From: Flavobacteriales bacterium | Lineage (GTDB): Bacteria; Bacteroidota; Bacteroidia; Flavobacteriales_F; PHOS-HE28 | Assembly: GCA_016788485.1 (NCBI GenBank) | Contig: JAEUSV010000048.1 | Span: forward strand, 13,956 to 77,955 | Reading direction: 5' to 3' | Length of the DNA stretch: 64,000 nucleotides | Shown here: positions 1-64,000 of the stretch, one piece after another | Numbering within the stretch: the stretch's first letter is position 1 | How the letters are laid out: every line of letters begins with the position of its first letter | Notes under the pieces: generated by a model | What the model was told of the DNA's origin: nothing | What the model saw: the letters and a program-made list of their open reading frames with translations, nothing else | Databases searched by the model: none | Made by a program: the position numbers and the translations under genes

Positions 1-1
1 C

Positions 2-79
2 TGCGACCGCATCACCATCACCTGCACCAAGGGTGAACGCCAGGTGCTCGAACGCCACCTGATCCGCGTCCGACCATGA
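2..79 (+). CDS. 3-prime end of an upstream ORF cut by the window edge (product unknown; same operon as the pseudopilin gene)
   Basis: Frame +2 is open from the window edge (..CDRITITCTKGERQVLERHLIRVRP*). Its TGA overlaps the ATG of the next gene (ATGA at 76-79), a typical translational-coupling junction. Confidence 0.3.
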   Translation, partial: CDRITITCTKGERQVLERHLIRVRP

Positions 80-567
80 ACCGCGTGCCCGCCTTCACCC
101 TGCTTGAGGTCCTCGTTTCGCTGCTGCTGCTGGCGATCGTGGGGGGGCTGGTCTTCGTGGTGCTGCAGACCCTTGCCGAGGGCACCGGGACCGCCGGCAC
201 CGCTGCGGTCGCCGCCCGCGATCGACTCTGGCTCGAGCAGGCCCTGCGGGCCGACCTGGAGCGTGCTGACCGCCTGAGCCTCGGTCCACAAGGCTCCATT
301 GAACTGGCGAACGATACCGCGCGCTGGACCTACCGCTTCACGCCCGACAGCGCCTTGCGCCAGGCGGATGGCGTACCCGCCGGTGGCTGGGCGGTGCCCG
401 GCATCACCGTGGCCCACGTTCCCGTACGGCCCGGCATGGCGCTGCTGGCGGAGCTTACGCTGGAGATGGGGGGGGCGCCGCAGCAACGCCTCGTGCTCGT
501 GAAGCACTACGACCGCGCCACACCCGCCCGCGAAACGCTTGCTCATGGCCATACCGATCCATACTGA
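76..567 (+). CDS. minor pseudopilin (prepilin-type N-terminal cleavage domain protein, GspH/I/J class)
   Basis: N-terminus MNRVPAFTLLEVLVSLLLLAIVGG is a class III signal: short leader, F at +1, E at +5, hydrophobic helix. 163 aa, directly upstream of the platform gene. Subtype cannot be assigned by eye. Confidence 0.75.
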   Translation: MNRVPAFTLLEVLVSLLLLAIVGGLVFVVLQTLAEGTGTAGTAAVAARDRLWLEQALRADLERADRLSLGPQGSIELANDTARWTYRFTPDSALRQADGVPAGGWAVPGITVAHVPVRPGMALLAELTLEMGGAPQQRLVLVKHYDRATPARETLAHGHTDPY

Positions 568-1684
568 GGCCAAGGCACGTCGTGTTCTGCCCACTGCGGC
601 CAAGCCGCCATGGGGCCACCGGGTGCGATCGTGGTGGGCCGCACAGGGGGCACAGGTGCCCAACGACGTGCGCAAGGAGCGCCTCTACCGCGAGCTTTCG
701 GTGCTCTTGCAGGCCGGCGTGGACCCGCGCTCCGTGCTCGACCTGCTCGTGAAGGCCCAGACCGATGCGCAGCTCCGGAAGGTCCTGGAGGCCTTGCGCG
801 GCCATGTGCTACGCGGCAGCACCTTGAGCGAGGCCATGGCCGCCGAGCCGGCCTTTACCGACCACGAGCGCTTCAGCGTGCGCATCGGGGAGGAGAGCGG
901 CCGCACCACCGAGGTCTTCCTGCAGCTGGCCCGCTACTACGCCGACCGCGTCAAGCTCAAGCGCCTGGTGCGCCAGGCCTTCGCGTACCCGCTGTTCGTG
1001 CTGGCCGTTACCATGGGCGTGGTGCTGTTCATGATGAACGTGATCGTGCCCATGTTCGCCCAGGTGTTCGCACGCACGGGCTCCGAGCTGCCCGCGCTCA
1101 CGCGCCTGGTGCTGCGGGTGGCCGCGGCCTTCCAGCTGCTGTGGCCGTACATGCTGGCCTCTCTCGTCACTGCGACGGTGATCGTGCTGCGGGTGCGGAA
1201 GCGGGCCGACGTGCAGGCCGTGACCGAACGGGTCCTGTGGCGCCTGCCGGTGCTGGGGCCCATGCGCCGCCGCACGTTACTGGCCCGGGTGTGCGGCTCC
1301 ATGGCCTTCCTGTTGCAGGCGGGCACCCCGCTGGACAAGGCCCTGGAGCTTACCGGCCGCATGTGCGGTTCGCCCCGCCTCGCCCGGGCCTTCGCCGACA
1401 TCCGCCAGCGGGTGGTGCGCGGCGGTTCGCTGCGCGATGGCCTCGCCGCCCATGCCGAGTTCGATGCCCAGCTGGTGGCCATGGTGGGCGTGGCCGAGGA
1501 GGTGAAGCAGCTGGACCGCATGTTCGAACGCCTCGCCGAGGCCTACACCGCCGATGTGCAGCACCGCACCGCCCTCCTCGGCAGCGTGCTCGAACCCGCC
1601 ACCATCCTGGTGATCGCCGTGCTCGTGGGCACGGTGCTGGTGGCCATGTACCTGCCCATGTTCAAGCTAAGCACGGCGATGTGA
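539..1684 (+). CDS. gspF: type II secretion / type IV pilus inner-membrane platform protein (GspF/PilC family)
   Basis: Polytopic 381-aa protein with two internally similar halves (..YRELSVLLQAGVDPRSVLDLL.. and ..MAFLLQAGTPLDKALELT..), typical of duplicated T2SSF domains. C-terminus ..VLVAMYLPMFKLSTAM. The ATG at 539 overlaps the previous gene by 29 nt, so the true start is uncertain. Confidence 0.85.
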   Translation: MLMAIPIHTEAKARRVLPTAAKPPWGHRVRSWWAAQGAQVPNDVRKERLYRELSVLLQAGVDPRSVLDLLVKAQTDAQLRKVLEALRGHVLRGSTLSEAMAAEPAFTDHERFSVRIGEESGRTTEVFLQLARYYADRVKLKRLVRQAFAYPLFVLAVTMGVVLFMMNVIVPMFAQVFARTGSELPALTRLVLRVAAAFQLLWPYMLASLVTATVIVLRVRKRADVQAVTERVLWRLPVLGPMRRRTLLARVCGSMAFLLQAGTPLDKALELTGRMCGSPRLARAFADIRQRVVRGGSLRDGLAAHAEFDAQLVAMVGVAEEVKQLDRMFERLAEAYTADVQHRTALLGSVLEPATILVIAVLVGTVLVAMYLPMFKLSTAM

Positions 1685-1688
1685 CGGC

Positions 1689-2204
1689 CTAGTGCTTGGT
1701 CAAGACGCGTTCCGTGTTGTTCAGGCTGAGCACCACGCTGTCCGATAGCACGGACACGACACGTAGTCCATTGTGCTCCCCACCCGCCCGCAAGGCCACA
1801 TCGCGACCATCGATGGCCAGCAAGGCCACCCGCTTGCCGGGCGGGCCGCTCGCGTTCAAGGCGCCCTTGTAGGCGAGCTGGGGCCAGTGCGCCGCGGGTG
1901 CGGGTGCTGGCGGTGGCGCATGCGCCGCAGGCGCAGCTGTCGGGACGTTCCGGGCGGTGGCCGCCACCGGTGCCGTTCGCTCGGTCGGCCGCGCACCGCT
2001 GCCGTCCAGGAAGGGGTCGCGCGGCCAGTTCAAGGCCAGGGGAGCCTCCGTTGCGGGTGCTGCGGCGGTCGCCTGCCGGGCGGGGATCGCCGCTTGTTCC
2101 AAGGGGGCTTCCACCGGCCTGCGGAAGAAGGCCTTCACCAGCACGGCGCCCCACACCCCCAAGGCCACCAGCACCAAGCCGATGCGCAGCAGCTTCGGGT
2201 TCAT
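1689..2204 (-). CDS. GspC/PilP-like bitopic membrane protein (function assignment tentative)
   Basis: N-terminal TM helix (LRIGLVLVALGVWGAVLV), a Pro/Ala-rich linker, and a C-terminal beta-rich domain (..KRVALLAIDGRDVALRAGGEHNGLRVVSVLSDSVVL..) resembling the secretin-binding HR domain of GspC/PilP. Start overlaps the stop of the upstream gene (2201-2204). Confidence 0.55.
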   Translation of the reverse strand: MNPKLLRIGLVLVALGVWGAVLVKAFFRRPVEAPLEQAAIPARQATAAAPATEAPLALNWPRDPFLDGSGARPTERTAPVAATARNVPTAAPAAHAPPPAPAPAAHWPQLAYKGALNASGPPGKRVALLAIDGRDVALRAGGEHNGLRVVSVLSDSVVLSLNNTERVLTKH

Positions 2205-3121
2205 GGGATGGTGAGCGTGCGCGCCGCCGCGCTGGTGCCGTTACCCGCCGCATCGGTGGTGCGGATGGTCCACTGGTACACGCCGGTGCCGAGGGAATCG
2301 CTGTGGCTCGTGCCCGTTACGGCCAGCCTGCGCACCGCCACCTGGTTCTGGTCGGTCACCAGCAGGCTGTCCACCGTGGCGGAGGCGTCGGTGCCGCTCT
2401 GCCATTGGAACGTGAAGGGCGCCTGGGGCAGCGTTGCGTTGGCCGCCGGGGCGATCAGCAGCGGTGCGGTGGGTGCGGTAAGGTCGATGCGGAAGCTGCG
2501 GTAGCTGAAGGCGGAGACCGATGTGCTGTTCTGCCCCTGTACGCCCCAGGTGTACAGCCCTTCGGGCAGGGCCGATAGCGCGCAGGTGGTGGTGGTGACC
2601 AGCTGCGCCTGCAGCAACGCGCCGTTCTGGTCGCCCTGGCGCAGCTCCACGCGGTAGTCCTGCGCACCGCCCAGGGCCTGCCAGCTGAGCGTGAGGGCCG
2701 TGGCGGACAGGGCGGCGTTGGCCGCCGGGCTCAGCAGAATGGGGGTGAGGTCCGCGAGGGAGGTGGCCTCCAGCACCACCAGCCGCCGCTGGTAGTAGTC
2801 GGTGTGGCTGCTGCCGTTTTCGGCCCGCACACGCCAGGTGTAGGCGCCGGGGGCCAGGGCGAAGGGGACCACCGTGCCGGTGACGACGGAGTCCACCACG
2901 TACACCTGCGGACTGATGAAGTCGGGCGTGGCGATCTGGATGCGGTACCCGGTGGCGTGCGGCACCTCCTCCCAGCGGAACTGCACCACGTTGCTGGTGG
3001 TGCTGTCCTGGTCGGGCGGGGTCAGCAGCACCACGCCCAGGCCGTCGAGGTCCTCTTCGAGGATGTCGCTGCACCCGGCGATGAGCAGGGCGGAGAGCAG
3101 GAGAAGGGGGAGGGTTCTCAT
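2201..3121 (-). CDS. lipoprotein with three tandem FN3/Ig-like domains, embedded in the secretion cluster
   Basis: Start ATG at 3121 gives MRTLPLLLLSALLIAGC (lipobox LIAGC). The upstream part of the 509-aa ORF is Arg/Pro/Ala-rich and overlaps the neighbouring gene. Three ~90-aa repeats share a pattern: FRWEEVPHATGYRIQI..YTWRVRA; LSWQALGGAQDYRVEL..YTWGVQG; FQWQSG..YQWTIRT. Confidence 0.75.
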   Translation of the reverse strand: MRTLPLLLLSALLIAGCSDILEEDLDGLGVVLLTPPDQDSTTSNVVQFRWEEVPHATGYRIQIATPDFISPQVYVVDSVVTGTVVPFALAPGAYTWRVRAENGSSHTDYYQRRLVVLEATSLADLTPILLSPAANAALSATALTLSWQALGGAQDYRVELRQGDQNGALLQAQLVTTTTCALSALPEGLYTWGVQGQNSTSVSAFSYRSFRIDLTAPTAPLLIAPAANATLPQAPFTFQWQSGTDASATVDSLLVTDQNQVAVRRLAVTGTSHSDSLGTGVYQWTIRTTDAAGNGTSAAARTLTIP

Positions 3122-3657
3122 GGCGAAACGGTGCGGAAGGTGAGGGTGGCCAGCAGGGTGCGCGAGCGGCTTAAGTGGGCCGGCGGCACGTGCAGGTCGA
3201 GCGAGGCGAGGTGCACACCGGGGAGCTCGCGCTCCAGGCGGTCGGCGCTGGTGAGCAGGGCATCGGCCCGCCCTTGGAGCACCACGGGCAGGGAGCGGAC
3301 GGTGAGGCCCTGGGTGCTTTCCACGTGTTCGGCGCTCACCTCGTGCAGCGCGGCACCGCCATCGTGGCCGAAGGCCGTGGTGCGCGCCAGCAGTTCGCTC
3401 CAGCGGTCGGCACCGGCGCGGCCGGCGTTGAGCTGGCGGTCCAGCCGGCCGAGCTGCGCGTGCAGGCGCGCCTGCTCGTGGCGGAGCTCGGCGGTGCTCG
3501 CCAGTTCGGCCTGTGCCGCATGCAGCTCCTGCCACGCCCGCAGGGTGGGCAGCAGCTTGCGTTGCACGAAGACGTAGCCCAATGCGCACACCACCACGGC
3601 CAGCAGCAGGAACTTGCGCTGGTGGTCCAGGTGGAAGGTGGTGGTGCCGGTGCTCAT
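3118..3657 (-). CDS. GspM/PilO-like assembly protein
   Basis: Start ATG at 3657 (MSTGTTTFHLDHQRKFLLLAVVVCALGYVFV). Short cytoplasmic tail, one TM helix, a coiled coil (RAWQELHAAQAELASTAELRHEQARLHAQLGRLDRQL) and a C-terminal alpha/beta domain. 179 aa, with 4-nt overlaps to both neighbours. Confidence 0.6.
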   Translation of the reverse strand: MSTGTTTFHLDHQRKFLLLAVVVCALGYVFVQRKLLPTLRAWQELHAAQAELASTAELRHEQARLHAQLGRLDRQLNAGRAGADRWSELLARTTAFGHDGGAALHEVSAEHVESTQGLTVRSLPVVLQGRADALLTSADRLERELPGVHLASLDLHVPPAHLSRSRTLLATLTFRTVSP

Positions 3658-4847
3658 GTGGTGATCTCCAGGTCGAACACGGGGTCGCCGCCGTCGGCGG
3701 CCAGCCGGTAGCCGAGCAGGCGCACCCCACGCACCCCGCGCACGGTGCGCAGGCTGTCCATCCACGCGTTCAGCAGCTCGGTGCGGGCGCAGGTGCCGCG
3801 CACCAAGGCCACGCCGCGGGCGATGCGCACCGGCTCGCGCTCCTGCAGCGGTGCCTGCAACGGGTCCAGGGCCAGGCGGTCCAGGCGGATGCCGGCGGGC
3901 ACCGTGGCGGCGATCGCCGCGGCCTGCACCGCGAGGCGGCGCAGGCTGTCCACGCCCAGGGCCTGGGCCAGGGCCTGCCGCTCCTGCAACAGCTGCCGCT
4001 CCTGTTCCACCGCCTTCAGCAGGGCCACGCGGTCCTGCACGTTGCCATCGGTGCGCGCGCGTTCCGCGGCCACCGTGCGCTGCAGCGCCCATTCGCCGCC
4101 GAAGAGGATCACGAAGAGCAGCAGGGCGCCCACCAGCAGCCGTTCGTACCGCAGGCGGGCCTTCTCCTGCGAGCGGGCGCCCAGCACCAGGTCGGCGTGG
4201 GTGCTGGCGCGTGCTTCCGTGGGCACCGCCCAGGCCCATGCGGTGGCGAAGGCGAGCGCCTGCGCGGCGGGCAGCCTGTCGGGGCCCAGCTGGATCATGG
4301 CGGCGCCGTCCGCGTCAACGCGTTCCAGTCGCAAGGACCCTTCGGCGCGCACGAAACGGGAGCGGTGCAGGGTGAGCGCATCGTCGGCACTGCCGAGCAG
4401 GGGCGCCAGGCCGAGCAGGTCCCAGGGGCCGATGGTGAGGTCGACCACGCGCGCACCGGCGGACTCGAACGGCGCGAGCAGTTCCAGGGCCTGGGCGCGG
4501 CGCATCATGCTGCAGCCGCTGGCGCCCGAGTGTGCACGCACGCTCACGCACAGGTCGTCCACCGGCGCGTTGGGGAAGGCCAGGGGCAGCAGGTCGTGCA
4601 ACGGGCCTTCGGCGGCCACCGCACGATGCACGCACCGCTCATGGTCGATGCACAGCGCCATGGGCACGCGTGTGCCGGTGGTCTTCAGCAGCTCCTCGGC
4701 CGTGGCGGCCGTTCCATGCGCGATCAGGTGCATGGCCTTGCGGCCGCGCCGCAGGTGCACCCAGGTGTAGGGCCGATCCTCCTGCAGGGGACCGATGGCC
4801 ACGCCCACCACCTGCCCTGCGCCCACGTACAGTCCACCCTGGTCCAT
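3654..4847 (-). CDS. GspL-like assembly protein (PilM-PilN fusion architecture)
   Basis: 397 aa: a ~220-aa cytoplasmic domain, a central TM helix (LLVGALLLFVILFGG), then a coiled coil and a periplasmic domain. This architecture and size match GspL. Direct sequence similarity is weak by eye. Confidence 0.55.
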   Translation of the reverse strand: MDQGGLYVGAGQVVGVAIGPLQEDRPYTWVHLRRGRKAMHLIAHGTAATAEELLKTTGTRVPMALCIDHERCVHRAVAAEGPLHDLLPLAFPNAPVDDLCVSVRAHSGASGCSMMRRAQALELLAPFESAGARVVDLTIGPWDLLGLAPLLGSADDALTLHRSRFVRAEGSLRLERVDADGAAMIQLGPDRLPAAQALAFATAWAWAVPTEARASTHADLVLGARSQEKARLRYERLLVGALLLFVILFGGEWALQRTVAAERARTDGNVQDRVALLKAVEQERQLLQERQALAQALGVDSLRRLAVQAAAIAATVPAGIRLDRLALDPLQAPLQEREPVRIARGVALVRGTCARTELLNAWMDSLRTVRGVRGVRLLGYRLAADGGDPVFDLEITT

Positions 4848-4850
4848 GGC

Positions 4851-6740
4851 TCAGTAGATGATGGTGGGGCGGATGAAGATGGTGAGCTTGCTCTGGCTGT
4901 TCTTGCTGGTGCGCGAACCGAAGAACCACTTGAGCACGGGGATGCGCGAAAGGAAGGGCAGGCCGCTGCCGCTCTTGCTGGTCTCCTTTTCCTCCAGGCC
5001 GCCGAGCACGATCATGTCCCGGTCCTTCACGCGCACGCTGCTGCTGAACTTGCGGGCCACCGTGCCGGGCGGGGCGGTCTCGCTGATGCGGGTGGTGAAG
5101 GTGCTCTGGTTCACCTCGATGTTCAGCGTCACCATGTCCTCGCTGCTCACGATGGGCATGATCTTCAGGTTGAGGTCGGCGGTGACGGGCTTGTAGACCT
5201 GCGAGGTGGTCACGGTGGGGTTCTGCGTGCCGATGAGGTCGTTGCGCACCTCCAGGTAATACTCGGTCTCGCCGATGCTCAGGGTGGCCTCGTGCCCGTT
5301 GAGCGTGGCGAGCTGGGGCGTGCTGCGCAGCTTCAGCACCCCGTCGGTCTCCAGGGCCTGGATGCTCACGTAGAAGCCGGGGGCCACGTTGCCCAGGTTG
5401 AACACGCCGGCGCCGTTGAAGCTGTTGAGCAGGCTGTTGATGGAGCCCGCGTTGAGGTCGTAGCTGATGCCGGGCAGGATGGTGCCGCCGCTGTTCTGCG
5501 GCCCGCCGCCCAGCCCCGCCTTCAGGCCCGTGCTCAGGGTGCGCGAGCGGTTCACGTCCACGATCATCACCTCGATCATCACCACGGGCACCACCTGGTC
5601 GATGCTGCGCAGAAAGGCCTTGATCTCCTCGATGCGGTGCTGGTCGCCGCTGAGCACGAAACCGTTCAGCTCCACGAACTCGGCGATGGTGACGTTCTTG
5701 CGGATGCCCTCGGGCACGGCGGCGGCCAGGTCCTTCACGGGGCGGTTGTGCAGGCGCACCAGCTCGGTGTGGCGCAGGCCCTCCTGGTCGCGCTTGCCGA
5801 TGAGGTACACGCCTTCGCGCGTGCGGTAGGTGTAGTCGCTGCCGTTGAGCACTTGCGCGAGCACCTCGTCGTACGTGGCCTGCTCCACGCTGAAGGTGCA
5901 GGTGCCCTCGACGGCATCGTAGAAGTAGTAGCTCTTGCCCAGGGTGCTGCTCACCGTGGCGATCACGTCCTTGCGGGGCGCATCGAGCGCGTCGATCTTC
6001 AGCCAGCGGCCGTCGGTGAGGTCCACGCTCAGGCCGCTCTGGGCGCTGGTCTCCGCGCCGGCCGGCCGGCCGCCCCCCTTGGCCGTTCCCGCTGCGGGGG
6101 CGTTGGCCTTCAGCAGGAAGGCGCCGTCGCGCGCGCGGTCCACGCTGAGCCCGTTGGCGTAGGCGAGCTTCTCCAGGGCGCCGGTGAGCGGGGTGTTCTT
6201 CACGAACACGCTCACCAGCCGGTCCTCCAGTCCGGGCGCCAGCACCACGTTGGTGCCGGTGGCGAGCGTAAGGGCGCGCACCACGGCGGAGAGGGTGTCG
6301 CGGTGCAGGTCGAGCGCGAGCCACGCGCTGTCCGCCTGGTAGCTCACCGAAGGGCCCTGGTCCACGGGTGGCGGCGGTGCCAGCACGGGCGGCCGGTAGG
6401 GCTTCAGCGCCAGGATGGAGCCGATCTGCTCCAGGTCCAGGTCGAAGGTCTTGCACAGGTACAGCAGCACGTCGGCCACGCGGGCGTTGGTGAAGGTGTT
6501 GACCACCTCGCCCTTCACCTGCGGGTCCACGCTGATGTTGAGGTCGTGGGCCAGGCCGAGGGCGCGGGCGAACTCGGTGACCTGCGTGCCGCTCACGCTC
6601 ATCTCCACGCGGCCATCGAGCCCGGGCTGGTCGGCGATGGCGGCATCGAGCCGGGTGCGGATGGCCTCGAAACGGTCCTGCGCCAGGGCCGGTGCCAGCA
6701 GGGCCGGCAACGCGAGCAGCAAAAGGAGCAGGCGTATCAT
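4851..6740 (-). CDS. gspD: secretin (GspD/PilQ family outer-membrane channel)
   Basis: Start ATG at 6740 gives signal peptide MIRLLLLLLALPALLAPALAQ. The C-terminal secretin core ..DMIVLGGLEEKETSKSGSGLPFLSRIPVLKWFFGSRTSKNSQSKLTIFIRPTIIY is the family hallmark. Confidence 0.9.
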   Translation of the reverse strand: MIRLLLLLLALPALLAPALAQDRFEAIRTRLDAAIADQPGLDGRVEMSVSGTQVTEFARALGLAHDLNISVDPQVKGEVVNTFTNARVADVLLYLCKTFDLDLEQIGSILALKPYRPPVLAPPPPVDQGPSVSYQADSAWLALDLHRDTLSAVVRALTLATGTNVVLAPGLEDRLVSVFVKNTPLTGALEKLAYANGLSVDRARDGAFLLKANAPAAGTAKGGGRPAGAETSAQSGLSVDLTDGRWLKIDALDAPRKDVIATVSSTLGKSYYFYDAVEGTCTFSVEQATYDEVLAQVLNGSDYTYRTREGVYLIGKRDQEGLRHTELVRLHNRPVKDLAAAVPEGIRKNVTIAEFVELNGFVLSGDQHRIEEIKAFLRSIDQVVPVVMIEVMIVDVNRSRTLSTGLKAGLGGGPQNSGGTILPGISYDLNAGSINSLLNSFNGAGVFNLGNVAPGFYVSIQALETDGVLKLRSTPQLATLNGHEATLSIGETEYYLEVRNDLIGTQNPTVTTSQVYKPVTADLNLKIMPIVSSEDMVTLNIEVNQSTFTTRISETAPPGTVARKFSSSVRVKDRDMIVLGGLEEKETSKSGSGLPFLSRIPVLKWFFGSRTSKNSQSKLTIFIRPTIIY

Positions 6741-6744
6741 GGGC

Positions 6745-8154
6745 TCAAGCGGCGCTGAACAGGGGATGGACCTCCTCCAGGCTCGTGCGCTGGTCGCGCA
6801 GCAGCTCGTAGGCGCTGGCGGCCAGGGTGCGGATGCCTTTGCGGCCGAGCACGGCGCCGGCATCGTGCGTGCCGGTGCGCAGCAGCTCGGCGAGCTCGCC
6901 ATCGAGCCGCAGCACCTCGTACACCGCCTGCCGGCCCTTGTAGCCGGTGTAGTGGCATGCGGTGCAGCCCACGGCCACGGCATGGGCGTGCAGCGCACCG
7001 GGCAGCTTCAGCCCCGGCGCCAGGCCCGCCTCCCACGGCGCCGTGCGCTTGCAGGCAGGGCACAGCAGGCGCACCAGCCGCTGCGCCACGCTGGTGTTGA
7101 GCGTGGCGGCCACCAGGAAGGGGGGTACCCCCATGTCCATCAACCGGCTCAGGGTGCCCCACGCGCTGTTGGTGTGGATGGTGCTGAGCACCAGGTGGCC
7201 GGTGAGCGCGGCGCGGATGGCCATCTGCGCGGTCTCGGCATCGCGGATCTCGCCGAGCATGATCACGTCGGGGTCCTGCCGCAGGAAGGTGCGCAGGGCC
7301 TGGGCGAAGGTGAGCCCGATGCCTTCGCGCAGCTGCACCTGGTTGATGCCCTCCAGCGTGTACTCGATCGGGTCCTCCACGGTCACCACGTTGCGGCGCA
7401 CCTCGTTCAGCTGCTTCAGCGTGGCGTACAGCGTGGTGGTCTTGCCGCTGCCGGTGGGACCGCTGATGAGCACGATGCCGTGCGGGCGCCGGACACCGTC
7501 CTGGTAGTCGGCGAGCTGCCGCGCGTCCATGCCCAGGTCGTCGATGCGCAGGTGGCCCGCGTCCTGGCCCAGCAGGCGCAGCACCACCTTTTCGCCGTGC
7601 AGGGTGGGCAGCACGCTCACGCGGATGTCGCTGCGCTGACCCTCGCGTTCCAGCACCATGCGGCCGTCCTGCGGCAGGCGCTTCTCGCTGATGTCGAGCC
7701 CGGCCTGCACCTTCACGCGGTTCACCAGCGCGGGGTGGTCGGCCTTGCCGTAGCGGTAGCGCTCCACGAGCAGGCCGTCGATGCGGATGCGTACGCGGGC
7801 GGCATCGGCGTAGACCTCGATGTGGATGTCGCTGCTGCCGAGCTGCCGGGCCTCGTGCACCAGGTCGTGCAACAGGTGCTCCGCGCCGCGCGCGCCCAGG
7901 TCGATGCGGCGGCTGGGCTGCCCCGTGCGCCGGTAGTGCGTGCCCAAGGCGCGCTCCAGCTCCACCGGGTCGGCGGCCTTCAGGGCGATGGGCGCCCCCA
8001 GCAGCACCTCCAGCTCCTGCCGCAGGGCCTCGTCGCCGGGGCGGTCGCTCAGCAGCAGCGTGCGGCCGTCAGCCTCGCCGGCGGGCACCACGCGGTAGTG
8101 CCAGGCCTGGTCGGGCGTGAGCAGGTCGCGCTGGGCGGTGGTGGGCTCAGCCAT
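6745..8154 (-). CDS. gspE: GspE/PilB family secretion ATPase
   Basis: Start ATG at 8154 (MAEPTTAQRD..). Walker A GPTGSGKTTTLYA, Walker B/Asp box ..VIMLGEIRD.., His box ..TGHLVLSTIHTN.., and a tetracysteine CPAC..CTAC zinc motif. Confidence 0.9.
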   Translation of the reverse strand: MAEPTTAQRDLLTPDQAWHYRVVPAGEADGRTLLLSDRPGDEALRQELEVLLGAPIALKAADPVELERALGTHYRRTGQPSRRIDLGARGAEHLLHDLVHEARQLGSSDIHIEVYADAARVRIRIDGLLVERYRYGKADHPALVNRVKVQAGLDISEKRLPQDGRMVLEREGQRSDIRVSVLPTLHGEKVVLRLLGQDAGHLRIDDLGMDARQLADYQDGVRRPHGIVLISGPTGSGKTTTLYATLKQLNEVRRNVVTVEDPIEYTLEGINQVQLREGIGLTFAQALRTFLRQDPDVIMLGEIRDAETAQMAIRAALTGHLVLSTIHTNSAWGTLSRLMDMGVPPFLVAATLNTSVAQRLVRLLCPACKRTAPWEAGLAPGLKLPGALHAHAVAVGCTACHYTGYKGRQAVYEVLRLDGELAELLRTGTHDAGAVLGRKGIRTLAASAYELLRDQRTSLEEVHPLFSAA

Positions 8155-8695
8155 GCACGAGCAGGCTGTGGGCGAAGGCGCCGCGGTGAAGGGCGCCGAG
8201 CACGCCCAGTTGTTCCAAGGCGATCCATCCGGCAAGCCAGAGGGCCAGCAGGCCGGCGGTGGGTACGGTGGGCGCAGCCGAGGGCCGCGACCAGCGCAGC
8301 AGCAGATGGCCCAGCAGCGTGGCGATCAGGCCGGTGACGTAGTAGGGGATGAAGCGCTCGGTGCTGAGCCCGCAGGCCACCACCAGCAGGAAGAGCACAT
8401 CGCCCAGGCCGATCAGGTGGGTGAAGGGGGCGCGCCATTGCCCCTGCCGCAGCATCACCAGCGCGAGGCCCGCGCCCAGCTGCAGCACCACGAAGCCGGC
8501 ATTGAGGACCGCGCTCGCCGCCCACGCGCCGAAGGGCTGTTCCCGCATCGCAGGAATGGCCAAGGTGATCAGCAGCAGGGGAAAGAGCGCCCAATGCACC
8601 GCGCGGTGGCGGAGGTCCTCCGCAAAGACCAGCGCCAGCAGCAGCATGGAGGCGAGTTTGATCAGGGTCATGGTTCCGTGGGCTTCCGACGCCAT
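8147..8695 (-). CDS. short prepilin peptidase (peptidase A24 family, no methyltransferase domain)
   Basis: Polytopic 174-182 aa protein. The first catalytic Asp context FAEDLRHRAV and the second in GLGDVLFLL (GxGD) fit family A24. It lacks the N-terminal Cys-rich/methyltransferase region of PilD/GspO. Its stop overlaps the ATPase start by 8 nt. Alternative start ATG at 8671. Confidence 0.7.
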   Translation of the reverse strand: MASEAHGTMTLIKLASMLLLALVFAEDLRHRAVHWALFPLLLITLAIPAMREQPFGAWAASAVLNAGFVVLQLGAGLALVMLRQGQWRAPFTHLIGLGDVLFLLVVACGLSTERFIPYYVTGLIATLLGHLLLRWSRPSAAPTVPTAGLLALWLAGWIALEQLGVLGALHRGAFAHSLLVHG

Positions 8696-8810
8696 TCGTT
8701 CCGCCCTTGGCGGTTGCGCTGCATCCTCATCGCCGTATTGTGCGTCAAGCCGGTTATCTCTCTGGTCTGCTCTGCGCCTTCGCGACGCTGCGTTGCAACG
8801 GGAAGCACCA

Positions 8811-9227
8811 TTAATCCTTCACCACCTCCTTCAACTGCTTGCGGTGGTCGATCTCCCACACGTTGAAGCTGCCGTCCTGGTCGAAGTCGACCACGGCGGT
8901 GGCCCGGGCCAGGAACTGGCCGCTGCCGGCGTTCACCACCTCCACCTTGTAGTTGGCCGTGCCTCCCTCGCTCACCAAGGGCTGTTGCTGGTAGCCCAGC
9001 GCGCCCAGGTCGCCGCTGTAGGTGCTGCGCTCGTAGAAGTGCGTGCTCTCCAGGCTGTACAGGTGCTCCAGCTGCAGCTTGGCCTCGGTGGCCTTGGCGT
9101 TGGCCACCACCTGGCTGTAGTCGGGCAACGCCAGGTACACCAGGATGCCCACGATCACCAGGGCGATCAAGAGCTCGGTGAGGGTGAAGGCCGGCAGGCG
9201 GGCGGCAACAGGACGCGACAGCTTCAT
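8811..9227 (-). CDS. major (pseudo)pilin, GspG/PilA-like
   Basis: MKLSRPVAARLPA|FTLTELLIALVIVGILVYLAL: prepilin leader, F at +1, E at +5. 138 aa with no Cys. C-terminal DFDQDG (DxDxDG) loop resembles the Ca-binding site of GspG-type pseudopilins. First gene of the minus-strand cluster. Confidence 0.85.
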   Translation of the reverse strand: MKLSRPVAARLPAFTLTELLIALVIVGILVYLALPDYSQVVANAKATEAKLQLEHLYSLESTHFYERSTYSGDLGALGYQQQPLVSEGGTANYKVEVVNAGSGQFLARATAVVDFDQDGSFNVWEIDHRKQLKEVVKD

Positions 9228-9290
9228 GGTGCGACCAAGATACTAAATAATGATGTAGTAAAATCAAGCGCGGCAGGTCACGAGCGCGCC
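9228..9290 (-). promoter_or_regulatory. putative promoter region of the pilin/secretion operon (AT-rich island)
   Basis: Minus-strand sequence upstream of the ATG reads ..GCGCTTGATTTTACTACATCATTATTTAGTATCTTGGTCGCACC-ATG. It is a conspicuous AT-rich patch in a high-GC genome, with a TTG and T-rich elements. There is no exact TAnnTTTG match. Confidence 0.3.
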
Positions 9291-9764
9291 TCCAGCCCTC
9301 ATTCACCTTGGGCTCAGGCGAGCAACAGGCTTTCGCAATGATCAAGTAGCGCCGACCCGGGCAGGCGCGGTACCGAACGCACCCTGGCGCCGTGCAAGGG
9401 GCCATCCGCGCAGTGCAACCACTGGGGCCGAATGCCGTTGGGCATGAAGGCGATGTCCAACGGCAAAGGCGTTATGTCGAACGACTCGCGCCCTACGACG
9501 TTCGTGCCGAAGGCTGTGATCCGGATAGTGGACGTCGAGCCGCTGGCCTTGGCCGTAATGTGCTGCTGCTTGGGCCCAAAGCCGAACGCCCCTGGCCCTT
9601 TGGGGTGTGGCCAAGCACCGGTGCCGCTGGGAGTTCTCCGCGGAAGCAAGGGCACCACGGCATGTTAGCTACCGATCCGTCGGCTCCGACCAGTGCACCG
9701 AAGGCCACCGCTTCGAGCTACCGGGCGGGAGCCATGGCAGGCCCCATGCCGCTCAACGGGCCGA

Positions 9765-12700
9765 TCAGTGCTCCACCACCACCCGCTGCGCACCCACCAC
9801 GGCGCCATCGCGCACCAAACGCACCGTGTAGACCCCGGCGCTCCAGCCCTGCGTGCGCAGAGGGATGGGCTGTGCGCTACCTGCCGGCAAGGCCCCTGTG
9901 GCCACCACCTGGCCCAGGGTGTTCTGCACTTGGTAGCGTGTGCCGCTCGCCCACGGGCCGCCCGGTGCCAAGGTCAGCAGGTCGCTGGCGGGGTTCGGGA
10001 ACACGATGAAGGTGTGGCCGTCGAGCTCGGCCATGCCGATGGTGCTGATCACTTCCACGAAGAGGGTGTCGTACGTGGTGCAGCCATTGTTATTGGTCAC
10101 ATACGCCCACAACGGATGTGTGCCTGGAGTGGTCCACTGGACCTGAACAACCTGGGTGTTCTGGCCGGAGACCACAATGCCCCCGATCAGGTCCCAGTGC
10201 ACGATGGGCTGGAGGGTCGAACTCACATAGGTCGCGATCGAATCCACATCGACGCTCAGGGGGCCGGCGAATGAGAAGGATGGGCTGGGCAATGCACCGA
10301 TCGTTACGCTATCCGATGTCAGGGAACAGCCTTGGCTGTTGCTGCCCACCACGGCGTAGTTCCCGGGGCCTGGTGCGTACCATTGGGTGCCTGTACTGCC
10401 ATCGGGCCACAGATAGAACTGGGCGCCAGTGGCGGTCAGGAGCACGCTATCCTCTTGGCATGCCTGGGTCGCCGTAGCGGTGATCGCGGGCAGTGCTCCC
10501 GGCCAAAAGTTCACCGCAAGGCTGCTCGGTGGCGACGTGCCGCAGGCATTGCGGCCCATCGCGATCACATTTCCGGCCTGTGTGCCGAAGTTCACGGTGA
10601 TCAGGGTGTCGCCCTGCTCCGATTGGATCGATGCTCCAAGTGGCAGTAACCACTGCACGTCCAGGTAGGCGGTATCGCTGTGCACCCAGAAGGTGAGGCC
10701 GCTATCGCCGGGACAGACCGTCGTTGGCCCGTTGATGGGAGAGGGTTGGACAGTGGGAGTGTTCGTGCAATCTTGGAATATTGCGCAGTAGCTGCCGTTC
10801 ACGGAATAGTTCAGCCCGGGGATTTCATTCTGCAAAGGCATAGGGCCTTGACACCAAGCGCCAACAGCAAAATTGGCGTCGCCATTTTTGTTGCTCGTGA
10901 TCTTTCCATTGGTATATGTCGATGGGGAGAGATATGTCGACCACTCCAGAACACCATGACTACTGAATTTGCCGATGATCGAGACCTCACTGGCGCCTGG
11001 TGATGAGTCAAAGGCACCTGGTGTAATTAGCTGTGGGGATCGCGGATTCTCAAAACTGAAGAAAAAGCCCCCATTTGCTGCTGGCGAAACATCGGGTTCC
11101 TGAAGAGGGTTCGAATTGCCCCAATAACTTGCCCACTGAAGGTCCGTTCCCGAAGTATCAATGGCGGCAATTACGACGGTTCGATTCTGAAAGCCTTGAT
11201 AGGTCCCCAAATTGGATTGAAAGCAATTGTTGGTCACTGGAAATTCACTGCACGTGGTCGTTCCTGAGAGATACACATTCCCATCGTTTATCGCCATGGC
11301 TCCGAATCCTTCGGACAGAGCAGAAGCCAGATCCTCTGCGCGACTTCCGAAGTAAGTCGCCCACGCTAACTGGGCGTTCGGCGTTACTTTGGCGACGAAG
11401 GAACGCCGTACATCTGTTGCATAGCTTCCGGTTGTGGCAAACCCTGGGTCTGGGGAAGAGAAGTCTGACCATCCGAGCACGTACACATTTCCAGCGCTGT
11501 CAGCCTCAACCCTGCCGATCCCCTCGTTATGAGCATCCGAGCCAATGAATGTGCACCATTCGACGGCGAAGATGGAATAGACATCAAGCTTTAGCAGGTA
11601 ATCGTCGTAAGTTCCAATTCCGTTATTTACCGGCCTCCACACACCTGGCGTTGTCGGAAATGAATTTACGCCATTGCGTGTAGCGCTTAAGTAGAAGTGG
11701 CCATTCATTGCCGTCGCTTCGTTTCGTTCAACCTGATCAAGGTCAATTCGCCTTCCACACAGTAACGTGCCGTCGGAAATGAAAAATGCCGCGAGCCATG
11801 TTTTTCCGAATGTTGGCGGAGAATTGTAGTCAACCTGACTTTGGCTACCTGCTGTTCCGCAGATCACCGCGGTCATCTGGTCATACAATTCCACTTCCAT
11901 AAAGTAATCCTGGCCGATCCCACCATAATAGGACATGAACAATACTGTAGAGTCTTTAATGCAGCCATAGATCCCATCATATAACCCCAAAACGATCGTT
12001 TGATACGCTCCTGAAGTGGCCAGATTCGGGGTGTCCGTTCCCCCGGCGAAATAGATGAATCCATCGCCGATGAGCTCAAAGTCTACCAGTAAGCCGTTAT
12101 CTGGCATGAAACTCCCCCACAACAAGGTCGGCACCGGGTCCAACACGATCGTGCTTCCGGCGGGGGCTTCTTCTGCGGTGCGTATCCCGTACTCGCCCGG
12201 TCCGAGCTCCACGAAGGCGCCTTGCAAGGTGCCGCTGGCTTCCGGGGTGCTCCAGGTGCACAGGGGGATGCGCTCCACCAAGGCGCCGAAGCGCGTACCG
12301 ATGCGCAGGCCTTCGGACGTAAGCTCCAGTGCGTCAGCGCCCTTCACCTGCAGGCGGATGTCCGCCATGCGGCCGCCAGGGTGGACCACGAAATTGTACT
12401 TGAAGCCCTCGGCGCCCTGGGCAATGAACTCAAGGTCGATGTGGGGGTAGACCTCGCGGTACAACAAGCGACCGTAGCTGTGCACGAAGGTGACGCCGCT
12501 GTCCGGCACACCGACCGTGTAGAAGTTGTAGTGCGTGGGGCTGCGCTCCAAGGCCTCGCGCACACATCCAGGGTCAGCGCCGACCAGGTCGAAGTCGATG
12601 CGGTGCCATTGGCTGGGCAGGGGCACGGTGTCGAATTCCACCTCACCGGTGCGTTCGTTGCGCTTTTGCTCGCGCTGTTCGCGGTGGTACAGGTCGTAGC

Positions 12701-12941
12701 TGAAGCCGGTGGCGCGCAGCTGCACGTTGTAGCCGGGGCCTTGCAGCAGGTACAGGGCGGCGGGGTTGGGCTGGTCGTATTGGTCGATCAGCTGGCCCTT
12801 GTTCTCCATGAATCCCTGTCCAGCGGTAGCGCCAAGCTCCAGCTCCTTTCCGGGGCCACCCGCTTCAGCATGCAAGGGAGCGGCACACAGGGTCAAGAGA
12901 AGGAGGAGGCTCGGCTTCATGGTGAGAAGGGATAGGCGCAC
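9765..12941 (-). CDS. secreted SBBP-type beta-propeller repeat protein with T9SS type A C-terminal sorting domain
   Basis: Signal peptide (..MKPSLLLLLTLCAAPLHA). Repeats such as ..DSAGNVYVLGWS.. and ..NDGNVYLSGTT.. The C-terminal ~80 aa ..FIVFPNPASDLLTL..GVYTVRLV..RVVVEH match the Por_Secre_tail pattern. Confidence 0.85.
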   Translation of the reverse strand: MRLSLLTMKPSLLLLLTLCAAPLHAEAGGPGKELELGATAGQGFMENKGQLIDQYDQPNPAALYLLQGPGYNVQLRATGFSYDLYHREQREQKRNERTGEVEFDTVPLPSQWHRIDFDLVGADPGCVREALERSPTHYNFYTVGVPDSGVTFVHSYGRLLYREVYPHIDLEFIAQGAEGFKYNFVVHPGGRMADIRLQVKGADALELTSEGLRIGTRFGALVERIPLCTWSTPEASGTLQGAFVELGPGEYGIRTAEEAPAGSTIVLDPVPTLLWGSFMPDNGLLVDFELIGDGFIYFAGGTDTPNLATSGAYQTIVLGLYDGIYGCIKDSTVLFMSYYGGIGQDYFMEVELYDQMTAVICGTAGSQSQVDYNSPPTFGKTWLAAFFISDGTLLCGRRIDLDQVERNEATAMNGHFYLSATRNGVNSFPTTPGVWRPVNNGIGTYDDYLLKLDVYSIFAVEWCTFIGSDAHNEGIGRVEADSAGNVYVLGWSDFSSPDPGFATTGSYATDVRRSFVAKVTPNAQLAWATYFGSRAEDLASALSEGFGAMAINDGNVYLSGTTTCSEFPVTNNCFQSNLGTYQGFQNRTVVIAAIDTSGTDLQWASYWGNSNPLQEPDVSPAANGGFFFSFENPRSPQLITPGAFDSSPGASEVSIIGKFSSHGVLEWSTYLSPSTYTNGKITSNKNGDANFAVGAWCQGPMPLQNEIPGLNYSVNGSYCAIFQDCTNTPTVQPSPINGPTTVCPGDSGLTFWVHSDTAYLDVQWLLPLGASIQSEQGDTLITVNFGTQAGNVIAMGRNACGTSPPSSLAVNFWPGALPAITATATQACQEDSVLLTATGAQFYLWPDGSTGTQWYAPGPGNYAVVGSNSQGCSLTSDSVTIGALPSPSFSFAGPLSVDVDSIATYVSSTLQPIVHWDLIGGIVVSGQNTQVVQVQWTTPGTHPLWAYVTNNNGCTTYDTLFVEVISTIGMAELDGHTFIVFPNPASDLLTLAPGGPWASGTRYQVQNTLGQVVATGALPAGSAQPIPLRTQGWSAGVYTVRLVRDGAVVGAQRVVVEH

Positions 12942-12967
12942 TTAAGATAGATAAAGCCACCGAGGCG

Positions 12968-14980
12968 CTAGGCTACCGGCAGGCTCAGTTTGGTGAATAG
13001 GGCTTGGTTACGGGCCTTGGAGTCGCGGATCAGCTTGTCGAAACTGATGATCTCGGTATACAGGTGGTAGTTCTCGTTGTAATGGAAGAAGCCGTCGTTA
13101 TCCGGCAACTGCCGATAGCCGGCGTCGCGTGCAAAGTCCCGAAGCTTGGGCGTAAGGTCGCACACGATGTAGGCGTAGATCGGGGTGTTCGCCCGTAGGT
13201 CCAGGGGGCGGTTATCCTTATCCACCGTGCTTGGTGTATTCAGTTCGCGGGCATAGCGGGTCACCTGGGCGATGGGGTTCTCCTTTTCGGAGTAGTCGTC
13301 CCGCAGCGGCTTCTTGAACTCCACCAGCACCACCGAATCGTAAGGCTTTTCCTTGCGCGAGAGGGCGAAGGCCGTGTTGAACACGATGAGATCGGGGCGG
13401 TCCTTGGAGTCGGAGCTCACCATGGCCTTCAGCTCCTTCATCGGCTTGTCCGACGCCAGGTAGGTGTGGAAGGCGAGGCGCTCGTCGATCAGCCACAGGT
13501 TATGATCCTCGAAGCCGATGTCGTCGCTGAAGGTCTTCAGCGGGAAGATGAGCTTGTGCACGGCCTCCTCACGCGCTGCAGCATTGCCGGCACCCTTGCC
13601 CAGGTGTTTCTCCAGCAGGTCGATCACCGTTCGGCGGTGCATCACGTACTCGGCCAGCTTGGAGCCCCCCACCTCGATGATCTTGTTGTAGAGCTCGCCC
13701 AGCTTCTCCTTCAAATGCTCCAGCTCATCTGGGCGGGAAAGCATGCCCATGGCTTTGTTGGCCTCGCTCATCACCTCCAGCTCAAGGCCCTGCTGGATCT
13801 TGAAGAGCTCCACCTCCATGCGCTCGTCGCTCAGGTTCGAAGGTACCCGGCGCACCTCCTCCGCCCGGTACTTGATCAGGTGGCGGTAGCGCGGATGCTT
13901 CACAACGAACTGCCGCACGCGCTGCATCCGCATGTCCGAAAGCTGGTGCAGGTGGTCGGCGAAATGGGCGCGGATCACCTCCACCACCTCGGCACGCACC
14001 TGGTCCAGGCTGATGGAATCGGTGTAGCGTAGTTCGTCCTCCTCGGCGCCCGAGCGCAGGTCAAGCCGTGTGCGCTCCTCGTTCACGCTCTCGTCCAGGT
14101 AAGGGCTGCTCACGTAGGCGGCAATGGAGAAGTACTGGCCGTGCTCGTCCTCGATCAAGCGGTCCAGGTCGGGTATGGCCAGGCTCAGCTTCTCGCGCTG
14201 CACCTCGCGGGTGTGGGCGCAATAGTGGATCTTGTTGTCCTCCCGTTCGTGGTAGAGCTTCACCACGCGCACGTCGAACGGTATGCCGTTGATCGGACGC
14301 TCTTCCTTCACCACGTGCCCTTTGGTGTACACCTGGAACAGGTCGTTCACCACGATGGTGCGGTCGCCGTCGATGATGCGGATGGTGGGGCAGGAGGGGT
14401 TGAGGAAGAAGACGAAGCAGTGCTCGATCACCTTCACGGCGATGTCCTCAGGGTCGTTGTTGCACCACTTGTGGTAGTCTTCGCGCAAGCCCTTCAAGCG
14501 AACGCTGGTGCGGCAGGGGCTGGTGCCGTCCAGCACCCGGTCGGTGGCATTCTCGATGCCTTTGCGGGAAGGGAGGAAGTCGAAGGTGCGGTGGCGAAGC
14601 TCCTGTTCCTGCCGGTACACGCTATCCACCTCCACTTTGGTGAAGGCCCGCAGCCAGGTGAAGCGGCCGATGCCCTTGCCACCGCGTTTCTCCTTGTAGG
14701 TGCTGTGGGCGTAGTTGAACGACTCGTAGTTCTTGGCGTTGAAGCCGATGCCGTTGTCCTCCACCGTGAAGTCGATGATGGGCGGCAGGGTGGCTTCGCC
14801 ATCCAGGGGCAGCTCGGGCTGGTTGAGCCGCCCAAGCGTAACAGTGATCAGGCCTTGATGCCCCGCACCAAGCTCCTCAATGGCATGGATGGAATTGACG
14901 AGGGCTTCGTACAGGGGCAGCAGCGTGTGGCTATAGGCCAGCTTCTTCTCCTTGATCTTGCCGCGGATGTCGATCTCCAT
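12968..14980 (-). CDS. GHKL (Bergerat-fold) ATPase fused to a C-terminal PD-(D/E)xK nuclease-like domain (Shedu/DUF4263-like); candidate defence protein
   Basis: N-terminal motifs: N-box YEALVNSIHA, G1 EDNGIGF, G2 RGGKGIGRF. C-terminal motifs: EEAVHKLIFPL .. RPDLIVFN .. VVLVEFKKP .. QVTRY (D..ExK order). 670 aa. GC is visibly lower (~55% by eye) than the surrounding high-GC genes. Confidence 0.8.
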   Translation of the reverse strand: MEIDIRGKIKEKKLAYSHTLLPLYEALVNSIHAIEELGAGHQGLITVTLGRLNQPELPLDGEATLPPIIDFTVEDNGIGFNAKNYESFNYAHSTYKEKRGGKGIGRFTWLRAFTKVEVDSVYRQEQELRHRTFDFLPSRKGIENATDRVLDGTSPCRTSVRLKGLREDYHKWCNNDPEDIAVKVIEHCFVFFLNPSCPTIRIIDGDRTIVVNDLFQVYTKGHVVKEERPINGIPFDVRVVKLYHEREDNKIHYCAHTREVQREKLSLAIPDLDRLIEDEHGQYFSIAAYVSSPYLDESVNEERTRLDLRSGAEEDELRYTDSISLDQVRAEVVEVIRAHFADHLHQLSDMRMQRVRQFVVKHPRYRHLIKYRAEEVRRVPSNLSDERMEVELFKIQQGLELEVMSEANKAMGMLSRPDELEHLKEKLGELYNKIIEVGGSKLAEYVMHRRTVIDLLEKHLGKGAGNAAAREEAVHKLIFPLKTFSDDIGFEDHNLWLIDERLAFHTYLASDKPMKELKAMVSSDSKDRPDLIVFNTAFALSRKEKPYDSVVLVEFKKPLRDDYSEKENPIAQVTRYARELNTPSTVDKDNRPLDLRANTPIYAYIVCDLTPKLRDFARDAGYRQLPDNDGFFHYNENYHLYTEIISFDKLIRDSKARNQALFTKLSLPVA

Positions 14981-15116
14981 GGTCTAGCAAGCTTGACGGA
15001 AGGGTCGCCAAGTTCGGTTGTCCAACATACGAACTGCTTGCGGGCGCTAGCCAGTGTGTTCGAACTGCGCGGGTGCAGGTGGGCAGCTAGAATGAGCGGT
15101 CACAGCCTGCGTGAGA

Positions 15117-15141
15117 AGCTAGCCGTGTTCCTCGGCTAGCT
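15117..15141 (-). terminator. possible terminator hairpin downstream of the delta-60 repeat gene
   Basis: Perfect 9-bp stem agctagccg / cggctagct with a 7-nt loop. On the minus strand it is followed by TTCTCAC, a weak U-tract. It lies ~140 nt after the stop at 15278. Confidence 0.3.
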
Positions 15142-15277
15142 GTGGCTCACAAGCGACCCCGCCTGTGCAGTGGGATCATGGGTGGGGCGGGGAGGGGCTG
15201 CGGTAGTTGGAGCACCAGGCCACCTGCGGATCCCACATGCCGCACCACTGGGAAAAGCGGAGCCCAGCAAGCGGCGA

Positions 15278-16870
15278 TCACTCCTGCCCCTTTACCACCG
15301 CACAGCTGCCGATCGGCCGGCCTTGCCGGTCGATCAGGCGCAGCACGTAGCAGCCCGGCTCCAGTGCCGCGGGGTAGGTGATCGGCAGGGTGCGGCCCAT
15401 GCCTTGGGCGGCTTGGATCCCTTGCACCTGCGCGACAAGCTTGCCCGTAACATCGTGGAAGGCGGCGCCAGAGATGGTCGTGCCGTCGGCGGGAAGCTCC
15501 ACGAAGGTGGCGCCACTGCTGCTGCCGCAGGCCAGACCGTTCCGCTGTGCATCAAGCTCCGCTATGCCCACAGCAGGTCCGTTCAACTGAAGCACATGCG
15601 CCACGGCCTGGGGGCTGGTCGAGCTGTTGTTCACCACGGTCATGATCTTTCCGTTGGGCAGCATGGTCAGGGCGTAGCTGCCGGGGAACATGAAATACGG
15701 CAGCAACAAACTGCCGCCGTTGCCGAAACCCGCGTCCAGTGCGCCCGTGGTGGTGTATCGGGTGAACATGGATTTGTAACCGGGTGATGCATCGTTCATG
15801 CCCCCGGAACCGATAAGCGTACCATCGGGCAGGGCCACCAACCTGTTCAGCCAGTGGAGCACGGGTGCGGCGTCGGGTACGATCGACCCATTGTTGCCGA
15901 AACCGGTCACGAGGTCGCCATTGTTGTCCAGCGCATAGAGCTTCACATGGTCCTGATCATCGATCTCGGTCACGATCAGCGTGCCATCGGGCCTGCGGGC
16001 TGCATTCCGGGTGTTGTTGTACATGTTCACCGCGTTCAAGGCCACGATGCCACTGGACCCATAGGCTGCGTTCACCTGCCCTGTAGGAAGCATGCCCAGC
16101 ACGAACACAGCGTTGTAGTTGCGGTTGCAGTTGATATGGTAGTTGCCATCGCTGGCCGGGTGGATGGACATGGCCCGCTCCGGTGTGCCCGGGAACATGT
16201 CGTGGGTGAGCATACCGTTGGTGCCGAAGGTGCTGTCGAGCGTGCCGTCCGCATTGAACCGCGCCACCAGCAACGACCCTGCGGTGGCGTCCTTCCACTC
16301 GCCCACACAGAGCACCTGGCCATTGCCAAGGATGGTCATGTCGTACAAATTGTCGTTGCCACCGGTATGGGCGATCGTGGTCATGCCTTGCGAACCGAAG
16401 GTGGCATCGGGCGTGCCATCGGCATTGAAGCGGTAAAGGGCCGCTACGCCGAGTTGGTTGCCGGTGATCATGTTGCCGCAGACCAGGAGCTTGCCATCCG
16501 GCAGCAGCTTGGTGCTTTGGGCGCGCATGCCCAAGGCGCCCGGTGACCAGCGCAGCATGCCACCCTGGCCGAAGGTGTTGTCCAGCGCGCCATTGGGGTC
16601 GAGCTTCATCAACAGCATGCGGCTGATGTTCTGGGCGTCCACCGCGATGGAGACCACCAGGGCATCACCGTCCGGCATGGGTACGATATCCGTGGCGGCC
16701 ACCCACCCTTCGGTCAGCGTGAACGTGGCCACCCCGCCCGTACCGAAGGTGGGATCCAAGGTGCCCGGCTGGCCCACCAGGCACAAGGGAAGCAATACGG
16801 CTAGAAGAGCGTGGAACGAGGCTTTCATCGTGGGGGAATTGACGGTAAAGTAGTGAGTTCGGGCTTTCAA
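15278..16870 (-). CDS. delta-60 repeat beta-propeller protein with probable T9SS C-terminal domain
   Basis: Motifs LDPTFGTGG, LDNTFGQGG, PDATFGSQG, LDSTFGTNG, VTGFGNNG and LDAGFGNGG recur every ~55-60 aa. Signal peptide MKASFHALLAVLLPLCLVG (alternative start 16828). The C-terminal beta-rich ~80 aa (..CYVLRLIDRQGRPIG..) are consistent with a T9SS CTD. Confidence 0.8.
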   Translation of the reverse strand: MKARTHYFTVNSPTMKASFHALLAVLLPLCLVGQPGTLDPTFGTGGVATFTLTEGWVAATDIVPMPDGDALVVSIAVDAQNISRMLLMKLDPNGALDNTFGQGGMLRWSPGALGMRAQSTKLLPDGKLLVCGNMITGNQLGVAALYRFNADGTPDATFGSQGMTTIAHTGGNDNLYDMTILGNGQVLCVGEWKDATAGSLLVARFNADGTLDSTFGTNGMLTHDMFPGTPERAMSIHPASDGNYHINCNRNYNAVFVLGMLPTGQVNAAYGSSGIVALNAVNMYNNTRNAARRPDGTLIVTEIDDQDHVKLYALDNNGDLVTGFGNNGSIVPDAAPVLHWLNRLVALPDGTLIGSGGMNDASPGYKSMFTRYTTTGALDAGFGNGGSLLLPYFMFPGSYALTMLPNGKIMTVVNNSSTSPQAVAHVLQLNGPAVGIAELDAQRNGLACGSSSGATFVELPADGTTISGAAFHDVTGKLVAQVQGIQAAQGMGRTLPITYPAALEPGCYVLRLIDRQGRPIGSCAVVKGQE

Positions 16871-17217
16871 GCGGAATTGACCCGTAAGGTGCTTGACAGG
16901 GTACCGCCTGCCGCGCCTTACCCGTCAGGTGGAACGCATCTTCCGAGCAGCAGATCGGTCGGAGTTGCTTGCGGTAACAGTGCAGTCGCAGTTCTCCGCC
17001 ATAGCCAAGACCTAAGCGTGAGCCTGCGCAGATGCGGACCCGAGCAGCTCTTGATGAGCAAGAAGGTCACAAGTCGCCCGCTTCCGCTCGCTCATGCCCA
17101 CCCACGCGGAAGACTTGCGACAAGGAGGGCACAACAGCTTCGACGCCAAGCCAACCCGGCCCTGGCCTGCACGCATTGCGGCTGAAGTGTGCAACCCAGG
17201 CCATACACTGCGGCCCA

Positions 17218-17332
17218 AGAGCCTGTTCGGGATCACTTGAATGATGGGCTCCGAGACCATTTTTTGGTCAGGCTCAGCCGAAAAATGGTCCCGCCGTACG
17301 GCGAGCATTTGAAGAGGTCCCGAACAGGCTCT
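17218..17332. repeat. 115-bp nested imperfect palindrome (non-coding)
   Basis: Outer perfect 15-bp inverted repeat agagcctgttcggga (17218-17232) / tcccgaacaggctct (17318-17332). Inner perfect 10-bp inverted repeat gaccattttt (17255-17264) / aaaaatggtc (17281-17290). Confidence 0.8.
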
Positions 17333-17368
17333 AGGCCCCTTTCACGCGGCGAACGGTGCGGTAGCCTT

Positions 17369-17660
17369 GTGCGATCTACCCTTCACCCAGCCATCTACAC
17401 CCAGCCCCACGAAGCCGGGCTAGGGCCAACCTGGCCCGTGACCCACCTGGCCAGCTCACCGTCCCTTACAAGGAACGCGTTGTGGCAGGGGTGTCTAGGA
17501 TTGTGCGGTGCGACCTACCCTTCACCCAGCCCTCTACACCCAGCCCCACGAACCCGGCCTTGGGCCAACCTGGCCCTTGATCCACCAGGCCGCCCACCGT
17601 CCCTTACAAGGAACGCGTTGCGGCAGGGGTGTCTGGGATTGTGCGGGGGATCTGTACACA
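17369..17660. repeat. tandem direct repeat, ~133-139 bp unit, 2 full copies plus a partial third (non-coding)
   Basis: Copy 1 from 17369 (gtgcgatctacccttcacccagcc..ggaacgcgttgtggcaggggtgtctaggatt). Copy 2 from 17508 (gtgcgacctacccttcacccagcc..ggaacgcgttgcggcaggggtgtctgggatt), ~90% identical by eye. A partial restart begins at 17641 (gtgcggggga tctgtacac). Confidence 0.85.
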
Positions 17661-17820
17661 TTTCAATGGCTCCACCAGCCGTGGCCGTGCGTCGGTTGGG
17701 GCGTGAACCCGTGGAGAAGCGATCTGTACACCTTTCAACAGGTCCCACCAATCATGTGCGCTCGGCGCGCCGTCCAAGTGCTGGTTTAGTCACTATGGAT
17801 TTGCGGCATCGGAACGCCGG

Positions 17821-18327
17821 TTAGGGCGTGCTAACTTTGAATTTACTTCCGGATTTTTGCAACTTGTACGAAATTGGTGTGCATAAATCAGATATAATTA
17901 TTGTTTGGATACAACTGGCGTCCATTTTACATTGCAATACTGAGTGAGGTCTTGAGCTAAGGGATTTACCGTATACTGAATTTTCACTTGGGATACTCAA
18001 TGAAGCTTCGATGGGAATATCTCCTTGTAGCGTGGTATAAACTGATAGTGTGCCAATTTCTGTATGGTAGGAAACGATACTATCTTTTTGAAGCGTTAAC
18101 CAAGGACCAAAACGCTTACCGTTGAGAAGCACGCCTACCATGATCGGGCCCCGAATTGAATCTGTTGTGAAGACAACACAGGTACAATGTTCTTTAGTGT
18201 TATTTGACACGTAGAACCCTTCAGATGTGTATGAAACGGAATTCAACTGGCATGTATCAATCTGTGCCAATGAATTTCCTGCTTCACAGAATATGACTGT
18301 GTAAAGGATGAAACGGAGTAAGTTCAT
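17821..18327 (-). CDS. candidate immunity protein for the RHS toxin (Cys-rich, signal peptide, very low GC)
   Basis: 168-aa ORF 3 nt downstream of the RHS stop. N-terminal signal-like MNLLRFILYTVIFCEAGNSLAQ, with six further Cys in the mature part. GC is roughly 40% by eye against 65-70% in the bulk genome. Its position is typical of polymorphic-toxin immunity genes. Confidence 0.7.
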   Translation of the reverse strand: MNLLRFILYTVIFCEAGNSLAQIDTCQLNSVSYTSEGFYVSNNTKEHCTCVVFTTDSIRGPIMVGVLLNGKRFGPWLTLQKDSIVSYHTEIGTLSVYTTLQGDIPIEASLSIPSENSVYGKSLSSRPHSVLQCKMDASCIQTIIISDLCTPISYKLQKSGSKFKVSTP

Positions 18328-18330
18328 GTT

Positions 18331-21300
18331 TTACTTGCCTTTAGGTGTGACCTTTTCCGTGTCTAGCGTCCTTGGATTGCCCATATAAATGTTCAGCTTG
18401 AGTTCGCCAGGTATTTTCAACACTTCGTCATTTCGCGTGTCAGGTATGCGGGTGTTCCCCGCACCGTCAAAAGGCACCAATCGAAGGATATCACGCGTCA
18501 TGTTCTCAAGTTGAAATCTTATAACGCGCATATCCTCATCAGTCAATTGTCTGGCAATGCCTGCGTCGCCACCGCGAGCTATGAAAGGGTCTGAGTGGCC
18601 ATAAAAAGACCCTAGCAATCCTCGGGTTATTGCCGCATCCCCGTTACGATTATCTCTGTTTTTGTAATCTTTTGAGTAAAATAAATTGAATGATTTCGAC
18701 GTAATTCCTTCTTCATTGAAAAGTATCAACGAATTATTTCCACCACCTCCTTGGAAACTATCCCCGCCATTATACGAGTCGTCAGAGTCAGTGAGCACAG
18801 AGCCCTTGCCGCTGGCAATTTCATAGGGCAGCTCGAAGCCCGTCGTTGCCTGCGCATAACCCTCTTCTTCGGCGATGGGGGTATTATTATGGACCAACAT
18901 GAACGTGTATACTCGCTGAGAATTAACGGCTTCGAAGTATCCATTTGCGAGAGCGCGGACATTGGGGTCACTTATATCTTTGACCGCAGCAAGGAAATCG
19001 GCCTCACTGATGGGCGCGAATTGATGTGTTCCTGCCTGTTGCTGGAATAATGCTTTGAGCGCATCGTAACCAGTGAACACCGTCTGAACGTGCAGCTGCA
19101 GTCTGGCGAACGATTGCTGATTCCCCCCTTGAACGACTTGTCCATCAGGATCAACAAACTGTAGCGGACTGTTCTTCGCGAAGTGGTATGGCGAATAGTG
19201 TGGGAGCAAACGGGCCTTGGGGTCGATGCCTGACCACCTACCGATACGTACATCCAATAACCTTGATCCGAAGTCATAACTGGTTGCATTGGAGCCAAAT
19301 ATCTCGTCATCCTTCTCCTTGCCGTTGAACCCGAACCGATAATCCCCCCCACTGGCCGTGGTGGCGTTCGAGATCATCCCAAAGGGAAAATAGTCGGTCT
19401 GGTTGAGCACCTCGGCGCGGTAGGCGGTGGGCGGGGTGGGCAGAGCGGCGTTGTCGCAGAGCTTACGATCGGAGACAACCGCGCGCACGTTCCCCAGGTG
19501 ATCAGCAAGCTCGTATCGCTTCTGGTTGAGGCTGCGGGTGCTGGTGGCGGGCAAGAGCTCGTACACCAGGGGCTGCAGGCCAATGGCGGCCTCCCCGCGG
19601 GCATCGGGCTGGCTGAAGAAGTCCCACGCGAAGGTGGGCGCGGGGTCGTTGGGGTCTTTGATGAGGAAGGCCTCGCCCTGGTTGTAGGCCCAGGCGGGGG
19701 TGGCCACGAGCATGTCGCCGTGCTTGGTGCGGCGTATGTCGCCGCCCTCGCCGGTGATCACATCGGCGGTGTTGGTGGCCAGGTCCAGGCGTTTCACTTC
19801 GTGGGTGGCTGTTCCGAAGGTAAGGCCGGTGCGCACGAAATACAAGTACTGGGTGCCGGGGGCATAGTCCAGGTAGTGGATGGCGGCATCGACCTCGTCG
19901 TAGGCGCCCAGGTAGCTGGCCGCCAGGTGATCGGGGCTCAAGGCGTAGCGGTGCACCGTTACGGTGGGCGCCCACAGGGTGTTGAGCAACAGGGGCCCAT
20001 CGGCCGTTACAAAGGCAAGCTCGGCCCCATCGGGCCGCAGCTGCAGCAGGCCCTGCTGGGCCTGGTCGCTGCCGGTAAGGGGCGGTGCCAGCGGGGCGAG
20101 CAGGCCGCCGCCGTTCTGGGTCAGGGCCTCCAGGTCGAGGCCCATGAGGGTGTAGTCGGTGCCCTGGCGGCGCACGGCGTACAGCATGGTGCGGCCGTAG
20201 GCGGTGCGGTCGTCCACCACGGCCAGCGCCCGGTCGTCCACGCTGGCGGGGTCGTTGTCCAGCGGCACGTTCTTCAGCACCACGGCCCCCTGGGTAATGG
20301 CGGTGATCGAGAGGTCGATGAGGTGGATGTAGGGCCGCCCATCGGGCCCGATGGTGAAGAGGTAGTGCTTGTTGGGGCTGCCGGGCACCTGGCAGCTGTG
20401 CGTTACGGTGTTGGCCGCGGCCCGTATGCCCTGGCTGTTCCAGAGCACATCGCCGTTGCGGTCCAGCAGGTACAGGGTGTGCACGGTGCTGCCGTTCACC
20501 ACCTGGCTGGTGGCAATGGTGGCGAAGAGGCGGTTGCCCTGGCGGTCCTCGGCGCGGTGCACGTTGGTGCAGCCGGTGCCCACCACGGTGTGCTGGGCGG
20601 TCATGGCCGGTATGGCGGGCACGGTGGGGCTGGTCGCGTAGGTGCGGGTGTAGGTGTAGTTGCTGCTGGGGGTGAGGATCTCGCCGGCGCGCAACTTGGC
20701 CACACGGCTGGGCACATCGAGCCGTTCGAGCTCGGCCTTGGGGGTGAGCAGGGTGGGCAGCTCACGTTGCTGGGCCCCATCCCACACGCTGCGGCGCACC
20801 ACGGGGTTGTCGCGGTGGGTGCCCAGGCGGGCGCTGCCGTAGATCAGGTGCTCTTCCAGGCGGGTCTCGTCGAGCAGCTGGCCGGTGGTGTTGTCGAAGG
20901 TGCGGCGGTAGGTGGCCAGGGGGTTGCCCTGCGCATCGAGCACGTAGTAGGTGAATACGTCGCCGGGCACGGGGGCCTGCGTAATGCCGCTGCCCGGCGC
21001 GCTCACATCGGCCTTCATCACGCGGTGGCCGGCGGCATCGTACGCAAAGCGCAGGTGGCGCCCGCTGCTCAGGGCCACGGCGTGCACCTTGCCGTAGGGG
21101 GTCCAGCTGATGGTGTTGCCCTGGTTGTTCCAGGTCTCCTGCTCGAGCTGGCCGATGGCGTCGTAGGTGTAGGTGTGCGTTTCAGCGAGGTCGTCGCCTG
21201 CGCCATTGATGCTTTCGCTGATGCTGGTAAGGCGGTTGGGGCCGTTGGGGTCGCCGTAGGCGTAGGCGATGGCGTCCAGGGGGTTCCCGTTCAGGTCAAA

Positions 21301-24300
21301 ACGCTTCAACGCCGGTTGGCCGCCGGCCAGGTTGTCGTTCACGAAGTTGCCGTTGGCATCGTAGGCATAGCTGGTGGCGTGCTCCAGCCCGCCGTCGGTC
21401 CATTGGCCGCCCACCAGGTCGCGCTGGCGGTCGGCCTTCAGGCGGTTGAGCACATCGTAGCGGTAGCGCATCACACGCCGGTCCTCGGCGTTGAAGGGCG
21501 GTTGGGGCGGCTGGTTGGCCTCGGCGGTCTGCGCCTGCCAGCTCCACGCGCCGATGTTACCGTTGTAGAGGTCGTCGCGCACGCGGCCGTTGCCGCTGGT
21601 GTTGTGGAAGGGGCTGTTCAGGTCGTTGAAGTCGCCGTTGAAGTAGGAGAGCATCATGCCGAAGGCGTCGCGGCCGGTGGTGCTGTTGGTGCCTGCGAAG
21701 CTGTCGGCGCCGGGGTCGAGGTTGGTGAGCTCGGGCGCGTTGATGGCCTTGAGCCAGCCCTGGATGGTGTAGGTATGGTCGATGCCCTGCACCTTGTCCT
21801 CGCCGAGCAGGGTGCGGCGCAGCGGTCCGTGGGCGTAGTAGCTGTAGGTGGCGTCGCGGTCCCACAGCACGCCGTCGGTGCTGGTCTGCGCGGTAAGGAT
21901 GCGCCCGTCGGCATCGTAGGTGTAGCGCTGGAAGTATTGGTCGGTGAAGCCTTCGTTGTAGCGCAGCTGGCGCACGCGGCCGCTCACCAGGTCGTAGTCG
22001 TAGGCCACATGGGCGCGCCCCAGGCCGGGCAGCTGGTGCACGAGCCAGGCCACGTTGCCGTGCACATCGTAGCTGTAGGCGGTGAGCACCTGGTCGTGGG
22101 TGGTGAAGAGGTCGCCGTCCTCATCGCTCACCGTCCAGCTCACGCGGTTCACCAGGTTGCGCTGGGGTTGGCCGTTGGGGAAGGTGAGGCCGGCCAGCGG
22201 GGCGGTGTAGGTGGTGCGGGTAACGAACTTGCCTGCGGCGGGGAAGCTGTTGTCGTTGGCGAGGGCGGGGTCGGTGAGCACGGTGGCGGCGGCCAGGTTG
22301 CTCTCGCCCACCTCGATCACGCGGCCCAGCTCGTCATACCGGGTGTAGCTGTAGGTGGGGGTGGGGTAGGCGGCCTGCTTGGCGTTCTGGCTGAAGCGCA
22401 GGCGGCCCAGGCGGTCGTAGGCCATGGTGGTGGCGCCGCCATCGGGGGTGCGCTGCCACACCAACTGGCCCAGGCTGTTGTAGCGGTACTGGGTGCGTTC
22501 GTCGTAGGCCGGCACGTTGTTGGGCCAGTTGGCCTCGGGCACACCGGCATGGTCGAGCTGCTTGTCCTCGTCGTTGGGCGGCACGGTGCTCATGAGGTTG
22601 CCGGCGCGGTCGTAGTAGTACAGGGTGTAGTGGTGCTTGCCGCTGGCGAAGCTCACGTGCAGGTTGTCCTGGATGTTGGCGGGCACGGCGCACCGGCTCA
22701 TGTAGTCCTGCGCGAACTGGTCCACCAGCTGTTCCACCTGCATGGTGATGGCCGCGAGCAGCTCCTGGCGCAGGGCCTGGGCGTGGATGGCCTCGCAGGA
22801 GAGCGCGGTGCTGGGGTCGGGCGGGGTGGCGGGCGCGACCTCAGGCACCCAATGCAGGCACACCTCGGTGGGTATGCACAGGTTGTTCACCTGGAATTGC
22901 TGGGGATCCTGGTTGTTGCATGGCACGCCGTCCACCACGGGATGCGCGGCGCCGATCAGGCTTGCGGTGATCAAGGCTTCGGGAGGCCCGATGCTGGATA
23001 CCGGCGAGCCTTGTGCCTGCACGGTGTTGCAGGCGCTTACGCAGGTGTTCTGCAGGGCGAGCACGAGGCAGTCGATCGCGGCTTCGTCGTTGTCGTTCGC
23101 ACCGGCCGAACTTTCCGGCTGCAGGCCGTACTCGGCGATCACGGCCTGGCGGAAGGCGGCCTCCTGTTGCGTGCTGAAGCACGCCGTGGTGCATGCGGCC
23201 ACGATCTGGTCCGCCTGGTCCTGGATCTGGGTGGGTGTGAGCGGTGCTGCGTTCAGGTCGATCTCGGCCGCAAGGCAGCCCATGAGCAGGTCGTAGCCGG
23301 TGGTGAGCACGCCCGGGTTGGCGGGGTCCATGATGATCGGCTCGGCGAAGGCCACGCCAGGCGTGAGCGGCGTGCCGTTGAGGCTCGGTGGGTCGAGCAT
23401 CAGTGCACCCTGCGTTGAGGTGAACGGCTGCAAGCTGGCCAGGAACAGGTGGCAGTCGCTGCCGACCACGTCATCGCTCAGCCCTTGGTACGCGTTGGTG
23501 AGGTAGCCTTGGGTGCTGGAGAATTGGAGCGGGGTATGGGTGCTTCCGGCTGTACTGTAAAGCACGTCCGTTCTGCGGCCCGCGCAGTCGAGGAACAGGT
23601 CCACGAGGTATTGCTGCGGAAGCGGTGTCGCCGGGTTATAGCCGGGCAAGGTGGCGGCCCCGGGGACCGACCCGGGTGTAATGGGGTTGGGCGAGTTCTG
23701 TGCGGCCAGAAAGGCCGTGTACCCCTGCACCGCCCCGATCCAGCAGCCCCAGATCTTTTCGCAGTCGTACGGGGCGCCACCGGTGGCCGGTATGTTCAGC
23801 ATGTTGTACATCAGTTGCGAGAAGCTCGCGTACGTGTAGACCGCTGTGGGGTCGCCACTGATGGGGTAGCTGAAATGGTCGCTCCAGAACGTGGCGGGCA
23901 GGTTGTTGAGGTCGGTGGGCAGATCGGGGTCGATGGCCTCGTTGTACGCGCTGATGAAATAGCGGAGCAGGGTGTCGGCATCGATCACGCACGGGGGGCA
24001 TTCGAGCTTGGGCAGGTTGATCGACGCGCATTCCAGGGCGATCTGCACCTGGTCGTTGCCCAGGTCGGTCACCAGGTTGCTGGCGTAGAAGGCGTCGAGG
24101 TCCGCATTGTCCAGTGCCGTCAGCAACGGGGCCACGGTGGTCAACATGGCATCGGTGTACGCTTCGCGCAGGGTCTGCTGGTGGGCCTGCAGCGCGGGCC
24201 AGCCGGGGAAGGCGGGGTCATTATCGTCCAGCACGTTGTTCACGCGGATGCGGCGGCCCACCTTGTAGGAGCCGGCGTTCAGGGTAACGGTGTGGTTGAG

Positions 24301-26334
24301 GCTGGGCACGGTGCCGGCGGCGGCGGAGCAATCGAGGTTGGCCAGGGTGAGCGGTGTGGGCCAGGTCGCCACCGCCAACGTTTCGGGGATCAGGTTCTCG
24401 GCCGGGCAATCGGTGCGCACCAGGTAGTACTCGATGGTATAGTCGCAGGTGGCGCAGTAGTTCGGGCATGCTTCCACCTGGTCCGGCGTAAGCGTGTAGC
24501 TGAGGGTTACTGCGGTGTTGTTCCCGGGGATCAGCAGGTCGGCGCCCGCATCGAGCATGTAGTTGTCCACCACCACGCCGCCGTTCACGTCGAAGGCTTC
24601 CTCCTCGTTGGCGTACTGCTCGCTCTCCAGGCCCACGAGCCTGCGGGAATCGTCGTCCAAGGGCAGGTTGGGGGCGGTGGTGCGCACCAGGCAGGTGGCC
24701 AGCGTCTTGCCCTCCTTGTCCTGGTAGGTGATGGAGGTGACGCCGTTGGGGTCCACGGTCATCATCTTCATCACGCTCTGCGCCTGGTAGGCCTCCTTGC
24801 CGAAGATGCGCAGCAGCTCAGCGGGCGTTACGGCGCCATAGTAGGTGCGCGCGGTGCGGGGCGTGGCGTTGTTGGCGAAGGCGAAGACCTCGCCCGGCCC
24901 GCTCACCTGGCGCACACGCCCGGTGCCATCGGGCAGGTAGGTGGTGCGGCTGAAGGGGTAGCCTTCGGCACTGGGCACCTGCGGGTCGCCGCTGTTGGAG
25001 TAGTAGGTCGTGGGCCCTGCGTTGATGGGGGTGTTGCTCCCCAGGGTGCCTGCGGGCAGGTCGAAGTCCGCCGCGGTGTAATTGCCGACAGACCCTTGGA
25101 GCAGCTGGTTCTTATAGCCGAGGGAAGGCTGCTGCCCAAGGGGCGTGGGAAGGCTTTGCAGGGCGGGCCTGCCCTGCAGGTCCATCACCGTTTGGGTGGC
25201 CACCACCGTGTTGTTGGCGCTTTGCCGCACCTGCTCCTGCTGCACCTGCTGCAGGTCGGTGGCGTAGGTGATGCGTTCGCCGATGCGCACGCCCTGGATG
25301 CCGTCGGGGTCGGGCTCGGTGAACATCCTGCTGTACGCCCAGTTGCGGTCCTTGTCGAACTGCTCGTAGTAGAAAACGGCCAGGCCGTAGGCGTTGCTCT
25401 GCCAGAGCCCTGTGCCCAGGGCGCTGGTGCGCTGCACGTTCACCACGGCGTTCTGCTGGGCCGCGGCGGGGTTCCAGGGCCCGCGGTTGCGCGCATCGGC
25501 GCCCCCGCCCGGTACGAAGTTGCTGATGGCCCGCACCCGCCAGGCATAGAAGCCGGTGCCTTCGGCCAGCGTAAGCGTCAGGGCGTTCTGCGGCGTGCCC
25601 GTTTCCAGGGTCATGGCCTGCGACCAGTCGACCGTGGTCTCAATGTGCTGCTCGGTGGTGAGCGCGGCGGAGCGGTTGTACAGCCGCACCAGCTGCACCT
25701 CGTAGTTGGTATAGGGGGCCGGGCACGGGCATTGGTTGTTGGTGGACCATTGCAGGGTCACCTGGTTCGATTGGGCACCGGCATTGGTCACCCCGGCCGG
25801 CATCAGGGCGCAGTTGGTGTTCGCGATGGGCGCGAAGCTCACGCGCCGGTCCAGGGTGATGCGCGCGTTGACGAAGGGCAGGTGCGTGCTGGCCGCGGCA
25901 AAACCGGGGTTGGGGGTGTCCTCGCGCACCACGCGCAGCGTATGCGTCTGCTGGTAGAAGGGGGAGAGGTCGAGCTCGATCACCTGTTCGGGTCGGTCGA
26001 GCGCCAGGTTGAGCTCGAAGGGGCCTTGCTCGAACACGGTGGTGTTGTTCAGGGCCAGGCCGATCACCTTGAAGCGGAGCCGGGCCGCGGGGTCGGAGAG
26101 CCCCAGGTCGTGGTCCTCTCCGGTGCGGAAGGCCACGCGCAGGCTGAAGCGCTCCACGCGGTAGGTGTTGCCGCACGCCACCGGCGTGGTGGCCTGGCTG
26201 AACAACGTGGTCGCGGGTGCGCCCAGTTGCGTGGATCCCAGATCCACCACGGTCTGCTGGGCCTGCAGCATGGCTGGCAACAGGGCGGCGATCGCCAGTG
26301 CGACCGTGCACGAAAGAAGGGTGCGGAACACCAT
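18331..26334 (-). CDS. RHS/YD-repeat polymorphic toxin (TcC-like), 2667 aa, with variable C-terminal toxin domain
   Basis: Signal peptide MVFRTLLSCTVALAIAALLPAMLQAQ and a ~1200-aa N-terminal region. Many YD repeats (YYYDRAGNLMS, YRYNSLGQLVWQRTPDGG, YDRLGRLRF, YTRYDELGRVIEV, YSYDVHGNV, YTYDADGRIL, YAYDANGN). RHS-associated core ..YFPFGM..RLLDVRIGRWSGIDP..SPYHFAKNSPLQFVDPDGQ (Q codon at 19138-19140). A 268-aa unrelated tail follows (18334-19137). Confidence 0.95.
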   Translation of the reverse strand: MVFRTLLSCTVALAIAALLPAMLQAQQTVVDLGSTQLGAPATTLFSQATTPVACGNTYRVERFSLRVAFRTGEDHDLGLSDPAARLRFKVIGLALNNTTVFEQGPFELNLALDRPEQVIELDLSPFYQQTHTLRVVREDTPNPGFAAASTHLPFVNARITLDRRVSFAPIANTNCALMPAGVTNAGAQSNQVTLQWSTNNQCPCPAPYTNYEVQLVRLYNRSAALTTEQHIETTVDWSQAMTLETGTPQNALTLTLAEGTGFYAWRVRAISNFVPGGGADARNRGPWNPAAAQQNAVVNVQRTSALGTGLWQSNAYGLAVFYYEQFDKDRNWAYSRMFTEPDPDGIQGVRIGERITYATDLQQVQQEQVRQSANNTVVATQTVMDLQGRPALQSLPTPLGQQPSLGYKNQLLQGSVGNYTAADFDLPAGTLGSNTPINAGPTTYYSNSGDPQVPSAEGYPFSRTTYLPDGTGRVRQVSGPGEVFAFANNATPRTARTYYGAVTPAELLRIFGKEAYQAQSVMKMMTVDPNGVTSITYQDKEGKTLATCLVRTTAPNLPLDDDSRRLVGLESEQYANEEEAFDVNGGVVVDNYMLDAGADLLIPGNNTAVTLSYTLTPDQVEACPNYCATCDYTIEYYLVRTDCPAENLIPETLAVATWPTPLTLANLDCSAAAGTVPSLNHTVTLNAGSYKVGRRIRVNNVLDDNDPAFPGWPALQAHQQTLREAYTDAMLTTVAPLLTALDNADLDAFYASNLVTDLGNDQVQIALECASINLPKLECPPCVIDADTLLRYFISAYNEAIDPDLPTDLNNLPATFWSDHFSYPISGDPTAVYTYASFSQLMYNMLNIPATGGAPYDCEKIWGCWIGAVQGYTAFLAAQNSPNPITPGSVPGAATLPGYNPATPLPQQYLVDLFLDCAGRRTDVLYSTAGSTHTPLQFSSTQGYLTNAYQGLSDDVVGSDCHLFLASLQPFTSTQGALMLDPPSLNGTPLTPGVAFAEPIIMDPANPGVLTTGYDLLMGCLAAEIDLNAAPLTPTQIQDQADQIVAACTTACFSTQQEAAFRQAVIAEYGLQPESSAGANDNDEAAIDCLVLALQNTCVSACNTVQAQGSPVSSIGPPEALITASLIGAAHPVVDGVPCNNQDPQQFQVNNLCIPTEVCLHWVPEVAPATPPDPSTALSCEAIHAQALRQELLAAITMQVEQLVDQFAQDYMSRCAVPANIQDNLHVSFASGKHHYTLYYYDRAGNLMSTVPPNDEDKQLDHAGVPEANWPNNVPAYDERTQYRYNSLGQLVWQRTPDGGATTMAYDRLGRLRFSQNAKQAAYPTPTYSYTRYDELGRVIEVGESNLAAATVLTDPALANDNSFPAAGKFVTRTTYTAPLAGLTFPNGQPQRNLVNRVSWTVSDEDGDLFTTHDQVLTAYSYDVHGNVAWLVHQLPGLGRAHVAYDYDLVSGRVRQLRYNEGFTDQYFQRYTYDADGRILTAQTSTDGVLWDRDATYSYYAHGPLRRTLLGEDKVQGIDHTYTIQGWLKAINAPELTNLDPGADSFAGTNSTTGRDAFGMMLSYFNGDFNDLNSPFHNTSGNGRVRDDLYNGNIGAWSWQAQTAEANQPPQPPFNAEDRRVMRYRYDVLNRLKADRQRDLVGGQWTDGGLEHATSYAYDANGNFVNDNLAGGQPALKRFDLNGNPLDAIAYAYGDPNGPNRLTSISESINGAGDDLAETHTYTYDAIGQLEQETWNNQGNTISWTPYGKVHAVALSSGRHLRFAYDAAGHRVMKADVSAPGSGITQAPVPGDVFTYYVLDAQGNPLATYRRTFDNTTGQLLDETRLEEHLIYGSARLGTHRDNPVVRRSVWDGAQQRELPTLLTPKAELERLDVPSRVAKLRAGEILTPSSNYTYTRTYATSPTVPAIPAMTAQHTVVGTGCTNVHRAEDRQGNRLFATIATSQVVNGSTVHTLYLLDRNGDVLWNSQGIRAAANTVTHSCQVPGSPNKHYLFTIGPDGRPYIHLIDLSITAITQGAVVLKNVPLDNDPASVDDRALAVVDDRTAYGRTMLYAVRRQGTDYTLMGLDLEALTQNGGGLLAPLAPPLTGSDQAQQGLLQLRPDGAELAFVTADGPLLLNTLWAPTVTVHRYALSPDHLAASYLGAYDEVDAAIHYLDYAPGTQYLYFVRTGLTFGTATHEVKRLDLATNTADVITGEGGDIRRTKHGDMLVATPAWAYNQGEAFLIKDPNDPAPTFAWDFFSQPDARGEAAIGLQPLVYELLPATSTRSLNQKRYELADHLGNVRAVVSDRKLCDNAALPTPPTAYRAEVLNQTDYFPFGMISNATTASGGDYRFGFNGKEKDDEIFGSNATSYDFGSRLLDVRIGRWSGIDPKARLLPHYSPYHFAKNSPLQFVDPDGQVVQGGNQQSFARLQLHVQTVFTGYDALKALFQQQAGTHQFAPISEADFLAAVKDISDPNVRALANGYFEAVNSQRVYTFMLVHNNTPIAEEEGYAQATTGFELPYEIASGKGSVLTDSDDSYNGGDSFQGGGGNNSLILFNEEGITSKSFNLFYSKDYKNRDNRNGDAAITRGLLGSFYGHSDPFIARGGDAGIARQLTDEDMRVIRFQLENMTRDILRLVPFDGAGNTRIPDTRNDEVLKIPGELKLNIYMGNPRTLDTEKVTPKGK

Positions 26335-26345
26335 GGGTTGGTCGA

Positions 26346-27071
26346 TCAGGGTTTCTTCGCCTGCGGTTTCTCCGAAATGCGATGGTCGCGCAACCGGTGG
26401 TCAGCGAGCGCCGGTCGCAAGCGGCCTCCGGCCAGCACATGGTCCACCGCCGGACCGGCCAGGCGCGGGTCCACCTCGCCAGGCCGGTAGCTGAGGAAAC
26501 GGATGCGGTAGCGGTGCAGCATGTGGCCGGGCCGGTAGGTGGTCTCCATGTCGGTGATCAGGTCCTTGCGCGTGTCCACCACGTACCGCACGCTCGCGAT
26601 AGGGCCCTTGTCGGCGGGTGCCTGCAGTTCGATCACCAGATCGCTGCCTTCCTTGCCGTTCGTGCGGCAGGTGGCCACCGTGCTCGTCAGGATCAACGCC
26701 TCGTTGAACTGCTCCCAGTCGGTGGGGGCCTTGGCCGTGCCAACCTGCGGATGGATCATCACCTGCTTCTCGGTATGCAGCACCACCACCCGGTCCTGCG
26801 GGTCGATGTAACTGCTGAAGTGCTCGTTCTCCACGATCGAGCGGCCCGGTGCGACGGAGACGGTGGTGTGCAGCACCACCTCGGGGGCCTGCCCCGCGGC
26901 CTGGCTGTGGATCTCCAGCTCGGCGCGCAGGTGCCCCTTGCCGGCCACGTTCACGCGGGCCTGCATGTCCTTCGCCAGGCGCAACAGTTCCTGCCTGCAA
27001 TCGTCCTGGGCCCGCAGCGGTGCCCACACATGCAGCAGAAGCCAACCGATGAAGAGGGTGCGGATGCTCAT
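26346..27071 (-). CDS. secreted hypothetical protein between the two giant genes
   Basis: Start ATG at 27071 overlaps the upstream stop (ATGA). Signal peptide MSIRTLFIGWLLLHVWAPLRAQ. 241 aa, beta-rich. The longer 384-aa ORF version is an Arg/Pro-rich extension overlapping the upstream gene. Confidence 0.65.
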   Translation of the reverse strand: MSIRTLFIGWLLLHVWAPLRAQDDCRQELLRLAKDMQARVNVAGKGHLRAELEIHSQAAGQAPEVVLHTTVSVAPGRSIVENEHFSSYIDPQDRVVVLHTEKQVMIHPQVGTAKAPTDWEQFNEALILTSTVATCRTNGKEGSDLVIELQAPADKGPIASVRYVVDTRKDLITDMETTYRPGHMLHRYRIRFLSYRPGEVDPRLAGPAVDHVLAGGRLRPALADHRLRDHRISEKPQAKKP

Positions 27072-30000
27072 GGCCAGATGCGGTTCTTTTCCAAGGGCGT
27101 GTTGTACTGCGTTTCCTGCACCGTGCGCAGGCCGCGTTCGGTCTCCACCAGCTTGCGCACCAGCTTGCCCTCGTCGTTGTATTGGTAGTACAGGCCGAAG
27201 TGCTGGTCGTCGAAACTGGTCAGCAGGCGGTAGGTGGCCGGGTCGTAGACATAGGTGGTCATCTGCGCATCGATCGGCTGTATCCGCACATCGTCCACGT
27301 GGAGGCTTCCGCTCACCGAGCCGCGCTGGCAGCTGAGGTCGATGGCGTAGGTGGCCGAGCCGCTGGGCAGCACCAACTGGGCTTCGCACAGCACCCATTC
27401 GCCCACGCGGGCCACCTGTTGCATGGGCACACCGGTGGGGTCGCTGTTCAGGTGGGCCTTCGGGCCTACCGGGTCGAGCGGACCGGTGACGTCCATGCAC
27501 CGGAACCAGGCCTTCACCAGCATGGTGCGCGGGGCGCTCAAGGGAGCCTCCAGCGCGCGGGTCCCGCTCTTGTACACAAAGCCCTGCGGCACGGCCAGCC
27601 GGAAGCTCTTGCGGCCTGCGTGCCCCACGTTATCGATCTGGCCGGCATTGTTCCAGGAGAACTGCACCTTGTCCTCGAGCGTCCCGGTATAGTCGTTCTC
27701 GAAGCTCTCGAAGAGCGCCAGGGGCGAAGCGCAGTTCTGGGCCACCAGGTAGGGCAGCTGGTGGTGGTACCCGAACTTCGAGCAGCTCCGCACGTGCAGC
27801 GCGTTCTCTTCCTCCACCGGCTGCCCGTTCGGTGAATAGGCCACCACATGGTTGGTGAGCACCCATTGGGCCGCGTTGTTGTCGGGGTCGTCGTGGTCGA
27901 AGAAGGGCATGTCGTACCAACCTGTGTTGCGGTTGAGCCCGCCGTTGTAGGTGGGGGAGAGGAAGGCGTAGGTCGAATCGGGGCGCCACTGCCCGCGCAT
28001 GCCGGTCTCGAACGCGTTCAGCGTATTGGGTACGTTGTACAGGCCGCGGTCGTAGGTCCACAGGTCGGAATACACGGTGGCGTTGCAGCTCACGACCTTG
28101 GTCACGGTGCGGTCGGGCGTGGCCGGGCACAAGCGGGGGCAGGTCACCGGTATGAGGTGGCAGGGGCTCGCCCCGGGCCTGTAGTTCACCACGCCCGTGG
28201 CATTGTCCAATTCGAAGGTCCCATAGCTGCCGGTGGCCGAGGAGGTGCTGAGCACGAAGGGATCATCGCACGAGGGGCCGTCAGGCTGGGTCATCTGCGC
28301 GGAGAGGATGGGCACCAGCGTGTTGCCGTTGGCCGCGATGGTGAACCGCACGCTCGGGGTCGCATTGCACGAGCCGCCGTTCCCCATGAACAGCAGGCCG
28401 CTTGGTACCAGCACACTGTAGGGGTTGTTCGGTGTGCCCGCGATCAGATCGGGCAGCACCTGTGCGGCGAACACCGCGTTCAGGTTGTCCACGAACTGCT
28501 GGCGCAAGCTCCAGTCGGCCGTCATGGTCATCGCACCATCGTCGTAGGTGGTGTACTCGGCGGCGGGCACCGCCAGCTGGTTGCTGCAGCCGCTGCGGAT
28601 CACCTCGAGCCTGGTGATGGGCGTGCCCGCGATCAGGTCGGTCGAACCCGTGGAGCGCAGCAGGTGCAGCGTGGGGCCAGCGGGGTTGCTGCGTTCCAGG
28701 TGATAGAGCCGCACCTGGCCTCCCTGGGTCAGGGCCAGCTGATCGCCCTGGCACAGCGCGTTCAACAGGTCGCAGATGCCATTGCCCGCAGGCGGCGGGG
28801 GCGCGGCCAGCGATACCTGGGCCACACCCGCGCTTGAGGCGGTGCAGGTCATGAGCACGGATTGTGGCGTTACGACCTTGCGCTCGCCCTTGGCGGTCTG
28901 GCCCAGGTCGGGATAGACCAGGTGGGCCGGCAGGGTGTGCTTGGTGTAGATGCCATGGGTGGCCGTGGCAAGGCTGCTGGTGTTGGCCGGGTCGGGCAGG
29001 AAGCCGTCGTGCGTGCGGATCACCGCCGGTTCACCGGTGGCCGGGTCGAAGGCGACCGGTTCGCTCATGTGGTGTATGCCGTCCACGTAGGTGCGTGTCC
29101 GTTTCAGCACGGCCGGGTAGTTGATCACCTTGGTGGTGGCGTGGGAGCGGATGGTGGTGTTGATGTAGGTCACCGTCAATGCGGCTGAGACCGATGGTGG
29201 CAGGGGTACGCCTGTGCCGATGTCCACCTCCAGCCCGCCGTTCTCCATTTCATCGCGCGCCACGCGGCCCTCCATGGTGATGTCCATCTCCTGGCCCAAG
29301 GGCCGCGGTGCCGTGTTGCCGAAGCGGTCGATCAGCGTGGGCAGCTCATCCCCGGCCGCGTAGTACTCGTACTCGGTGCGCGCACTGAAGGGGGCATTGC
29401 CGGCGCCTCCGGTCAACAGGGCCTGCGGCTGGCCGCTGTAGGTGGTCTCGCTCTTGGGCTGCCCGTGCATGTTGTTGAACTTGAGCACGAAGCCCTGCGA
29501 TACGGCGCGCTTGTCGATGATGGTGGTCACCCAGGGGGTGATCACCGGCAGATAGACCGGCCCGTCCGTTTCAATGCTCGTCATGTCGAACTCCACCGGA
29601 TGCTCGCGGGCGGTGAAGAACTCCTTGGCCACGAAACCGGCGCCGTTGGGCAGGCAGCTGCCGCTCAGGTGCGAGCCTCCGATGTTGGAGATGATCACCT
29701 TGGAATAGCCGACGCTGGGGCCGGGGTAGATGCTCATGCCGATGGGGCCTTCGCTCTGTTCGCGATCGCGACCGGCGATCACTTTGCTGGCCCAGCTCTG
29801 TTGGAAGCGCTCCAGCGGGGCCACCAACGGGTTCTCGCAGTTGATCGATGCCGGTTCATTGGTGGCCACGCCGCTGCTGATGACCGTGCCATCCTCGGCC
29901 GTGGTCTCGTAGCGGTACTCCGTGCCATACACGGCCGGGTATCCTTCGGCCACGCCCAGGGGATCCACCATCAACAGGCGCTTCACGCGCAGCCCGCCAC

Positions 30001-33000
30001 CGTACTTCCGCTCCGGCACGGGCAACCGCAGGTAGCTGTGCGCGGGGATCACCGTAGTGCACGCAGCGGGAGTGCCCACTGTGTTCAGCAGGAAACCCAC
30101 GGCATCGGCGACCACGTCCTCCACATTGTTGCTACTGGTGCTGGGGTCGGTCACGCCGTGCTCCACCAGCTCAGTGCCGCCGAACTTGAACTGTTCGGCC
30201 AGGGGGGGCACGGGTGGCTGGCCACCGACCGCGCTGTACCACGAGGCCGATGGAAGCGAACGACCACGCTTCTGCGCCTTGAACAGGTCCTTGCACACAT
30301 CCTTCGGCAATCCGTGATCATCGCTGTTGAACCGGATCATGAGCAGGTAGTGCGAGGGGTCGTTCGGGTCCGCCACCACTTCCACGTGCTCCACTTTCGC
30401 ATACCCTTCGATGAACTCCATGTTGCGGCCGTGCAGCAGGGGGTCGGTCGCTGCGGCATCGTCGCGCAACACGTGCAGCATGCGGAAGAACATGCGCGCG
30501 TTGGTGCCGATGTAGGTGCTGGCGATGAGCTGGGCCATCCGCGCCAGCTTCGGGTCGGTCGCGCTGGTCGCGGTGATCCCGAGCGAGGCCGGGTCCATGA
30601 GCAGTTCATCGTATGGCTCCGCCGTCGATCCATTGTACCAGTCCTTCATCACCACCATGGCATGGGCGTGCTTGTCCTGCACGAAGGCATAGTCATCCGG
30701 TTCGTATTGCACGTGGATCTCGCCGCCCGAGGGGAGGATGATCCGTTTCAACTGCCACGCGGCCGGGTCGAACGCCGCGGCGTTCTGGTCCATCAGCGCC
30801 TGATCCACCCACGGCCGCATCTGGCGGGCACGGTCCACCGCATCCGGGCGGTAGTTGCCCCAGGGGTCGGGCATGTAGGCATTGCCATAGCCCGGGTTCT
30901 GGGTCGTGTTGGCGTAGAACGAGGGCAGGACCTGGTCGTAGGGCGCGGGATAGGTCGTGGGGTAGTTGTACACGAACTCGTAAGGGGCGATGCGCGCAGG
31001 CACCGTGCCGTTGTACTCGGTCCATACCCGTTTCAAGGTCAGCTTGCCCTGGCCGGCCTGGCTGTTGGGCGGCCCACCTCCGGGTCCGTTCCAGGCCGAA
31101 TAGTCGTAGTCGAAATGGACGGTCTTGATGGGCCTGGGGTTGGGATTGGGGACCGTGGTACCGGGAAGCGGTCCGAGCTCGGCGCGCGAGTAGAGCGTGA
31201 TCTTCTTCAGGTAGCGTTGCGTTCCACTGCCTGCCGGTCCGGTGAGCTGCTGTGGCGCGTTCGGCGCCGAGAGCGCATCCTTCCGTAGCTCTGCGGGGTT
31301 GGTCGGGTCGTTCAGCTCGAACACGGCCACATGGCTCTTGGTCTCGATGATGGTGAGGTAATAGAGCTCTTTCTCCCCCTCCGCGAACGAGATGCGGTCG
31401 TCGTGCACTTCGCTCAGCTGGCCAATGGCATAGTCGTACCCGCGGTAAGGCATGCGCCACTTATAGGAGTCGGCCTTTCGCCCGTAGCGAAAGGCCGTGT
31501 AGCCCCCCAGGTCGTCCAGTGTAGGCCCGTCCCCGCTCAGGTCCAGGTAGTCGGCATCCTGGATGGAGGTCAGGAGGTAGGTGGTCGCATAGTGGTCGTT
31601 CGCATCGCGCCCCGCTTTGAAGGCCCTCGTGGTTGCGTCCGGATCGCCATTGCACCCGGCCTTGGCCACATTCTCAATGACCGGTGTCACTCCCCCGTCG
31701 GTCTCAATGGAGAAGCTGTGCGCGTGTTCATTCATGGCATACACCGGCAGCCCATAGTTGTAGCGCTGCCCTTGGCCGTTGAGCACGGAGAGCTCACCGA
31801 CCAGGTCGTTCGAGTTGGGTGGGGTGGAAGGGGAGCTTAATGGTAGGGTGGTGTTTGGCAGTGCCGGTGATGAAAGGATGCTGTTATCGATCAACGCTCC
31901 AAGGTTCCCTTTCTCATAACTGCGGTAATGATGCCCCCCCGGTGTGGAAACGTTCATGTCGCCCACGGTGTTGAACCCGATGTGACTGGAGCGCCCGGGG
32001 CGTTCGCCGTTGTTGGCGTAGGCGCCTGCGAGGTAGGTGGAGTATGGTCCGGACAAGGCGCCGTCGGCGTGTTCCGGCCCATCATCGGTGGTGTACCGCA
32101 CCCAACCACCCGGGTCGTTGGCCATGCGGAAGAAGAAGGGCTCATCCTCGGGTTTTCCGATCACATTGGAGGTTGACCAGGTGTCAACGCTCATTTCCTG
32201 TTTGCCCAGTTGGAATTGTGCACCTGCACCGAGCCATGAACCTGCACCGACCTCGATCCCGGCCCTGTAGAGCGTTGTTGAACTGCTGGTATGCTGCGGA
32301 CCGAAAGGGATGACCCTTCGCTGGTATAGCCGCGCAGAACCACTGATCCCTTCGCCGCTGAAGGAGAATTGGTCGGGGTCGCTGATGGGCACGTTCAAGT
32401 ACTTGTCCCGCCGCTCGTAACTGGAAAGGTTCTCGCAGTGATAATCCTGTGCACCGGCGCACGTGGCCGTGGAGTACATGTATCCGGTATGGGGCAGGGT
32501 CTCTTCCGCCTGTGTCCTTTGGATACTGTACATGCCTTGTATCCCGGTCGTCAGTCCCACAGGCAGGGGTGCCGGCGTTGCCATTCCGGAAACGCTCACC
32601 GTCCAAGCCTGGCTTCCGTCCATCTTGGGTGCGGCGAGGCTGTAGCCGTTGGGGTTAAGTCCTTTGGACAGGTAGGAGTTCGCGATGGCGCCCGTGTTGA
32701 GCCGCATCTTCTTCAGCTCCAGACCTTTGATCTTCTTCCGATCCGTAGCATAGATCTCTCCTCGATTGAAGGTCTTATCCCGTCCTTTCTTTTTGATTTC
32801 CTTCATGTGTTTCTCCGCATCCGCTTTATTCTGCCTTGGTAGCATGGCGGGATTGACGTCCAACGAGAAGCTGCCGGAGCCATCGGACACTTGGTAGCCA
32901 ATGGATATCACCCCTTGGGCCAGGTGCATTCCTGCCCCGATCGTGCTTCCGAAACCGGTGTAGTTGTTGTACCGCGCGGTGCCGTGCGTGCTGAGCTGAA

Positions 33001-33469
33001 CGGGTTGGCTGAACGCTTCGGGTTCGATCTGTCCAGATAAGGAGACCGTGTGCTGGGGGATGGTCTGATTGTACAGCGTTACGTTGCTGTTCTTCCAATC
33101 ATCGGGCACGCCCCTGGTCTGGCGGCTGATGGAGCCGGGGTTCAGGGTCCACCCATAACCCACCCAGCTGGCCTCCTCTTCAGCGCTTGCACCAGCATGG
33201 TAGCTGAGGGAAAGCGCGTACCCGCCGCCATTGGGCCCGGGTATCTGCAGCACGGGCAGGTTGTAGGTGAAGTCGCCCGTGAACTCGTTCACCATGTTGG
33301 TGGTGACCACCGGCTCGAAGCTGGTGAACTCGGGCTGGGCAGGCCCGGAGGTGAGCGCATAGGCCGCCGTGGGGTACACCACATCAGCAAGCAGGCTCAG
33401 GAGCGTGAAGGATGCGACGATCCGAACGGTCCGGCCGTGCCGGTAAGGGCGATGGTTCCGCGTGCTCAT
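27068..33469 (-). CDS. giant secreted SpvB/TcB-like protein (2133 aa)
   Basis: Signal-like N-terminus (RIVASFTLLSLLADVVYPTAAYA). Residues ~45-125 ..FTSFEP..FTGDFTYNLPVLQIPGPNGGGYALSLSYHAGAS..WVGYGWTLNPGSISRQTRGVPDD fit the SpvB/TcaC N-terminal signature (P..PG..G..P.LSL.Y.S..G.GW.L....I.R.T..G.P). Near the C-terminus is a jelly-roll-like segment, then YD-like repeats (YVYDPATYRLLTSFDDQHFGLYYQYNDEGKLVRK). Confidence 0.8.
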   Translation of the reverse strand: MSTRNHRPYRHGRTVRIVASFTLLSLLADVVYPTAAYALTSGPAQPEFTSFEPVVTTNMVNEFTGDFTYNLPVLQIPGPNGGGYALSLSYHAGASAEEEASWVGYGWTLNPGSISRQTRGVPDDWKNSNVTLYNQTIPQHTVSLSGQIEPEAFSQPVQLSTHGTARYNNYTGFGSTIGAGMHLAQGVISIGYQVSDGSGSFSLDVNPAMLPRQNKADAEKHMKEIKKKGRDKTFNRGEIYATDRKKIKGLELKKMRLNTGAIANSYLSKGLNPNGYSLAAPKMDGSQAWTVSVSGMATPAPLPVGLTTGIQGMYSIQRTQAEETLPHTGYMYSTATCAGAQDYHCENLSSYERRDKYLNVPISDPDQFSFSGEGISGSARLYQRRVIPFGPQHTSSSTTLYRAGIEVGAGSWLGAGAQFQLGKQEMSVDTWSTSNVIGKPEDEPFFFRMANDPGGWVRYTTDDGPEHADGALSGPYSTYLAGAYANNGERPGRSSHIGFNTVGDMNVSTPGGHHYRSYEKGNLGALIDNSILSSPALPNTTLPLSSPSTPPNSNDLVGELSVLNGQGQRYNYGLPVYAMNEHAHSFSIETDGGVTPVIENVAKAGCNGDPDATTRAFKAGRDANDHYATTYLLTSIQDADYLDLSGDGPTLDDLGGYTAFRYGRKADSYKWRMPYRGYDYAIGQLSEVHDDRISFAEGEKELYYLTIIETKSHVAVFELNDPTNPAELRKDALSAPNAPQQLTGPAGSGTQRYLKKITLYSRAELGPLPGTTVPNPNPRPIKTVHFDYDYSAWNGPGGGPPNSQAGQGKLTLKRVWTEYNGTVPARIAPYEFVYNYPTTYPAPYDQVLPSFYANTTQNPGYGNAYMPDPWGNYRPDAVDRARQMRPWVDQALMDQNAAAFDPAAWQLKRIILPSGGEIHVQYEPDDYAFVQDKHAHAMVVMKDWYNGSTAEPYDELLMDPASLGITATSATDPKLARMAQLIASTYIGTNARMFFRMLHVLRDDAAATDPLLHGRNMEFIEGYAKVEHVEVVADPNDPSHYLLMIRFNSDDHGLPKDVCKDLFKAQKRGRSLPSASWYSAVGGQPPVPPLAEQFKFGGTELVEHGVTDPSTSSNNVEDVVADAVGFLLNTVGTPAACTTVIPAHSYLRLPVPERKYGGGLRVKRLLMVDPLGVAEGYPAVYGTEYRYETTAEDGTVISSGVATNEPASINCENPLVAPLERFQQSWASKVIAGRDREQSEGPIGMSIYPGPSVGYSKVIISNIGGSHLSGSCLPNGAGFVAKEFFTAREHPVEFDMTSIETDGPVYLPVITPWVTTIIDKRAVSQGFVLKFNNMHGQPKSETTYSGQPQALLTGGAGNAPFSARTEYEYYAAGDELPTLIDRFGNTAPRPLGQEMDITMEGRVARDEMENGGLEVDIGTGVPLPPSVSAALTVTYINTTIRSHATTKVINYPAVLKRTRTYVDGIHHMSEPVAFDPATGEPAVIRTHDGFLPDPANTSSLATATHGIYTKHTLPAHLVYPDLGQTAKGERKVVTPQSVLMTCTASSAGVAQVSLAAPPPPAGNGICDLLNALCQGDQLALTQGGQVRLYHLERSNPAGPTLHLLRSTGSTDLIAGTPITRLEVIRSGCSNQLAVPAAEYTTYDDGAMTMTADWSLRQQFVDNLNAVFAAQVLPDLIAGTPNNPYSVLVPSGLLFMGNGGSCNATPSVRFTIAANGNTLVPILSAQMTQPDGPSCDDPFVLSTSSATGSYGTFELDNATGVVNYRPGASPCHLIPVTCPRLCPATPDRTVTKVVSCNATVYSDLWTYDRGLYNVPNTLNAFETGMRGQWRPDSTYAFLSPTYNGGLNRNTGWYDMPFFDHDDPDNNAAQWVLTNHVVAYSPNGQPVEEENALHVRSCSKFGYHHQLPYLVAQNCASPLALFESFENDYTGTLEDKVQFSWNNAGQIDNVGHAGRKSFRLAVPQGFVYKSGTRALEAPLSAPRTMLVKAWFRCMDVTGPLDPVGPKAHLNSDPTGVPMQQVARVGEWVLCEAQLVLPSGSATYAIDLSCQRGSVSGSLHVDDVRIQPIDAQMTTYVYDPATYRLLTSFDDQHFGLYYQYNDEGKLVRKLVETERGLRTVQETQYNTPLEKNRIWP

Positions 33470-33472
33470 GGG

Positions 33473-34069
33473 TCAGGCGTTGGAAGGGGGCACGTTCAAC
33501 AGGGCCTTGCGCTCGAAACGGAAGTGCTGGATGCCCGTGCCGAGCACATGGTCCGTAAGGACCAGTTCGATCTCCGGTGAATCGTAGAAAGCGCGGTCGT
33601 CAGCATGTTCGGGTACGAAGACCAGAACGACGTTCCGGTCACGCGATAGACCGTAGGTGTTCTCCAGTGTGCTGAGCACGGGTGCGTATGAACGCGACCC
33701 GCAACGCAGTTCGATCATCTCCTCCCAGTTGAAGTTGAGGTCGAAGGCCTGCTGGAAAAGCTCCACGCGATCGGTGGCGCCGGCACGCATCACGTCGCCC
33801 TTGTAGCTCTCCATGTCCGGTGCGATGTTCACCACCACCGTCAGTTGCTTGCGCATGTCCTCGCCCTGCCCCAGGTGCATGCGTTGCGCCGCCAATGCCG
33901 GCGGCACCAGCCGCACGGTCGTGGTAATGCCGCTCACGGTCCTTTTGCGTAGCAGCCCATGCTCCGGATCGGCCGCGTAGGTGGCCAGCTCATCGGCGCT
34001 CAGGGGCGCATGCGCGCATCCACTGCCCAGCAGTAGGAGCGGTAGTAGGAGCAGATGCATGGGTCTCAT
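33473..34069 (-). CDS. lipoprotein of unknown function
   Basis: MRPMHLLLLPLLLLGSGC lipobox. 198 aa. Its start overlaps the stop of the Skp-like gene (34066-34069), and its stop is 3 nt from the start of the giant gene. Confidence 0.7.
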   Translation of the reverse strand: MRPMHLLLLPLLLLGSGCAHAPLSADELATYAADPEHGLLRKRTVSGITTTVRLVPPALAAQRMHLGQGEDMRKQLTVVVNIAPDMESYKGDVMRAGATDRVELFQQAFDLNFNWEEMIELRCGSRSYAPVLSTLENTYGLSRDRNVVLVFVPEHADDRAFYDSPEIELVLTDHVLGTGIQHFRFERKALLNVPPSNA

Positions 34070-34608
34070 GGGCGCAGACCTTGGTGGTGTTCGTTCAGGG
34101 CGGTGAGCAGTTCCTCGGTAATGTCCAAGGCACCCTCGCCGTAGAGCACATTGCCTTCGTCCGTGGTGCCAAGCACCATGTTGTAGCCGTGCTGAGCGGC
34201 ATAAGCGCCAACGAACGTGTTGATCTGCCCCAGCACGGCCTGCAGTTGTTCCCGTTCCTCGTCCTGTGCCTTGGCCTCCATGGCCTTCGCATAGCGTTGC
34301 AGCTCCTGCTGCTGCTTCATGGCCACCCGTTCCAGCTCTTCGTCGGCCCTGCCCTCATTCCGCAGCGCTGCCGCCTTCGCCATCGTGCGGCGCAGGTCGG
34401 CCGTGAGCGAATCCAGGTTGGAGCGCCAGCCTTGCTGTTCAGCCTGGAAGGCATCCACGGCCTCCTTCATGCCGAAGTAGCCGTAAACGAGCTCCTCCGA
34501 GCGCACGTAGGCGATCCGCGGCGTTCGCGACCAGGACCAGACGGACCAGGCCAAGTGCACGCCAAGGAGCACAGCGAGGAGGATGAGCAGGCGTTTCTGT
34601 ACGATCAT
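34066..34608 (-). CDS. OmpH/Skp-like periplasmic chaperone
   Basis: Start ATG at 34608 (MIVQKRLLILLAVLLGVHLAWS). ~180 aa with a long Q/E/K/A-rich coiled-coil middle (..AAALRNEGRADEELERVAMKQQQELQRYAKAMEAKAQDEEREQLQAVLGQI..) and a conserved end (..YNMVLGTTDEGNVLYGEGALDITEELL..). Confidence 0.7.
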   Translation of the reverse strand: MIVQKRLLILLAVLLGVHLAWSVWSWSRTPRIAYVRSEELVYGYFGMKEAVDAFQAEQQGWRSNLDSLTADLRRTMAKAAALRNEGRADEELERVAMKQQQELQRYAKAMEAKAQDEEREQLQAVLGQINTFVGAYAAQHGYNMVLGTTDEGNVLYGEGALDITEELLTALNEHHQGLRP

Positions 34609-34613
34609 GGTGA

Positions 34614-36851
34614 TCAGTTCTTTAGCATGAATTGGCCCTGATAGGGGGTGCCGTCGAGCTCGAGCTCGTAGACATAGACCCCATCGGGCACCATGGAACC
34701 GGAGTTCATGAACCTTCCGTTCCACCCCTGGGCCGGGTCGTTCGTCTGGTAGAGCAGCGCTCCTGAGCGGTCCTTGATCGTGAGCAGGAAGGCGTCCTCG
34801 GCCCGGTGCCCGCCGATGAGGAACAGGTCGTAGGCGCCGTCGCCGTTCGGTGTCATCAACAGCTGATCATCCAGGAGGAGGTGGAAGGGGGCCTCCTCGT
34901 TCGCCCAGCGCGATTCGGGCGCGTCGAGAAAGACCACTTCGTTGAGGTCATGGACCGCATAGAGCGCAGGGTCGAGGGTGTATCGCCCTTCGGAAGTGAC
35001 GATGGCGGGCTCCACGACCGTGCCGCTGTCCAGGCGGAAGGTGATGCTACCAGCACGCACATCCGCAGCAGCGGCCACCTCCAGCGTGTACAGCTCTTCC
35101 GAAGGCCCGGTGCCCAGGTCCACCTCGGAACGGGTGCCGCTCGTAAGGCCGCTGCTCTCGTTGGTGGGCTGCTGCATGGTCATGGCAATGCCGGGCACCA
35201 GCTGCTCGGTGTTCACGACCAGCGGAAGGGGCACGCTGGTGGCGAGGTCCTCGATCCGCACATGTTCGGACCAGGCCGTGACCATCAAGGCGAGCTTCAC
35301 TCCTTCGCTCTGCATCGGGATCGAGAACATGCGCTGGTCATCGATCTCGTAGTGAACGGCGCCCTCGTTGAAGCGGATCCCCACCAGGGAACCTGCCTTG
35401 AGCATGAACTCCTTCAACTCACCGGATGGCCCGATCGCCCGCGCGACGAGCTCGCCGTTGAGCGGATGCACCCACCATGCGAACTGCGTGCGCTGGTTCA
35501 CCAGGTCCTTGAAGCCCAGCAGGCATCCGTTCTTGTCCTCCCGGCCGATGACCGGCCGCCCCTTCATCCAATGCTTGTCCGGCTGCGCGGTGCAGTTCCT
35601 GCTGGTCGCGGCCACGGGTCGGCCACCACTGGGTGCGAAGGAGAGGTGGGTACCAAGGCCTTGCTGTTCCGTGCCAAGGCCCTTCGCCTCGTTCCACACA
35701 ATGAGCTGACCCAGATCGACCGCAAGGGTGTTCTGCGTGCCGTAATAGCTCGAATTGACCGTGACCTCGTATCGCCCCGGCTTCAGGCCATCCCTGTCCT
35801 TCGTCTCCGGGCCATCGCTCCACTGAAAGGCGTAGGTCCCGATATCCGGCTCGACCTGCAGTTCAACTCGTCCGCTCTTGGGCCATAATGGCTTCAATTG
35901 ACCGGCCTGGGCCTGGATGGTGAAGTCGGGAGGCAGGTCCGTCTTGAGGCCCTCGATGGTCCCATTGTTGTCGTAGATCGCCACGTCCGCGATCATGGCC
36001 TCAGGGAATGAGCTTGGTTTCGAATCCCTTTCGATGGTTCCGTTCCGGGTGAACAGTACCCGGCCTTCCTTGATCTCAATGGAGAACTTGGTGTCGGGAG
36101 CGAAAGGCACTTTCGGGCCGGTGAAGCTCCCGCCCTCCCAGGTGGAGGCCGAATCGCCGTCAAGGACCCACGCGAAGGCCATCTGCTGGTAGCTCGTGGC
36201 AGCGCCGATCGACTGGTCCCTGAAGCCCACGGCGAGCTTGCCTTGGGTATCGGGCGCCACGAAGACCAACCAACCATCCTGCTGGTCCAACAGGATGTTC
36301 TTCGTGGTGTAGCGCATGTTGGTCCACCCATTGCCAGCGGTCTTGGTGATGGCGCCTTCATCGGGCACTACACCTCCCTGTATGACGGCGGGAGCAAGGG
36401 GTTGCCCGATCTCCGCCACGGCGCTCGCCTGGTTCCCTGCGGCATCCACGGCGATGAGCTGGTACTTGCCGGGCGGAAGGCTGTCCAACCGGGGCTCATG
36501 GAGCTCGAGGAAGGAACTGTAGGTGATCGATCTCGGGTCCACCGCGGGCATGCCCAGCAACGAGAAACCCGTCGTGTCCAGCTCGGTCAATTGTGCGCCA
36601 TACGACGTGCTGTCTGGCAAGGAGTCGATGGCAAGGATCCGCACATCCCCTATGGCGCCGTCCACGTTGAGGTCGACGCTTCCGGGTGCTGTCAATGTCG
36701 CATCCTCCACGCTGAGGGTGATGACAAGGCTGTCCTGCGCGCTACCGCTCAAGGTCCAGAGCAGGAACATGATCAGGAGGGTCCGTAACGGTGCGCCGGT
36801 CTGCGAGGCGGGCCTCCGTTCCGGGGGGCGATCGAACATGGCTTGGTTCAT
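34614..36851 (-). CDS. large secreted protein with T9SS type B (gliding-motility-associated CHU_C-like) C-terminal sorting domain
   Basis: Signal peptide (..LRTLLIMFLLWTLSGSAQD). C-terminus ..LLMTPNGDGAYDLFLIGG..LLTIKDRSGALLYQTN..WNGRF..VPDGVYVYELELDG.. matches the type B CTD pattern (TPNGDG.ND...W.G....G..vp.G.Y.Y). Confidence 0.85.
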   Translation of the reverse strand: MNQAMFDRPPERRPASQTGAPLRTLLIMFLLWTLSGSAQDSLVITLSVEDATLTAPGSVDLNVDGAIGDVRILAIDSLPDSTSYGAQLTELDTTGFSLLGMPAVDPRSITYSSFLELHEPRLDSLPPGKYQLIAVDAAGNQASAVAEIGQPLAPAVIQGGVVPDEGAITKTAGNGWTNMRYTTKNILLDQQDGWLVFVAPDTQGKLAVGFRDQSIGAATSYQQMAFAWVLDGDSASTWEGGSFTGPKVPFAPDTKFSIEIKEGRVLFTRNGTIERDSKPSSFPEAMIADVAIYDNNGTIEGLKTDLPPDFTIQAQAGQLKPLWPKSGRVELQVEPDIGTYAFQWSDGPETKDRDGLKPGRYEVTVNSSYYGTQNTLAVDLGQLIVWNEAKGLGTEQQGLGTHLSFAPSGGRPVAATSRNCTAQPDKHWMKGRPVIGREDKNGCLLGFKDLVNQRTQFAWWVHPLNGELVARAIGPSGELKEFMLKAGSLVGIRFNEGAVHYEIDDQRMFSIPMQSEGVKLALMVTAWSEHVRIEDLATSVPLPLVVNTEQLVPGIAMTMQQPTNESSGLTSGTRSEVDLGTGPSEELYTLEVAAAADVRAGSITFRLDSGTVVEPAIVTSEGRYTLDPALYAVHDLNEVVFLDAPESRWANEEAPFHLLLDDQLLMTPNGDGAYDLFLIGGHRAEDAFLLTIKDRSGALLYQTNDPAQGWNGRFMNSGSMVPDGVYVYELELDGTPYQGQFMLKN

Positions 36852-36938
36852 GATCGTGGAGTATGGCCAGGGCGGCAGCCCTACGGGGGTGGTACTTTTG
36901 GGCTATCGCCGGAAGCGAACATACTAAACAAAAGTTAA
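36852..36938. promoter_or_regulatory. 87-bp divergent promoter region between the RHS operon and the HTH gene
   Basis: The plus strand has TACTTTTG at 36893-36900, an exact Bacteroidota -7 consensus TAnnTTTG, ~40 nt upstream of the GTG at 36939. The minus strand has TAACTTTTG at 36929-36937, a near match, ~80 nt upstream of the ATG at 36851. Confidence 0.4.
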
Positions 36939-37412
36939 GTGTCAAGGCCCATCGAAAAAAAAGTGCCCGACCTTAACCAGCGCTTCGTGCATGTGATGGA
37001 GCGTCTGGGCCTGTCGGGTTACGCCTTGAGCAAAGCGCTCGGCACGTCGGAGGCGGTGATTAGCAACATCCGCAACGGCAAGAACCCGCCCAACATCCTG
37101 CTGGTGCAGGACCTGCTTAATAAATATGAAGAAGTGGACCCCGTCTGGTTGCTCACCGGGCAGGGGAAGGTCTTCCGGCGGGGACAGGGTAGCGCTGCTC
37201 AGGAGGCCGTGGTCCCGGGTTCGGAAGGGGTGTCGCTGAAGCAGCTCGACGAGCGCCTGGAGCGCATGGAGCGGTTGCTGCAACGCTCCATCGAGGCCCA
37301 GCTGGAGCGCAATGTGTTGAGCGACGAGTCCGTGAGCGACCTGGAGAAGCAGGTGGACCGCCTGGAGAAGAGCGTGGAGTCGCTCAGGAAAGACCGTCGT
37401 AGAAGCGCGTAA
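36939..37412 (+). CDS. phage CI-like helix-turn-helix transcriptional regulator with C-terminal coiled coil
   Basis: ..LNQRFVHVMERLGLSGYALSKALGTSEAVISNIRNGKNPPNILLVQDLLNKYEEVDPVWLLTGQG.. is an HTH followed by the WLLTGxG motif typical of CI-repressor-type HTH domains. The C-terminus is heptad-like (LDERLERMERLLQRSIEAQLE..LEKQVDRLEKSVESL). GTG start. Confidence 0.7.
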   Translation: MSRPIEKKVPDLNQRFVHVMERLGLSGYALSKALGTSEAVISNIRNGKNPPNILLVQDLLNKYEEVDPVWLLTGQGKVFRRGQGSAAQEAVVPGSEGVSLKQLDERLERMERLLQRSIEAQLERNVLSDESVSDLEKQVDRLEKSVESLRKDRRRSA

Positions 37413-37860
37413 CGGCCTGCTCCACGTGCCAGAGGCGTTCGTGGGCCTCTTCGGCGGCCACGAGCGACTCGTGCTCGATCCCGTGCGCGTACGCCTTGGC
37501 CAAGCCGGCGCGCAGGCTCAGGTGGTACGCCCGCAGTTGCTCCGGGCAGCGATGGCCCAGCTCGAACACGGGCACGTCGGGCATCAGGGCCAGCTGCCGC
37601 AGCAGGTTGGCGAACTTGTGCAGGTTGCGCCGGCACTTGCGGTCATGCGCCAGCAACAGGGTGGGGTGGGTGCCGAAGGCGGCCTGGCTCACGCGTTCCA
37701 CCGCATCGGCCATGCAGGAAAGGTCCGCATGGCAACCATGGAGCAGCTCGCGCAGGCTGGGGAATGCGATGGCGGGGGCCGCCTTCGCGCCTTCGATCGG
37801 TCGCTCCATGGGAACAGCGTGGTGCGAAGTGAAAATACCGGATCGCACCATTCGTGTCAA
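37384..37860 (-). CDS. hypothetical protein
   Basis: 158-aa ORF with non-junk composition. It converges on the HTH gene with a 29-nt overlap. No recognisable motif. Alternative start MERPIEG at ~37809. Confidence 0.4.
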   Translation of the reverse strand: MTRMVRSGIFTSHHAVPMERPIEGAKAAPAIAFPSLRELLHGCHADLSCMADAVERVSQAAFGTHPTLLLAHDRKCRRNLHKFANLLRQLALMPDVPVFELGHRCPEQLRAYHLSLRAGLAKAYAHGIEHESLVAAEEAHERLWHVEQAVTRFYDGLS

Positions 37861-37951
37861 ATTCTCCAGCCTGCAATGGCTGCTGGATCGAGCGGTCGCG
37901 GCGATCCATATACATCTCCGACCTCCGCGTTCCAGCGGGGTTGCGCAAGGC

Positions 37952-39394
37952 TCACGCGATCCGCTCCAACCGCACGATGTTCTCGATGTGGTAGGTGTGC
38001 GGGAACATGTCCACGGGTTGCACGTGGGTGATGCGGTACATGTCCTGCAGCAGGGCGAGGTCGCGGGCCTGGGTGGCGGGGTTGCAGCTCACGTACACGA
38101 TGCGCTGCGGGGCGAGCTCGCGCAGGCGTTGCACCACGTCCTCGTGCATGCCGGCGCGGGGCGGGTCGGTGATCACCACATCGGGCCGGCCGTGGCGCTC
38201 GGCGAAGCTGGCGTCGAGCAGGTGGCGCAGGTCGCCGCTCTCGAAGCGCACGTTGGTGATGCCGTTGAGGCGCGCGTTCACCTCGGCGTCCTGCACGGCC
38301 TCGGGCACGATCTCGGCGCCGATCACCTCCTTGGCCATGCCGGCCACGTAGAGCGTGATGCTGCCGGCGCCGCAGTACAGGTCGTACACGCGTTCCTGCC
38401 CGGTGAGGCCGGCCCATTCGCGCGTAAGCGCGTACATGGCCTTGGTCTGCTCGGGGTTGGTCTGGAAGAAGGTCTTCGGCCCGATGCGGAACTTGAGCGG
38501 CACGCCGCCCGGACCGTCGGGCAGTTCCTCGATCACGTGGTCGCGGCCGCTGAACACGTGCGTGTCCAGGTCCCAGATGGTGTCGTTCTTCTTCTCGTTG
38601 ATCACCCACTGCAGCGAGGTGATGCCGGGCACCGCTTCGTTCAGGGCCGCCAGCAGGGCCTCGCGCTTCGCAACGTCCTCGTGGCCGAAGGCGAGCACCA
38701 CCATGCTCTCGCCGGTGGTGGTGGTGCGGATGGTGACGGTGCGCAGGAAGCCCTGGTGCTCGCGGATGTCGTAGAAGCTGAGCTTCTGCTCGTCGGCGTA
38801 GCGGCGCAGGAAGGCGCGGATGGATTCGCTGGGCTCGGGCTGCAGGTGGCACTCGCTGAGGTCGAGCACGCGGTCGAAGCGCTGGGGGATGTGGAAGCCG
38901 AGCGCGTTGCGGTCGAGGAACTTGTTCTCGTTGCGCACCTCGTGCCCGGTGAGCCAGCGGTGGCAGCTGAAGGTGAACTCGAGCTTGTTGCGGAAGTGCG
39001 TGGTGTGCGGTGAACCGAGGGTGGGCGGGACCGCGGGCAGGCTGAGGCCGCCGAGGCGCTCCAGGTTGTCGATCACCTGCTGGCGTTTGTACTCGAGCTG
39101 CTTCCCGTAGCCGAGGTCCTGCCACTTGCAGCCACCGCAGAGGCCGAAGTGCGGGCAGAAGGGCGTGACGCGGTCGGGGGAGGGGGCCACGATGCGCGTG
39201 GCGGTGGCCTCCATGAAGTTCTTCTTCTTCACGTCGACCCGCAGGTCGGCCACATCGCCAGGCACGGCACCGGTGATGAAGACCACCATGCCCTCCACGC
39301 GGGCCAGGGCCTTGCCGTTCGCACCGGCGCCGGTCACCGGCACGGCCTCCAACACTTCCTTCGGCCGGTTGCGGGCCTTCTTCGATCGGCTCAT
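37952..39394 (-). CDS. rlmD: 23S rRNA (uracil-5-)-methyltransferase, RlmD/RumA family
   Basis: Start ATG at 39394 (MSRSKKARNRPKE..). TRAM-like N-terminus (..VEGMVVFITGAVPGDVADLRVDVKKK..), Fe-S cysteines CPHFGLCGGCKWQ, SAM-binding ..VYDLYCGAGSITL.., and the catalytic region ..IVYVSCNPATQARDL.. Confidence 0.9.
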   Translation of the reverse strand: MSRSKKARNRPKEVLEAVPVTGAGANGKALARVEGMVVFITGAVPGDVADLRVDVKKKNFMEATATRIVAPSPDRVTPFCPHFGLCGGCKWQDLGYGKQLEYKRQQVIDNLERLGGLSLPAVPPTLGSPHTTHFRNKLEFTFSCHRWLTGHEVRNENKFLDRNALGFHIPQRFDRVLDLSECHLQPEPSESIRAFLRRYADEQKLSFYDIREHQGFLRTVTIRTTTTGESMVVLAFGHEDVAKREALLAALNEAVPGITSLQWVINEKKNDTIWDLDTHVFSGRDHVIEELPDGPGGVPLKFRIGPKTFFQTNPEQTKAMYALTREWAGLTGQERVYDLYCGAGSITLYVAGMAKEVIGAEIVPEAVQDAEVNARLNGITNVRFESGDLRHLLDASFAERHGRPDVVITDPPRAGMHEDVVQRLRELAPQRIVYVSCNPATQARDLALLQDMYRITHVQPVDMFPHTYHIENIVRLERIA

Positions 39395-39505
39395 GGTCGC
39401 TGTTCTTCGATCGGGCCGTTGGCCCTTTTCGTGAAGGGCGGCAAAGATACCGGCACCCCGTAGTTTTGCGGCCCGCTCGGCCCCCGCCGCCGCGACCTTC
39501 AGCCC

Positions 39506-40807
39506 ATGCAGCACACGTCCGCCTCCCAGAGCAAGACCCAACGCGCCATCGAACTCGAGGAGCGCTACGGTGCCCACAACTACCACCCGCTGCCGGTGGT
39601 GCTCGACAGTGGCCTGGGCGTGCACGTGTGGGACGTGGAGGGCAAGCGCTACTTCGACTTCCTCAGTGCCTACAGCGCGGTGAACCAGGGCCATTGCCAC
39701 CCGCGCCTGGTGAAGGTGATGCAGGAGCAGGCCACGCGCATGACGCTCACCAGCCGCGCCTTCTACAACAGCGTGCTCGGCGAGTATGAGAAGGCGGTAT
39801 GCGAGCTCTTCGGGTACGCGAAGATGCTGCCCATGAACACCGGTGCCGAGGCGGTGGAGACCGCGCTGAAGATGGCGCGCAAGTGGGGCTACGAGAAGAA
39901 GGGCATCCCCGCCGGGCAGGCCAAGGTGATCGTGTGCGAGGGCAACTTCCACGGCCGCACCATCACCATCGTGAGCATGAGCACCGATCCCGACAGCCAG
40001 GGCGGCTTCGGGCCGTTCACCCCGGGCTTCGAGGTGATCCCGTACGATGACATCCCCGCGCTGGAGCGGGCGCTGCAGGACCCGAACGTGTGCGCCTTCC
40101 TCGTGGAGCCCATCCAGGGCGAGAAGGGTGTGTACGTGCCCGCCGACGATTACATCCCCAAGGCCATCGCGCTGTGCAAGGCGAAGGGCGTGCTCTTCAT
40201 CGCCGACGAGATCCAGACGGGCATCGCGCGCACGGGACGCCTGCTCGCCTCGTGCCACCAATGCGGCTGCAGCTGCGCCACGGGCCTGTGCGAGAACCCC
40301 GATCCGGCGAAGCGCCCCGATGCGGTGATCCTGGCCAAGGCCCTCAGCGGCGGCATGTATCCGGTGAGCGCCGTGCTCGCCAACGACGAGGTGATGGGGG
40401 TGTTCACCCCGGGCACCCACGGCAGCACCTACGGCGGCAACCCCATGGGCGCGCGCATCGCCATCGAAGCGCTGGCCATCGTGAAGGACGAAGGGCTCGT
40501 GCAGAACGCCGACCGGCTGGGCCGGGTCTTCCGCGCCGAGATGCAGAAGCTGGTGGACGCCTACCCCTTCGTGAAGCTGGTGCGCGGCCGTGGCCTGCTC
40601 AACGCCCTGGTGATCGAGCCGCGCACCGCGGCCGATGGTTCACCCCGCACCGCGTGGGAGCTCTGCCTGCTGCTGCGCGACAACGGCCTGCTGGCCAAGC
40701 CCACGCACGGCGACATCATCCGATTCGCGCCTCCGCTGGTGATCACCGAGGAGCAGCTGTTGGAGGCCTGCCGCATCATCGCGGCGAGCGTGCAGCAGTT
40801 CGCGTAA
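39506..40807 (+). CDS. rocD: ornithine--oxo-acid aminotransferase (class III PLP aminotransferase)
   Basis: ..[51 protein letters not shown].. and ..[14 protein letters not shown].. ..[14 protein letters not shown].. are the classical OAT motifs. It carries an unusual Cys-rich insertion (see findings). Confidence 0.9.
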
Positions 40808-40814
40808 GGAGGGC

Positions 40815-41195
40815 CTAGTTGGTGGCCATGAGCCACGCGCGCACGCGGTCGCCCTTGCCGTCCTTCCAGAAGTAGCACAGGCGCTCCTTGCCCGAGCGCA
40901 GCAGGATCATCACGTCGTCGCGCTCCTGCTCGGGGTAGAACATCTCCATGCGGCCGCCCTCGCTGTCGAGCATGGGCTTGGGCACGGACTCTCCCAGTGG
41001 CACGAAGGTGATGCGCGCCTTGCGCACCTTGCTCGAGCGCGAGCCGGGGATGCCCTCCATGGAGATCCCCAGCTGGTCCACCTTGGTGCGGCGAACATGC
41101 AGCACTTCCAAGGTCCCGGGCAGCCGGCCGGGCGCTGCGGGCTGACGGTCGGCGGGGGCGTTGATCACCGAAACGGAGGGTGTCTGGTAGGCCAT
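40815..41195 (-). CDS. hypothetical protein
   Basis: 126-aa ORF with plausible composition. It converges on rocD with a 7-nt gap. No recognisable motif. Confidence 0.45.
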   Translation of the reverse strand: MAYQTPSVSVINAPADRQPAAPGRLPGTLEVLHVRRTKVDQLGISMEGIPGSRSSKVRKARITFVPLGESVPKPMLDSEGGRMEMFYPEQERDDVMILLRSGKERLCYFWKDGKGDRVRAWLMATN

Positions 41196-41306
41196 GGCAG
41201 GGGAGGTGCTTACCCCAAATGTGCAACGACCTGTCCAGCGAAAGCACGGCTTTCGTCAGACTTCATGAAAACTTCACATTGCCATCGCCCGAACGGACGA
41301 CCCGGA

Positions 41307-41690
41307 TCACTCGCGCGACCGGTCCACGGTGCGCACCAGCCGGCCGTTCTCGTAGTGCAGCTCGCGGTACACCTGGCCATCGGGCGAATAATCGAGGTGC
41401 ACGCCGTGCTCCTGGCCGTTCAGCCAGTGCTCCACGTACTTCTTGCTGCCGGTCTCGTAGTAGTAGACCCATTCACCGCTCTCCACCCCTTTTTCGAAAT
41501 GGCCCACGTACTCCAGCTGACCGTTGGGGTAGTACACCTTCTCCATCACCTTCTCGGCCTCATCGCCCTTGCCCTTCATGTAGATCACCACCTCGGGCTT
41601 GCCGTTGCTGTGGCTGGAGGCCACGTACTTGTGCGTGGAGCAGCCGCACAGGGCGAGCACCAGGCCGGCCAGGGGAAGGAGGCGGTTCAT
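41307..41690 (-). CDS. MORN-variant (YwqK-like) repeat lipoprotein
   Basis: Lipobox LVLALCGC. Repeated G-x-W-x-YY/-Y-x-x-G motifs (YYPNGQLEYVGHFEKGVESGEWVYYYETGSKKYVEHWLNGQEHGVHLDYSPDGQVYRELHYENGRL). Confidence 0.7.
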   Translation of the reverse strand: MNRLLPLAGLVLALCGCSTHKYVASSHSNGKPEVVIYMKGKGDEAEKVMEKVYYPNGQLEYVGHFEKGVESGEWVYYYETGSKKYVEHWLNGQEHGVHLDYSPDGQVYRELHYENGRLVRTVDRSRE

Positions 41691-41733
41691 TGCCCGGCGA
41701 AATTAGGCCAAGGCCCCGCTCAAGGCAAGGCGC

Positions 41734-44253
41734 TCAGAACGAGGCCACCAGCTTCAGGTTGAGCCGCCGCGGGGTGAGGAAGTCGGGGATGGCGTACTGG
41801 CGGCCGCTCACGTCCTGGATCCAGGTGTAGTTGACCGCGTTGTTGATGTTCAGCAGGTTGAAGACCTCCAGGCTCAGGTGCATGGTCTTGAGCCCGCTGA
41901 GGAACTTGGGCGCCTTCTGCCCGGGTGCGCCGATGAACTGTTTGCTGAAGCCGATGTCGACCCGGCGGTACAGGCTGGTGCGCAGGGTGTCGGCATAGCG
42001 GGTCTCGTTGGGCGGGCCGAAGGGAAGGCCCGTGCCGAACACCAGGTTCATGTGCACCTTGAAGGTGGGCCAGCGCGGCATCTCGTCCTGGAAGAAGAGC
42101 GCCACGCTCACACGCTGGTCGGTGGGGCGGGGGATGAACCCCGGTTCCACCCGTGTGCTGTCCACCGCCTTCTGGTCGAAGGTGTAGCCGGGGACGATGG
42201 TGTCGCCTGCAGCGTTGAAGCGCAGGTAGTAGAAGTCGTCCACCAGGTCCTCCTGCGTGCTCATGATGCCCACGCTCACCCACGATTCGATGCCGGGGAT
42301 CATCTCCCCGTTCAGCTTGGCATCGAGGCCCATGGCATAGCCGCGCGAGTTGTTGGTGGCGTAGTAGCGGATGCGCACGTTGTCCACCTCGTAGGGGATG
42401 AGGCTGCTGAGCGACTTGTAGTAGGCCTCGGTGGTGAACTTGAAGGGACGGTCCCACAACTTCAGCATGCGGTCCATGCCCACGATGGCGTGGATGCTGC
42501 GCTGCGCCTGGATGTCGGGGTTGAGCTGCCCCTGGAAGTTGCGCACCTCGCGGTAGAAGGGGGCCTGGTAGTACCAGCCGCCGGCGAGCCAGAAGGTGAG
42601 GTCGCGGTCCTCCTCCTTGCCGGCCTTGGTGGTACGCTGGCCGCCAGGGCGGTAGTTGAAGCGCACGCGGGGACTGGCGATCGTCTGCCCATTGTAGGTC
42701 CAGTACTGCACCCGCGCCCCGGCGATGAGGCCGATGCTGCGCGGGTTGCGCGCGGCCGAATCCAGCTTCCACTCCCACGCGTTCTGCACATAGGCGCTGG
42801 TGCGCACGCTCTCCATGTTCAGCCGGCTCTTCAGGCTGTAACTGAGCGTGAGGTCGTCGCCGCTGCTCTGGGGGATGCTGTAGCCCGCCGAATCGATCAG
42901 GGTCCACTCGCTGAGCTTGTCGTTGATCACCTCGCTGCGGGCGTCCACACCCCACTGCAGGTAGCTGTTGGGCCGCTGCAGGAAGCCCTTGTGGGCGACG
43001 GTGAGCACAGTGGCGTCGAGGTCGTTGCGGGCATGGTCGAGGTAGCTGCCCACGCCCAGGTTGCGCACCGCCTCACCGAACTGGTCGCTGCCCAGGTCGC
43101 GCTCGAGCTCCTGCAGGTAGTACTGCCCGAGCACATCGAAATGCTCGCTCTCGAAGGTGCGGAAGGCACTGCCGGTGAACTTGAGCAGCAGGTCCTTGCG
43201 GGCCCGCCAGTTGAGGTTCACCGCACCGAAGTAGGTCTCGAACTGGGTCTTCTCCGCCCCTTCGAAGTACACCTTGAAGCGCAGGGCCTGGTTGAAGTTG
43301 CCGAGCTCGGTCTCGCGGTCCTCGGGGATGGTGTTGTAGCGGTTGCGCGAGTACACGCCCAGGAAGCCGAGCTCCACCTTGTCGCTGAGGTCGTAGGTCC
43401 AGTAGGTCTGCAGGTCGATGTAGCGCGCATCGTACTCGCCCTGCGTGTCGAGTCCGCTCAGCAGGTTCTGCAGGGTGCGGTAGCGGAAGCCGGTCACCTG
43501 GCGCAGGCGGCGGTTGAGCATGGGGCTGGCCAGGTGGAAGCTGCCGCCCATGAGGCCGGCCTGCACCGAGCCTTCGAACTCGCGCGGGCGCTTGTAGGTG
43601 ATGTCGAGCACGCTGCTCATCTTGTCGCCATAGCGCGCCTCGAAGCCGCCTGCACTGAAGCGGATGCCCTGGATGAGGTCCGGGTTGGGGAAGCTCAGGC
43701 CTTCCTGCTGACCTGCCCGCACCAGGAAGGGGCGGTACACCTCGATGTCGTTGACATACACGAGGTTCTCGTCGAAGTTGCCACCGCGTACGCTGTAGCC
43801 GCTGCTGAGCTCATTGCGGCTCATCACGCCCAGTGCGCCCTTGATCAGCGACATGGCATCGCCGGTGGGGTTGGGCATCAGCGTCACGTTGCGCGGGTCG
43901 AGCACCTCCATGGTGCCGCGGGTGCGGGTGTTGCGCACGTCGACCTCGCCGAGCTCCCCGGCCTTGAGCATCACGTTGAGCGTGCGGCGTTCGCCCGCGG
44001 CCAGCTCCACGGTGCGTTCCACGGTGTTGCCCACCAGGCTGTAGCGCAGGGTCACCGGTCGGCCGGCGGGCACCTCGATGGTGTACCGGCCCTCCTCATC
44101 GGCCAGCACGGCCTTGCCGCCCACCACGGCCACGCTCGTAAGCCCGGCGGGGGAACCGTCCTCGTTGGTGACCTCGCCCGCCACGGTACCGGTCTGGGCC
44201 GCCGCCCCGAGCGCGCAGGCGCAGAGCAGGAGCAGCAGGAGAAGGCGATGCAT
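41734..44253 (-). CDS. TonB-dependent receptor with CarboxypepD_reg-like N-terminal domain
   Basis: Signal peptide MHRLLLLLLLCACALGAAAQ. N-terminal GTVAGEVTNEDGSPAGLTSVAVVGG..YTIEVPAG, then a plug region. 839-aa beta-barrel ending ..RRLNLKLVASF (terminal aromatic). Confidence 0.9.
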   Translation of the reverse strand: MHRLLLLLLLCACALGAAAQTGTVAGEVTNEDGSPAGLTSVAVVGGKAVLADEEGRYTIEVPAGRPVTLRYSLVGNTVERTVELAAGERRTLNVMLKAGELGEVDVRNTRTRGTMEVLDPRNVTLMPNPTGDAMSLIKGALGVMSRNELSSGYSVRGGNFDENLVYVNDIEVYRPFLVRAGQQEGLSFPNPDLIQGIRFSAGGFEARYGDKMSSVLDITYKRPREFEGSVQAGLMGGSFHLASPMLNRRLRQVTGFRYRTLQNLLSGLDTQGEYDARYIDLQTYWTYDLSDKVELGFLGVYSRNRYNTIPEDRETELGNFNQALRFKVYFEGAEKTQFETYFGAVNLNWRARKDLLLKFTGSAFRTFESEHFDVLGQYYLQELERDLGSDQFGEAVRNLGVGSYLDHARNDLDATVLTVAHKGFLQRPNSYLQWGVDARSEVINDKLSEWTLIDSAGYSIPQSSGDDLTLSYSLKSRLNMESVRTSAYVQNAWEWKLDSAARNPRSIGLIAGARVQYWTYNGQTIASPRVRFNYRPGGQRTTKAGKEEDRDLTFWLAGGWYYQAPFYREVRNFQGQLNPDIQAQRSIHAIVGMDRMLKLWDRPFKFTTEAYYKSLSSLIPYEVDNVRIRYYATNNSRGYAMGLDAKLNGEMIPGIESWVSVGIMSTQEDLVDDFYYLRFNAAGDTIVPGYTFDQKAVDSTRVEPGFIPRPTDQRVSVALFFQDEMPRWPTFKVHMNLVFGTGLPFGPPNETRYADTLRTSLYRRVDIGFSKQFIGAPGQKAPKFLSGLKTMHLSLEVFNLLNINNAVNYTWIQDVSGRQYAIPDFLTPRRLNLKLVASF

Positions 44254-44308
44254 GGAGCGGGGGCGGAAGGGCGGCTAAGATAACGGGGTGCCCCGGAGGC
44301 TATTGCCC

Positions 44309-44593
44309 CTAGGCGAGCGCCCGGCGCACGTTCTCCACCAGTTGGTCCGGCCCGCCATAGTGCTCGAGCAGGCGGATGCCGCGGCGCTGGCAGAGCTCGC
44401 GCAGCTTCAACCGGGGACCGTCCTCGATGCCGCCGCCCAGCACGAGCAGGGCCACATCGGTATGCTCCAAGCGAGAGAGCAAAGCACCGTCGTCCATGAA
44501 GCCCTCGCTCGCATAGCCCGCACCGGCCAGCTGGTTCCTCACCAGGGCCATGATGCTGGGGTTGCGGCCGAAGAAGACGATGCTGCCGTCCAT
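44309..44593 (-). CDS. small hypothetical protein
   Basis: 94-aa ORF (MDGSIVFFGRNPSIMALVRNQLAGAGY..) with alternating beta/alpha-like composition. No motif recognised. Confidence 0.4.
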   Translation of the reverse strand: MDGSIVFFGRNPSIMALVRNQLAGAGYASEGFMDDGALLSRLEHTDVALLVLGGGIEDGPRLKLRELCQRRGIRLLEHYGGPDQLVENVRRALA

Positions 44594-44636
44594 GGCCGGT
44601 GAAGATAAGGAACGGCCCTTGGCGGGGGAAGCCGGC

Positions 44637-45284
44637 CTACTTCTTCAGCAGCTTGAAGGCGTGCGACCACTGGTTGCGGGTAAAGCCCGGCAGGCACCAG
44701 AGGATGCACAGCGGTTCGATGGCCCGCGCGGCCTCCACGCCGCCCATGTCCTCGCTCTCCCAGCCGAACTGGTCGAGGATGGCGGTCACTTCCTTCTTCG
44801 CGTTCGCATCGTTGCCGCAGATGAACATCGTGGGCTTGATGCCGCCGAAGTCGGGGTCGACCATGTAGGCGTTGCCCACGCTGTTGAAGGCCTTCACGAA
44901 GTGGGCCTTGGGGTTGGCCTTCTGGAGCTGTTCCATGAGGCTCTCCTCGAGCGTGGTGAAGTAGTGCAGCACGCCGTTGGTCGGTGGCGCGTCGGCGATG
45001 GGGTTGGTGGCATCGATCACCGTCTTGCCGGCCAGGTCGTCGGCATCGCAGAGCCGCACCGCCGCTTCAGCCGCGCTACCCTTGGAGGCAAGCACGATCA
45101 TGTCGGCCCAGGCACCCACCTCCTTGTGGCTGCCCACGCGCCCGGCAGGGTTCTTCTCAAGCCAGGCGGCCACCTTGTCGGGGTTGCGCGTGGCGATCAT
45201 CACCTGGTGGCCGTGCTTGAGGAACCCGCTGGCGAGCACCTGGCCCACCATGCCCGTTCCGAGGATGCCGATCTTCCTGCTCAT
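44637..45284 (-). CDS. NAD(P)-binding oxidoreductase (NADPH-dependent F420 reductase-like / pyrroline-5-carboxylate reductase-like fold)
   Basis: Start ATG at 45284. MSRKIGILGTGMVGQVLASGFLKHGHQVMIATRNP is a GxGxxG Rossmann motif. 215 aa. Confidence 0.75.
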   Translation of the reverse strand: MSRKIGILGTGMVGQVLASGFLKHGHQVMIATRNPDKVAAWLEKNPAGRVGSHKEVGAWADMIVLASKGSAAEAAVRLCDADDLAGKTVIDATNPIADAPPTNGVLHYFTTLEESLMEQLQKANPKAHFVKAFNSVGNAYMVDPDFGGIKPTMFICGNDANAKKEVTAILDQFGWESEDMGGVEAARAIEPLCILWCLPGFTRNQWSHAFKLLKK

Positions 45285-45648
45285 CGTGTTGCGTTGGTTC
45301 CTGCAAAGGTGCATCGCCGCGCGACCGTGCCGATGACGCCGGTCATCCGGCCGATCTTCGCGCAGGGCCCATGCCCCGATCCCTCCATGGCACGGCACCT
45401 TCGCTCGTTCCTCTTCAGCCTGCTGCTGGGCTTCCACAACGCCTGGACGCATGACGATGCCGCGCTGGAGGAGGTGACCGTGCGCATCCGCACACCGCAT
45501 CGCGAGGCAGGCCACGAAGCGCTGAACGACCCGGCCCGCTGCTTCTTCTGGGGCCGGAGCAGCCTGTTGAGCTGAGCGGCTTCATGTGGTCTTCACCTTC
45601 GGCATGTCGGATCGAGCGACCTTTGCCGCCCCATTTCCGTCGTGTACC

Positions 45649-47545
45649 CGTGAACCGTTCGCTGCTCCTGTCCGGCTCCCTGCTCCTGGCCCTGCTCGCC
45701 GAGGCCCAGGTGCCCACGCAATGCCTCGAGGTCGAGCGCATCCTGGTGGATGCCTGCATCTCGAGCGCTGACTGCCCCGGTTCGCAGGAAGGCCAGAACG
45801 AGATGGTGCGCTTCCGCGTGGGGCCGCAGCCCATCGCCCTCGCCGACCTGGAGGTCGACTGGCCGAACAACAGCTTCCTCGGCTTGGCGCAGAACAGCTC
45901 CACAGCGGCGGTAACGGCGGCCTTGAACGCGACCATCACGGCCTGTGGCCAGTTGCTGGAGCCCCCCGGCGGTATCATTCCGGCCGGTGCCTCGGTGCTG
46001 CTGATCACCAGCCCGGAGATGTGCACGGCGGCCAACAGTTTCGCCGGCCTCGCCGATACGCTCTATGTGATCTACCAGGCCGTGGGTAATTCCGCCGGCC
46101 ACTTCGCCAACCACAACAACGGCGGCAATGTGTCACCGGTGCCGGTGGGCGGCATCGCCTTGCGCACCCTGGTGATCGGCGTGCAGGGTTCCGGCTGTGC
46201 CGATACCGTCACCTACGACAGGCAGCTGCTGGTGAACACCTTCGGCACCTACGGCGGCACCAGTGCGGAGAACGATGGGGCCACGGTCGCCTTCAGCTGG
46301 CCTGGACCGCCGCAGGCCACGTACAGCAACCCGGGATGCCAGGCACCGGTGGTGGCCACCACAGTGGTCGCGAGCAGCGGATCGGGCACCGTATGTCCGG
46401 GGGGAACGGTGGCGCTCACCGCCACGGTGACGGGCCCGTACAGCACCCTGCAATGGTCCGGTGGCACCGGCAGTTTCAGCGCTCCCAACGACAGCATCAG
46501 TGTGTACACGCTTGGACCGGGTGATGCGGGCACGGTCACGCTCACCTTCTGCGCCGCGGGCGGCTGTGGGCAGGGCGTGTGCGACACGGTGCAGCTGCAG
46601 GTGGGCACGGGCCCGGCCGTGTCCATCAGCGGTGGCGGCGCCCTGTGCCCGGGCAGCACCATGATGCTCTTCGCCAGCGGCGCCGATACCTACGTGTGGA
46701 GCACGGGCGACATCGGTCCGTCGTTGCTCATCGGCACACCGGGAACGTACGCGGTGGTGGGCACGGGCCCCTGCGGCCAGTCGAGCGATACGGTGGTGGT
46801 GGCGCCCGTGCCGCCGCTCCAGGTCTCGATCACCGGGGATACCGTCCTGTGCCCCGGGGAAAGCATCGTGCTCACCGCCACACCGGGCGTCACCTACCAA
46901 TGGAACAACGGCGCCAGCACCCAGGGCATCACCGTGGATGTGCCGGGCCCCTACTTCGTCACCGTGAGCAACGGCTGCACCTCGGGCATGGCCTACACGG
47001 CCGTCACGGAGGTCGCCCTGGCCGTGGCCTTCACGGCCGCGCCCGCGACAGGCACCGCGCCGCTCAACGTGGCCTTCAGCAACACCAGCACGCCGGCCTC
47101 CGCCGCGTGGGCCTGGGACTTCGGTGATGGCACCGGTTCCGCATCGGCCGCTCCGGCGCACCTCTTCACGGACCCTGGCAGTTACACCGTAACGCTCACC
47201 GGCACGCTGGATGGCTGCACGGACCAGGCGCAGCTCACCGTGGTGGTGCAGTCCGCACCGGAGGGGCCGCCCAGCATCACCATACCCAACGTCTTCAGCC
47301 CGAACGGCGATGGCGTCAACGACGGCTTCGTGGTGCTTTCCGAAGGCATCCGCAGCCTGCGCGTGCTGGTGTACAACCGCTGGGGCCAGGAGGTCGGCTC
47401 CCTGGAAGGGCGGCTGGAACCTTGGGACGGTCGCACGAAGAGCGGACAGCAGGTACCCGAGGGGACCTACTTCTACGTGCTCGAGGCCGAGGCCGTCGAC
47501 GGCACGGCGCTCAGCCGGAGCGGCACCTTGACGCTGGTGCGGTAG
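45649..47545 (+). CDS. secreted PKD-domain protein with T9SS type B C-terminal sorting domain
   Basis: Probable GTG start at 45649 gives (M)NRSLLLSGSLLLALLAEAQ; the ORF is open from 45584. PKD domain (..PLNVAFSNTS..WDFGDGTGS..FTDPGSYTVTLT..). C-terminus ..IPNVFSPNGDGVNDGFVV..VLVYNRWGQEV..WDGRTKSGQQVPEGTYFYVLEA.. Confidence 0.85.
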
Positions 47546-47570
47546 GCCGGGGCCAGCGGGCAGGGCCCCG

Positions 47571-49970
47571 GTGCCCCGTACCTTTGCCGCCCTCTCCTTC
47601 GTGCGCTCCGTGATCCGCTCCTTCGCCCTGGTGCTTTTGCATGCCGCGTTCGTGGCGGCCCGGGCCCAGTGCGTCACCACCATCACCACCTTCCCATACC
47701 TCGAGGACTTCGAGGCGGGACCGGCGTGGACCAGTGGCGGCACGGCCAGCGACTGGGCCTGGGGCACGCCGGCGCATCCCACCATCAACAGCGCGGGGGG
47801 CGGGGTGAACAGCTGGTGCGTGGGCGGCCTCACCGGTTCGTTCTACAGCCTTGGTCAGCAGAGCTGGATCGAAAGTCCCTGCTTCGACCTGTCCGGTGTC
47901 CCTTATCCGTGGATCAGCTTCAAGATCTTCTGGGAGGTGGAGCGCCAGTACGATGGCCTTGTGCTGCAATACTCGCTGAACGCGGGCGCCACCTGGCAGA
48001 ACGTAGGGGCCTTCGGCGACCCGGTCGACTGCCTCAACGACAACTGGTACAATGAGGACAACGTGAACAACCTCACCACCGCCAACCCCCGCCATGGCTG
48101 GAGCGGGCGCATCGGGGCCACGGTGGGCAGCTGCTCCGGCGGCCAGGGCAGCGCTGGCTGGGTCACCGCGAAGCACTGCCTGGTGGGGCTCGGCGGCCAG
48201 TCCAGCGTGAAGTTGCGCTTCCTCTTCGGGGCGGGCACGGCATGCAACAACTACGACGGCATCGCCATCGACGATGTGTTCATCGGTGCCGCGCCGGCCA
48301 ACAGCGCGTCGTTCACCTACACCTGCAACGGCAACCAGGTCACCTTCACCAACACCAGCGCGCAATGCCCCACGGCCTATGCGTGGGACTTCGGTGATCC
48401 GGCCTCGGGCGCGCAGAACACCGCCACCACGGCCAACGCCGCGCATACCTATCCGGGCCCCGGCACCTACACGGTCACCTTCACCACCTCGGGGCCGTGC
48501 AATGCCCCCGCCACCGTCACCACGCCCATCACCATCCTCGACGTCTCCATCAACGGGGTCGATCCGCAATGCACCGCCAACTCCGGTTCGTGCACGGCGG
48601 TGGTGGCGAACTACGGTCCGCCCTTTACCTATGCATGGAGCCCGGGCGGGCAGAGCACGGCCTCCATCACAGGCCTGGTGGCCGGCACCTACGATGTCAC
48701 CGTGACCGCGCCCGGAGCCTGTGCGGGTACCGCCACGGCCACGCTTACCGCGCCGGCCTCACCGCTGGTGCTCACCCCGAACGCCTCGCCCGTCACCTGC
48801 GCCGGTGCGAGCGATGGTGAAGTGTCCGTGACCGTGGCCGGAGGGAGCGCGCCCTTCAGCTATGCCTGGAGCCCAGGAGGTGGCAACGCATCCACGGTGA
48901 CCGGCCTGGCCGTGGGCACCTACACCGTTACCGTGACGGATGCGGCCGGCTGCTCGGCGGACACCACCGCGGTGGTGAACGGCCCCCAGCCGTTGGTGGT
49001 CACGGCCATGGCCGATGCGTCCGTGTGCAACGGTGCCTCCATCACGCTCACCGCCACCACCAGCGGAGGCACGGGAGCCGCCACGCTCGCCTGGTCGCCC
49101 GCTGGTCCTGTGGTGGCTCCCGCGGCCACCACCACGTACACGGTGACCGCCACCGATGCGAACGGCTGCTCCTCCGCACCGGACGATGTGCAGATCACCG
49201 TGGGCAGCGCCGTAGTGCCGGTGATCACCACGGGACCGCCCGCGGGCTGCGCCACCTGGTGCGTGGACCTGTCCACGACCACGCCGGGCGTCCAGTTCGA
49301 CTGGGCCTTCGGCGATGGCGCCACGGGGCAGGGCGCCAACGTCACCCATTGCTACACCGATGCAGGCCTCTTCGATGTAAGCCTCACCGTGACCGATGCC
49401 GCAGGGTGCAGTGGTGTGAGCGAGCTGGCCGGTGTGATCGAGGTGTATGCGGTGCCTGCGGCCACATACGTGCAGTCGCCTACGGTGGCGCTGGTGAGCG
49501 ATCCCACGTTCACGTTCACGGCCTCGGGCGCGGCCGACGCCACCTATGCCTGGTCCTTCGGTGATCCGACCGGTGCGACGGCCACAGGCCAGGGCACGGC
49601 CTTTACCTATCCGGGCGCGGGCTGCTATCCCGTGTCGCTGTTGGTGACCTCCGCCGACGGCTGCGTGAACAGCACGGAGGGCGAGGCCTGCGTGGAGGAC
49701 GAGTTCGCACTGTACGTGCCGAACACCTTCAGCCCCAACGGCGATGGCATCAACGACGCGTTCGGTGTGGTGACCTCGGTACGCGCCCCCAAGGACTTCG
49801 TGCTGCGCGTGTTCGATCGCTGGGGGCAGGAGCTGTGGACAGGCCGGGAGCTCAACGCCGGTTGGTCGGGCGATGCGGTGCCGCAGGGCGTGTACGCCTG
49901 GACCCTGGAGCTGCGCGATGCCACCGGGACCCAGCGCCGCGCGCGCGGGCACGTGGTGCTGCTGCGCTAG
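47571..49970 (+). CDS. secreted PKD/SprB-repeat protein with T9SS type B C-terminal sorting domain
   Basis: Signal-like N-terminus. PKD domains (..WDFGDPASGAQN..YPGPGTYTVTFT..). SprB-type repeats (..PVTCAGASDGEVSVTVAGGSAPFSYAWSPGG..TGLAVGTYTVTVTDAAGC..). C-terminus ..VPNTFSPNGDGINDAFGV..RVFDRWGQELW..WSGDAVPQGVYAWTLE.. Confidence 0.85.
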   Translation: MPRTFAALSFVRSVIRSFALVLLHAAFVAARAQCVTTITTFPYLEDFEAGPAWTSGGTASDWAWGTPAHPTINSAGGGVNSWCVGGLTGSFYSLGQQSWIESPCFDLSGVPYPWISFKIFWEVERQYDGLVLQYSLNAGATWQNVGAFGDPVDCLNDNWYNEDNVNNLTTANPRHGWSGRIGATVGSCSGGQGSAGWVTAKHCLVGLGGQSSVKLRFLFGAGTACNNYDGIAIDDVFIGAAPANSASFTYTCNGNQVTFTNTSAQCPTAYAWDFGDPASGAQNTATTANAAHTYPGPGTYTVTFTTSGPCNAPATVTTPITILDVSINGVDPQCTANSGSCTAVVANYGPPFTYAWSPGGQSTASITGLVAGTYDVTVTAPGACAGTATATLTAPASPLVLTPNASPVTCAGASDGEVSVTVAGGSAPFSYAWSPGGGNASTVTGLAVGTYTVTVTDAAGCSADTTAVVNGPQPLVVTAMADASVCNGASITLTATTSGGTGAATLAWSPAGPVVAPAATTTYTVTATDANGCSSAPDDVQITVGSAVVPVITTGPPAGCATWCVDLSTTTPGVQFDWAFGDGATGQGANVTHCYTDAGLFDVSLTVTDAAGCSGVSELAGVIEVYAVPAATYVQSPTVALVSDPTFTFTASGAADATYAWSFGDPTGATATGQGTAFTYPGAGCYPVSLLVTSADGCVNSTEGEACVEDEFALYVPNTFSPNGDGINDAFGVVTSVRAPKDFVLRVFDRWGQELWTGRELNAGWSGDAVPQGVYAWTLELRDATGTQRRARGHVVLLR

Positions 49971-49981
49971 CCGCCAACGAA

Positions 49982-50010
49982 AAGCCCGGCGCATTGGCCG
50001 GGCTTCTCTT
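49982..50010. terminator. bidirectional intrinsic terminator hairpin between convergent genes
   Basis: Perfect 9-bp stem aagcccggc (49982-49990) / gccgggctt (49997-50005) with a 6-nt loop, followed by ctctt. It sits in the 61-bp gap between the stops at 49970 (+) and 50032 (-). Confidence 0.55.
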
Positions 50011-50031
50011 GTGACGCGATGTGAAGGTGAT

Positions 50032-50766
50032 TCAACGCATGGCGCGCGGCTCGTGGCCACCATCACCACGGATGAACTCCGTCTTCCGGCCATCGAAGAG
50101 CGCGAAGCCCAGCGAAACGGTGAGGAGGTTGCAGTTGAGGCCGGCGTAGGGCTTGTAGGTCACGCCGTCCTTGGTCTCCTGGAAATCCTGGTTGTGGAAG
50201 TTGGTGAGGTAGTAGCGCACCGTGAGCGTAACGCTGCCCGGACCTTGCACACCGGCGAACACGCTCTGGTAGAACTGTTCGTTGCGGTCGCTGAACCACA
50301 CGTTGAACTTGTCCTCCTTCTTCTCGTTCTCGAACATCTTCTCCTTGTAGTTGAAGGGCATCTCGAACTCGTATCCGGCGAAGAAGAGCGCGCCGTTCAT
50401 CTTGCCGGCCTTGATGCCCACGGGGATGCCCACATTGTACGTGCGGAACTTGTAACGGCGGTTGAGGGAGTCGCCGGGCACGTCGTAGATGAAGCCCTGG
50501 TTGCGGATGCTCAGGCCGGTGAACAGCCCGAAATGCTCGCTGAGGTCATAGTTCAGCATGCCCTGGGCGTTGAAGAAGGGCGAGAAGCGCACCACGCTGC
50601 CCTGGTCGCTGCCGTTCACATCGAGGATCGGCATGGAGAAGATCCACTCGCCGCTGGTGGACCAGTAGGCCTTCTTCACCGGCGGGGTGTACACGGCGAA
50701 GTTCTGGGCCTGCACGCCAAGGGCGGTGGCGATGCCGAGGCAGGAGGTGAGCACGATGCGCAACAT
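50032..50766 (-). CDS. outer-membrane beta-barrel protein (family not assigned)
   Basis: Signal peptide MLRIVLTSCLGIATALGVQAQ. Alternating hydrophobic beta-strand pattern with Gly/aromatic-rich strands (..FGLFTGLSIRNQGFIYD.., ..YNVGIPVGIKAG.., ..ALFFAGYEFEMPF..). 244 aa. Confidence 0.65.
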   Translation of the reverse strand: MLRIVLTSCLGIATALGVQAQNFAVYTPPVKKAYWSTSGEWIFSMPILDVNGSDQGSVVRFSPFFNAQGMLNYDLSEHFGLFTGLSIRNQGFIYDVPGDSLNRRYKFRTYNVGIPVGIKAGKMNGALFFAGYEFEMPFNYKEKMFENEKKEDKFNVWFSDRNEQFYQSVFAGVQGPGSVTLTVRYYLTNFHNQDFQETKDGVTYKPYAGLNCNLLTVSLGFALFDGRKTEFIRGDGGHEPRAMR

Positions 50767-50808
50767 GGGGGGAGGGTTTGGTCGTACGACGATCGTAAGG
50801 CGCCGAAG

Positions 50809-51426
50809 TTACAGGCCGGCACCGGAAGGGGTGGGAAGCGCGCGCAACGCATCGTACACCCGGTGCATCGGCAGGCCCATCACGGTGTAGAAGCTGCCTT
50901 CGATGCGCGTGACGGCCGTATAGCCGATCCAGTCCTGCACGCCGTAGCTGCCGGCCTTGTCCAGCGGGCGGTGGCGCTCCACGTAGTAGGCGATCTCCTC
51001 CGGGCTTAGCGCGCGGAAGGTCACGTTCGCCACATCGGCGAAGCTGTGCAGCCCTGCCGCGGTCCGCAGGCACACGCCGGTGATCACCCGATGGCTGCGG
51101 CCGGCGAGCAGGGCCAGCATGCGCCGCGCATCGAAGTCGTCCAACGGCTTGTTGAGCAGGTGGGCACCGGATGTGTCATCGAGCAGCACGGTGGTGTCGG
51201 CCGTTACGAGCACCTGGTCGGGTGCGAGGGTGCCGGTCCAGGCGCGGGCCTTTTCGCGCGCGAGGTGCTCGGCCACCTGGTCGTCGGGCATGCCCGCAGG
51301 AGGCGTCTCGTCGATGTCCACCTGCGTGATCTCCACGGGCAGGTCGAGCCCCTGCAGCAGTTGCCGCCGGCGCGGGCTGGCCGAGGCGAGCACCAGCCGC
51401 CAGGGGAAGAGGGGCGGGGCGGTCAT
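50809..51426 (-). CDS. maf: Maf-like nucleoside triphosphate pyrophosphatase
   Basis: ..LVLASASPRRRQLLQGLDLPVEI.. and ..DKAGSYGVQD.. are Maf family signatures. 205 aa. Confidence 0.85.
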   Translation of the reverse strand: MTAPPLFPWRLVLASASPRRRQLLQGLDLPVEITQVDIDETPPAGMPDDQVAEHLAREKARAWTGTLAPDQVLVTADTTVLLDDTSGAHLLNKPLDDFDARRMLALLAGRSHRVITGVCLRTAAGLHSFADVANVTFRALSPEEIAYYVERHRPLDKAGSYGVQDWIGYTAVTRIEGSFYTVMGLPMHRVYDALRALPTPSGAGL

Positions 51427-52400
51427 GCGTGCAGGATCGGGCCCAGGAGCCAGGCGTAGGCGATGGCCACCACCATGGCGGCCTTCATCACGTTACCGGC
51501 CAGCACGTGCCCCTCGCGCTCGGTGGCGGTGGCCGACATCCAGGCGCTCACGAGCATGGGCGCGATCACGCCGAAGGTGATCACCCAGAACGAGAGCGTA
51601 TCGCCCAGGTAGCGGCGGTAGAGGAACCAGGCCGCCATGCAGATGCATATGCTGTAGAACACCACCAGGGCGCGCGCCCACTTCATGCCCAGCACGATGG
51701 GCACCGTACGGCAGCCGTCGGCCTCGTCGCCGCGCACATCGGCCATGTCCTTCTGCAGTTCGCGCACCAGGGTGGTGGCGAAGGCGAACACGGTGTAGAG
51801 CACAATGCCCGACCACAGGAGCTTGAAGTAGCCTTCCGTGGCCTCCACCGGCACCCCGCTGCCGAGCAGTTCGGGGGCATAGCGCAGCTCGAGCAGCGGC
51901 ACCTCGTACAGGCCCACGGTGAGCGGTACGAGGGCGGTGAGCGTGGCCACGAGCCCGTTGCCGATGAAGAGCCGTCGCTTGAACGTGGTGCTGTAGGTCC
52001 ACAACGCGCCGATGGCGAAGGCGGGGATCAGGGCGAGCCGGGGCGACCCCGCGCGCCACGCCGCCCAGGCGCCGAGCAGCAGGCCCACGCCGCTGAGCAC
52101 GAGGTGACCGGCCATGGCCACCCTGCGCTTCACGGTGCGTCCCACGATCACGTCGTTGGGCTTGTTGATGCGGTCGATGCGCGTGTCGAAGTAGTCGTTG
52201 ATGACGTTGCCGGCCGCGGCGATGAGCACGGTGCTGAGCACGAGCGCCACGAAGGCGGGCAGGTCCTGTTGCAGCGTGTGCGCGTCGGGCCAGAGCAGCC
52301 CGCGCAGCAGGCCGTAGCGCATGGTGACCATCGTGAGCACGATGATCAGCAGGTTGAGCGGGCGGGTGAGGGCGATGAAGGCGCGCATGGCGGGGTTCAC
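51423..52400 (-). CDS. UbiA-family prenyltransferase
   Basis: Polytopic protein with the first Asp-rich motif NVINDYFDTRIDRINKP (NxxxDxxxD) and a second acidic motif region ..LQKDMADVRGDEADG.. 325 aa. Confidence 0.8.
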   Translation of the reverse strand: MNPAMRAFIALTRPLNLLIIVLTMVTMRYGLLRGLLWPDAHTLQQDLPAFVALVLSTVLIAAAGNVINDYFDTRIDRINKPNDVIVGRTVKRRVAMAGHLVLSGVGLLLGAWAAWRAGSPRLALIPAFAIGALWTYSTTFKRRLFIGNGLVATLTALVPLTVGLYEVPLLELRYAPELLGSGVPVEATEGYFKLLWSGIVLYTVFAFATTLVRELQKDMADVRGDEADGCRTVPIVLGMKWARALVVFYSICICMAAWFLYRRYLGDTLSFWVITFGVIAPMLVSAWMSATATEREGHVLAGNVMKAAMVVAIAYAWLLGPILHA

Positions 52401-52921
52401 CAGGTGTAGGCGCCGTCGGTGAGCCAGCGCCCCTGCACCTTCATGGTCTGTTCGATCAGGTCGCGTACACAGCCGCCGCCGCCGGGGTAGCGGCTCACGT
52501 AGCGGCTCACGGCCTTGATCTCCTCGGCGGCATCGGCCGGACAGCAGGGCAGGGCCACGCGCTGCATCACCCGCAGGTCGGGGATGTCGTCGCCCATGTA
52601 TGCCGTGCGCGACAGGTCGAGACCGCCCGCCACGAGCTCGTCGAGCCGGGCGCTCTTGTCGTACACGTGGTCATGGAACTCGGTGACGCGCGACCGGGCG
52701 AAGCTCTCGCGCATGCCGTCGCTGCGGCCGCCGGTGATGATCACGATGCGGAAGCCCTCCTTCACCGCGTGCTGCACGGCGTACGAGTCGCGGCTGTTGA
52801 AGCTGCGCACGGGGTCGAGGCCGGGCATCAGCAGCACGCGGTTGTCGGTGAACACGCCGTCCACATCGAAGAGGAAGGCGTTGATGCCGCTTAGCAGTTC
52901 CTTATAGGTCGGTGATGCCAC
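52397..52921 (-). CDS. kdsC: KDO 8-phosphate phosphatase (HAD-IIIA, KdsC-like)
   Basis: HAD motif I FLFDVDGVFTD, ..IITGGRS.., and motif ..YMGDDIPDL.. 174 aa, typical KdsC size. Confidence 0.8.
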   Translation of the reverse strand: MASPTYKELLSGINAFLFDVDGVFTDNRVLLMPGLDPVRSFNSRDSYAVQHAVKEGFRIVIITGGRSDGMRESFARSRVTEFHDHVYDKSARLDELVAGGLDLSRTAYMGDDIPDLRVMQRVALPCCPADAAEEIKAVSRYVSRYPGGGGCVRDLIEQTMKVQGRWLTDGAYTW

Positions 52922-53699
52922 GCTTGCGGGGATGGTACGCCTTCAGGATGAGCTCGCTGAGGAGCGCATAGGCGCGGCGAAGATCGCCTTCCTCCTCCAA
53001 CCGCTCCAAGTGCCGTTTGATCGTGTCAAGGTCGCCGCGACGCGCGGGACCGGTGAGGGCCTGTTCCGGGCCCACCTCGGCGACCTTGGCGCTCATGGCC
53101 TTCCATAGGGGGGTGAGGAGCTCGGGCGAAAGGCCTTCCTGCTCGAGCAGACGCCCCGCCTCGCGCAGCAGGAACACGGGGAAGTTGGAGGCGAGCACGG
53201 CGGCCAGGTGCACGGTGCGGCGCTTCTCCAGCGGCATCTCCACCACCTTGCCGCTGATGCTGCGGGCCACATCGAGGAGCACGGTACGGGCCTGCTCATC
53301 GTTCGCGTCAACCACCAGGGGCACACGGCTCAGGTCGGCGGGCTTGCCGGGGCTCAGGCTCTTGATGGGCCACAGCACCCCGCGGTGGGGCGCGCGGCCC
53401 AGGATGGCGTGGCCCTGCGCACCGCTGCAATGGGCCACCACGTGCCCGCCCTTGGGCAGCTGCCGGGCCACGGTGCGCACCGCGTCGTCGCTCACGGCCA
53501 GCAGCAGCAGGTCGGCCCCGGGCACGCGCGGCAGCAGGTAGGGCATGCACCCGAGCTCGGCCGCCAACGCGTCGACCTTGCCCTGGTCGCGGCCGCACAA
53601 CCCCTTGAGCTCCACACCCGCGCGCAACAAGGCATGGCCCAGGTGGTAGGCCATCCGGCCGGTGCCGATCAACGCGACGGAGGGCGCCTTGCGCTTCAT
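52902..53699 (-). CDS. Rossmann-fold NAD(P)-binding protein (DUF2520-type / F420-dependent oxidoreductase-like)
   Basis: Start ATG at 53699 (MKRKAPSVALIGTGRMAYHLGHALLRAG is GxGxxG). It overlaps the ccmF stop by 4 nt and kdsC by 20 nt. Confidence 0.7.
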   Translation of the reverse strand: MKRKAPSVALIGTGRMAYHLGHALLRAGVELKGLCGRDQGKVDALAAELGCMPYLLPRVPGADLLLLAVSDDAVRTVARQLPKGGHVVAHCSGAQGHAILGRAPHRGVLWPIKSLSPGKPADLSRVPLVVDANDEQARTVLLDVARSISGKVVEMPLEKRRTVHLAAVLASNFPVFLLREAGRLLEQEGLSPELLTPLWKAMSAKVAEVGPEQALTGPARRGDLDTIKRHLERLEEEGDLRRAYALLSELILKAYHPRKRGITDL

Positions 53700-56600
53700 G
53701 CGGTGGCGGGCCGGCGCCTGATGCGCTGCCGCACGGCCATGAAGGTACCCAGGGCCATGAGCACGCAGCCCACCCACAGGATGTTGATCCCGGGGAAGAC
53801 GATGGCCTGCAGGATCACGAACTCACGCTCGCTCACGTCCAGCACCACGGTGTCGCCTTTCACGCCCTTGAGGTCGAGGCGCATCTTCAGCTCCGGCAGC
53901 TCGAAGCCCTTGCTGGCCACCGGTTCGCCGAAGCGGGTGATGAGCACCGGACGCGCCTCGAAGCAGCGTGTGCTGTCGTACACGTCGCACACGTTCACCC
54001 GCAGGCTGTAGGCGGTGAACTCCGGACCCAGCACGGCACGCGTCACGCTGTCGCGCACGGTGCGCAGGCTGTCCATGCGGATGATGCTGGTGGGCGTGAC
54101 GATGGACTCGCCGAGCTTCTTCTCGAAGGTGCGCGGCGGCATGTAGTCGCTGGTGTCGCCACCATCGAGCTTGGCGTAGCGGATGTGGGTGTAGAGGTCG
54201 CGCGTGAGCCAGTGGCGCGTGCTGGGCTCGGCCACGTTGCCGAAGCGCGGGTTCAACTGCACGAAGGGCTCCAGCGCGAACTCCCTGGCGCCCGGGCGGT
54301 AGGAACCCCAGCGCTCGGCATGCCACAGGGCCCGGCGCGGGTAGTTCTCCAACTCCTCCCAAAGGCCGGCCCCCAGGTCCTTGAGGAAGTCGATGGACGC
54401 GGTGTGCGCCGCCTTCGCACGGAACAGGCTGTTGCGCACGCGCACGGTGTCGCCGGGGACATACGCGCTGGGCACCGCGGCCAGGTAGTCCATGTCGAAG
54501 TGCAGGTTCACACCTTCCTGGCGGCGGCCGGTGAAGGTGACGAAGTGCGGGCCCATGCGCATGGTGTCGCCCTTGTACAACAGCATGTCCGTGCCGTTGT
54601 CGAAGCCCTCGTTCAACAGGCGCAGGTCGGGGCCCTGCAGGTTGCGGCTGATCTCCTGCTGGCGGCTCGTGCTGATGAGCGCGCCCAGCAGCACCAGGGC
54701 GAAGCCCACGTGCGCCACGCTCGGCCCCCAGCCGTCCCACTTGCCCTTCAGCACCTGCACGAGGTAGCCGGCGTTGGCCACGGCGGCGAAGGCGGTGGCG
54801 AAGTACAGGGCGATCAGGTTGAGGTCGGCGGCCTTGTAGTCGAGCAGCACCACACCGAGCACCGTGAGGGCCAGGGCGATGAGCGCGTGCAGGCCGATGC
54901 GCTTGCCGAAGCGCTTCATGTCGGTGTCCTTGTAGCTGAGGAACTGTCCGATGGCCACCAGCAGCGCCACGATGAAGGCGAAGGGGATCTGCCACTTGTT
55001 GTAGTGGGCCTTGGCGTCGCCGGGGGGCGCGAGCTTGGCCTGGCTCAGGTCCTTGAACAGCTCGATGCCGGTCTTGTCCGCCAGCCAGCCGAACACGTGC
55101 CCGAAGGGTTCGAGCAGCAGGTTGAACACGGGCACGCTGGTGCTAAAGGTGATCTGTGCGGCGCTCAGGACAAGCACCAACGCACCGATGAAGAGCCAGA
55201 ACTCACGGCTCCACACGTTCTCCTCCCTAGCCGTGATCTCTACCCGACGATTTCTACTTCGTCCGTCTTCAGTGGTATTCGGGGCGATAGGCTTCAATGA
55301 GCCAAGACCGATGGCAACTAGCTGGCGCCCGTTACCTCCTTTAGCCACGATTGCGTCGCAAACGACATTAGCTCTTTGCGCGCTGAGCTTCTCATTGATC
55401 TTCGCGTCACCAACATTGTCCGTATGTCCAACCACCTCAACGAGCAGGTCAGGATTGGACTTCATGAACAGTATCACCTGCTCCAGCTTGGCGACGCCTT
55501 CGGACCGTAAATCACTGCTACCAATATCATAGTTGATCTTTACAGGTCTAAGGTGGAATGGAGAGGTGCGGTAGCCCACCACCAGCATCACCACGCTCGT
55601 GATCGCGAAGAGCACGATGGCCGCCACCTGCACCTGCAGGGCCGCACCGAGCACCAGCATCATGCCGCTGATCAGCAGGTAGAAGCGGCGCTGCTCCCAT
55701 TGCTCGTTGAGCATGGCCACGCTGAGCATGATGAAGCTGAGCAGGAAGAGCAGCAGGCCGGGCAGCATGCCCTCGCCGGTGAAGCTGTGCACGCTGGTGT
55801 CGCCGAGCACGCCGCTGCGGGTGAGGAAGGTGCTGTAGAGCACCAGGATGAAGGTGAGCAGGGTGAGGAAGAGGGTGGTGAAGAGGCTCGTGCCCTTGCG
55901 CTTGTTCACCAGCATCAGGTGGCCGGCGCCGACCAGGGTGAGCCAGGGCACGAGGCTCGCGTTCTCCACGGGGTCCCAGGCCCAGAATCCGCCGAAGCTG
56001 AGCGCCTCGTAGGCCCAGGCACCGCCCATGAGGATGCCTACGCCCAGCACCATCACGCCGAAGAAGGTCCACGGCAGCGCGGGGCCGATCCATGCACTGT
56101 ACTGCCGCTTCCACAGGCCGGCGATCGCGTAGGCGAAGGGCACCAGGGTGGCGGCGAAGCCCAGGAAGAGGGTGGGCGGGTGGATGGTCATCCAGTAGTT
56201 CTGCAGCAGCGGGTTGAGGCCGCGGCCATCGGCGAACTGCGGGATCTTGGTGAGGTAGTCGGGCAGCTGCGTCCAAGGCAGGCCCAGGTTCTCGGGCAGC
56301 TCGCGGATCAGCAGGAAGGGGCTGCTGCCCACGCGCACGTCGCCGATCCACACGCCCAGCAGCATGGTGGCCAGGAAGGCCTGCACCAGCGCGAACACGG
56401 TCATCACCGGGGCCTCCCACTCGCCCGCACGGCGCAGCAGGATGTTGCCGAGCACCACGTGCCAGAAGGTCCACAACAGGAAGGAGCCTTCCTGGCCCTC
56501 CCAGAAGCAGCTGAGGATGTAGCGCAGCGGCATGGCCGTGTTGCTGTGCTTCCACACGTAGTCGAACTCGAACCAGTGCTTCAGCAGCATCACGAAGAGC

Positions 56601-56845
56601 AGCCCGATGATGCCGAACACGGCGGCGGTGTGCAGCCGGAAGCCGATCCGGCCCAGCCCGTTCAGGCCCTGTTCCCCGCGGAAGGCGCCGGTGAAGTAGG
56701 CGAGCAGCGAAAGGAAGGCCCCGCCGAAGCTGAGGCTGGTGAGCACATGGCCGAGCGTACCGGCCCAGGCGTGCTCGCCCACGTATGCGATGGTGTCGTT
56801 CAAACCCCGGTGACCTTGTTCTCCTCGTTGTACTTGCTCGGGCAC
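53696..56845 (-). CDS. ccmF: cytochrome c heme lyase / assembly protein CcmF-like (1049 aa) carrying an inserted OmpA-like domain
   Basis: Trp-rich heme-handling motif GGFWAWDPVENASLVPWL, many TM helices and a long C-terminal periplasmic extension. The ATG at 56845 overlaps ccmE by 46 nt. An in-frame TTG at 56803 would give a 4-nt TTGA overlap instead. Confidence 0.85.
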   Translation of the reverse strand: MPEQVQRGEQGHRGLNDTIAYVGEHAWAGTLGHVLTSLSFGGAFLSLLAYFTGAFRGEQGLNGLGRIGFRLHTAAVFGIIGLLFVMLLKHWFEFDYVWKHSNTAMPLRYILSCFWEGQEGSFLLWTFWHVVLGNILLRRAGEWEAPVMTVFALVQAFLATMLLGVWIGDVRVGSSPFLLIRELPENLGLPWTQLPDYLTKIPQFADGRGLNPLLQNYWMTIHPPTLFLGFAATLVPFAYAIAGLWKRQYSAWIGPALPWTFFGVMVLGVGILMGGAWAYEALSFGGFWAWDPVENASLVPWLTLVGAGHLMLVNKRKGTSLFTTLFLTLLTFILVLYSTFLTRSGVLGDTSVHSFTGEGMLPGLLLFLLSFIMLSVAMLNEQWEQRRFYLLISGMMLVLGAALQVQVAAIVLFAITSVVMLVVGYRTSPFHLRPVKINYDIGSSDLRSEGVAKLEQVILFMKSNPDLLVEVVGHTDNVGDAKINEKLSAQRANVVCDAIVAKGGNGRQLVAIGLGSLKPIAPNTTEDGRSRNRRVEITAREENVWSREFWLFIGALVLVLSAAQITFSTSVPVFNLLLEPFGHVFGWLADKTGIELFKDLSQAKLAPPGDAKAHYNKWQIPFAFIVALLVAIGQFLSYKDTDMKRFGKRIGLHALIALALTVLGVVLLDYKAADLNLIALYFATAFAAVANAGYLVQVLKGKWDGWGPSVAHVGFALVLLGALISTSRQQEISRNLQGPDLRLLNEGFDNGTDMLLYKGDTMRMGPHFVTFTGRRQEGVNLHFDMDYLAAVPSAYVPGDTVRVRNSLFRAKAAHTASIDFLKDLGAGLWEELENYPRRALWHAERWGSYRPGAREFALEPFVQLNPRFGNVAEPSTRHWLTRDLYTHIRYAKLDGGDTSDYMPPRTFEKKLGESIVTPTSIIRMDSLRTVRDSVTRAVLGPEFTAYSLRVNVCDVYDSTRCFEARPVLITRFGEPVASKGFELPELKMRLDLKGVKGDTVVLDVSEREFVILQAIVFPGINILWVGCVLMALGTFMAVRQRIRRRPATA
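55225..55565 (-). other. in-frame OmpA_C-like (peptidoglycan-binding) domain insertion within ccmF, lower GC
   Basis: Translation ..PVKINYDIGSSDLRSEGVAKLEQVILFMKSNPDLLVEVVGHTDNVGDAKINEKLSAQRANVVCDAIVAKGGNGRQLVAIGLGSLKPIAPNTTEDGRSRNRRVEITA.. contains the OmpA-like signature GHTDxxGxxxxNxxLSxxRA..NRRVEI. The DNA here is ~50-55% GC by eye against ~68-70% in the flanking ccmF sequence. Confidence 0.8.
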
Positions 56846-57192
56846 TTCATGAGCATGTCGCGCGCATGGAAGTTGCCGTTCTCATCGGCCTCACCGATCA
56901 GCACCAGGCGCTCGCTGCGCTCCAGGTCCTGCGGCTTCGCCTTGTGCAGCATCACGGTGCAGGTGCGGCCCTTGAGGTCGACCATGCTGAACTGCGTGAG
57001 GCTGGCGTTCTGCGAGGGTTCGTACACGATGGCCTGGCTGCGGTCGAGCACGCCCACCACGTGGTACTCCTTGCCGGGGTGCGCCATGGCCTGCTCCAGG
57101 TCGGCGTAGGTGCTGCTGTCGTACAACGAGCCCACCAGCGCGGCGATGGCCACGGCGATGATGAGAATGGCGATGATGTGGGAGCGTTTCAT
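56800..57192 (-). CDS. ccmE: cytochrome c maturation heme chaperone CcmE (CxxxY variant)
   Basis: N-terminal TM anchor (IIAILIIAVAIAALV), an OB-fold-like body (..HVVGVLDRSQ..RLVLIGEADENGNFHARDMLMK) and a C-terminal CPSKY in place of the canonical HxxxY heme-binding motif. Confidence 0.85.
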   Translation of the reverse strand: MKRSHIIAILIIAVAIAALVGSLYDSSTYADLEQAMAHPGKEYHVVGVLDRSQAIVYEPSQNASLTQFSMVDLKGRTCTVMLHKAKPQDLERSERLVLIGEADENGNFHARDMLMKCPSKYNEENKVTGV

Positions 57193-57199
57193 GACGGTG

Positions 57200-57424
57200 T
57201 CACTTTTTCGTGCGCGCCTCCATCCGCGCGATGCGGCGGTCCATGCGGAAGAGCCACAGGCCGATGCCGGCGATGATCACGGTCACCACGGCGATCACGG
57301 TGTTGATCTTGCCGCTGTGGTACAGCTGCTCCTCCAGCCAGCCGGGTGCACTGCCTTGCGCGAAGGTGGCGCCGGTCATGAGCATGCCGAGGAGGAACGC
57401 GGGTGCCCTACGGATGGTTCGCAT
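57200..57424 (-). CDS. ccmD: CcmD-like small membrane protein (Bacteroidota-type alternate CcmD)
   Basis: 74 aa with a single TM helix (INTVIAVVTVIIAGIGLWLF) followed by a basic tail RMDRRIARMEARTKK. It lies between ccmC and ccmE and overlaps ccmC by 17 nt. Confidence 0.6.
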   Translation of the reverse strand: MRTIRRAPAFLLGMLMTGATFAQGSAPGWLEEQLYHSGKINTVIAVVTVIIAGIGLWLFRMDRRIARMEARTKK

Positions 57425-58424
57425 CGTCCAGGTGGTGTTGCAGGCGCGCCAGGCGGAGGCGCAGGGTGTACATCCACACGCCGATGCCGATCCAGCCGAG
57501 CACGGCGGGATAGAACACCACGCGCAGGGTGCTGTCGAGGTCGTAGTTGCTGAAGGCGGGGTTGCCGCCGTTGCCGGGGTGCAGGCTGTCCACCGCGTTG
57601 AGGCGCGGCAGGATCCAGATGAAGAGGATGAGCAGCACGAAGGCGAACACGTTGTAGATCGCGGCCAGGCGGGCGCGCTTGCCGGGCTCGGGCACGCTAC
57701 CGCGCAGCACCAGGTAGGCGAGGTAGATGAGGGCGCTCACGGCCGCGCCGTTCAGCTTCACATCGTTGGTCCACCACGCGCCCCAGGTGGCGCGGGCCCA
57801 GATGCTGCCGGTGATGAGGCCGAGCGTGCAGAACACCAGGCCGGTGCGCGCGCTGAGGTCGGCGGCCATGTCGTGCCGCAGGTCGTTGCTGCCCAAGGCC
57901 CGGATGCTCGCCACCACCGAGATGCCGAAGAGCACCATCATGGTGAACCACATGGGCACGTGGAAGTTGAGGTTGCGGATGGTCTCGTACAGGATGTTCC
58001 GGTTCGGGAAGGCGAAGTCGAATAGGTCAATGAACTTTGGTCCAGGGCCACAACCTTGCGGGGCCACGATCCCTTTGCCCAGCCCCTCGGTGAAGAGCGC
58101 CCCGTTCATGTGCACCCGACCCGCGTATACATCCGTCAGGTTGGCCTTCAGCCCGGCCGGAACCTCGAACCTGGCGCGCAGGAAATGGTCGTTCACCACC
58201 TCCACGCCGGAGGGGCATACGTACTGCCCATCGTTCATCAGGAAGACCCGCTCACCGTCCTTGAAGGCGGTGTTGTAGCCGGTGATCTCCAGCGTAACGG
58301 GACCCGGGGCGATGCGGTCGGGGCTCACGTGCACCAGCGCCGGCTTCAGGGGCACTTTCAGGGCCGTGATGGACGCGGCCAGCACCAGCACCACCGCGAG
58401 GATCTTCCACCACCAATGCTTCAT
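57408..58424 (-). CDS. ccmC: heme exporter protein CcmC with N-terminal extra domain
   Basis: WWD-type motif ..WARATWGAWWTNDVKLNGA.. and polytopic topology. 338 aa, so ~100-135 aa longer at the N-terminus than classical CcmC. Confidence 0.85.
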   Translation of the reverse strand: MKHWWWKILAVVLVLAASITALKVPLKPALVHVSPDRIAPGPVTLEITGYNTAFKDGERVFLMNDGQYVCPSGVEVVNDHFLRARFEVPAGLKANLTDVYAGRVHMNGALFTEGLGKGIVAPQGCGPGPKFIDLFDFAFPNRNILYETIRNLNFHVPMWFTMMVLFGISVVASIRALGSNDLRHDMAADLSARTGLVFCTLGLITGSIWARATWGAWWTNDVKLNGAAVSALIYLAYLVLRGSVPEPGKRARLAAIYNVFAFVLLILFIWILPRLNAVDSLHPGNGGNPAFSNYDLDSTLRVVFYPAVLGWIGIGVWMYTLRLRLARLQHHLDDANHP

Positions 58425-58428
58425 CGCT

Positions 58429-59097
58429 CTAGTCGCGCCAAAGGTACGGGAACAGCATCCAGGCCAGCAGCACGGTGATGAGGTCCAGCAGGGCCAATCC
58501 CAGGAAGTACTTGCCGTTCACGCTGAAGGCCACGCCGTCGAGGGCGAGCTTGCTGGCGCGCATCACGGCGATGAGCATGGGCAGCACGATGGGGAAGCCG
58601 AGGATGGCCATGAGCCCGAGCCCGTTGCCGGCCCGTGCCGCGATGGCGCTGATCAAGGTGAGCACCGTGGCGAAGCCGATGCCGCCGAGCACCACCGCGC
58701 CCAGGAACTGCGGCAGGTCAGCTTGTTCCATGGCCTCGCTGCCCACGAAGAGGGCGAAGAAGAGCAGGCTCAGCAGGCTCAGCACCGTCATGGTGGCGGC
58801 GTTGTACAGCGTGCGGGCCAGCACCACGCTCCGCGGGTCGGCCAGGGTGTAGAGGTAGAGCTGCCGGCCGGTGTCCTCGCGCTGGAAGCTGCGGGCCAGG
58901 GCGTTGAAGGCGGCGAAGAGCAGGATGATCCAGAACAGCGCGTTCCAGGTGGCGGTGCCCAGCCCGCCCTTCACGGCCAGGAAGCACACGTACACGGCGC
59001 TTACCACGTACAGCAGCATGCCGCCCCAGGCGTGCTTCTGGCGCAGGTCCAGCAGCACTTCCATGCGCAGCAGGGCGGCGATCTCGCGGGGCTTCAT
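58429..59097 (-). CDS. ccmB: heme exporter membrane protein CcmB
   Basis: 222-aa six-TM-like protein (MKPREIAALLRMEVLLDLRQKHAWGGMLLYVV..) immediately upstream of ccmC (4-nt gap). Size and position match CcmB. Confidence 0.75.
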   Translation of the reverse strand: MKPREIAALLRMEVLLDLRQKHAWGGMLLYVVSAVYVCFLAVKGGLGTATWNALFWIILLFAAFNALARSFQREDTGRQLYLYTLADPRSVVLARTLYNAATMTVLSLLSLLFFALFVGSEAMEQADLPQFLGAVVLGGIGFATVLTLISAIAARAGNGLGLMAILGFPIVLPMLIAVMRASKLALDGVAFSVNGKYFLGLALLDLITVLLAWMLFPYLWRD

Positions 59098-59178
59098 TTA
59101 CGCTGCGCGAAAGTAGCCACCGCACCACCGATGGTGCCGGATAGGTGGAAGAGATTGGCGGGACCGCGGATGGACCGG

Positions 59179-59787
59179 CTACTGTGATGGACGGGAGCCG
59201 CCTGCCCCGGCCGGAAGGCACTTCAGATGGGGTACCTTGCTCCGTATGAGTTCCACGAGGCCGTCGAACTCCGCCGGTTGCATGGCGCTGCGGGGGAAGA
59301 GGTAGGTGTCGTCGGCGCGCAGGAACAGAGCTTCAGGATGGTGCGTGCCGCCGGTCACACTGGACCATGCCACCTCGTATGGCACGCCTGCATGGACCAG
59401 GCGGAAGCCCTGCTCGCTAAGGGCGAGCTGCGACGGGGAATTGGCCTCGACATCCCGCGCGAACTTGCGGATGCGCGCCCGTTCGAGCAGCAACCGGAAT
59501 GCGGCCCGGGCATAGTTGATCAGTGCGGCCAGGAGCACAACTGGCGCCATTACACCGAGGATGATCGCAGCACCTTGCAGCCAGGTCGCGGTCACCAACA
59601 GCATCATGGCGAGCAGGCAACCGGCCATCACGCCCAGGCGCGCCTTCCGTGTCACCTCGCTTCGCAGCGGATCGAACCGCCCTCCCTCGAAGTAAAGGGC
59701 TTCGATGTCGGATGCCCGCGCGTGCAGGTGGATGGTGCCTTCCATGTGGGTCGGTCCGTGGCCGGGCGTGCTTCCACTTGGCAACAA
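59179..59787 (-). CDS. hypothetical membrane protein (YcxB-like topology)
   Basis: Two adjacent TM helices (..LGVMAGCLLAMMLLVTATWL..AIILGVMAPVVLLAALI..) followed by a soluble domain. Start uncertain (alternative MEGTIHL at ~59745). Confidence 0.5.
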   Translation of the reverse strand: MLPSGSTPGHGPTHMEGTIHLHARASDIEALYFEGGRFDPLRSEVTRKARLGVMAGCLLAMMLLVTATWLQGAAIILGVMAPVVLLAALINYARAAFRLLLERARIRKFARDVEANSPSQLALSEQGFRLVHAGVPYEVAWSSVTGGTHHPEALFLRADDTYLFPRSAMQPAEFDGLVELIRSKVPHLKCLPAGAGGSRPSQ

Positions 59788-59801
59788 GCGATGCCCCTTT
59801 C

Positions 59802-60266
59802 TCAGTGCTTGCCGCGTTCCTCGCGTTCGCCCTCGCTCCCCAGGTTCGCGTTGAGCCAGGCCACGAGCTTGGCCCGGTCGCCATCGCTGAGGCGCGCCTC
59901 CCCGTGCACCAGGGTGTAATACCCGGGCGGCATCTCGCCCTCGGCCACCTCCTCACCGGCCTCGTGGGTGTGCTTGCCGGTGGCGTAACGGTCCCAAAGG
60001 CTGAAGTTCAGGTGCTCCCGGCCTTCCTCGATGTGGTCCTTCATCCAATAGTTCACCGGGGTGATGGCCGTGTACCAAGGGTAGTTGGTGTGGTGGCTGT
60101 GGCAGTCGTAACAGGTGCTCTTCACGAGCGCCTGGATGTCGGCGGGGGCGTTGGTGCGCACCAGCATGTCGTTCGCAGGTTCGAACGGCGGGTTCACCAG
60201 CTCGGGACGGAAGAACTGGGCCACCAGCAGCAGGCTGATGAGCACGAAGAGGATGCGCTTGAGCAT
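59802..60266 (-). CDS. heme-binding domain protein (CxxCH, Haem_bd-like)
   Basis: N-terminal TM/signal MLKRILFVLISLLLVAQFF. Single heme c motif CYDCH within ..LVKSTCYDCHSHHTNYPWY.. 154 aa. Confidence 0.75.
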   Translation of the reverse strand: MLKRILFVLISLLLVAQFFRPELVNPPFEPANDMLVRTNAPADIQALVKSTCYDCHSHHTNYPWYTAITPVNYWMKDHIEEGREHLNFSLWDRYATGKHTHEAGEEVAEGEMPPGYYTLVHGEARLSDGDRAKLVAWLNANLGSEGEREERGKH

Positions 60267-60317
60267 GGGGGAGGCCTGTACGCGGTGAAGGTAGCGGAGC
60301 GCCGGGCTCCGGAACGA

Positions 60318-60358
60318 GGAAGCCCCGGCCTTGAGCGTGTCGAAGGGCCGGGGCTTCC
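60318..60358 (-). terminator. putative terminator hairpin downstream of 60374..61201
   Basis: Perfect 13-bp stem ggaagccccggcc (60318-60330) / ggccggggcttcc (60346-60358) with a 15-nt loop. On the minus strand it is followed by TCGTTCC. It lies 16 nt after the stop at 60374. Confidence 0.45.
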
Positions 60359-60373
60359 GCGAAGGTGTGCGGG

Positions 60374-61201
60374 CTACTTCTTCTTCTCCTTCACCTCCAC
60401 GGCGCCCGTGGAATAGATGAAGTAGAGGTCCACATAAGGACGCAGCAGCACGGGCATCTTCTTGTTCTTCTCCACCGGCACGATCAGCAGCACCTTGTCG
60501 TCCCAGCGGGCGCCGAGGTAGGCCTTGTACTTCTTGAAGTCGCTGAGGCGGGGGTAGCGCTCGTCGAAGCTGTCGATGCCATCGGGCCAGTTGCGCTCGT
60601 GGCTGCGGAACACCACGGCGTCGATCTCGGCCTGGCTCATGCCGCGCTTGCGCAGGGCCTCGAGCCCGGCGCTGTCGCTGCCCAGGTCGTAGGTGGCGTA
60701 GAGCTCATCGGGCTTCAGGATGCGGGCCTCGCGCAGGTTCTTCCAGCGCGGACCACGGCTGATGGCGGGGCGGGTCTCGGTGGCCTTCACCTCCTTCAGC
60801 GTGCTGTCGGGCAGCAGCAGGTAGAAGTCGGCCAGGGGGCGCAGGTCCTCGGGCATGTGCACGTTGCTGCTGGCGGGCACCATGAGCACGCTGTGCGCCA
60901 CGCTGTCCTCCTTGTAGCTGCAGAGGCGGAAGGCGGTGTAGTTCTGTACGTACGGGCCGTTCGCGGCAAGCGCGCTGTCCGTGCGGATGCCGGCCGGCCA
61001 GTACGCCGGGTCGCTGAAGCGGGTCACCAGGTCCTGCTGTTCGCTACTGAGCCCGCTGGCGTGCAGGCAGGCGTGCGCGGCCTTGCTCTTGGAGAGCTTC
61101 TGGCCCTGGCCGATCCCGGCGTTCGACACGATGCGGAACTGCTGCTGGGCGAACAGGCCTGTGGCAAGGCCGATGGAAAGGAGGAGATGGGCGCTTCGCA
61201 T
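60374..61201 (-). CDS. secreted hypothetical protein
   Basis: Start ATG at 61201 gives signal peptide MRSAHLLLSIGLATGLFAQQ. 275 aa with a Lys-rich C-terminus. No motif recognised. Confidence 0.6.
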   Translation of the reverse strand: MRSAHLLLSIGLATGLFAQQQFRIVSNAGIGQGQKLSKSKAAHACLHASGLSSEQQDLVTRFSDPAYWPAGIRTDSALAANGPYVQNYTAFRLCSYKEDSVAHSVLMVPASSNVHMPEDLRPLADFYLLLPDSTLKEVKATETRPAISRGPRWKNLREARILKPDELYATYDLGSDSAGLEALRKRGMSQAEIDAVVFRSHERNWPDGIDSFDERYPRLSDFKKYKAYLGARWDDKVLLIVPVEKNKKMPVLLRPYVDLYFIYSTGAVEVKEKKK

Positions 61202-61304
61202 GGGGATGCCCCTTCTACGCAACTTCATGCCGAAAGGTACATGGCGGCCCGACCGATCGTTCCCGTTCCGGGAACTTCCGCCATTTTCGCGTGTTGTAAG
61301 CGGC

Positions 61305-61904
61305 ATGAAACACCTCTTCCTGCTCCCGGCCCTCATGGCCCTCATGGCCTGCGGCGACTATGTCACCGTGGGTCCCGTGAAAGTTCCGACCGCCCAACCC
61401 GCCACCACGCCCATGCCCACCGCCAGCTTCCACGGCCTTTCCGCCACCGACATCCATGGCAAGCCCTTCAGCTTCGACCAGCTCAAGGGGAAGAAGGTGC
61501 TGGTGGTGAACACCGCCAGCGAATGCGGCTACACCCCGCAATACCGCCAGCTGCAGGAGCTCTACGCGGCTTACAAGGACAAGGGCCTCGTGGTCGTGGG
61601 CTTCCCCAGCAACGATTTCGGCGGGCAGGAGCCCGGCAACGAGCAGCAGATCGAGCAGTTCTGCCAGGCCAACTACGGCGTCACCTTCCCGATGATGAGC
61701 AAGGTGAGCACCAAGGGCGCGGACCAGCACCCGGTGTACCAGTGGCTCACGCAGAAGGCACAGAACGGCAAGATGGACAGCGAGGTGAAGTGGAACTTCC
61801 AGAAGTACCTGGTGGATGAACAGGGGCAGCTGGTGACCATGCTGGCCAGCGCCGCCGACCCGCTGGGGCCTGAGGTGATCAACTGGATCGAAGGCCGCAA
61901 ATGA
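61305..61904 (+). CDS. glutathione peroxidase family lipoprotein
   Basis: Start ATG at 61305 (MKHLFLLPALMALMACG lipobox). Motifs VVNTASECGYTPQY (peroxidatic Cys), FPSNDFGGQEPG and WNFQKYLV. Confidence 0.9.
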   Translation: MKHLFLLPALMALMACGDYVTVGPVKVPTAQPATTPMPTASFHGLSATDIHGKPFSFDQLKGKKVLVVNTASECGYTPQYRQLQELYAAYKDKGLVVVGFPSNDFGGQEPGNEQQIEQFCQANYGVTFPMMSKVSTKGADQHPVYQWLTQKAQNGKMDSEVKWNFQKYLVDEQGQLVTMLASAADPLGPEVINWIEGRK

Positions 61905-62626
61905 GCACGCAACCGGTCGACCTGCTCTGCATCACGGCGCACCCGGACGATGTGGAGATCAGCTGCGGGGGCACGGTGCTCCGCCACATCGCACAGGGCC
62001 GCACCGTGGGCCTGGTGGAGCTGACGGCCGGTGAACTGGGCACCCGGGGCAGCAGCGAACTGCGCCGCCGCGAGGCCGAGGCCGCGCGCGCCGTGCTGGG
62101 CGCCAGCTTCCGCTACGACATCGGACTTCCCGACGGGTTCTTCCGCACCGAGCGCGAGGACCTGCTGAAGGTGGTGCAGGTGATCCGCCGCCACCGTCCC
62201 CAGGTGGTGATCACCAACGCCGTGCGCGACCGCCATCCGGACCACGGACGCGGGGCGCACCTGGTGGCCGAGGCCTGTTTCCTGAGCGGCCTGCGCCGCA
62301 TCGAGACCACCGAGGGCCGCACCAAGCAGGAGCCCTGGCGGCCTCGGCTGGTGCTGCATGCCATCCAGGACAACTGGATCGACCCCGATATCGTGGTCGA
62401 CATCACGCCCTGGTGGGACAAGCGCGTGGAGGCCCTGATGTGCTTCCGCAGCCAGTTCTACGACCCCTCCAGCACCGAGCCGGAAAGTCCGATAGCCACG
62501 CGCGATTTCATCCCCTTCCTGGAGGGGCGCATGCGCAACTTCGGCCGCATCATACACGCCACCTACGGCGAAGGCTACACGGTGGCACGCCCGCCCGGCG
62601 TGAACGACCTGCTCGATCTCCGCTGA
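61901..62626 (+). CDS. bshB1: PIG-L family N-acetylglucosaminyl deacetylase (bacillithiol biosynthesis BshB1-like)
   Basis: ..LLCITAHPDDVEISCGGTVL.. (HPDD motif), ..GELGTRGS.., ..HPDHG.. 241 aa. 4-nt overlap with the upstream peroxidase gene. Confidence 0.8.
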   Translation: MSTQPVDLLCITAHPDDVEISCGGTVLRHIAQGRTVGLVELTAGELGTRGSSELRRREAEAARAVLGASFRYDIGLPDGFFRTEREDLLKVVQVIRRHRPQVVITNAVRDRHPDHGRGAHLVAEACFLSGLRRIETTEGRTKQEPWRPRLVLHAIQDNWIDPDIVVDITPWWDKRVEALMCFRSQFYDPSSTEPESPIATRDFIPFLEGRMRNFGRIIHATYGEGYTVARPPGVNDLLDLR

Positions 62627-62642
62627 GGGCGTACAGGCACGG

Positions 62643-63782
62643 TCAGGTGCCCTGCGGGGCCCGCTGCTCCGGGCGTGGCAATGCTCGCTCTCTCCGCACT
62701 TTCCGTTCCACCGGTGGCATGAAGGGCCTTAGTCGCCCGCAGGCCTCGAGCAGTGCGGCCGCATGGGCCTCCAGGTTGAACGCCGTGGTACCGGCCAGCG
62801 CTTCGCGGCACATGCGGTCGTAGGCCTCATCGGTGATGCCCGCCAGCCGGTAGATCCCTTCCCGGAACGCCGCGGCATACACGCAGGAAAGCCCGTTGAC
62901 GCCGTCCCGCAGGAAGCGCGCGTTCTCGCCCACGGGGCTGGCCAGTACGGGCACGCCGCAGCTCAGGTACTGCTTCAGCTTGAAGGCGCTCTTGCACCGG
63001 CTGATCTCGTTGTCGAGCAGCGGCGCCAGGCCCGCGTCGAACCTGGCGATCCGCGCGTGCACGGCGGCCTCGTCGCACCAGGGGATGTCGCGCTCCACCT
63101 CGATCGTGATCCACGGGTCGCCGGCCAGGGCCTCGCGCAGCCGATGTTCGGCCTGGTCGTTGCGCGCGCCCAGCACCACCAGCCGCACCCGGAAGCCCAG
63201 GTCGCGCAAGGCCGGGTACACCAGCGCGCGCAGGCTGGCCTCGTGGGTGCCCCAGAAGCAGCCCACCCAGCCGATGGTGAAGACATCGTTCCGTCGCACG
63301 AGGCCGCGCTGTTCGGACTTCCGCTGGCCGTGGTCGGGCACGGGGCTCGTGAGCAGCAGCGTGTTCGGGTTGTAGCGACGGGCATAGGCCTGCAGGCCCC
63401 GGCTGCCGCAGGTGACCAGGGCGCAGTTCCGCATCAACGCCTGGATGGTGGCCGGATGCCGTTCGATGTACTCGGCATCGTCGATGTCGTAGATGCTGCG
63501 GTCGCCGCGGAAAAAGGTGAGGAGCCGCAGGGCCCAGGCGTACGGCCCGAGGGAATGGACCCGTTGCACCACGATCACCGAGCCGGACCTGGGGAAGAGC
63601 AGTGCTTCCAAGTACGTCCGCAGGAAACGCAGCACGGCCAGTGGACCGCGGCCCGGTACCACCAGCGTGGACCCCACGCCCCGCCAGGCCCACAGGTGCT
63701 GCAAGGGGTGGAGCGCCCGGTAGCGGATGCTGGGGAGCGAGGGTTGCTGGTAGGTGAACCAGTAGAGGTGGCGGACGGTCAT
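62643..63782 (-). CDS. glycosyltransferase (GT-B fold, family 1/4-like)
   Basis: 379 aa. The C-terminal half has ..SCGVPVLASPVGENARFLRDGVNGL.., an E-x7-E-type GT1/GT4 nucleotide-sugar binding region. Confidence 0.7.
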   Translation of the reverse strand: MTVRHLYWFTYQQPSLPSIRYRALHPLQHLWAWRGVGSTLVVPGRGPLAVLRFLRTYLEALLFPRSGSVIVVQRVHSLGPYAWALRLLTFFRGDRSIYDIDDAEYIERHPATIQALMRNCALVTCGSRGLQAYARRYNPNTLLLTSPVPDHGQRKSEQRGLVRRNDVFTIGWVGCFWGTHEASLRALVYPALRDLGFRVRLVVLGARNDQAEHRLREALAGDPWITIEVERDIPWCDEAAVHARIARFDAGLAPLLDNEISRCKSAFKLKQYLSCGVPVLASPVGENARFLRDGVNGLSCVYAAAFREGIYRLAGITDEAYDRMCREALAGTTAFNLEAHAAALLEACGRLRPFMPPVERKVRRERALPRPEQRAPQGT

Positions 63783-63825
63783 GGCGCTTGTGCACAGGAC
63801 GCTCCGGCGTGCTGCGCGCGCTGCC

Positions 63826-64000
63826 TCAGGCCCGCTGCTTCACGCGAGACACCACGCTGCGGAGCATGCGCATGTCCTTCGCATTGGGCAGCAGCTCGCC
63901 CGGACGTGTGCCCGTGTGCTGCATGAAGCGGAACGCCTGGTACAGCCAGCCCACCAGGTAGGCCGCCGTGGCCGTGGCCGCTGCGCCGATGGCGCCGTGC
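63826..64000 (-). CDS. 3-prime end of an ORF running in from the window edge (possibly a polysaccharide-related membrane protein)
   Basis: The minus frame is open from 64000 to the TGA at 63826-63828 (..HGAIGAAATATAAYLVGWLYQAFRFMQHTGTRPGELLPNAKDMRMLRSVVSRVKQRA*). The stop lies 43 nt upstream of the glycosyltransferase start. Confidence 0.3.
   Translation of the reverse strand, partial: HGAIGAAATATAAYLVGWLYQAFRFMQHTGTRPGELLPNAKDMRMLRSVVSRVKQRA

Follow-up and report, generated by a model that had tools for sequence, protein, structure and literature searches.

Is a 670-aa ORF that joins a GHKL ATPase to a putative nuclease a phage defence system in its own right, and has such a fusion been described before? 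The ORF lies in the window, that is, the whole stretch of 64,000 nucleotides analysed in this study. The initial annotation had read it as a one-gene anti-phage or anti-plasmid module and had asked whether the fusion was already catalogued. It was found that the fusion is on record three times, as paraMORC3 (PMC2292703), as Shedu type I-D (10.1101/2023.08.10.552793), and as the Vibrio cholerae protein VcSduA (PMC12137116). The window gene is an as yet uncharacterised representative of a known one-gene anti-phage family and not a new kind of system. Very likely, the encoded protein is a stand-alone VcSduA-type nuclease (paraMORC3, Shedu type I-D) directed against phages and other invading DNA. 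This interpretation, which is in essence that of the initial annotation, is supported by the architecture, the intact catalytic residues, the relationship to VcSduA, the organisation as a single gene, and the genomic contexts of the relatives.

The gene and its domains

The ORF occupies positions 12968..14980 of the minus strand, starts with an ATG codon, and ends with a stop codon at 12968-12970. Its translation of 670 residues contains every motif that had been quoted for it, namely YEALVNSIHA (residues 24-33), EDNGIGF (74-80), and RGGKGIGRF (99-107) in the N-terminal part, and EEAVHKLIFPL (470-480), RPDLIVFN (528-535), VVLVEFKKP (550-558), and QVTRY (572-576) in the C-terminal part. More than 1,100 full-length homologues were found, and the full-length homologues examined share 35-71% identity with the window protein. 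Judged by these sequences, the best of which is 71% identical, the ORF is a real gene and not a chance ORF. The following features were assigned, with the kind of evidence in brackets.

12968..14980, minus strand: complete gene for a 670-aa protein of the VcSduA type, paraMORC3 or Shedu type I-D (ORF listing, translation, full-length homologues, BLASTP against VcSduA)
14396..14980, minus strand: GHKL (Bergerat-fold) ATPase domain, residues ~1-195 (sub-threshold Pfam matches, model, Foldseek, conservation)
14906..14908, minus strand: codon of E25, which is predicted to be the catalytic base of the ATPase and is the counterpart of VcSduA E27 (alignments)
14051..14395, minus strand: S5/transducer-like middle domain, residues ~196-310, with the family-invariant R258 (Foldseek, model, conservation)
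13601..14050, minus strand: long helical arm, residues ~311-460 (predicted model)
12971..13600, minus strand: PD-(D/E)xK nuclease domain, Shedu/RecB-like, residues ~461-670 (conservation, Pfam across the family, model)
13313..13315, minus strand: codon of K556, the lysine of ExK, corresponding to VcSduA K557 (sequence, mapped via the Vibrio fluvialis homologue)

The gene had been placed in a lower-GC islet with a GC content of ~55%. The measured value is 60.8%, and the window mean is 65.4%. The lower-GC stretch of the window extends over ~10-19.5 kb and is not specific to the ORF, while the GC content at third codon positions (GC3) is 0.87 for the ORF and 0.69-0.86 for the neighbouring genes. 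Since the GC3 value is host-like, the lower overall GC content reflects the amino-acid composition of the protein rather than a recent acquisition.

The ATPase half

The three ATPase motifs are E25xxxN29 (motif I), D75-N-G77-x-G79 (motif II), and G100-G-K-G103-x-G105-R106 (motif III), and their residues are at least 97% conserved in an alignment of 248 family members. A Pfam search of the window protein, a check that had been proposed for the ORF, returned the expected HATPase_c (E 0.0019) and HATPase_c_3 families, but both remained below the threshold. The GHKL domain was modelled with a pLDDT of ~80-90, and a Foldseek search with the N-terminal half of the model found Hsp90/TRAP1, GyrB/ParE, and Topo VI-B at E ~1e-11. 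The structural matches and the invariance of motifs I to III support the GHKL assignment.

The Foldseek alignments are ~370-540 columns long and run through the transducer regions of GyrB 43K, TRAP1, and Topo VI-B. The corresponding middle domain of the window protein is modelled confidently, with defined secondary structure and a pLDDT of 82-92. It contains R258, which may act as a gamma-phosphate sensor. The S5/transducer-like domain that follows the GHKL domain has been named 'N24' by Gu et al. (10.1101/2023.08.10.552793). The long helical middle region noticed from the letters was also recovered, as helices spanning residues 325-460 of the predicted model, with a pLDDT of ~80 up to residue 400. 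Going by the model, this arm is probably a coiled-coil or clamp region.

The C-terminal nuclease domain

Is the C-terminal domain a Shedu-like nuclease? Across the family, E471, H475, D530, E554, K556, and Q572xxxY576 are invariant in 53 diverse C-termini and at least 97% conserved in the 248 members. The top Pfam family over the 53 C-termini is PF14082 SduA_C, which is matched by 18 of them at E <= 10 (best 9e-6), followed by HSDR_N (12 matches) and NERD (5 matches). With SduA_C ranking first and with the E-D-ExK and QxxxY residues invariant, the PD-(D/E)xK nuclease of Shedu type that had been proposed holds at the family level.

The profile, PADLOC, and structure checks that had been suggested came out negative for the window copy alone. 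It has no match to PF14082 SduA_C (DUF4263) even at E <= 10; a classical Shedu protein used as a control scored 1.3e-25. PADLOC-DB v2.0.0 has no family matching the full window protein, and its Shedu models were matched by none of the 53 C-termini. The NCBIfam search gave no match for the C-terminus of the window protein, and the PDB yielded zero matches in sequence and profile searches, whether the query was the full protein, the alignment over the full length, or that of the C-terminal part. The first full-length AF2 model was poor at residues 440-560, too poor for judging the nuclease fold. A separate model of the C-terminal domain, built from a more diverse alignment, reached a pLDDT of 82.8 and has an alpha-beta-beta-beta-alpha-beta core. 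The best-ranked Foldseek matches of this model are all PD-(D/E)xK nucleases (McrC, NucS, Can2, and Cas4), with non-significant E values of 0.07-0.5, and the solved Shedu structures 8TI8, 8TI9, and 8PS4, which are present in the library, are absent among the best 50. An hhalign comparison with one classical Shedu protein gave a non-significant E value of 0.12, with the PD, ExK, Q, and terminal I-I-S/T-F-D residues in register. Since the window copy alone fails with SduA_C, PADLOC, and structure search, the nuclease assignment rests on the family-level evidence. Among the best 150 representative matches, this C-terminal subtype is almost confined to the ~670-aa GHKL architecture.

Relation to VcSduA

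VcSduA (A1552VC_00276, AWB73059.1) is a 673-aa protein of V. cholerae A1552 described by Adams et al. in 2025 (PMC12137116). It is natively active against phage X29, and its phage defence is lost in the E27A and K557A mutants (PMC12137116). It has been modelled as a GHKL-type dimer with a clamp-like cavity, while a tetramer was unsupported (PMC12137116). Sequence comparison demonstrates that the window protein is a homologue of VcSduA: BLASTP against residues 1-399 of VcSduA gave 32% identity over 397 aa with an E value of 5e-59, and E25 of the window protein aligns with E27 of VcSduA. As this comparison covered residues 1-399, the equivalence of K556 and K557 is deduced through a Vibrio homologue.

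The C-terminal link to VcSduA runs via copies of V. fluvialis and Salinivibrio. The V. fluvialis copy shares 63% identity with VcSduA, and its alignment with the window protein spans residues 1-668 (E 2e-104). K556 of the window protein corresponds to K556 of the V. fluvialis copy and to K558 in A. johnsonii. When the V. fluvialis copy was used as the query, the sole return was a near-identical 672-aa mobile variant, and the VSP-II allele was not among the returns. Three plasmid homologues (NC_023144.1, NZ_CP053909.1, and NZ_CP114585.1), found independently with the window protein at E values from 1e-106 to 1e-113, are entries 34, 220, and 435 in the VcSduA hit table of the authors.

The two proteins are thus alike in length (673 and 670 aa), in the order of GHKL domain, middle domain, helical arm, and PD-(D/E)xK nuclease, in the equivalent positions of E27/E25 and K557/K556, and in being encoded by stand-alone genes. 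They also differ. The window copy is part of a Bacteroidota clade and has ~32-35% identity to the gammaproteobacterial clade; its G2 box reads GGKGIGR, whereas that of VcSduA reads KGCRGVGR; and the window gene is chromosomal among genes for T9SS cargo proteins and not part of a genomic island such as VSP-II.

Comparison with other known systems

The paraMORC3 proteins of Iyer, Abhiman, and Aravind (2008) consist of a GHKL domain, an S5 domain, and a conserved C-terminal RecB-like domain of the restriction-endonuclease fold with E-D-ExK residues (PMC2292703). They prevail in Bacteroidetes and Proteobacteria and occur sporadically across bacteria and archaea, and the endonuclease-bearing subset is stand-alone and has no conserved neighbourhood (PMC2292703). 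Compared by published features, every one of these traits is seen in the window family, with no defining difference. The authors of the 2008 paper considered an R-M-like or a distinct function (PMC2292703). The same architecture is Shedu type I-D in the classification of Gu et al. in 2023 (10.1101/2023.08.10.552793).

The classical Shedu proteins SduA of B. cereus and E. coli (8TI8, 8TI9, and 8PS4; PF14082) have the same order of PD-(D/E)xK motifs and, in the non-significant hhalign alignment, a C-terminal IISFDKL/IITFDEL motif in register, and they too are single-protein defence systems with a variable N-terminal regulatory domain. In contrast to the GHKL-type dimer modelled for VcSduA, they form a tetramer with a small non-enzymatic N-terminal domain. 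The window copy also differs from them in falling below every SduA_C threshold and in a Foldseek result that misses the solved Shedu structures.

Over residues ~1-440, the window protein shares its fold with MutL, GyrB/ParE, Topo VI-B, Hsp90, and MORC (Foldseek E ~1e-11), and it may share the general logic of these machines, in which dimerisation driven by ATP is coupled to a partner that acts as a nuclease or a DNA gate. Here the nuclease is of the PD-(D/E)xK type and fused in cis; no TOPRIM, MutL C-terminal endonuclease/dimerisation, or Hsp90 C-terminal domain was detected by Pfam and NCBIfam in the window protein. The window family also differs in its distribution, which is linked to mobile elements and patchy rather than universal and vertical.

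Proposed mode of action

How might such a protein work? On binding ATP, the GHKL ATPase and the S5/transducer domain would dimerise, as in GyrB, MutL, Hsp90, and MORC, and the long helical arms may then close as a clamp round DNA. The ATPase cycle would license the PD-(D/E)xK nuclease (E471, D530, and E554-x-K556), which would cut the foreign DNA. The outcome would be a direct restriction of the phage, and the host would not be killed. Dimerisation into a DNA clamp, the link between ATPase and nuclease, the recognition of a signal or DNA feature, and the activity of the window copy in its host are inferences.

A different outcome has been proposed for some Shedu-class proteins, such as PD-T4-8, namely abortive infection. 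The GHKL domain would be a sensor that, once triggered, unleashes the nuclease on all DNA including that of the host, so that the infected cell dies. A PD-(D/E)xK nuclease without a paired methylase has no obvious means of discriminating self from non-self, and some relatives of the window gene adjoin Abi-type genes, both of which would fit such an effector. However, the protection by VcSduA is robust at all MOIs, which its authors read as direct restriction with host viability preserved (PMC12137116). Abortive infection is therefore an unlikely mode for this protein.

It is also improbable, to my reading, that the Bacteroidota clade works in another way than VcSduA, either as a domesticated clamp-nuclease acting on host DNA or as an immune sensor with a RecB-like nuclease that is not of Shedu descent. 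In the first variant, the GHKL clamp-nuclease would serve repair or chromosome maintenance. In the second, the GHKL domain would read a protein or a DNA-topology cue, and the nuclease would be an independent RecB-like acquisition. The features of the clade that touch on an alternative role are a tightly conserved protein of ~656-690 aa that is often solitary, the host-like codon usage of the window gene, and a nuclease core divergent enough to escape the Shedu profiles and the solved Shedu structures.

Distribution and genomic contexts of the family

Is the family distributed like a defence system or like a housekeeping gene? The family comprises ~2,000 clusters at 50% identity and is sporadic over at least 10 phyla, archaea included. 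With the patterns used, 326 matches were found among 185,579 species genomes. The Bacteroidota clade amounts to considerably more than a hundred clusters at 90% identity; its proteins are ~656-690 aa in length and tightly conserved, with 52-71% identity inside the clade, and are often encoded by a solitary chromosomal gene.

The contexts of the homologues, which the initial annotation had proposed to inspect, point to defence. The 12 annotated contexts all differ, and 9-10 of them are defence islands or mobile elements, while two homologue contexts are purely housekeeping. Copies of the gene occur on 58 plasmids, in one phage, in a prophage tail/lysis region, and on ICEs. Other copies adjoin genes for type I or IIG R-M, AbiE, AbiGi, CBASS, classical Shedu, or Mrr-nSTAND systems. 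In an all-versus-all BLAST of the neighbour ORFs, the most widespread neighbour cluster was present in just 7 of 76 loci, in agreement with a single-gene system. The closest relative, at 71% identity, shows no synteny with the flanks of the window gene. DUF3800 was considered as an occasional partner, as a gene for it overlaps the 3′ end of the homologue in two loci (L005 and L087), and was rejected; the two DUF3800 proteins are dissimilar and absent from the other loci.

These results bear on the possibility, raised by Iyer et al. for stand-alone paraMORC3 (PMC2292703), that the protein is a domesticated housekeeping enzyme, a GHKL-nuclease recruited to host repair, recombination, or topology control like MutL or Topo VI-B and no longer immune. 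The window copy would suit this reading with its host-like GC3 and its lack of adjoining defence or mobility genes, as would some homologues lying among housekeeping genes and a fold like that of the MutL, GyrB, and Topo VI-B ATPase modules. Against it stand the extremely patchy distribution, the lack of synteny even with a 71%-identical relative, the frequency of copies on plasmids, ICEs, and prophages or phages, and the lack of a detectable MutL C-terminal or TOPRIM domain. Moreover, the sole tested member, VcSduA, is an anti-phage protein. A housekeeping role is thus very unlikely, and the reading as a stand-alone anti-phage nuclease is retained.

Flanking genes in the window

The ORF is flanked by the genes for a DUF7948/PKD_6/Por_Secre_tail protein and a DUF5122 beta-propeller protein. 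As the initial annotation had stated, no methyltransferase, integrase, or partner gene is adjacent; no defence or mobility gene directly adjoins the ORF in the window, and no tRNA gene was found within the window. The downstream gene, on the same strand, has its first possible start codon at GTG 12941, and the gap of 26 bp given for it is correct if this codon is used. The likelier start is the ATG at 12920, ahead of the signal peptide MKPSLLLLLTLCAAPLHA, and gives a gap of 47 bp instead. The gene had been named SBBP, for which there is no match in Pfam at E <= 0.01. A scan for sigma-70 promoters found nothing, the sigma-70 model being uninformative for a probable Bacteroidota genome.

It is most improbable that the protein is a functional partner of its neighbours, its gene being transcribed together with that of the T9SS-secreted DUF7948/PKD protein downstream or belonging to the nearby RHS toxin locus: the short gap (26-47 bp) on the same strand with no terminator predicted in between and an RHS-repeat protein less than 3.5 kb upstream would allow it, but such neighbours are kept in none of the 76 related loci, the flanks of the closest relative are entirely different, and the 670-aa protein carries neither a signal peptide nor a T9SS C-terminal domain.

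Annotation of the family

Pfam, NCBIfam, and PADLOC-DB 2.0 all miss the window protein, even though its family has been validated experimentally. The diverse alignment of the Bacteroidota clade, with its sharply defined invariant residues, could yield a better detection profile and guide mechanistic work. In public records, members of the family are labelled 'hypothetical' or 'ATP-binding protein', and one phage copy is labelled 'amidase'.

The gene and its flanks

The initial annotation read a 670-aa ORF as a one-gene defence system, in which a GHKL ATPase is fused to a Shedu-like nuclease. This reading proved correct; at the family level, a nuclease-type C-terminus, defence contexts and a protective homologue were all found. 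The gene and its downstream neighbour are as follows.

12968..14980, minus strand: VcSduA-type gene, ATG start, 670 residues (ORF listing and translation)
9765-12941, minus strand: DUF7948, PKD_6 and Por_Secre_tail domains (Pfam), T9SS cargo; likely start ATG 12920

All the motifs quoted initially are present in the translation, in the same order and spacing. The ORF is a real gene, with more than 1,100 homologues in a database search; the best 120 of them are all full length (655-698 aa), 52-71% identical and mostly from Bacteroidota. The GC content, first estimated at about 55%, was measured as 60.8% (window mean, 65.4%). The proposed lower-GC islet does exist, but at about 10-19.5 kb it reaches beyond this ORF, whose third-position GC of 0.87 matches or exceeds that of the neighbour genes. 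Thus, composition is no argument for a recent acquisition. The GC content falls to 0.50 at 11-12 kb, inside the downstream gene.

The 26-bp gap to the downstream gene assumed a GTG start at 12941. This start is possible, but ATG 12920 is more probable because a clear signal peptide comes after it, and the spacer would then be 47 bp. The other flanking gene encodes a DUF5122 beta-propeller protein. The domains of the flanking genes confirmed that no methylase or integrase adjoins the gene, and no tRNA gene was found in the whole window.

Membership in a known family

Whether this fusion had been catalogued was left open; it has been, as paraMORC3, as Shedu type 1D and as VcSduA. Iyer, Abhiman and Aravind (2008; PMC2292703) used the name paraMORC3 for GHKL+S5 proteins that carry a further, RecB-like nuclease domain with E-D-ExK at the C-terminus. 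Bacteroidetes and Proteobacteria were where these proteins were prevalent; over bacteria and archaea as a whole they were sporadic, the nuclease-bearing subset being stand-alone genes without a conserved neighbourhood. Shedu type 1D comprises Shedu homologues that combine GHKL (HATPase_c_3) with a middle domain resembling that of Hsp90/MORC (Gu et al. 2023; 10.1101/2023.08.10.552793). Adams et al. (2025; PMC12137116) assayed VcSduA from V. cholerae VSP-II(WASA), which protects against Drexlerviridae in E. coli and against phage X29 in V. cholerae. In their model, its two subunits are entwined in a dimer that has a clamp-like cavity; relatives of VcSduA had been annotated earlier as paraMORC3.

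In BLASTP, the window protein was 32% identical over 397 residues (E 5e-59) to residues 1-399 of VcSduA (AWB73059.1, 673 aa), the part compared, from the preprint supplement. The family alignment of 249 sequences pairs VcSduA E27 with E25 of the window protein. A plasmid copy from V. fluvialis bridges the two: it is 63% identical to VcSduA, and its alignment with the window protein covers residues 1-668 (E 2e-104). Its ExK lysine is K556 and that of an Acinetobacter copy is K558, on either side of the published K557; both copies have E27. The authors' VcSduA-model table also contains three plasmid records retrieved with the window protein (hits 34, 220 and 435):

Rhodococcus NC_023144.1
Hymenobacter NZ_CP053909.1
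Salinivibrio NZ_CP114585.1

On these sequence grounds, the window protein is assigned to the VcSduA/paraMORC3 family. Since the fusion has already been described and validated (VcSduA), the window copy is a further member of a known family, with a predicted function.

The ATPase half

As a single sequence, the window protein matched HATPase_c (E 0.0019) and HATPase_c_3 of Pfam, both sub-threshold; PADLOC-DB 2.0 and a sequence search of the PDB gave no match, and NCBIfam nothing relevant. Much of the value of this case lies in the annotation gap that it exposes, as the protein is nearly invisible to single-sequence searches. The AlphaFold2 full-length model (input alignment, 41 sequences) is confident at residues ~20-310 and in the helices from 325 to ~400, and poor at 440-560. 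With this model, Foldseek found TRAP1/Hsp90, GyrB/ParE 43-kDa fragments and Topo VI-B (E ~1e-11, 370-540 columns aligned). These matches indicate that the modelled N-terminal half combines a GHKL ATPase with its S5-like transducer domain, after which comes a long helical arm. The transducer residue R258 is invariant in the family (249-sequence alignment) and, by comparison with other GHKL ATPases, is a candidate gamma-phosphate sensor.

The nuclease domain

Residues 455-670 were taken from 53 diverse homologues and aligned; E471, H475, D530, E554, K556, Q572 and Y576 are invariant. By motif, E471/D530/E554/K556 are the E-D-ExK residues that mark the restriction-endonuclease fold, and Q572/Y576 after them form a RecB-type QxxxY. 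A separate model of this domain (pLDDT 82.8, pTM 0.82) has an alpha/beta core. Foldseek gave no significant match to it; the top-ranked entries were all PD-(D/E)xK nucleases (McrC, NucS, Can2, Cas4, AF1548, MspJI; E 0.07-2, non-significant), and the solved Shedu structures, though in the library, were absent from the top 50.

When each of the 53 C-termini was scanned against Pfam, PF14082 (SduA_C, formerly DUF4263) was the commonest match (18/53, best E 9e-6), followed by HSDR_N, NERD and VRR_NUC, all of them PD-(D/E)xK families. The window copy's own C-terminus scored against no Pfam family, PF14082 included. An hhalign comparison with the classical Shedu adjoining a Vibrio homologue was not significant (E 0.12); in it, RPD/ITD, VEFKKP/IEIKKP, the Q of QxxxY and the terminal IISFDKL/IITFDEL fall in the same register. 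For this domain, sequence profiles tell more than structure search. In the narrow Pfam or PADLOC sense, the window copy is not a Shedu; the name holds at the family level only.

Distribution

Relatives, always full length, were found in 326 cases among 185,579 genomes (one per species), a lower bound because the scan used two clade-specific peptide patterns. They occur in Bacteroidota, Cyanobacteria, Nitrospirota, Planctomycetota, Bacillota, Verrucomicrobiota, Acidobacteriota and giant sulfur Gammaproteobacteria, and in ANME and halobacterial archaea. The well-sampled Bacteroidota clade is the other main asset of this case, as a basis for new profiles and for work on the mechanism. An exhaustive profile search with the C-terminal domain gave 2,013 clusters at 50% identity, 914 of them at E <= 1e-30. 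Among the top 150 entries, its position is ~450-680 in proteins of ~655-720 aa, the shorter entries presumably being fragments. Thus, judged from these sequences, the nuclease subtype appears essentially limited to the GHKL-fusion architecture.

Homologues are carried by 58 plasmids. Matches H24-H39 include seventeen Agrobacterium plasmids, many of ~194 kb and Ti-like in size, whose full-length homologues (roughly 27% identity) are annotated only as 'ATP-binding protein'. The Riemerella phage vB_RanS_PJN03 has a full-length homologue (ON245412.1 40034-42049; 26% identity, E 3e-60); its label, 'N-acetylmuramoyl-L-alanine amidase', is probably a mis-annotation.

Neighbourhoods of relatives

Clustering of neighbour ORFs across 76 loci revealed no partner gene; the widest-spread cluster, found in 7/76, was an RteC regulator of conjugative transposons. 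The gene itself is the sole thing that the window shares with the locus of its 71%-identical closest relative; a stand-alone role is more likely than a functional tie to the T9SS or RHS genes nearby.

Defence islands or mobile elements account for 9-10 of the 12 annotated contexts. Homologues were found directly adjoining a type IIG R-M (also in the closest relative, which has KilA-N and AbiE nearby), beside AbiGi and ImmA/DUF4411, beside a Schlafen/AAA_21/DUF4011 helicase, on an RteC ICE with DUF3800 and Mrr-nSTAND, within an HNH/NADAR cluster flanked by a transposase, between the tail genes and endolysin of a Clostridium prophage, preceded directly by a type I R-M and a classical Shedu on an IncC Vibrio plasmid, and adjoining CBASS on an Acinetobacter plasmid. 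Two of the 12 are solitary insertions amid housekeeping genes; a domesticated housekeeping role is the less likely explanation.

In the closest relative (L088, 3200-10895), the homologue, an RE_XamI/Eco57I type IIG enzyme, KilA-N and DUF6088/AbiEii lie between a 3-hydroxyacyl-CoA dehydrogenase/enoyl-CoA hydratase gene and a thiolase gene, an arrangement that suggests a beta-oxidation operon interrupted by a defence islet. On the V. fluvialis IncC plasmid (NZ_AP028130.1; L086, 8619-12013), the classical Shedu (PF14082, E 1.3e-25) and the GHKL-Shedu gene overlap by 4 bp, and the type I R-M directly upstream has an inserted AAA ATPase. A 672-aa GHKL-Shedu variant (86-100% identity) occurs in Vibrio, Aeromonas, Klebsiella, E. 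coli, Proteus and Morganella.

In L005 (12070-12801), a metagenomic Bacteroidota ICE, a DUF3800 gene lies right against the stop of the homologue; in L087 (10001-11182), the plasmid of an unrelated Acinetobacter host, such a gene overlaps the homologue's 3′ end. DUF3800 was rejected as a shared partner, as the two proteins have no detectable similarity and the other fetched loci have none. Near a Flavipsychrobacter homologue (L002, 2705-6149), there is a second, different GHKL gene (708 aa, HATPase_c_3), with a terminase-like gene before it and a 435-aa ORF after it; this may be a further system of the MORC/paraMORC type.

Proposed mode of action

The architecture, intact catalytic residues, homology, stand-alone organisation and contexts of relatives were observed here, and fit best with a single-chain, ATP-gated, restriction-like nuclease. 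The GHKL domains would dimerise upon ATP, the transducer and helical arms would enclose DNA, and the PD-(D/E)xK domains would cut invading DNA; the window protein presumably has such a DNA clamp, an ATPase-nuclease coupling and a trigger. In VcSduA, both catalytic centres are required, as E27A (ATPase) and K557A (nuclease) each abolish protection, and immunity is non-abortive, with protection at all MOIs (PMC12137116). An abortive-infection mode is less likely than direct restriction.

Other genes in the window

2201-3730, minus strand: 509-aa ORF, weak match to the Ig-like domain of phage tip attachment protein J
17821-18327, minus strand: small ORF, 168 aa, 4 bp downstream of the RHS ORF
18331-26334, minus strand: RHS-repeat ORF, 2667 aa
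27068-33469, minus strand: 2133-aa ORF, no Pfam match at E <= 0.001

The match of the 509-aa ORF is sub-threshold (E 1e-4, 22.8 bits; cut-off 29). Pfam matched neither the tip of the RHS ORF nor the 168-aa ORF. The region 17821-26334 is laid out like an Rhs polymorphic toxin locus, in which an immunity gene comes after a variable C-terminal tip, and the 3′ end of the RHS ORF goes down to 45% GC.

Follow-up and report, generated by a model that had tools for sequence, protein, structure and literature searches.

The seven packed genes at 17821-36851 of the window (the whole 64,000-nucleotide stretch of a Flavobacteriales contig analysed here) contain a conserved unit of five: an OmpH-like protein (g2), a lipoprotein (g3), a 2133-aa protein (g4), a 241-aa protein (g5) and a DUF6443-RHS protein (g6). 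This cassette is widespread in Bacteroidota, yet undescribed in the literature. It is also linked to a type II secretion system (T2SS) of the Bacteroidota type, both when the search starts from the cassette and when it starts from the T2SS. A sequence-only reading had claimed that no RHS delivery route of this kind was on record, and searches of full-text literature gave no account of the cassette.

A conserved unit of five genes

The ORF coordinates and junctions were checked and are as first given. All seven genes lie on the minus strand; neighbours overlap by 4 nt at g2/g3 and at g4/g5, and are separated by 5 nt at g1/g2, by 3 nt at g3/g4 and g6/g7, and by 11 nt at g5/g6. The features of the cassette and its border are:

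36939..37412, plus strand: HTH_3 (Xre-type) protein, divergent from g1 (HTH_3 30.6 bits)
34614..36851, minus strand: g1, 745-aa signal-peptide protein with a type IX secretion (T9SS) type-B C-terminal sorting domain (CTD); accessory adhesin-like member
34066..34608, minus strand: g2, 180-aa OmpH/Skp-like periplasmic chaperone; core member
33473..34069, minus strand: g3, 198-aa lipoprotein of a family without known relatives; core member
27068..33469, minus strand: g4, 2133-aa secreted beta-rich protein; core member
motif 33101-33283, minus strand: SpvB-N-like N-terminal domain of g4 (below-threshold SpvB match and Foldseek)
to about residue 1690, minus strand: conserved core of g4 (family comparison)
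about 28250-28372, minus strand: lineage-variable insertion site of g4, with PA14, GLEYA and CBM_4_9 insertions in relatives
27134-27289 (hairpins), minus strand: C-terminal jelly-roll-like domain of g4 ending in YD-like hairpins ("jelly-roll" being a label read only from motifs in the family consensus)
26346..27071, minus strand: g5, protein of 241 aa with a signal peptide and conserved Cys residues; core member
18331..26334, minus strand: g6, 2667-aa RHS toxin
19138..26334, minus strand: conserved part of g6, residues 1-2399 (signal peptide, DUF6443-like region, Cys-rich region, RHS/YD shell, Rhs core)
24850-25248, minus strand: DUF6443-like region of g6 (profile match)
19138-19392, minus strand: Rhs core of g6 ending in DPDGQ (TIGR03696)
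18331..19137, minus strand: C-terminal polymorphic toxin domain of g6, residues 2400-2667 (268 aa; homology break, low GC)
17821..18327, minus strand: g7, Cys-rich protein of 168 aa with a signal peptide, 3 nt downstream of g6

The order g2-g3-g4-g5-g6 recurs across Bacteroidota orders in most of 86 related loci, and is kept in nearly all of them where the contig extends far enough. Homologues of g2, g3, g5 and the N-region of g6 were present in 60, 66, 66 and 67 of these loci, respectively, and species-representative genomes from at least five orders yielded 435 cassette loci. Because the order recurs in related loci, the tight packing is not a product of chance. The idea of one conserved operon-like unit around a Sec-exported RHS polymorphic toxin with dedicated helpers was thus borne out, although for five genes and not for all seven: g1 is accessory and g7 strain-specific. 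N-terminal signal sequences were judged by eye, and by this reading g2-g6 all have Sec-type N-termini.

The smaller members differ in how far they can be classified. g2 matched OmpH (PF03938) over the full profile (1-141) with 81.6 bits (cut-off 32.4); it is not the Skp equivalog (NF008047, 41.9 bits vs a cut-off of 237). In most of its 60 loci the g2 homologue is the gene immediately preceding g3; in a few it is displaced. g3 carries the lipobox LLGSGC, whose Cys is kept in at least 90% of 30 homologues. Homologues of g5 were found in their 66 loci only after HMM iteration; the closest relative is 47% identical to the window copy and the others 11-26%, and all have a hydrophobic N-terminus. 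Pfam and NCBIfam gave no family match for g3, g5 or g7, PDB sequences gave none for g3 or g5, and neither of these two has structural or sequence relatives. The HTH_3 gene occurs at the same position only in the closest relatives (loci L002/L007, L017 and L075) and possibly encodes a local regulator.

The C-terminal domain of g1 (residues 665-745, ~34617-34859) scored 42.8 bits with CHU_C (cut-off 27) and 41.7 bits with TIGR04131 (cut-off 35), which identifies g1 as a T9SS type-B cargo protein. The gene after it is the OmpH-like g2, and a general family scan gave no SprF match among the window ORFs covered. Only ~20-25 of the 86 loci, about a quarter, have a g1-like gene upstream of g2, and in Fulvivirga and Ohtaekwangia g1-like modules are fused into a split C-terminal part of g4. 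With a type-B cargo gene in so few loci, the proposed display or release of the RHS protein through T9SS is weakened and cannot be the general route.

Other delivery partners were sought with the same outcome as in the sequence-only reading. There was no family match to TcA, VgrG, Hcp, PAAR or TpsB among the ~40 window ORFs scanned, no recurrent TcA family in the flanks of 82 loci, and no TpsB/CdiB transporter or TPS domain in the window or in recurrent flanks. Altogether, TcA, T6SS and TPS genes were found neither in the window nor in about 170 related loci.

The RHS toxin and its giant neighbour

The family labels first proposed stood above cut-offs for g1 (T9SS type-B CTD), g2 (OmpH) and g6 (RHS), whereas that of g4 (SpvB/TcB) fell below. 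g6 matched RHS_repeat with 34.2 bits (cut-off 22) and, at residues 2315-2399, the Rhs core TIGR03696 with 37.6 bits (cut-off 32.5), ending in DPDGQ. An insertion of about 500 aa interrupts the RHS/YD shell, and 1150 N-terminal residues precede the shell, among them the DUF6443-like region. For this region, the profile PF20041 reached 15.2 bits (cut-off 27.8, E 0.026) at residues 363-495 of the window copy and matched 22 of 27 family members, with a best E of 3e-9. With RHS repeats and a TIGR03696 core with DPxG followed by a variable tail, g6 is an Rhs polymorphic toxin.

Homology of g6 stops at residue 2398 in its closest relative and by about 2290 in others. The GC content is 48.1% in the C-terminal domain, 66.6% in the rest of g6 and 39.6% in g7. 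Neither the C-terminal domain, which has no Pfam match, nor g7 has a homologue in any of the 86 loci; among 5.8 billion proteins the domain found a single homologue, likewise on an RHS protein. The small ORFs that follow g6 in other loci are unrelated, and their N-termini are of the lipoprotein, TM or cytosolic kind. Together, a DPDGQ-ending Rhs core, a hypervariable tip of low GC and an equally variable adjacent small gene are the standard signature of a toxin with its immunity protein. The last 268 residues of g6 and g7 look like a swapped toxin/immunity pair, and g7, from its position, variability and low GC, is a candidate periplasmic immunity protein.

RHS repeats, a DPxG core, a hypervariable C-terminal toxin and a variable small gene are shared by g6 with other Rhs/YD toxins (RhsA and Tse5 of T6SS; WapA). 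Like WapA of Bacillus subtilis, g6 starts with a Sec signal instead of PAAR/VgrG: Pfam and NCBIfam gave no match to PAAR or to VgrG/Hcp/EagR in the protein, and the PAAR, VgrG and Hcp of T6SS Rhs effectors are absent at the locus. It differs from these toxins in its 1150-aa N-terminal region with the DUF6443-like domain and in travelling with four conserved partner genes in most loci. Moreover its producer is diderm, so that an outer-membrane step is needed. The TANFOR-domain polymorphic toxins of Bacteroidetes (Jana, Salomon and Bosis 2020; PMC7073777) are likewise large and equipped with a Sec signal, and their outer-membrane route was also deduced from neighbouring genes. In contrast to them, g6 is RHS-based, and its recurrent neighbours are the T2SS and a fixed set of four helper genes instead of T9SS cargo in general. 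Like g4, it has no T9SS CTD according to Pfam and NCBIfam. The NCBIfam scan of g6, in a release assumed to hold the TANFOR model, gave only TIGR03696 and TIGR01643.

At least 795 homologues of g4 were found, all named hypothetical, and its N-domain recruited 5859 clusters of 50% identity at E<=1e-3. The family shares a conserved junction, P-T-x-A-x-A followed by LTSGP. Lectin-type modules vary by lineage in the relatives of both g4 and g6 (PA14, GLEYA, CBM, PKD, L-type lectin), those inserted in g4 relatives being PA14, GLEYA and CBM_4_9. SpvB (PF03534) matched residues 63-123 of g4 with 15.6 bits, and its scores of 15.6-17.2 bits (cut-off 22) covered only profile positions 3-60 of 287. Such below-threshold matches were seen in 9 of 20 members for SpvB and in 13 of 20 for DUF6531, and hhalign aligned g4 with SpvB/TcB at E 0.0073 over 50 columns. 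An AF2 model of the N-terminal 1200 aa reached a pLDDT of 72.9 and a pTM of 0.73. The SpvB N-domain ranked first in Foldseek for both g4 models; the better one hit 6p0x with probability 0.96, E 7.5e-3 and a TM of 0.30.

Beyond this domain the likeness ends. At E<=0.1 there was no Pfam match to TcdB_toxin_midN/midC or FG-GAP/VCBS in g4 or in 20 plus 22 halves of homologues, and Pfam and NCBIfam gave no RHS_repeat or YD match in g4. Against the RHS region of g6, hhalign aligned only residues 2061-2112 (49 columns, E 0.11). When the g4 family profile was run against PDB sequences at E<=1, no chain of Tc, Rhs or teneurin type came up. The Foldseek matches of the N-terminal 1200 aa included no propeller-containing Tc structure and, among the confident ones, no Tc, teneurin or Rhs cocoon. 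A distant relationship of the N-domain to that of SpvB/TcB is plausible. The wider SpvB/TcB relationship once ascribed to g4 was retained, weakly, for this domain alone, and its assignment as a TcB protein was rejected, as SpvB scored below threshold and neither propeller nor RHS shell was detected.

Linkage to type II secretion genes

Positions 76-9227 of the same window hold a complete Bacteroidota-type T2SS cluster with GspE, GspF, a secretin and prepilins with N-methylation motifs, separated from g7 by three unrelated genes (9765-16924):

76-567, plus strand: minor prepilin (motif PAFTLLE read from the translation)
545-1684, plus strand: GspF/PilC platform protein (T2SSF 162.2 bits)
1689-2204, minus strand: PilP/GspC-like protein (motif reading and position only)
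2201-3121, minus strand: T2SS-cluster lipoprotein (sequence read, T2SS part 2)
3654-4847, minus strand: PilM/N-like protein (sequence read, T2SS part 2)
4851-6740, minus strand: secretin (Secretin 129.9 bits)
6745-8151, minus strand: GspE ATPase (T2SSE 408.6 bits)
8147-8695, minus strand: prepilin-peptidase-like membrane protein, A24 (GxGD motif and position only)
8811-9227, minus strand: prepilin, first in transcription order (N_methyl 21.8 bits, cut-off 21.2)
41307..41702, minus strand: MORN_2-repeat protein (MORN_2 39.8 bits), on the other side of the cassette from the T2SS genes

A MORN_2-repeat protein regularly belongs to the T2SS cluster of Bacteroidota: in most loci collected with GspF as seed, its gene has the PilP-like gene on one side and the pilin genes on the other. 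Passages of one study (PMC5553014) describe a putative Bacteroidetes T2SS, CHU_3191-3202 in C. hutchinsonii and Fjoh_0611-0622, with the same parts and local order as window 76-9227, the likeness to C. hutchinsonii covering pseudopilin, A24-like peptidase, GspE, secretin, PilM/N/P-like proteins and GspF. The system is tied there to cellulose use and adhesion, mutants adhering less well to cellulose. This system has no established substrates (PMC5553014). Those passages mention no RHS, OmpH or giant-protein cassette, whereas in our loci the cassette often extends the operon.

In the flanks of the cassette, the families recurring in >3 loci include T2SSF, T2SSE, secretin, PilN-like, prepilin and MORN_2. 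Of 82 distinct loci, 12 have such genes no more than 10 kb away, as does Halocola ammonii; direct neighbourhood of the cluster is seen in locus L090, and of T2SSF in L009, L019, L038, L044, L058 and L073. In Dawidia and Ohtaekwangia only 10-12 nt separate the PilP-like gene from g2. The reciprocal sample of 80 GspF-seeded loci contained cassette genes in 14; among the 40 loci that are 12 kb or longer, 12 had them. Here the cassette is often a co-directional continuation of the T2SS operon, and in L122, L133, L145 and L151 a single co-directional block runs from GspF to g4. Roughly two thirds or more of the cassette loci lack T2SS genes up to a distance of 10 kb, among them those of Sanyastnella, Sporocytophaga, Microscilla and Chitinophaga, and the two clusters are not always placed or oriented alike with respect to each other. 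The earlier impression of a cassette with no partner is nevertheless contradicted by the cluster in the window and by its recurrence as a neighbour elsewhere.

A possible export route and its alternatives

We lean, with modest confidence, towards a polymorphic RHS toxin system that spans the Bacteroidota, brings along a fixed set of helpers and relies on two-step export. The cassette proteins would be exported by Sec, and the Skp-like g2 would hold the giant beta-rich g4 and g6 in the periplasm. To judge from gene neighbourhood, the T2SS may be the exit route: the secretin-based T2SS/type IV filament machine would carry g4 and g6 across the outer membrane. Once outside, g4, with its SpvB-N-like head and variable lectin module, would serve the RHS capsule as binding or docking partner (a role that we only infer, AF2 modelling having covered the N-terminal 1200 aa of g4 alone), and the capsule would let out the C-terminal toxin into the target cell. 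g7 would shield the periplasm of the producer, and g1, where present, would be an accessory T9SS-anchored adhesin. A filament machine tied to cell killing has a parallel, conceptual only, in the Tad-like Kil apparatus of Myxococcus xanthus, a machine of the type IV filament family for contact-dependent prey killing; Kil belongs to the Tad branch, and we know of no RHS toxin associated with it. With predicted sizes of about 230 kDa and 290 kDa, g4 and g6 are far larger than known T2SS substrates and, given this size and a folded RHS capsule, may not fit the secretin channel.

That difficulty favours a reading in which the cassette is real and its proximity to the T2SS incidental, through a shared island, an insertion hot-spot or shared regulation. 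The proteins would then leave in outer-membrane vesicles, by lipoprotein-assisted surface exposure or by lysis as for Tc toxins; passages of one report (PMC10847048) describe T10SS-dependent lysis that releases large Tc toxins in Yersinia entomophaga. The many cassettes without T2SS genes nearby and the varying arrangement point the same way. We regard this reading as rather unlikely, since linkage seen from both starting points, in several orders and in differing arrangements, is what functional coupling would be expected to produce rather than a single inherited island. The co-directional blocks with 10-12 nt gaps and flanks devoid of any other recurring gene family also speak against it, and release from the cytoplasm by lysis is hard to square with Sec signals on every product.

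The sequence-only reading made g4 the B half and g6 the C half of a Tc-like RHS cocoon, served by its own chaperone and lipoproteins and displayed or released by the T9SS type-B cargo; we consider this unlikely. As in TcB-TcC, two giant genes are adjacent and the second ends in an RHS core and toxin; the shell, core and variable tip of g6 resemble TcC, g4 ends in YD-like hairpins, and its N-terminal motif, common to SpvB/TcB and DUF6531, recurs below threshold in the family; motif and fold resemble the N-domain of TcB and Salmonella SpvB. The fusion of g1-like modules to the C-terminal domain of g4 in some Cytophagales fits as well. The likeness of g4 is confined, however, to that motif and domain: the propeller and RHS repeats of TcB were not detected, TcdB_toxin_midN/midC, FG-GAP and RHS_repeat being missing from g4 and 20-22 relatives. 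With its own N-terminal region and DUF6443-like domain, g6 has the look of a whole RHS protein and not of one half. No TcA lies near the cassette, the T9SS cargo gene is missing from about three quarters of the loci and, unlike cassette proteins, Tc components are not known to carry Sec signals. The lectin, PA14, PKD and CBM modules in g4 and g6 relatives, the adhesin-like g1 and the weaker adherence of C. hutchinsonii T2SS mutants described in passages of PMC5553014 would also suit a teneurin-like complex for surface adhesion or cell-cell recognition, with the variable tip and g7 serving kin recognition or being non-toxic. This we consider very improbable in view of the toxin/immunity signature of g6 and g7, and toxin delivery and adhesion are in any case compatible with each other.

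The cassette repeatedly adjoins or prolongs the poorly understood type II secretion operon of the phylum, a possible exit for the polymorphic RHS toxin system that we favour.

The five-gene module and its spread

The window has a G+C content of 63-70% and comes from a Bacteroidota genome. All seven minus-strand ORFs of the sequence-only reading (g1 to g7 in order of transcription, from 36851 down to 17821) were recovered at the positions it had assigned, with junctions of -4 to +11 nt. According to profile searches g1 (745 aa) and g2 (180 aa) are ordinary representatives of their own families: g1 possesses a T9SS type-B sorting domain (CHU_C 42.8 bits, TIGR04131 41.7 bits; both above the cut-offs) and g2 an OmpH domain over its full length (81.6 bits). 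The 2667-aa g6 belongs to the RHS polymorphic toxin class, with RHS repeats and an Rhs-associated core (residues 2315-2399) that has DPDGQ at its end. In the same searches g4 (2133 aa) matched SpvB over 60 residues at 15.6 bits, below the cut-off of 22, and g3, g5 and g7 matched no family. By inspection the N-termini of the products resemble signal peptides, that of g3 carrying a lipobox, and these features of g3 and g5 are kept across 30 homologues each. A promoter and terminator scan scored no higher than shuffled sequence, the consensus used being that of sigma-70, which is ill-suited to Bacteroidota. Divergent from g1 lies an Xre-type HTH_3 gene (36939-37412, plus strand), a possible local regulator, whose position is kept only in the closest relatives (loci L002/L007, L017 and L075).

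The g4 family is very large and comprises unnamed proteins about 2050-2400 aa in length. A clustered protein collection contained at least 795 homologues, and species-representative genomes contained 435 loci; the closest relative, from a Flavobacteriales MAG, shares 60% identity. The N-terminal 400 aa retrieved 5859 clusters at 50% identity, at least 2651 of them at E<=1e-30, and the best 150 matches listed were all g4-like. Carriers belong to the Flavobacteriales, Chitinophagales, Cytophagales, Sphingobacteriales, Saprospiraceae, MAGs of Bacteroidales and one Chlorobiota MAG.

The seven genes had been taken as a single unit, and this view holds in part. Iterated HMM searches of the ORFs called in 86 loci showed that g2-g3-g4-g5-g6 (the cassette) follow one another in this order almost wherever the contig was long enough, with g2 found in 60 loci, g3 and g5 in 66 each and the g6 N-region in 67. 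g1 and g7 lie outside this fixed unit. Only about one locus in four has a g1-like CHU_C protein ahead of the module, which makes g1 accessory. Some genomes carry the cassette in two or three copies (L036, L071 and L083 in one MAG, nzgw115; L030 and L048 in Dawidia cretensis), and in some copies of such genomes g4-g6 lack a recognisable adjoining g2, g3 or g5. In Microscilla marina, and in that genome only, a 977-aa gene with a weak eCIS_core match is located about 4.5 kb upstream of the cassette (L089, 2502-5435).

Toxin tip, variable modules and the relation of g4 to TcB

The tip of g6 (residues 2400-2667) and g7 differ sharply from the rest of the cassette. g6 and its closest relative are homologous up to residue 2398, where the Rhs core finishes, and the G+C content falls from 66.6% to 48.1% in the tip and 39.6% in g7. 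Iterated HMMs detected homologues of the last 268 residues of g6 and of g7 in none of the 86 loci. The tip had no Pfam match and a single homologue among 5.8 billion proteins, borne by another RHS protein; the position of g7 is occupied elsewhere by unrelated small ORFs with lipoprotein, membrane or cytosolic N-termini. Such a pattern, as read from the sequences, typifies polymorphic toxins whose toxin/immunity pairs can be exchanged. Four loci (L049, L057, L071 and L084) have extra RHS-repeat ORFs downstream of the main RHS gene; like those of other Rhs loci, they may represent orphan toxin modules. Closest among published ideas is the TANFOR class, Bacteroidetes polymorphic toxins for which export by the T9SS was proposed (PMC7073777); g6 had no TANFOR match in an NCBIfam scan and falls outside that class.

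Both giants are also variable within their sequences. The conserved core of g4 covers roughly the first 1690 residues. Near residue 1690 of the window protein, Cytophagales loci (L022, L026, L080, L039, L028-L030, L038 and L054) break the gene into two ORFs, the second of which has a variable module of 470-2650 aa and, after it, the conserved C-terminal domain that corresponds to window residues 1740-2130. PA14, GLEYA or CBM_4_9 domains are inserted in g4 relatives; in Fulvivirga and Ohtaekwangia the inserted module is g1-like, that of Fulvivirga resembling the g1 ectodomain, a likeness that is suggestive only because the g1 HMM has possibly drifted towards generic Ig-like repeats. A DUF7948 match lies inside the second g4 ORF of Dawidia (L030). 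Relatives of g6 contain PKD, PA14 or L-type lectin domains, and the g6 N-region has a DUF6443-like domain (matched in 22 of 27 members). Since these variable domains are of lectin type, g4 and g6 look like extracellular target-binding proteins.

The proposal that g4 is a TcB protein did not survive closer comparison. Neither g4 nor 20-22 of its relatives showed TcdB mid-domain, FG-GAP or RHS matches, and a profile of 33 family members retrieved no Tc, Rhs or teneurin chain at E<=1 among all PDB sequences; family profiles of g4, g3, g5 and the g6 N-region gave nothing useful against all PDB chains. With hhalign, the g4 family and the RHS region of the g6 family aligned only over residues 2061-2112 (E 0.11), and similarity across the whole shell was absent. 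What g4 does possess is the N-terminal motif FTGDFTYNLPV..PG..GG.Y..SLSYHSG...WVGYGWTL...I.R..RG.P, which matched DUF6531 in 13 and SpvB in 9 of 20 members, always below threshold. The g4 N-domain aligned by hhalign to a five-sequence SpvB/TcB alignment at E 0.0073, over the 50-column motif only, and insignificantly (E 0.5) to a single SpvB sequence. A first AF2 model (residues 35-1140, 20 sequences) was poor, with a pLDDT of 48.7 and no Foldseek match below E 0.04. A second (residues 35-1234, 40 diverse sequences; pLDDT 72.9, pTM 0.73) consisted mainly of long antiparallel hairpins, with a helical Lys-rich linker. Its best PDB match was the N-terminal domain of Salmonella SpvB (6p0x; probability 0.96, E 7.5e-3, TM only 0.30), and no cocoon structure was among its confident Foldseek matches. 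On these results the start of g4 is probably a distant SpvB-N-like domain, yet the protein lies outside the TcB family.

Type II secretion genes beside the cassette

The sequence-only reading had also left the cassette without a partner. Neither the window nor the recurrent flanks contain T6SS, TPS or Tc-A partners, but the general claim is contradicted by a type II secretion (T2SS) cluster in the window and by T2SS parts that recur beside cassettes elsewhere.

T2SS-type genes in the window
within 76-9227: prepilin (PAFTLTE)
within 76-9227: polytopic GxGD protein, probably the prepilin peptidase
within 76-9227: GspE; secretin; PilM/N-like protein; lipoprotein; PilP/GspC-like protein
within 76-9227: second prepilin and GspF, divergent from the rest of the cluster
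41307-41702: MORN_2 gene, a usual T2SS companion, on the far side of the cassette

Judged by its gene content, region 76-9227 is a complete Bacteroidota-type T2SS/type IV filament cluster. Composition and order match those of the putative Bacteroidetes T2SS of Cytophaga hutchinsonii, CHU_3191-3202, as outlined in PMC5553014.

Three other genes lie between this cluster and the cassette, all on the minus strand. The gene directly downstream of g7 (15278-16870) encodes a protein of 530 aa that has a signal peptide and DUF5122 beta-propeller repeats and is without counterpart in the other loci. A 670-aa protein (12968-14980) with a weak HATPase_c (GHKL) match only, and no homologues near the cassette elsewhere, looks like an unrelated insertion and is possibly defence-related. 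The third (9765-12941; 1058 aa) has DUF7948, a PKD-like domain and a type-A T9SS tail whose Por_Secre_tail score of 23.7 bits is below the cut-off of 27; the 10-12 kb bin shows a G+C dip to 54%.

The flanking ORFs of 82 distinct loci were clustered into families, none of which occurred in more than six loci. Among the examples scanned, the top families were mostly GspF, GspE, secretin, PilN-like protein and prepilin, together with the MORN_2 protein. Of the 82 genome loci, 12 had T2SS parts no more than 10 kb from the cassette; they represent at least four orders, and Halocola ammonii shows the same proximity. g2 directly follows the T2SS genes in Ohtaekwangia koreensis and Dawidia cretensis, with gaps of 10-12 nt. 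A reciprocal sample of 80 metagenome loci seeded on GspF had g2, g3 or g4 nearby in 14 cases (12 of 40 when only loci 12 kb or longer are counted). Four of these (L122, L133, L145 and L151) form one co-directional block, GspF-pilin-peptidase-GspE-secretin-PilMN-like-lipoprotein-PilP-like-g2-g3-g4. For genomes of 4-6 Mb we estimate the chance placement of a single-copy cluster of about 12 kb in such flanks at well under 1%.

A possible export route and its significance

The known exits of RHS toxins from diderm cells are the T6SS spike and the Tc complex; the cassette bears on how the numerous Bacteroidota RHS proteins with Sec signals get out. As a general route the T9SS was rejected, since g1 is an accessory gene and CTDs are missing from both g4 and g6. 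Two neighbouring type-B cargo genes at 45455-49970 (plus strand; PKD and CHU_C in one, SprB repeat, PKD and CHU_C in the other) indicate that type-B cargo is plentiful in this genome even apart from the cassette. Further along, a cytochrome c maturation cluster (53696-59097, minus strand) encodes CcmB, a CcmC-like protein, CcmE and CcmF; an OmpA-domain match in an ORF of this region is possibly an artefact of stop-to-stop ORF calling in high-G+C DNA.

The linkage suggests a route through the T2SS. The cassette products, with their Sec-type N-termini, would cross the inner membrane via Sec, and the Skp-like g2 would keep the two beta-rich giants, g4 and g6, in a periplasmic state fit for export, from which the secretin machine would carry them to the surface or the medium. 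g4 would bind the target and partner the g6 capsule, and the Rhs core would release the toxin. g7, which has a signal peptide, would shield the producer's periplasm. Against T2SS export stand the absence of any T2SS gene within 10 kb of most cassette loci and the size of g4 and g6, both much larger than the T2SS cargo known to us. We consider it possible, if rather doubtful, that the T2SS/type IV filament machine of Bacteroidota acts as a dedicated launcher of a two-protein RHS weapon. In that case g2 would feed g4 and g6 to the secretin; g4, with its TcB-like head and swappable lectin modules, would sit on the cell surface or the (pseudo)pilus tip as the partner for target binding and translocation, and the g6 capsule would deliver its toxin upon contact.

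Genetics has shown the importance of the T2SS in Cytophaga, and the putative Bacteroidetes system has no established substrates (PMC5553014). Full-text literature searches returned no description of the cassette. As far as we found, the fixed five-gene module, the g3, g4 and g5 families (large, and at present without name, Pfam model or structure) and the link between an RHS toxin and the Bacteroidota T2SS are new.

The cassette unites two problems, offering a phylum-wide fixed helper set for an RHS toxin together with a concrete candidate exporter. If the launcher reading is true, it would represent a new contact-dependent delivery route for RHS toxins, and the Bacteroidota T2SS would gain its first defined class of substrates. 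Among cultured carriers the T2SS cluster adjoins the cassette in Ohtaekwangia koreensis DSM 25262, Dawidia cretensis PWU5 and Halocola ammonii, and GspF adjoins it in Hymenobacter lucidus; Sporocytophaga myxococcoides, Microscilla marina and Sanyastnella coralliicola have no T2SS gene within 10 kb. Both questions, the exit of RHS toxins and the substrates of the T2SS, become testable in cultured strains.

Follow-up and report, generated by a model that had tools for sequence, protein, structure and literature searches.

A ccmF-like gene in the window, i.e., the 64,000-nt stretch of DNA analyzed here, encodes a heme lyase-like protein in which an OmpA-like domain lies between hydrophobic helices. 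This arrangement raises the question of whether the heme lyase is tethered to the cell wall, as a preliminary description of the locus had suggested for a periplasmic loop, or whether the domain has a different location and came to be there by accident. The gene lies downstream of other ccm genes:

53696 to 56845, minus strand: uninterrupted ccmF-like heme lyase ORF, 1049 aa from the GTG at 56845
56800 to 59097, minus strand: upstream ccm genes, i.e., ccmE (56800-57192), ccmC (57408-58424), and ccmB (58429-59097)

The true start codon of ccmF is probably the ATG at 56803, so that the protein would have 1035 aa and the ccmF start would overlap the stop codon of ccmE (ATGA), as in relatives. There is a ccmD-sized gap between ccmE and ccmC, and two insert-free relatives (L001 and L002) have the same ccm gene order as the window; the ccmBC(D)E-F operon context is also common to canonical CcmF/NrfE. 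Using Pfam, we identified Cytochrom_C_asm (PF01578) at aa 119-344 (86 bits) and CcmF_C at aa 613-736 (36 bits) in the ccmF product. The WWD motif, P-His1 (H222), TM-His1 (H309), P-His2 (H353), and TM-His2 (H712) all lie in invariant alignment columns, and the insert leaves every catalytic hallmark of CcmF intact. The top match of the full-length model was Thermus thermophilus CcmF (6ZMQ, 15 TM helices), with a TM-score of 0.73 normalized to the target and an E value of 9.5e-13, and the two proteins have in common the core fold, the WWD motif, and the two periplasmic and two TM histidines. The scores against the NCBIfam models for CcmF/NrfE are far below the cut-offs (170 bits versus 569 for TIGR00353 and 174 bits versus 927 for TIGR03145). 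The entire Flavobacteriales clade represents a divergent long form of CcmF, the members of which are named CcmF or "CcsA" in the sources, and it differs from T. thermophilus CcmF in having two extra TM helices between TM10 and TM11 as well as a larger C-terminal periplasmic beta-rich domain. Among the orthologues examined, only the copy in the window adds the OmpA insert.

To this copy, a protein alignment with eight orthologues and a DNA alignment with the two closest ones (89% nt identity) assign a clean net gain of 318 nt (106 aa) between ...YRTSPFH and EENVWSREFW..., such that ~109 codons (L432-R540) stand in place of ~3 native residues (HPE). The insertion is contained in a tract that stands out by its composition:

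55226 to 55564, minus strand: low-GC3 tract of foreign composition, codons 428-540, containing the in-frame insertion

The preliminary description had put the insert at 55225-55565, essentially the extent of this tract, and had considered the frame to be uninterrupted, which agrees with the single ORF and with the clean in-frame gap in the alignments; the insert is also stop-free. Its GC content is 0.512 compared to a window mean of 0.654, while its GC3 is 0.55 compared to 0.937 in the 5' part of ccmF and 0.947 in the 3' part. Codon usage in the insert is near-uniform and includes AGA (three times), GTT (five times), AAT (six times), GCT (three times), TTA, CTA, ATT, and ATA; the 936 native ccmF codons include none of these. 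These differences in GC3 and codon usage substantiate the earlier description of the insert as foreign DNA of lower GC content: the insertion is compositionally foreign and unameliorated. Because GC3 is 0.55 rather than 0.94 and displays no amelioration, the insertion is evolutionarily very young, in line with its having been called recent.

The insert was also described as a complete OmpA-like domain, and this identification is supported by a Pfam match over the full model and by a TM-score of 0.95 to solved domains:

55247 to 55531, minus strand: OmpA-like domain core (PF00691), aa 439-533, 59.3 bits (cut-off, 27.2 bits), model positions 2-98 of 98
55418 to 55420, minus strand: Asp476, the equivalent of DAP-binding Asp271 of AbOmpA, in an invariant column of a 37-sequence alignment
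55373 to 55375, minus strand: Arg491, the equivalent of DAP-binding Arg286 of AbOmpA, in an invariant column and 15 residues past the Asp, a spacing as in AbOmpA

In a combined MAFFT alignment of CcmF and OmpA sequences, the short OmpA proteins were scattered over the CcmF columns; this alignment was dropped, and separate alignments were used. The AF2 model of the insert alone has a pLDDT of 95.5 and the element order b-a-b-a-b-a-b, and it superimposes on 5U1H with a TM-score of 0.95 and an RMSD of 0.7 Å and on 3TD5 with a TM-score of 0.94. Sequence matches in the PDB reach an E value of 5e-20, with a best identity to any solved structure of at most 49%. The role of the Asp and Arg residues in DAP binding has been described (PMC12108004). 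Judged by its sequence and model, the domain is complete and canonical, and the predicted DAP-binding Asp/Arg pair is intact rather than degenerate. Compared with known PF00691 domains, i.e., OprF-C of Pseudomonas aeruginosa (5U1H), OmpA-C of Acinetobacter baumannii with DAP peptide (3TD5), Pal, YiaD of Escherichia coli, and ArfA/Rv0899 of Mycobacterium tuberculosis, the insert has the same fold (TM-scores of 0.89-0.95), the invariant GHTD...S..RA...NRRVE residues, the Asp/Arg pair, and the same size of ~105 aa. However, the known domains are periplasmic terminal modules of outer-membrane proteins, lipoproteins, and single-anchor proteins, whereas the insert is internal, flanked by a TM helix on either side within a polytopic protein, and predicted to face the cytoplasm.

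This predicted location is based on counting helices from two anchor residues, on charge statistics, and on the AF2 helix boundaries:

55787 to 55789, minus strand: P-His2 (H353), periplasmic anchor for helix counting
55637 to 55699, minus strand: TM10, aa 383-403, in-to-out, aligned with TM10 of T. thermophilus CcmF
55565 to 55630, minus strand: TM10a, aa 406-427, out-to-in, first hairpin arm, directly upstream of the insert (hydrophobicity scan)
55139 to 55225, minus strand: TM10b, aa 541-569, in-to-out, second hairpin arm, directly downstream of the insert
54710 to 54712, minus strand: TM-His2 (H712), inner-leaflet start of TM14, second topology anchor

The alignment with 6ZMQ covers aa 27-411 and 614-727, and the region between aa 411 and 614 is therefore lineage-specific. 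Hydrophobic helices are indeed present on both sides of the insert, as had been noted. In the AF2 model, three TM helices lead from the periplasmic P-His2 to the insert and four from the insert to the inner-leaflet start of TM14, which contains TM-His2; TM-His2 in TM14 has been located to the inner leaflet (PMC10663686). Among 47 orthologues, K+R density alternates along the protein, with values of 0.18-0.44 in the cytoplasmic class of loops and of 0-0.12 in the periplasmic class, and the native tip loop has a density of 0.20. A single long helix over aa 389-425 was considered and rejected based on helix parity, the break in the AF2 helix at aa 404-405 between TM10 and TM10a (local pLDDT >90), and the D, E, or K residues of orthologues at this turn. 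Similarly, a TM helix at aa 571-592 was rejected based on helix parity and a summed scale of ~+9 for aa 571-589 (hand sum, central-position hydrophobicity scale). Together, helix parity from the two anchors, the positive-inside statistics, and the AF2 boundaries suggest that the loop is cytoplasmic and that the insert is most likely located where an additional TM hairpin (TM10a/TM10b), specific to Flavobacteriales CcmF, has its cytoplasmic tip. From a cytoplasmic loop, the domain could not reach peptidoglycan. The three computational lines thus point away from a heme lyase tethered to the cell wall, a proposal that finds no support here, and to the cytoplasmic placement that the preliminary description had named, together with degenerate peptidoglycan-binding residues, as the outcome speaking against it; the second part of this outcome does not apply, as the residues are intact.

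The chimeric architecture is a singleton, present on one contig and in one cluster member. Among the best 120 CcmF homologues listed of 8,000 scored, PF00691 was found only in the window's own protein, and wherever genomes yielded the YRT...REFW motif (14 loci), the native loop has a fixed length of 12-13 aa and lacks the insert. The domain is absent from all orthologues examined, which argues against an old family feature. A database look-up of the exact chimeric protein returned no record, the chimera is absent from GTDB representative genomes, and a 196-aa junction query matched OmpA-only or CcmF-only proteins and none spanning either junction. Exact scans with 24- to 33-mers of the insert DNA gave no match in GTDB genomes or viral contigs. 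The sole k-mer match in JGI metagenome contigs (L003) was rejected as a donor or second copy of the insert: it shares only 26 nt encoding GHTDNVGDA and belongs to an unrelated lipoprotein with tandem OmpA domains (37-40% identity).

Our first insert-only protein search was apparently length-biased, as it listed only proteins of <200 aa and missed the window's own protein. It was supplemented by an exhaustive search of representatives, the junction query, and a genome tblastn, none of which gave an identity above ~52%; a donor above this value was not found in 5.8 billion clustered proteins, 1.84 billion representatives, and 185,579 species genomes. The best genomic relatives of the insert are from Cytophagaceae MAGs (51-52% identity, 48% GC, local GC3 of 0.53-0.60), in which proteins of 620-700 aa have 5 residues between the end of the domain and the stop codon. 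Thus, no donor lineage can be named for the DNA that the preliminary description had taken to be of foreign origin, and the Cytophagaceae matches give a weak lean toward mid-GC Bacteroidota. Three other sources were considered and rejected. A viral origin has no relative of the insert in IMG/VR, and for an intragenomic donor, no other copy of the insert exists within the 64-kb window. [quoted passage not shown] Short direct repeats, which had been proposed as a possible trace of the event, do not occur at the junctions. The sole end-proximal repeat is an imperfect 10-mer (GTAAAGATCA / GTAGAGATCA) within the insert, which we judge to be due to chance. K-mers of ≥15 nt from the junction region do not recur elsewhere in the window, and the DNA alignment revealed no extended identity at the junctions.

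The explanation to which we give about an even chance is a very recent, tolerated in-frame capture of an OmpA gene fragment that left the catalytic core of CcmF intact. In such an event, a fragment of ~330 nt encoding the whole OmpA-like domain would have been captured by ccmF in a single uncultured, high-GC lineage of Flavobacteriales, and it would correspond to the very 3' end of the coding sequence of an OmpA-family gene in a mid-GC (~50%) organism, possibly another member of the Bacteroidota. Illegitimate recombination is the probable route of insertion, and selection on cytochrome c maturation would purge variants that were out of frame or contained stop codons. The domain would fold in the cytoplasm, hanging from the hairpin tip and away from the sacculus, and would most likely be a neutral or mildly deleterious passenger; its compactness, its ability to fold by itself, and its position in a permissive loop at a distance from the periplasmic WWD/P-His active site would explain why it is tolerated. 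Four observations fit a capture less well. The ends of the insert coincide almost exactly with those of the domain, which is unexpectedly tidy for illegitimate recombination, a donor at ≤~52% identity is odd for a transfer too recent for amelioration, the insertion is known from one contig of a single sample, and the intact peptidoglycan-binding residues would fit a functional periplasmic domain equally well. Because only one contig carries the insertion, an artefact also has to be weighed, i.e., a chimeric assembly or read, or another non-biological sequence, that was joined into the contig and is present in no cell. We regard this as possible but rather unlikely. An artefact would account for a singleton architecture that is absent from GTDB representatives, with an unrelated OmpA gene as the only result of the 24-mer scan of JGI metagenomes, as well as for junctions spanned by no other protein, the near-uniform codon usage, and a domain-precise insert that lacks a close natural relative. 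However, it needs two chimeric junctions, one out of the gene and one back into it at the very same codon, and the joined sequence would also have to be sense, in-frame, and stop-free with only ~9 nt deleted. Moreover, shared k-mers of ≥15 nt that could drive a de Bruijn-graph error are lacking within the window, as is extended identity at the junctions, and the composition of the insert is that of real mid-GC Bacteroidota homologues.

That the chimera is real, expressed, and functional, either as a peptidoglycan-tethered heme lyase with a hairpin that does not insert as predicted or as a cytoplasmic sensor of m-DAP wall precursors, appears improbable. As a tether, the domain would lie in a periplasmic loop and bind CcmF non-covalently to peptidoglycan, similarly to the C-terminal domains of MotB, TssL, and TagL. 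Its completeness, with the DAP-binding and family-invariant residues all intact, is compatible with this role, and OmpA-like domains are known on cytoplasmic-membrane proteins. These include the MotB/PomB stators and the T6SS proteins TssL/TagL, families that are among the matches and that, like the chimera, combine a cytoplasmic-membrane protein with an OmpA-like domain. In these families, however, the domain is exported, follows the last TM helix, is conserved, and is functionally required, whereas the chimera has an internal insertion in a predicted cytoplasmic loop on one contig only. PsaB of Gloeobacter violaceus (7F4V_aB), residues 753-863 of which match the insert with an E value of 2e-12, resembles the chimera in being a lineage-restricted OmpA-like fusion to a polytopic bioenergetic membrane protein; it differs in that the fusion is terminal and on the periplasmic side in a thylakoid-less cell. 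This PsaB extension, which two or more Gloeobacter species possess, has been hypothesized to anchor PSI to peptidoglycan; its translation has been reported, but it was not seen in the structure (PMC11565984). A tether is at odds with helix parity from both anchors, the positive-inside statistics, and the AF2 boundaries; two very hydrophobic helices (summed scale ΔG of −1.5 and +0.1) would have to stay outside the membrane, and the feature is conserved in no relative examined. By itself, we therefore hold it to be highly improbable. Likewise highly improbable is a real insertion with a cytoplasmic function, e.g., binding of m-DAP-containing UDP-MurNAc-peptide precursors or of recycled muropeptides, by which the domain might couple cytochrome c maturation to cell-wall status. 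Only the intact DAP-binding pocket, taken together with the predicted cytoplasmic location, would agree with such a function. Against it, cytoplasmic OmpA-like domains are, to our knowledge, without precedent, the chimera is a singleton that displays no sign of selection or amelioration, and a fresh fragment is unlikely to be functional already. Overall, the domain probably reflects a very recent accident of evolution, or else an artefact, and not a tether to the cell wall.

Protein architectures are assumed to evolve through domain insertions, which are seldom seen so young. If real, the insertion would be an unusually clean natural snapshot of this process ahead of amelioration or decay, in which a whole foreign-looking folding unit sits in a permissive loop within a membrane enzyme of an essential pathway, and the hairpin tip specific to Flavobacteriales CcmF would be a candidate insertion-tolerant site for tags. 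If an artefact, it would usefully illustrate how very plausible a chimeric ORF in a MAG contig can look. Were the domain functional, it would be the first OmpA-like domain to work inside a polytopic membrane enzyme, in the form of an internal loop, and would represent a domain-insertion event caught at birth. The present evidence reveals no new biology of cytochrome c maturation or cell-wall anchoring.

As a further source, we considered a lower-GC ccmF in which the insert was already present and from which it would have been transferred within a longer recombination tract. This source was rejected, as the databases contain no such ccmF and the flanks of the insert display only a mild excess of A/T-ending codons (6/40, P = 0.016).

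An operon of ccm genes on the minus strand comprises the following features.

58429-59097, minus strand, ccmB
57408-58424, minus strand, ccmC
minus strand, between ccmC and ccmE, a ccmD-sized gap
56800-57192, minus strand, ccmE
53696-56845, minus strand, long ccmF-like ORF

Downstream of these are DUF2520, a 174-aa ORF with no assignment, and UbiA genes; L001 and L002, the two closest relatives, have the same order, and Maf lies further downstream in them. Called mechanically, the ccmF ORF encodes 1049 aa from a GTG, and we use this numbering; in the database version and in orthologues, translation begins at M15, whose ATG (56803) overlaps the stop codon of ccmE. The ORF has three Pfam matches.

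aa 119-344, Cytochrom_C_asm
aa 439-533, OmpA family, full-length match (59.3 bits; cut-off, 27.2)
aa 613-736, CcmF_C

Matches to the CcmF/NrfE subfamilies in NCBIfam fall well under their cut-offs, and several OmpA-type NCBIfam matches, with the YiaD family as the best, lie at 434-543. The protein hosting the insert is a long and divergent form of CcmF. Because its catalytic residues are all intact in the orthologue alignment, the enzyme is predicted to be probably still functional. The neighboring CcmC has 338 aa (336 aa in L001 and L002), and its Cytochrom_C_asm match begins only at residue 150, giving an N-terminal extension of ~130 aa with a hydrophobic segment at its start.

The preliminary description of an OmpA-like domain in frame within CcmF is confirmed by the Pfam match and by protein and DNA alignments. 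The protein has 1035 aa here compared to 929 aa in the nearest relatives, and both alignments contain a single clean gap (window, ...VVGYRTSPFH-[LRPVKINYD...NRRVEITAR]-EENVWSREFW...; relatives, ...VVGYRTASYK-HPE-EEKLWSREFW...) with a net gain of 318 nt/106 aa and 89% DNA identity in the flanks. The loop from YRT to REFW has 12-13 residues in 14/14 genomic loci in which the loop motif was found, a count that takes in four loci with the same loop inside a looser regex match. Using a 5.8-billion-cluster collection, we scored 8000 CcmF homologues; among the 120 best-scoring ones listed, PF00691 was present only in the window's own protein. A 196-aa query across both junctions retrieved OmpA-only or CcmF-only proteins and no chimera, and none of the searches made gave another example of the architecture. 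The window's species is absent among GTDB representatives, the closest of which is a wastewater Flavobacteriales MAG with 86% amino-acid identity. CcmF-OmpA is a new architecture made of known parts and with a single occurrence.

The insert is a complete and canonical member of the OmpA-like domain family. All invariant and near-invariant residues (GHTD, S..RA, and NRRVE) are present in an alignment with 36 homologues, and the insert modelled alone (pLDDT 95.5; beta-alpha-beta-alpha-beta-alpha-beta) superimposes on OprF-C (5U1H) with a TM-score of 0.95 and an RMSD of 0.7 A and on the Acinetobacter baumannii OmpA domain solved with a DAP pentapeptide (3TD5) with a TM-score of 0.94. D476 and R491 are the counterparts of the DAP-binding Asp271 and Arg286 (PMC12108004). 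The insert begins a few residues ahead of beta-1 and ends three residues past NRRVEI, where stand-alone homologues meet their stop codon.

Composition supports the earlier proposal that the insert is foreign and recent. Its GC content is 0.512 compared to 0.654 for the whole window, and its GC3 is 0.55 compared to 0.937 and 0.947 in the 5' and 3' parts of the gene, with the low-GC3 tract spanning codons 428 to 540. Codons used in the insert (AGA, three times; GTT, five; AAT, six; GCT, three; as well as TTA, CTA, ATT, and ATA) occur 0 times in the 936 native codons. This usage is far beyond native variation, and therefore, if the insertion is biological, there has been essentially no amelioration so far. 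The exact edges of the tract are slightly ambiguous because codons 428-429 (TCT CCA; 55559-55564, minus strand) end in A/T yet encode the native-looking S-P of a conserved xPF[HR] motif, and because A/T-ending codons are mildly in excess in codons 541-580 (55106-55225, minus strand; 6/40, P=0.016).

No close donor was found among size-matched proteins (best identity, 46-48%), 1.84 billion representatives (per-domain identity at most 44%, with multi-repeat OmpA proteins dominating the top of the list), solved structures (49% over 85 aa to Mycobacterium tuberculosis ArfA), or genomes; a single-domain relative at ~65% identity or more would have shown among the 1.84 billion representatives, and a search for viral relatives found none. 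The best genomic relatives are two Cytophagaceae MAGs (51-52%), followed by other Bacteroidota (46-48%) and Proteobacteria (43-44%). Since the domain forms the extreme C-terminus of 620-700 aa proteins in the Bacteroidota loci examined, and the two Cytophagaceae loci resemble the insert in local composition (GC ~0.50; GC3 0.53-0.60), a mid-GC Bacteroidota donor is plausible but unproven. At positions 682-707, L003, a metagenome contig of 54% GC, has 26 nt identical to the insert that encode GHTDNVGDA. The gene concerned is unrelated and encodes a 446-aa tandem-OmpA lipoprotein, and the identity, in a conserved motif, is apparently due to chance.

Short direct repeats at the junctions, raised earlier as a possible trace of insertion, were looked for; the insert has neither a target-site duplication nor a terminal inverted repeat, and no structured RNA was found there. 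In the most economical biological reading, a 3'-terminal gene fragment would have entered a permissive ccmF loop by illegitimate recombination, and only inserts that are in frame, free of stop codons, and foldable would survive selection for CcmF function. An artefact such as a misassembly is less likely than a real insertion but keeps an appreciable probability: the architecture is a singleton, and the insert is precisely one domain, has near-uniform codon usage, and is without a close relative, but a misassembly would need two precise junctions, in frame and back to the same codon, and the window holds no shared k-mers of at least 15 nt able to cause one.

Where the domain faces is decisive for its function. 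The alignment to the Thermus thermophilus CcmF structure (6ZMQ) covers aa 27-411 and again aa 614-727, and the insert-bearing stretch therefore falls in a region missing from the canonical enzyme. TM-His1 in TM7 and TM-His2 in TM14 are both at the inner leaflet, and the WWD/P-His site is outside (PMC10663686). The full-length AF2 model (pLDDT >90 across this TM region) gives these boundaries in ORF numbering.

360-379, TM9
383-403, TM10
404-405, break
406-427, TM10a
428-540, insert
to 569, helix ending TM10b
571-592 and 595-602, amphipathic helices
611-637, TM11
643-668, TM12
672-699, TM13
707-727, TM14, H712 near its start
about 728-1017, beta-rich domain
about 1020-1048, last TM

Three helices lie between periplasmic P-His2 (H353) and the insert and four between the insert and the cytoplasmic start of TM14, counts that would place the loop in the cytoplasm. 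Independently of these counts, K+R density in 47 orthologues switches cleanly between low and high along the entire protein (0.00-0.12 in short periplasmic loops; 0.18-0.44 in cytoplasmic loops) and is 0.20 in the native tip loop. D, E, or K at turn 404-408 in several orthologues indicates a genuine exposed turn, and the strong hydrophobicity of both hairpin arms makes a location outside the membrane implausible. The OmpA-like domain is thus predicted, with fairly high confidence, to be cytoplasmic and unable to bind the sacculus. In Flavobacteriales CcmF (window 55139-55630, minus strand; L001, L002, and the orthologues at L004-L028), canonical TM10 and TM11 are separated by an additional pair of TM helices (aa 406-427 and aa 541-569), which gives ~17 in total compared to 15 in 6ZMQ; the protein also carries a large beta-rich periplasmic domain at its C-terminus, with a weak ResB-like match where the last TM helix lies.

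Hence, of the earlier reading, a foreign, recent, in-frame insertion stands, while tethering of CcmF to peptidoglycan is disfavoured by topology; a cytoplasmic ligand-binding role would be pure speculation. The combination resembles proteins of the inner membrane that carry an OmpA-like anchor, namely MotB/PomB, TssL/TagL, and above all Gloeobacter PsaB. [quoted passage not shown] In all of these, however, the domain is periplasmic and a conserved terminal module, which is what makes them work, and the CcmF insert, with its predicted cytoplasmic location, has neither property. The chimera is probably non-functional or artefactual.

Composition also deviates elsewhere in the window. A 2667-aa ORF with RHS repeats (18331-26334, minus strand) has ~340 C-terminal codons at GC3 0.3-0.55 compared to 0.86 overall and is followed by a 168-aa ORF (17821-18327, minus strand; GC3 0.38; no Pfam match); the pair resembles the exchanged C-terminal domain of a polymorphic toxin and the cognate immunity gene. 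A 1058-aa protein (9765-12941, minus strand) with DUF7948, a PKD-like domain, and a weak, below-cut-off T9SS Por_Secre_tail match is another mosaic within one ORF, with an in-frame central block (codons ~281-760) at GC3 ~0.5 and higher GC3 in the remainder. A further patch of low GC (~32471-33110; minimum 0.53 in 330-nt windows) is located toward the 5' end of the ORF at 27068-33469 (minus strand; 2133 aa).
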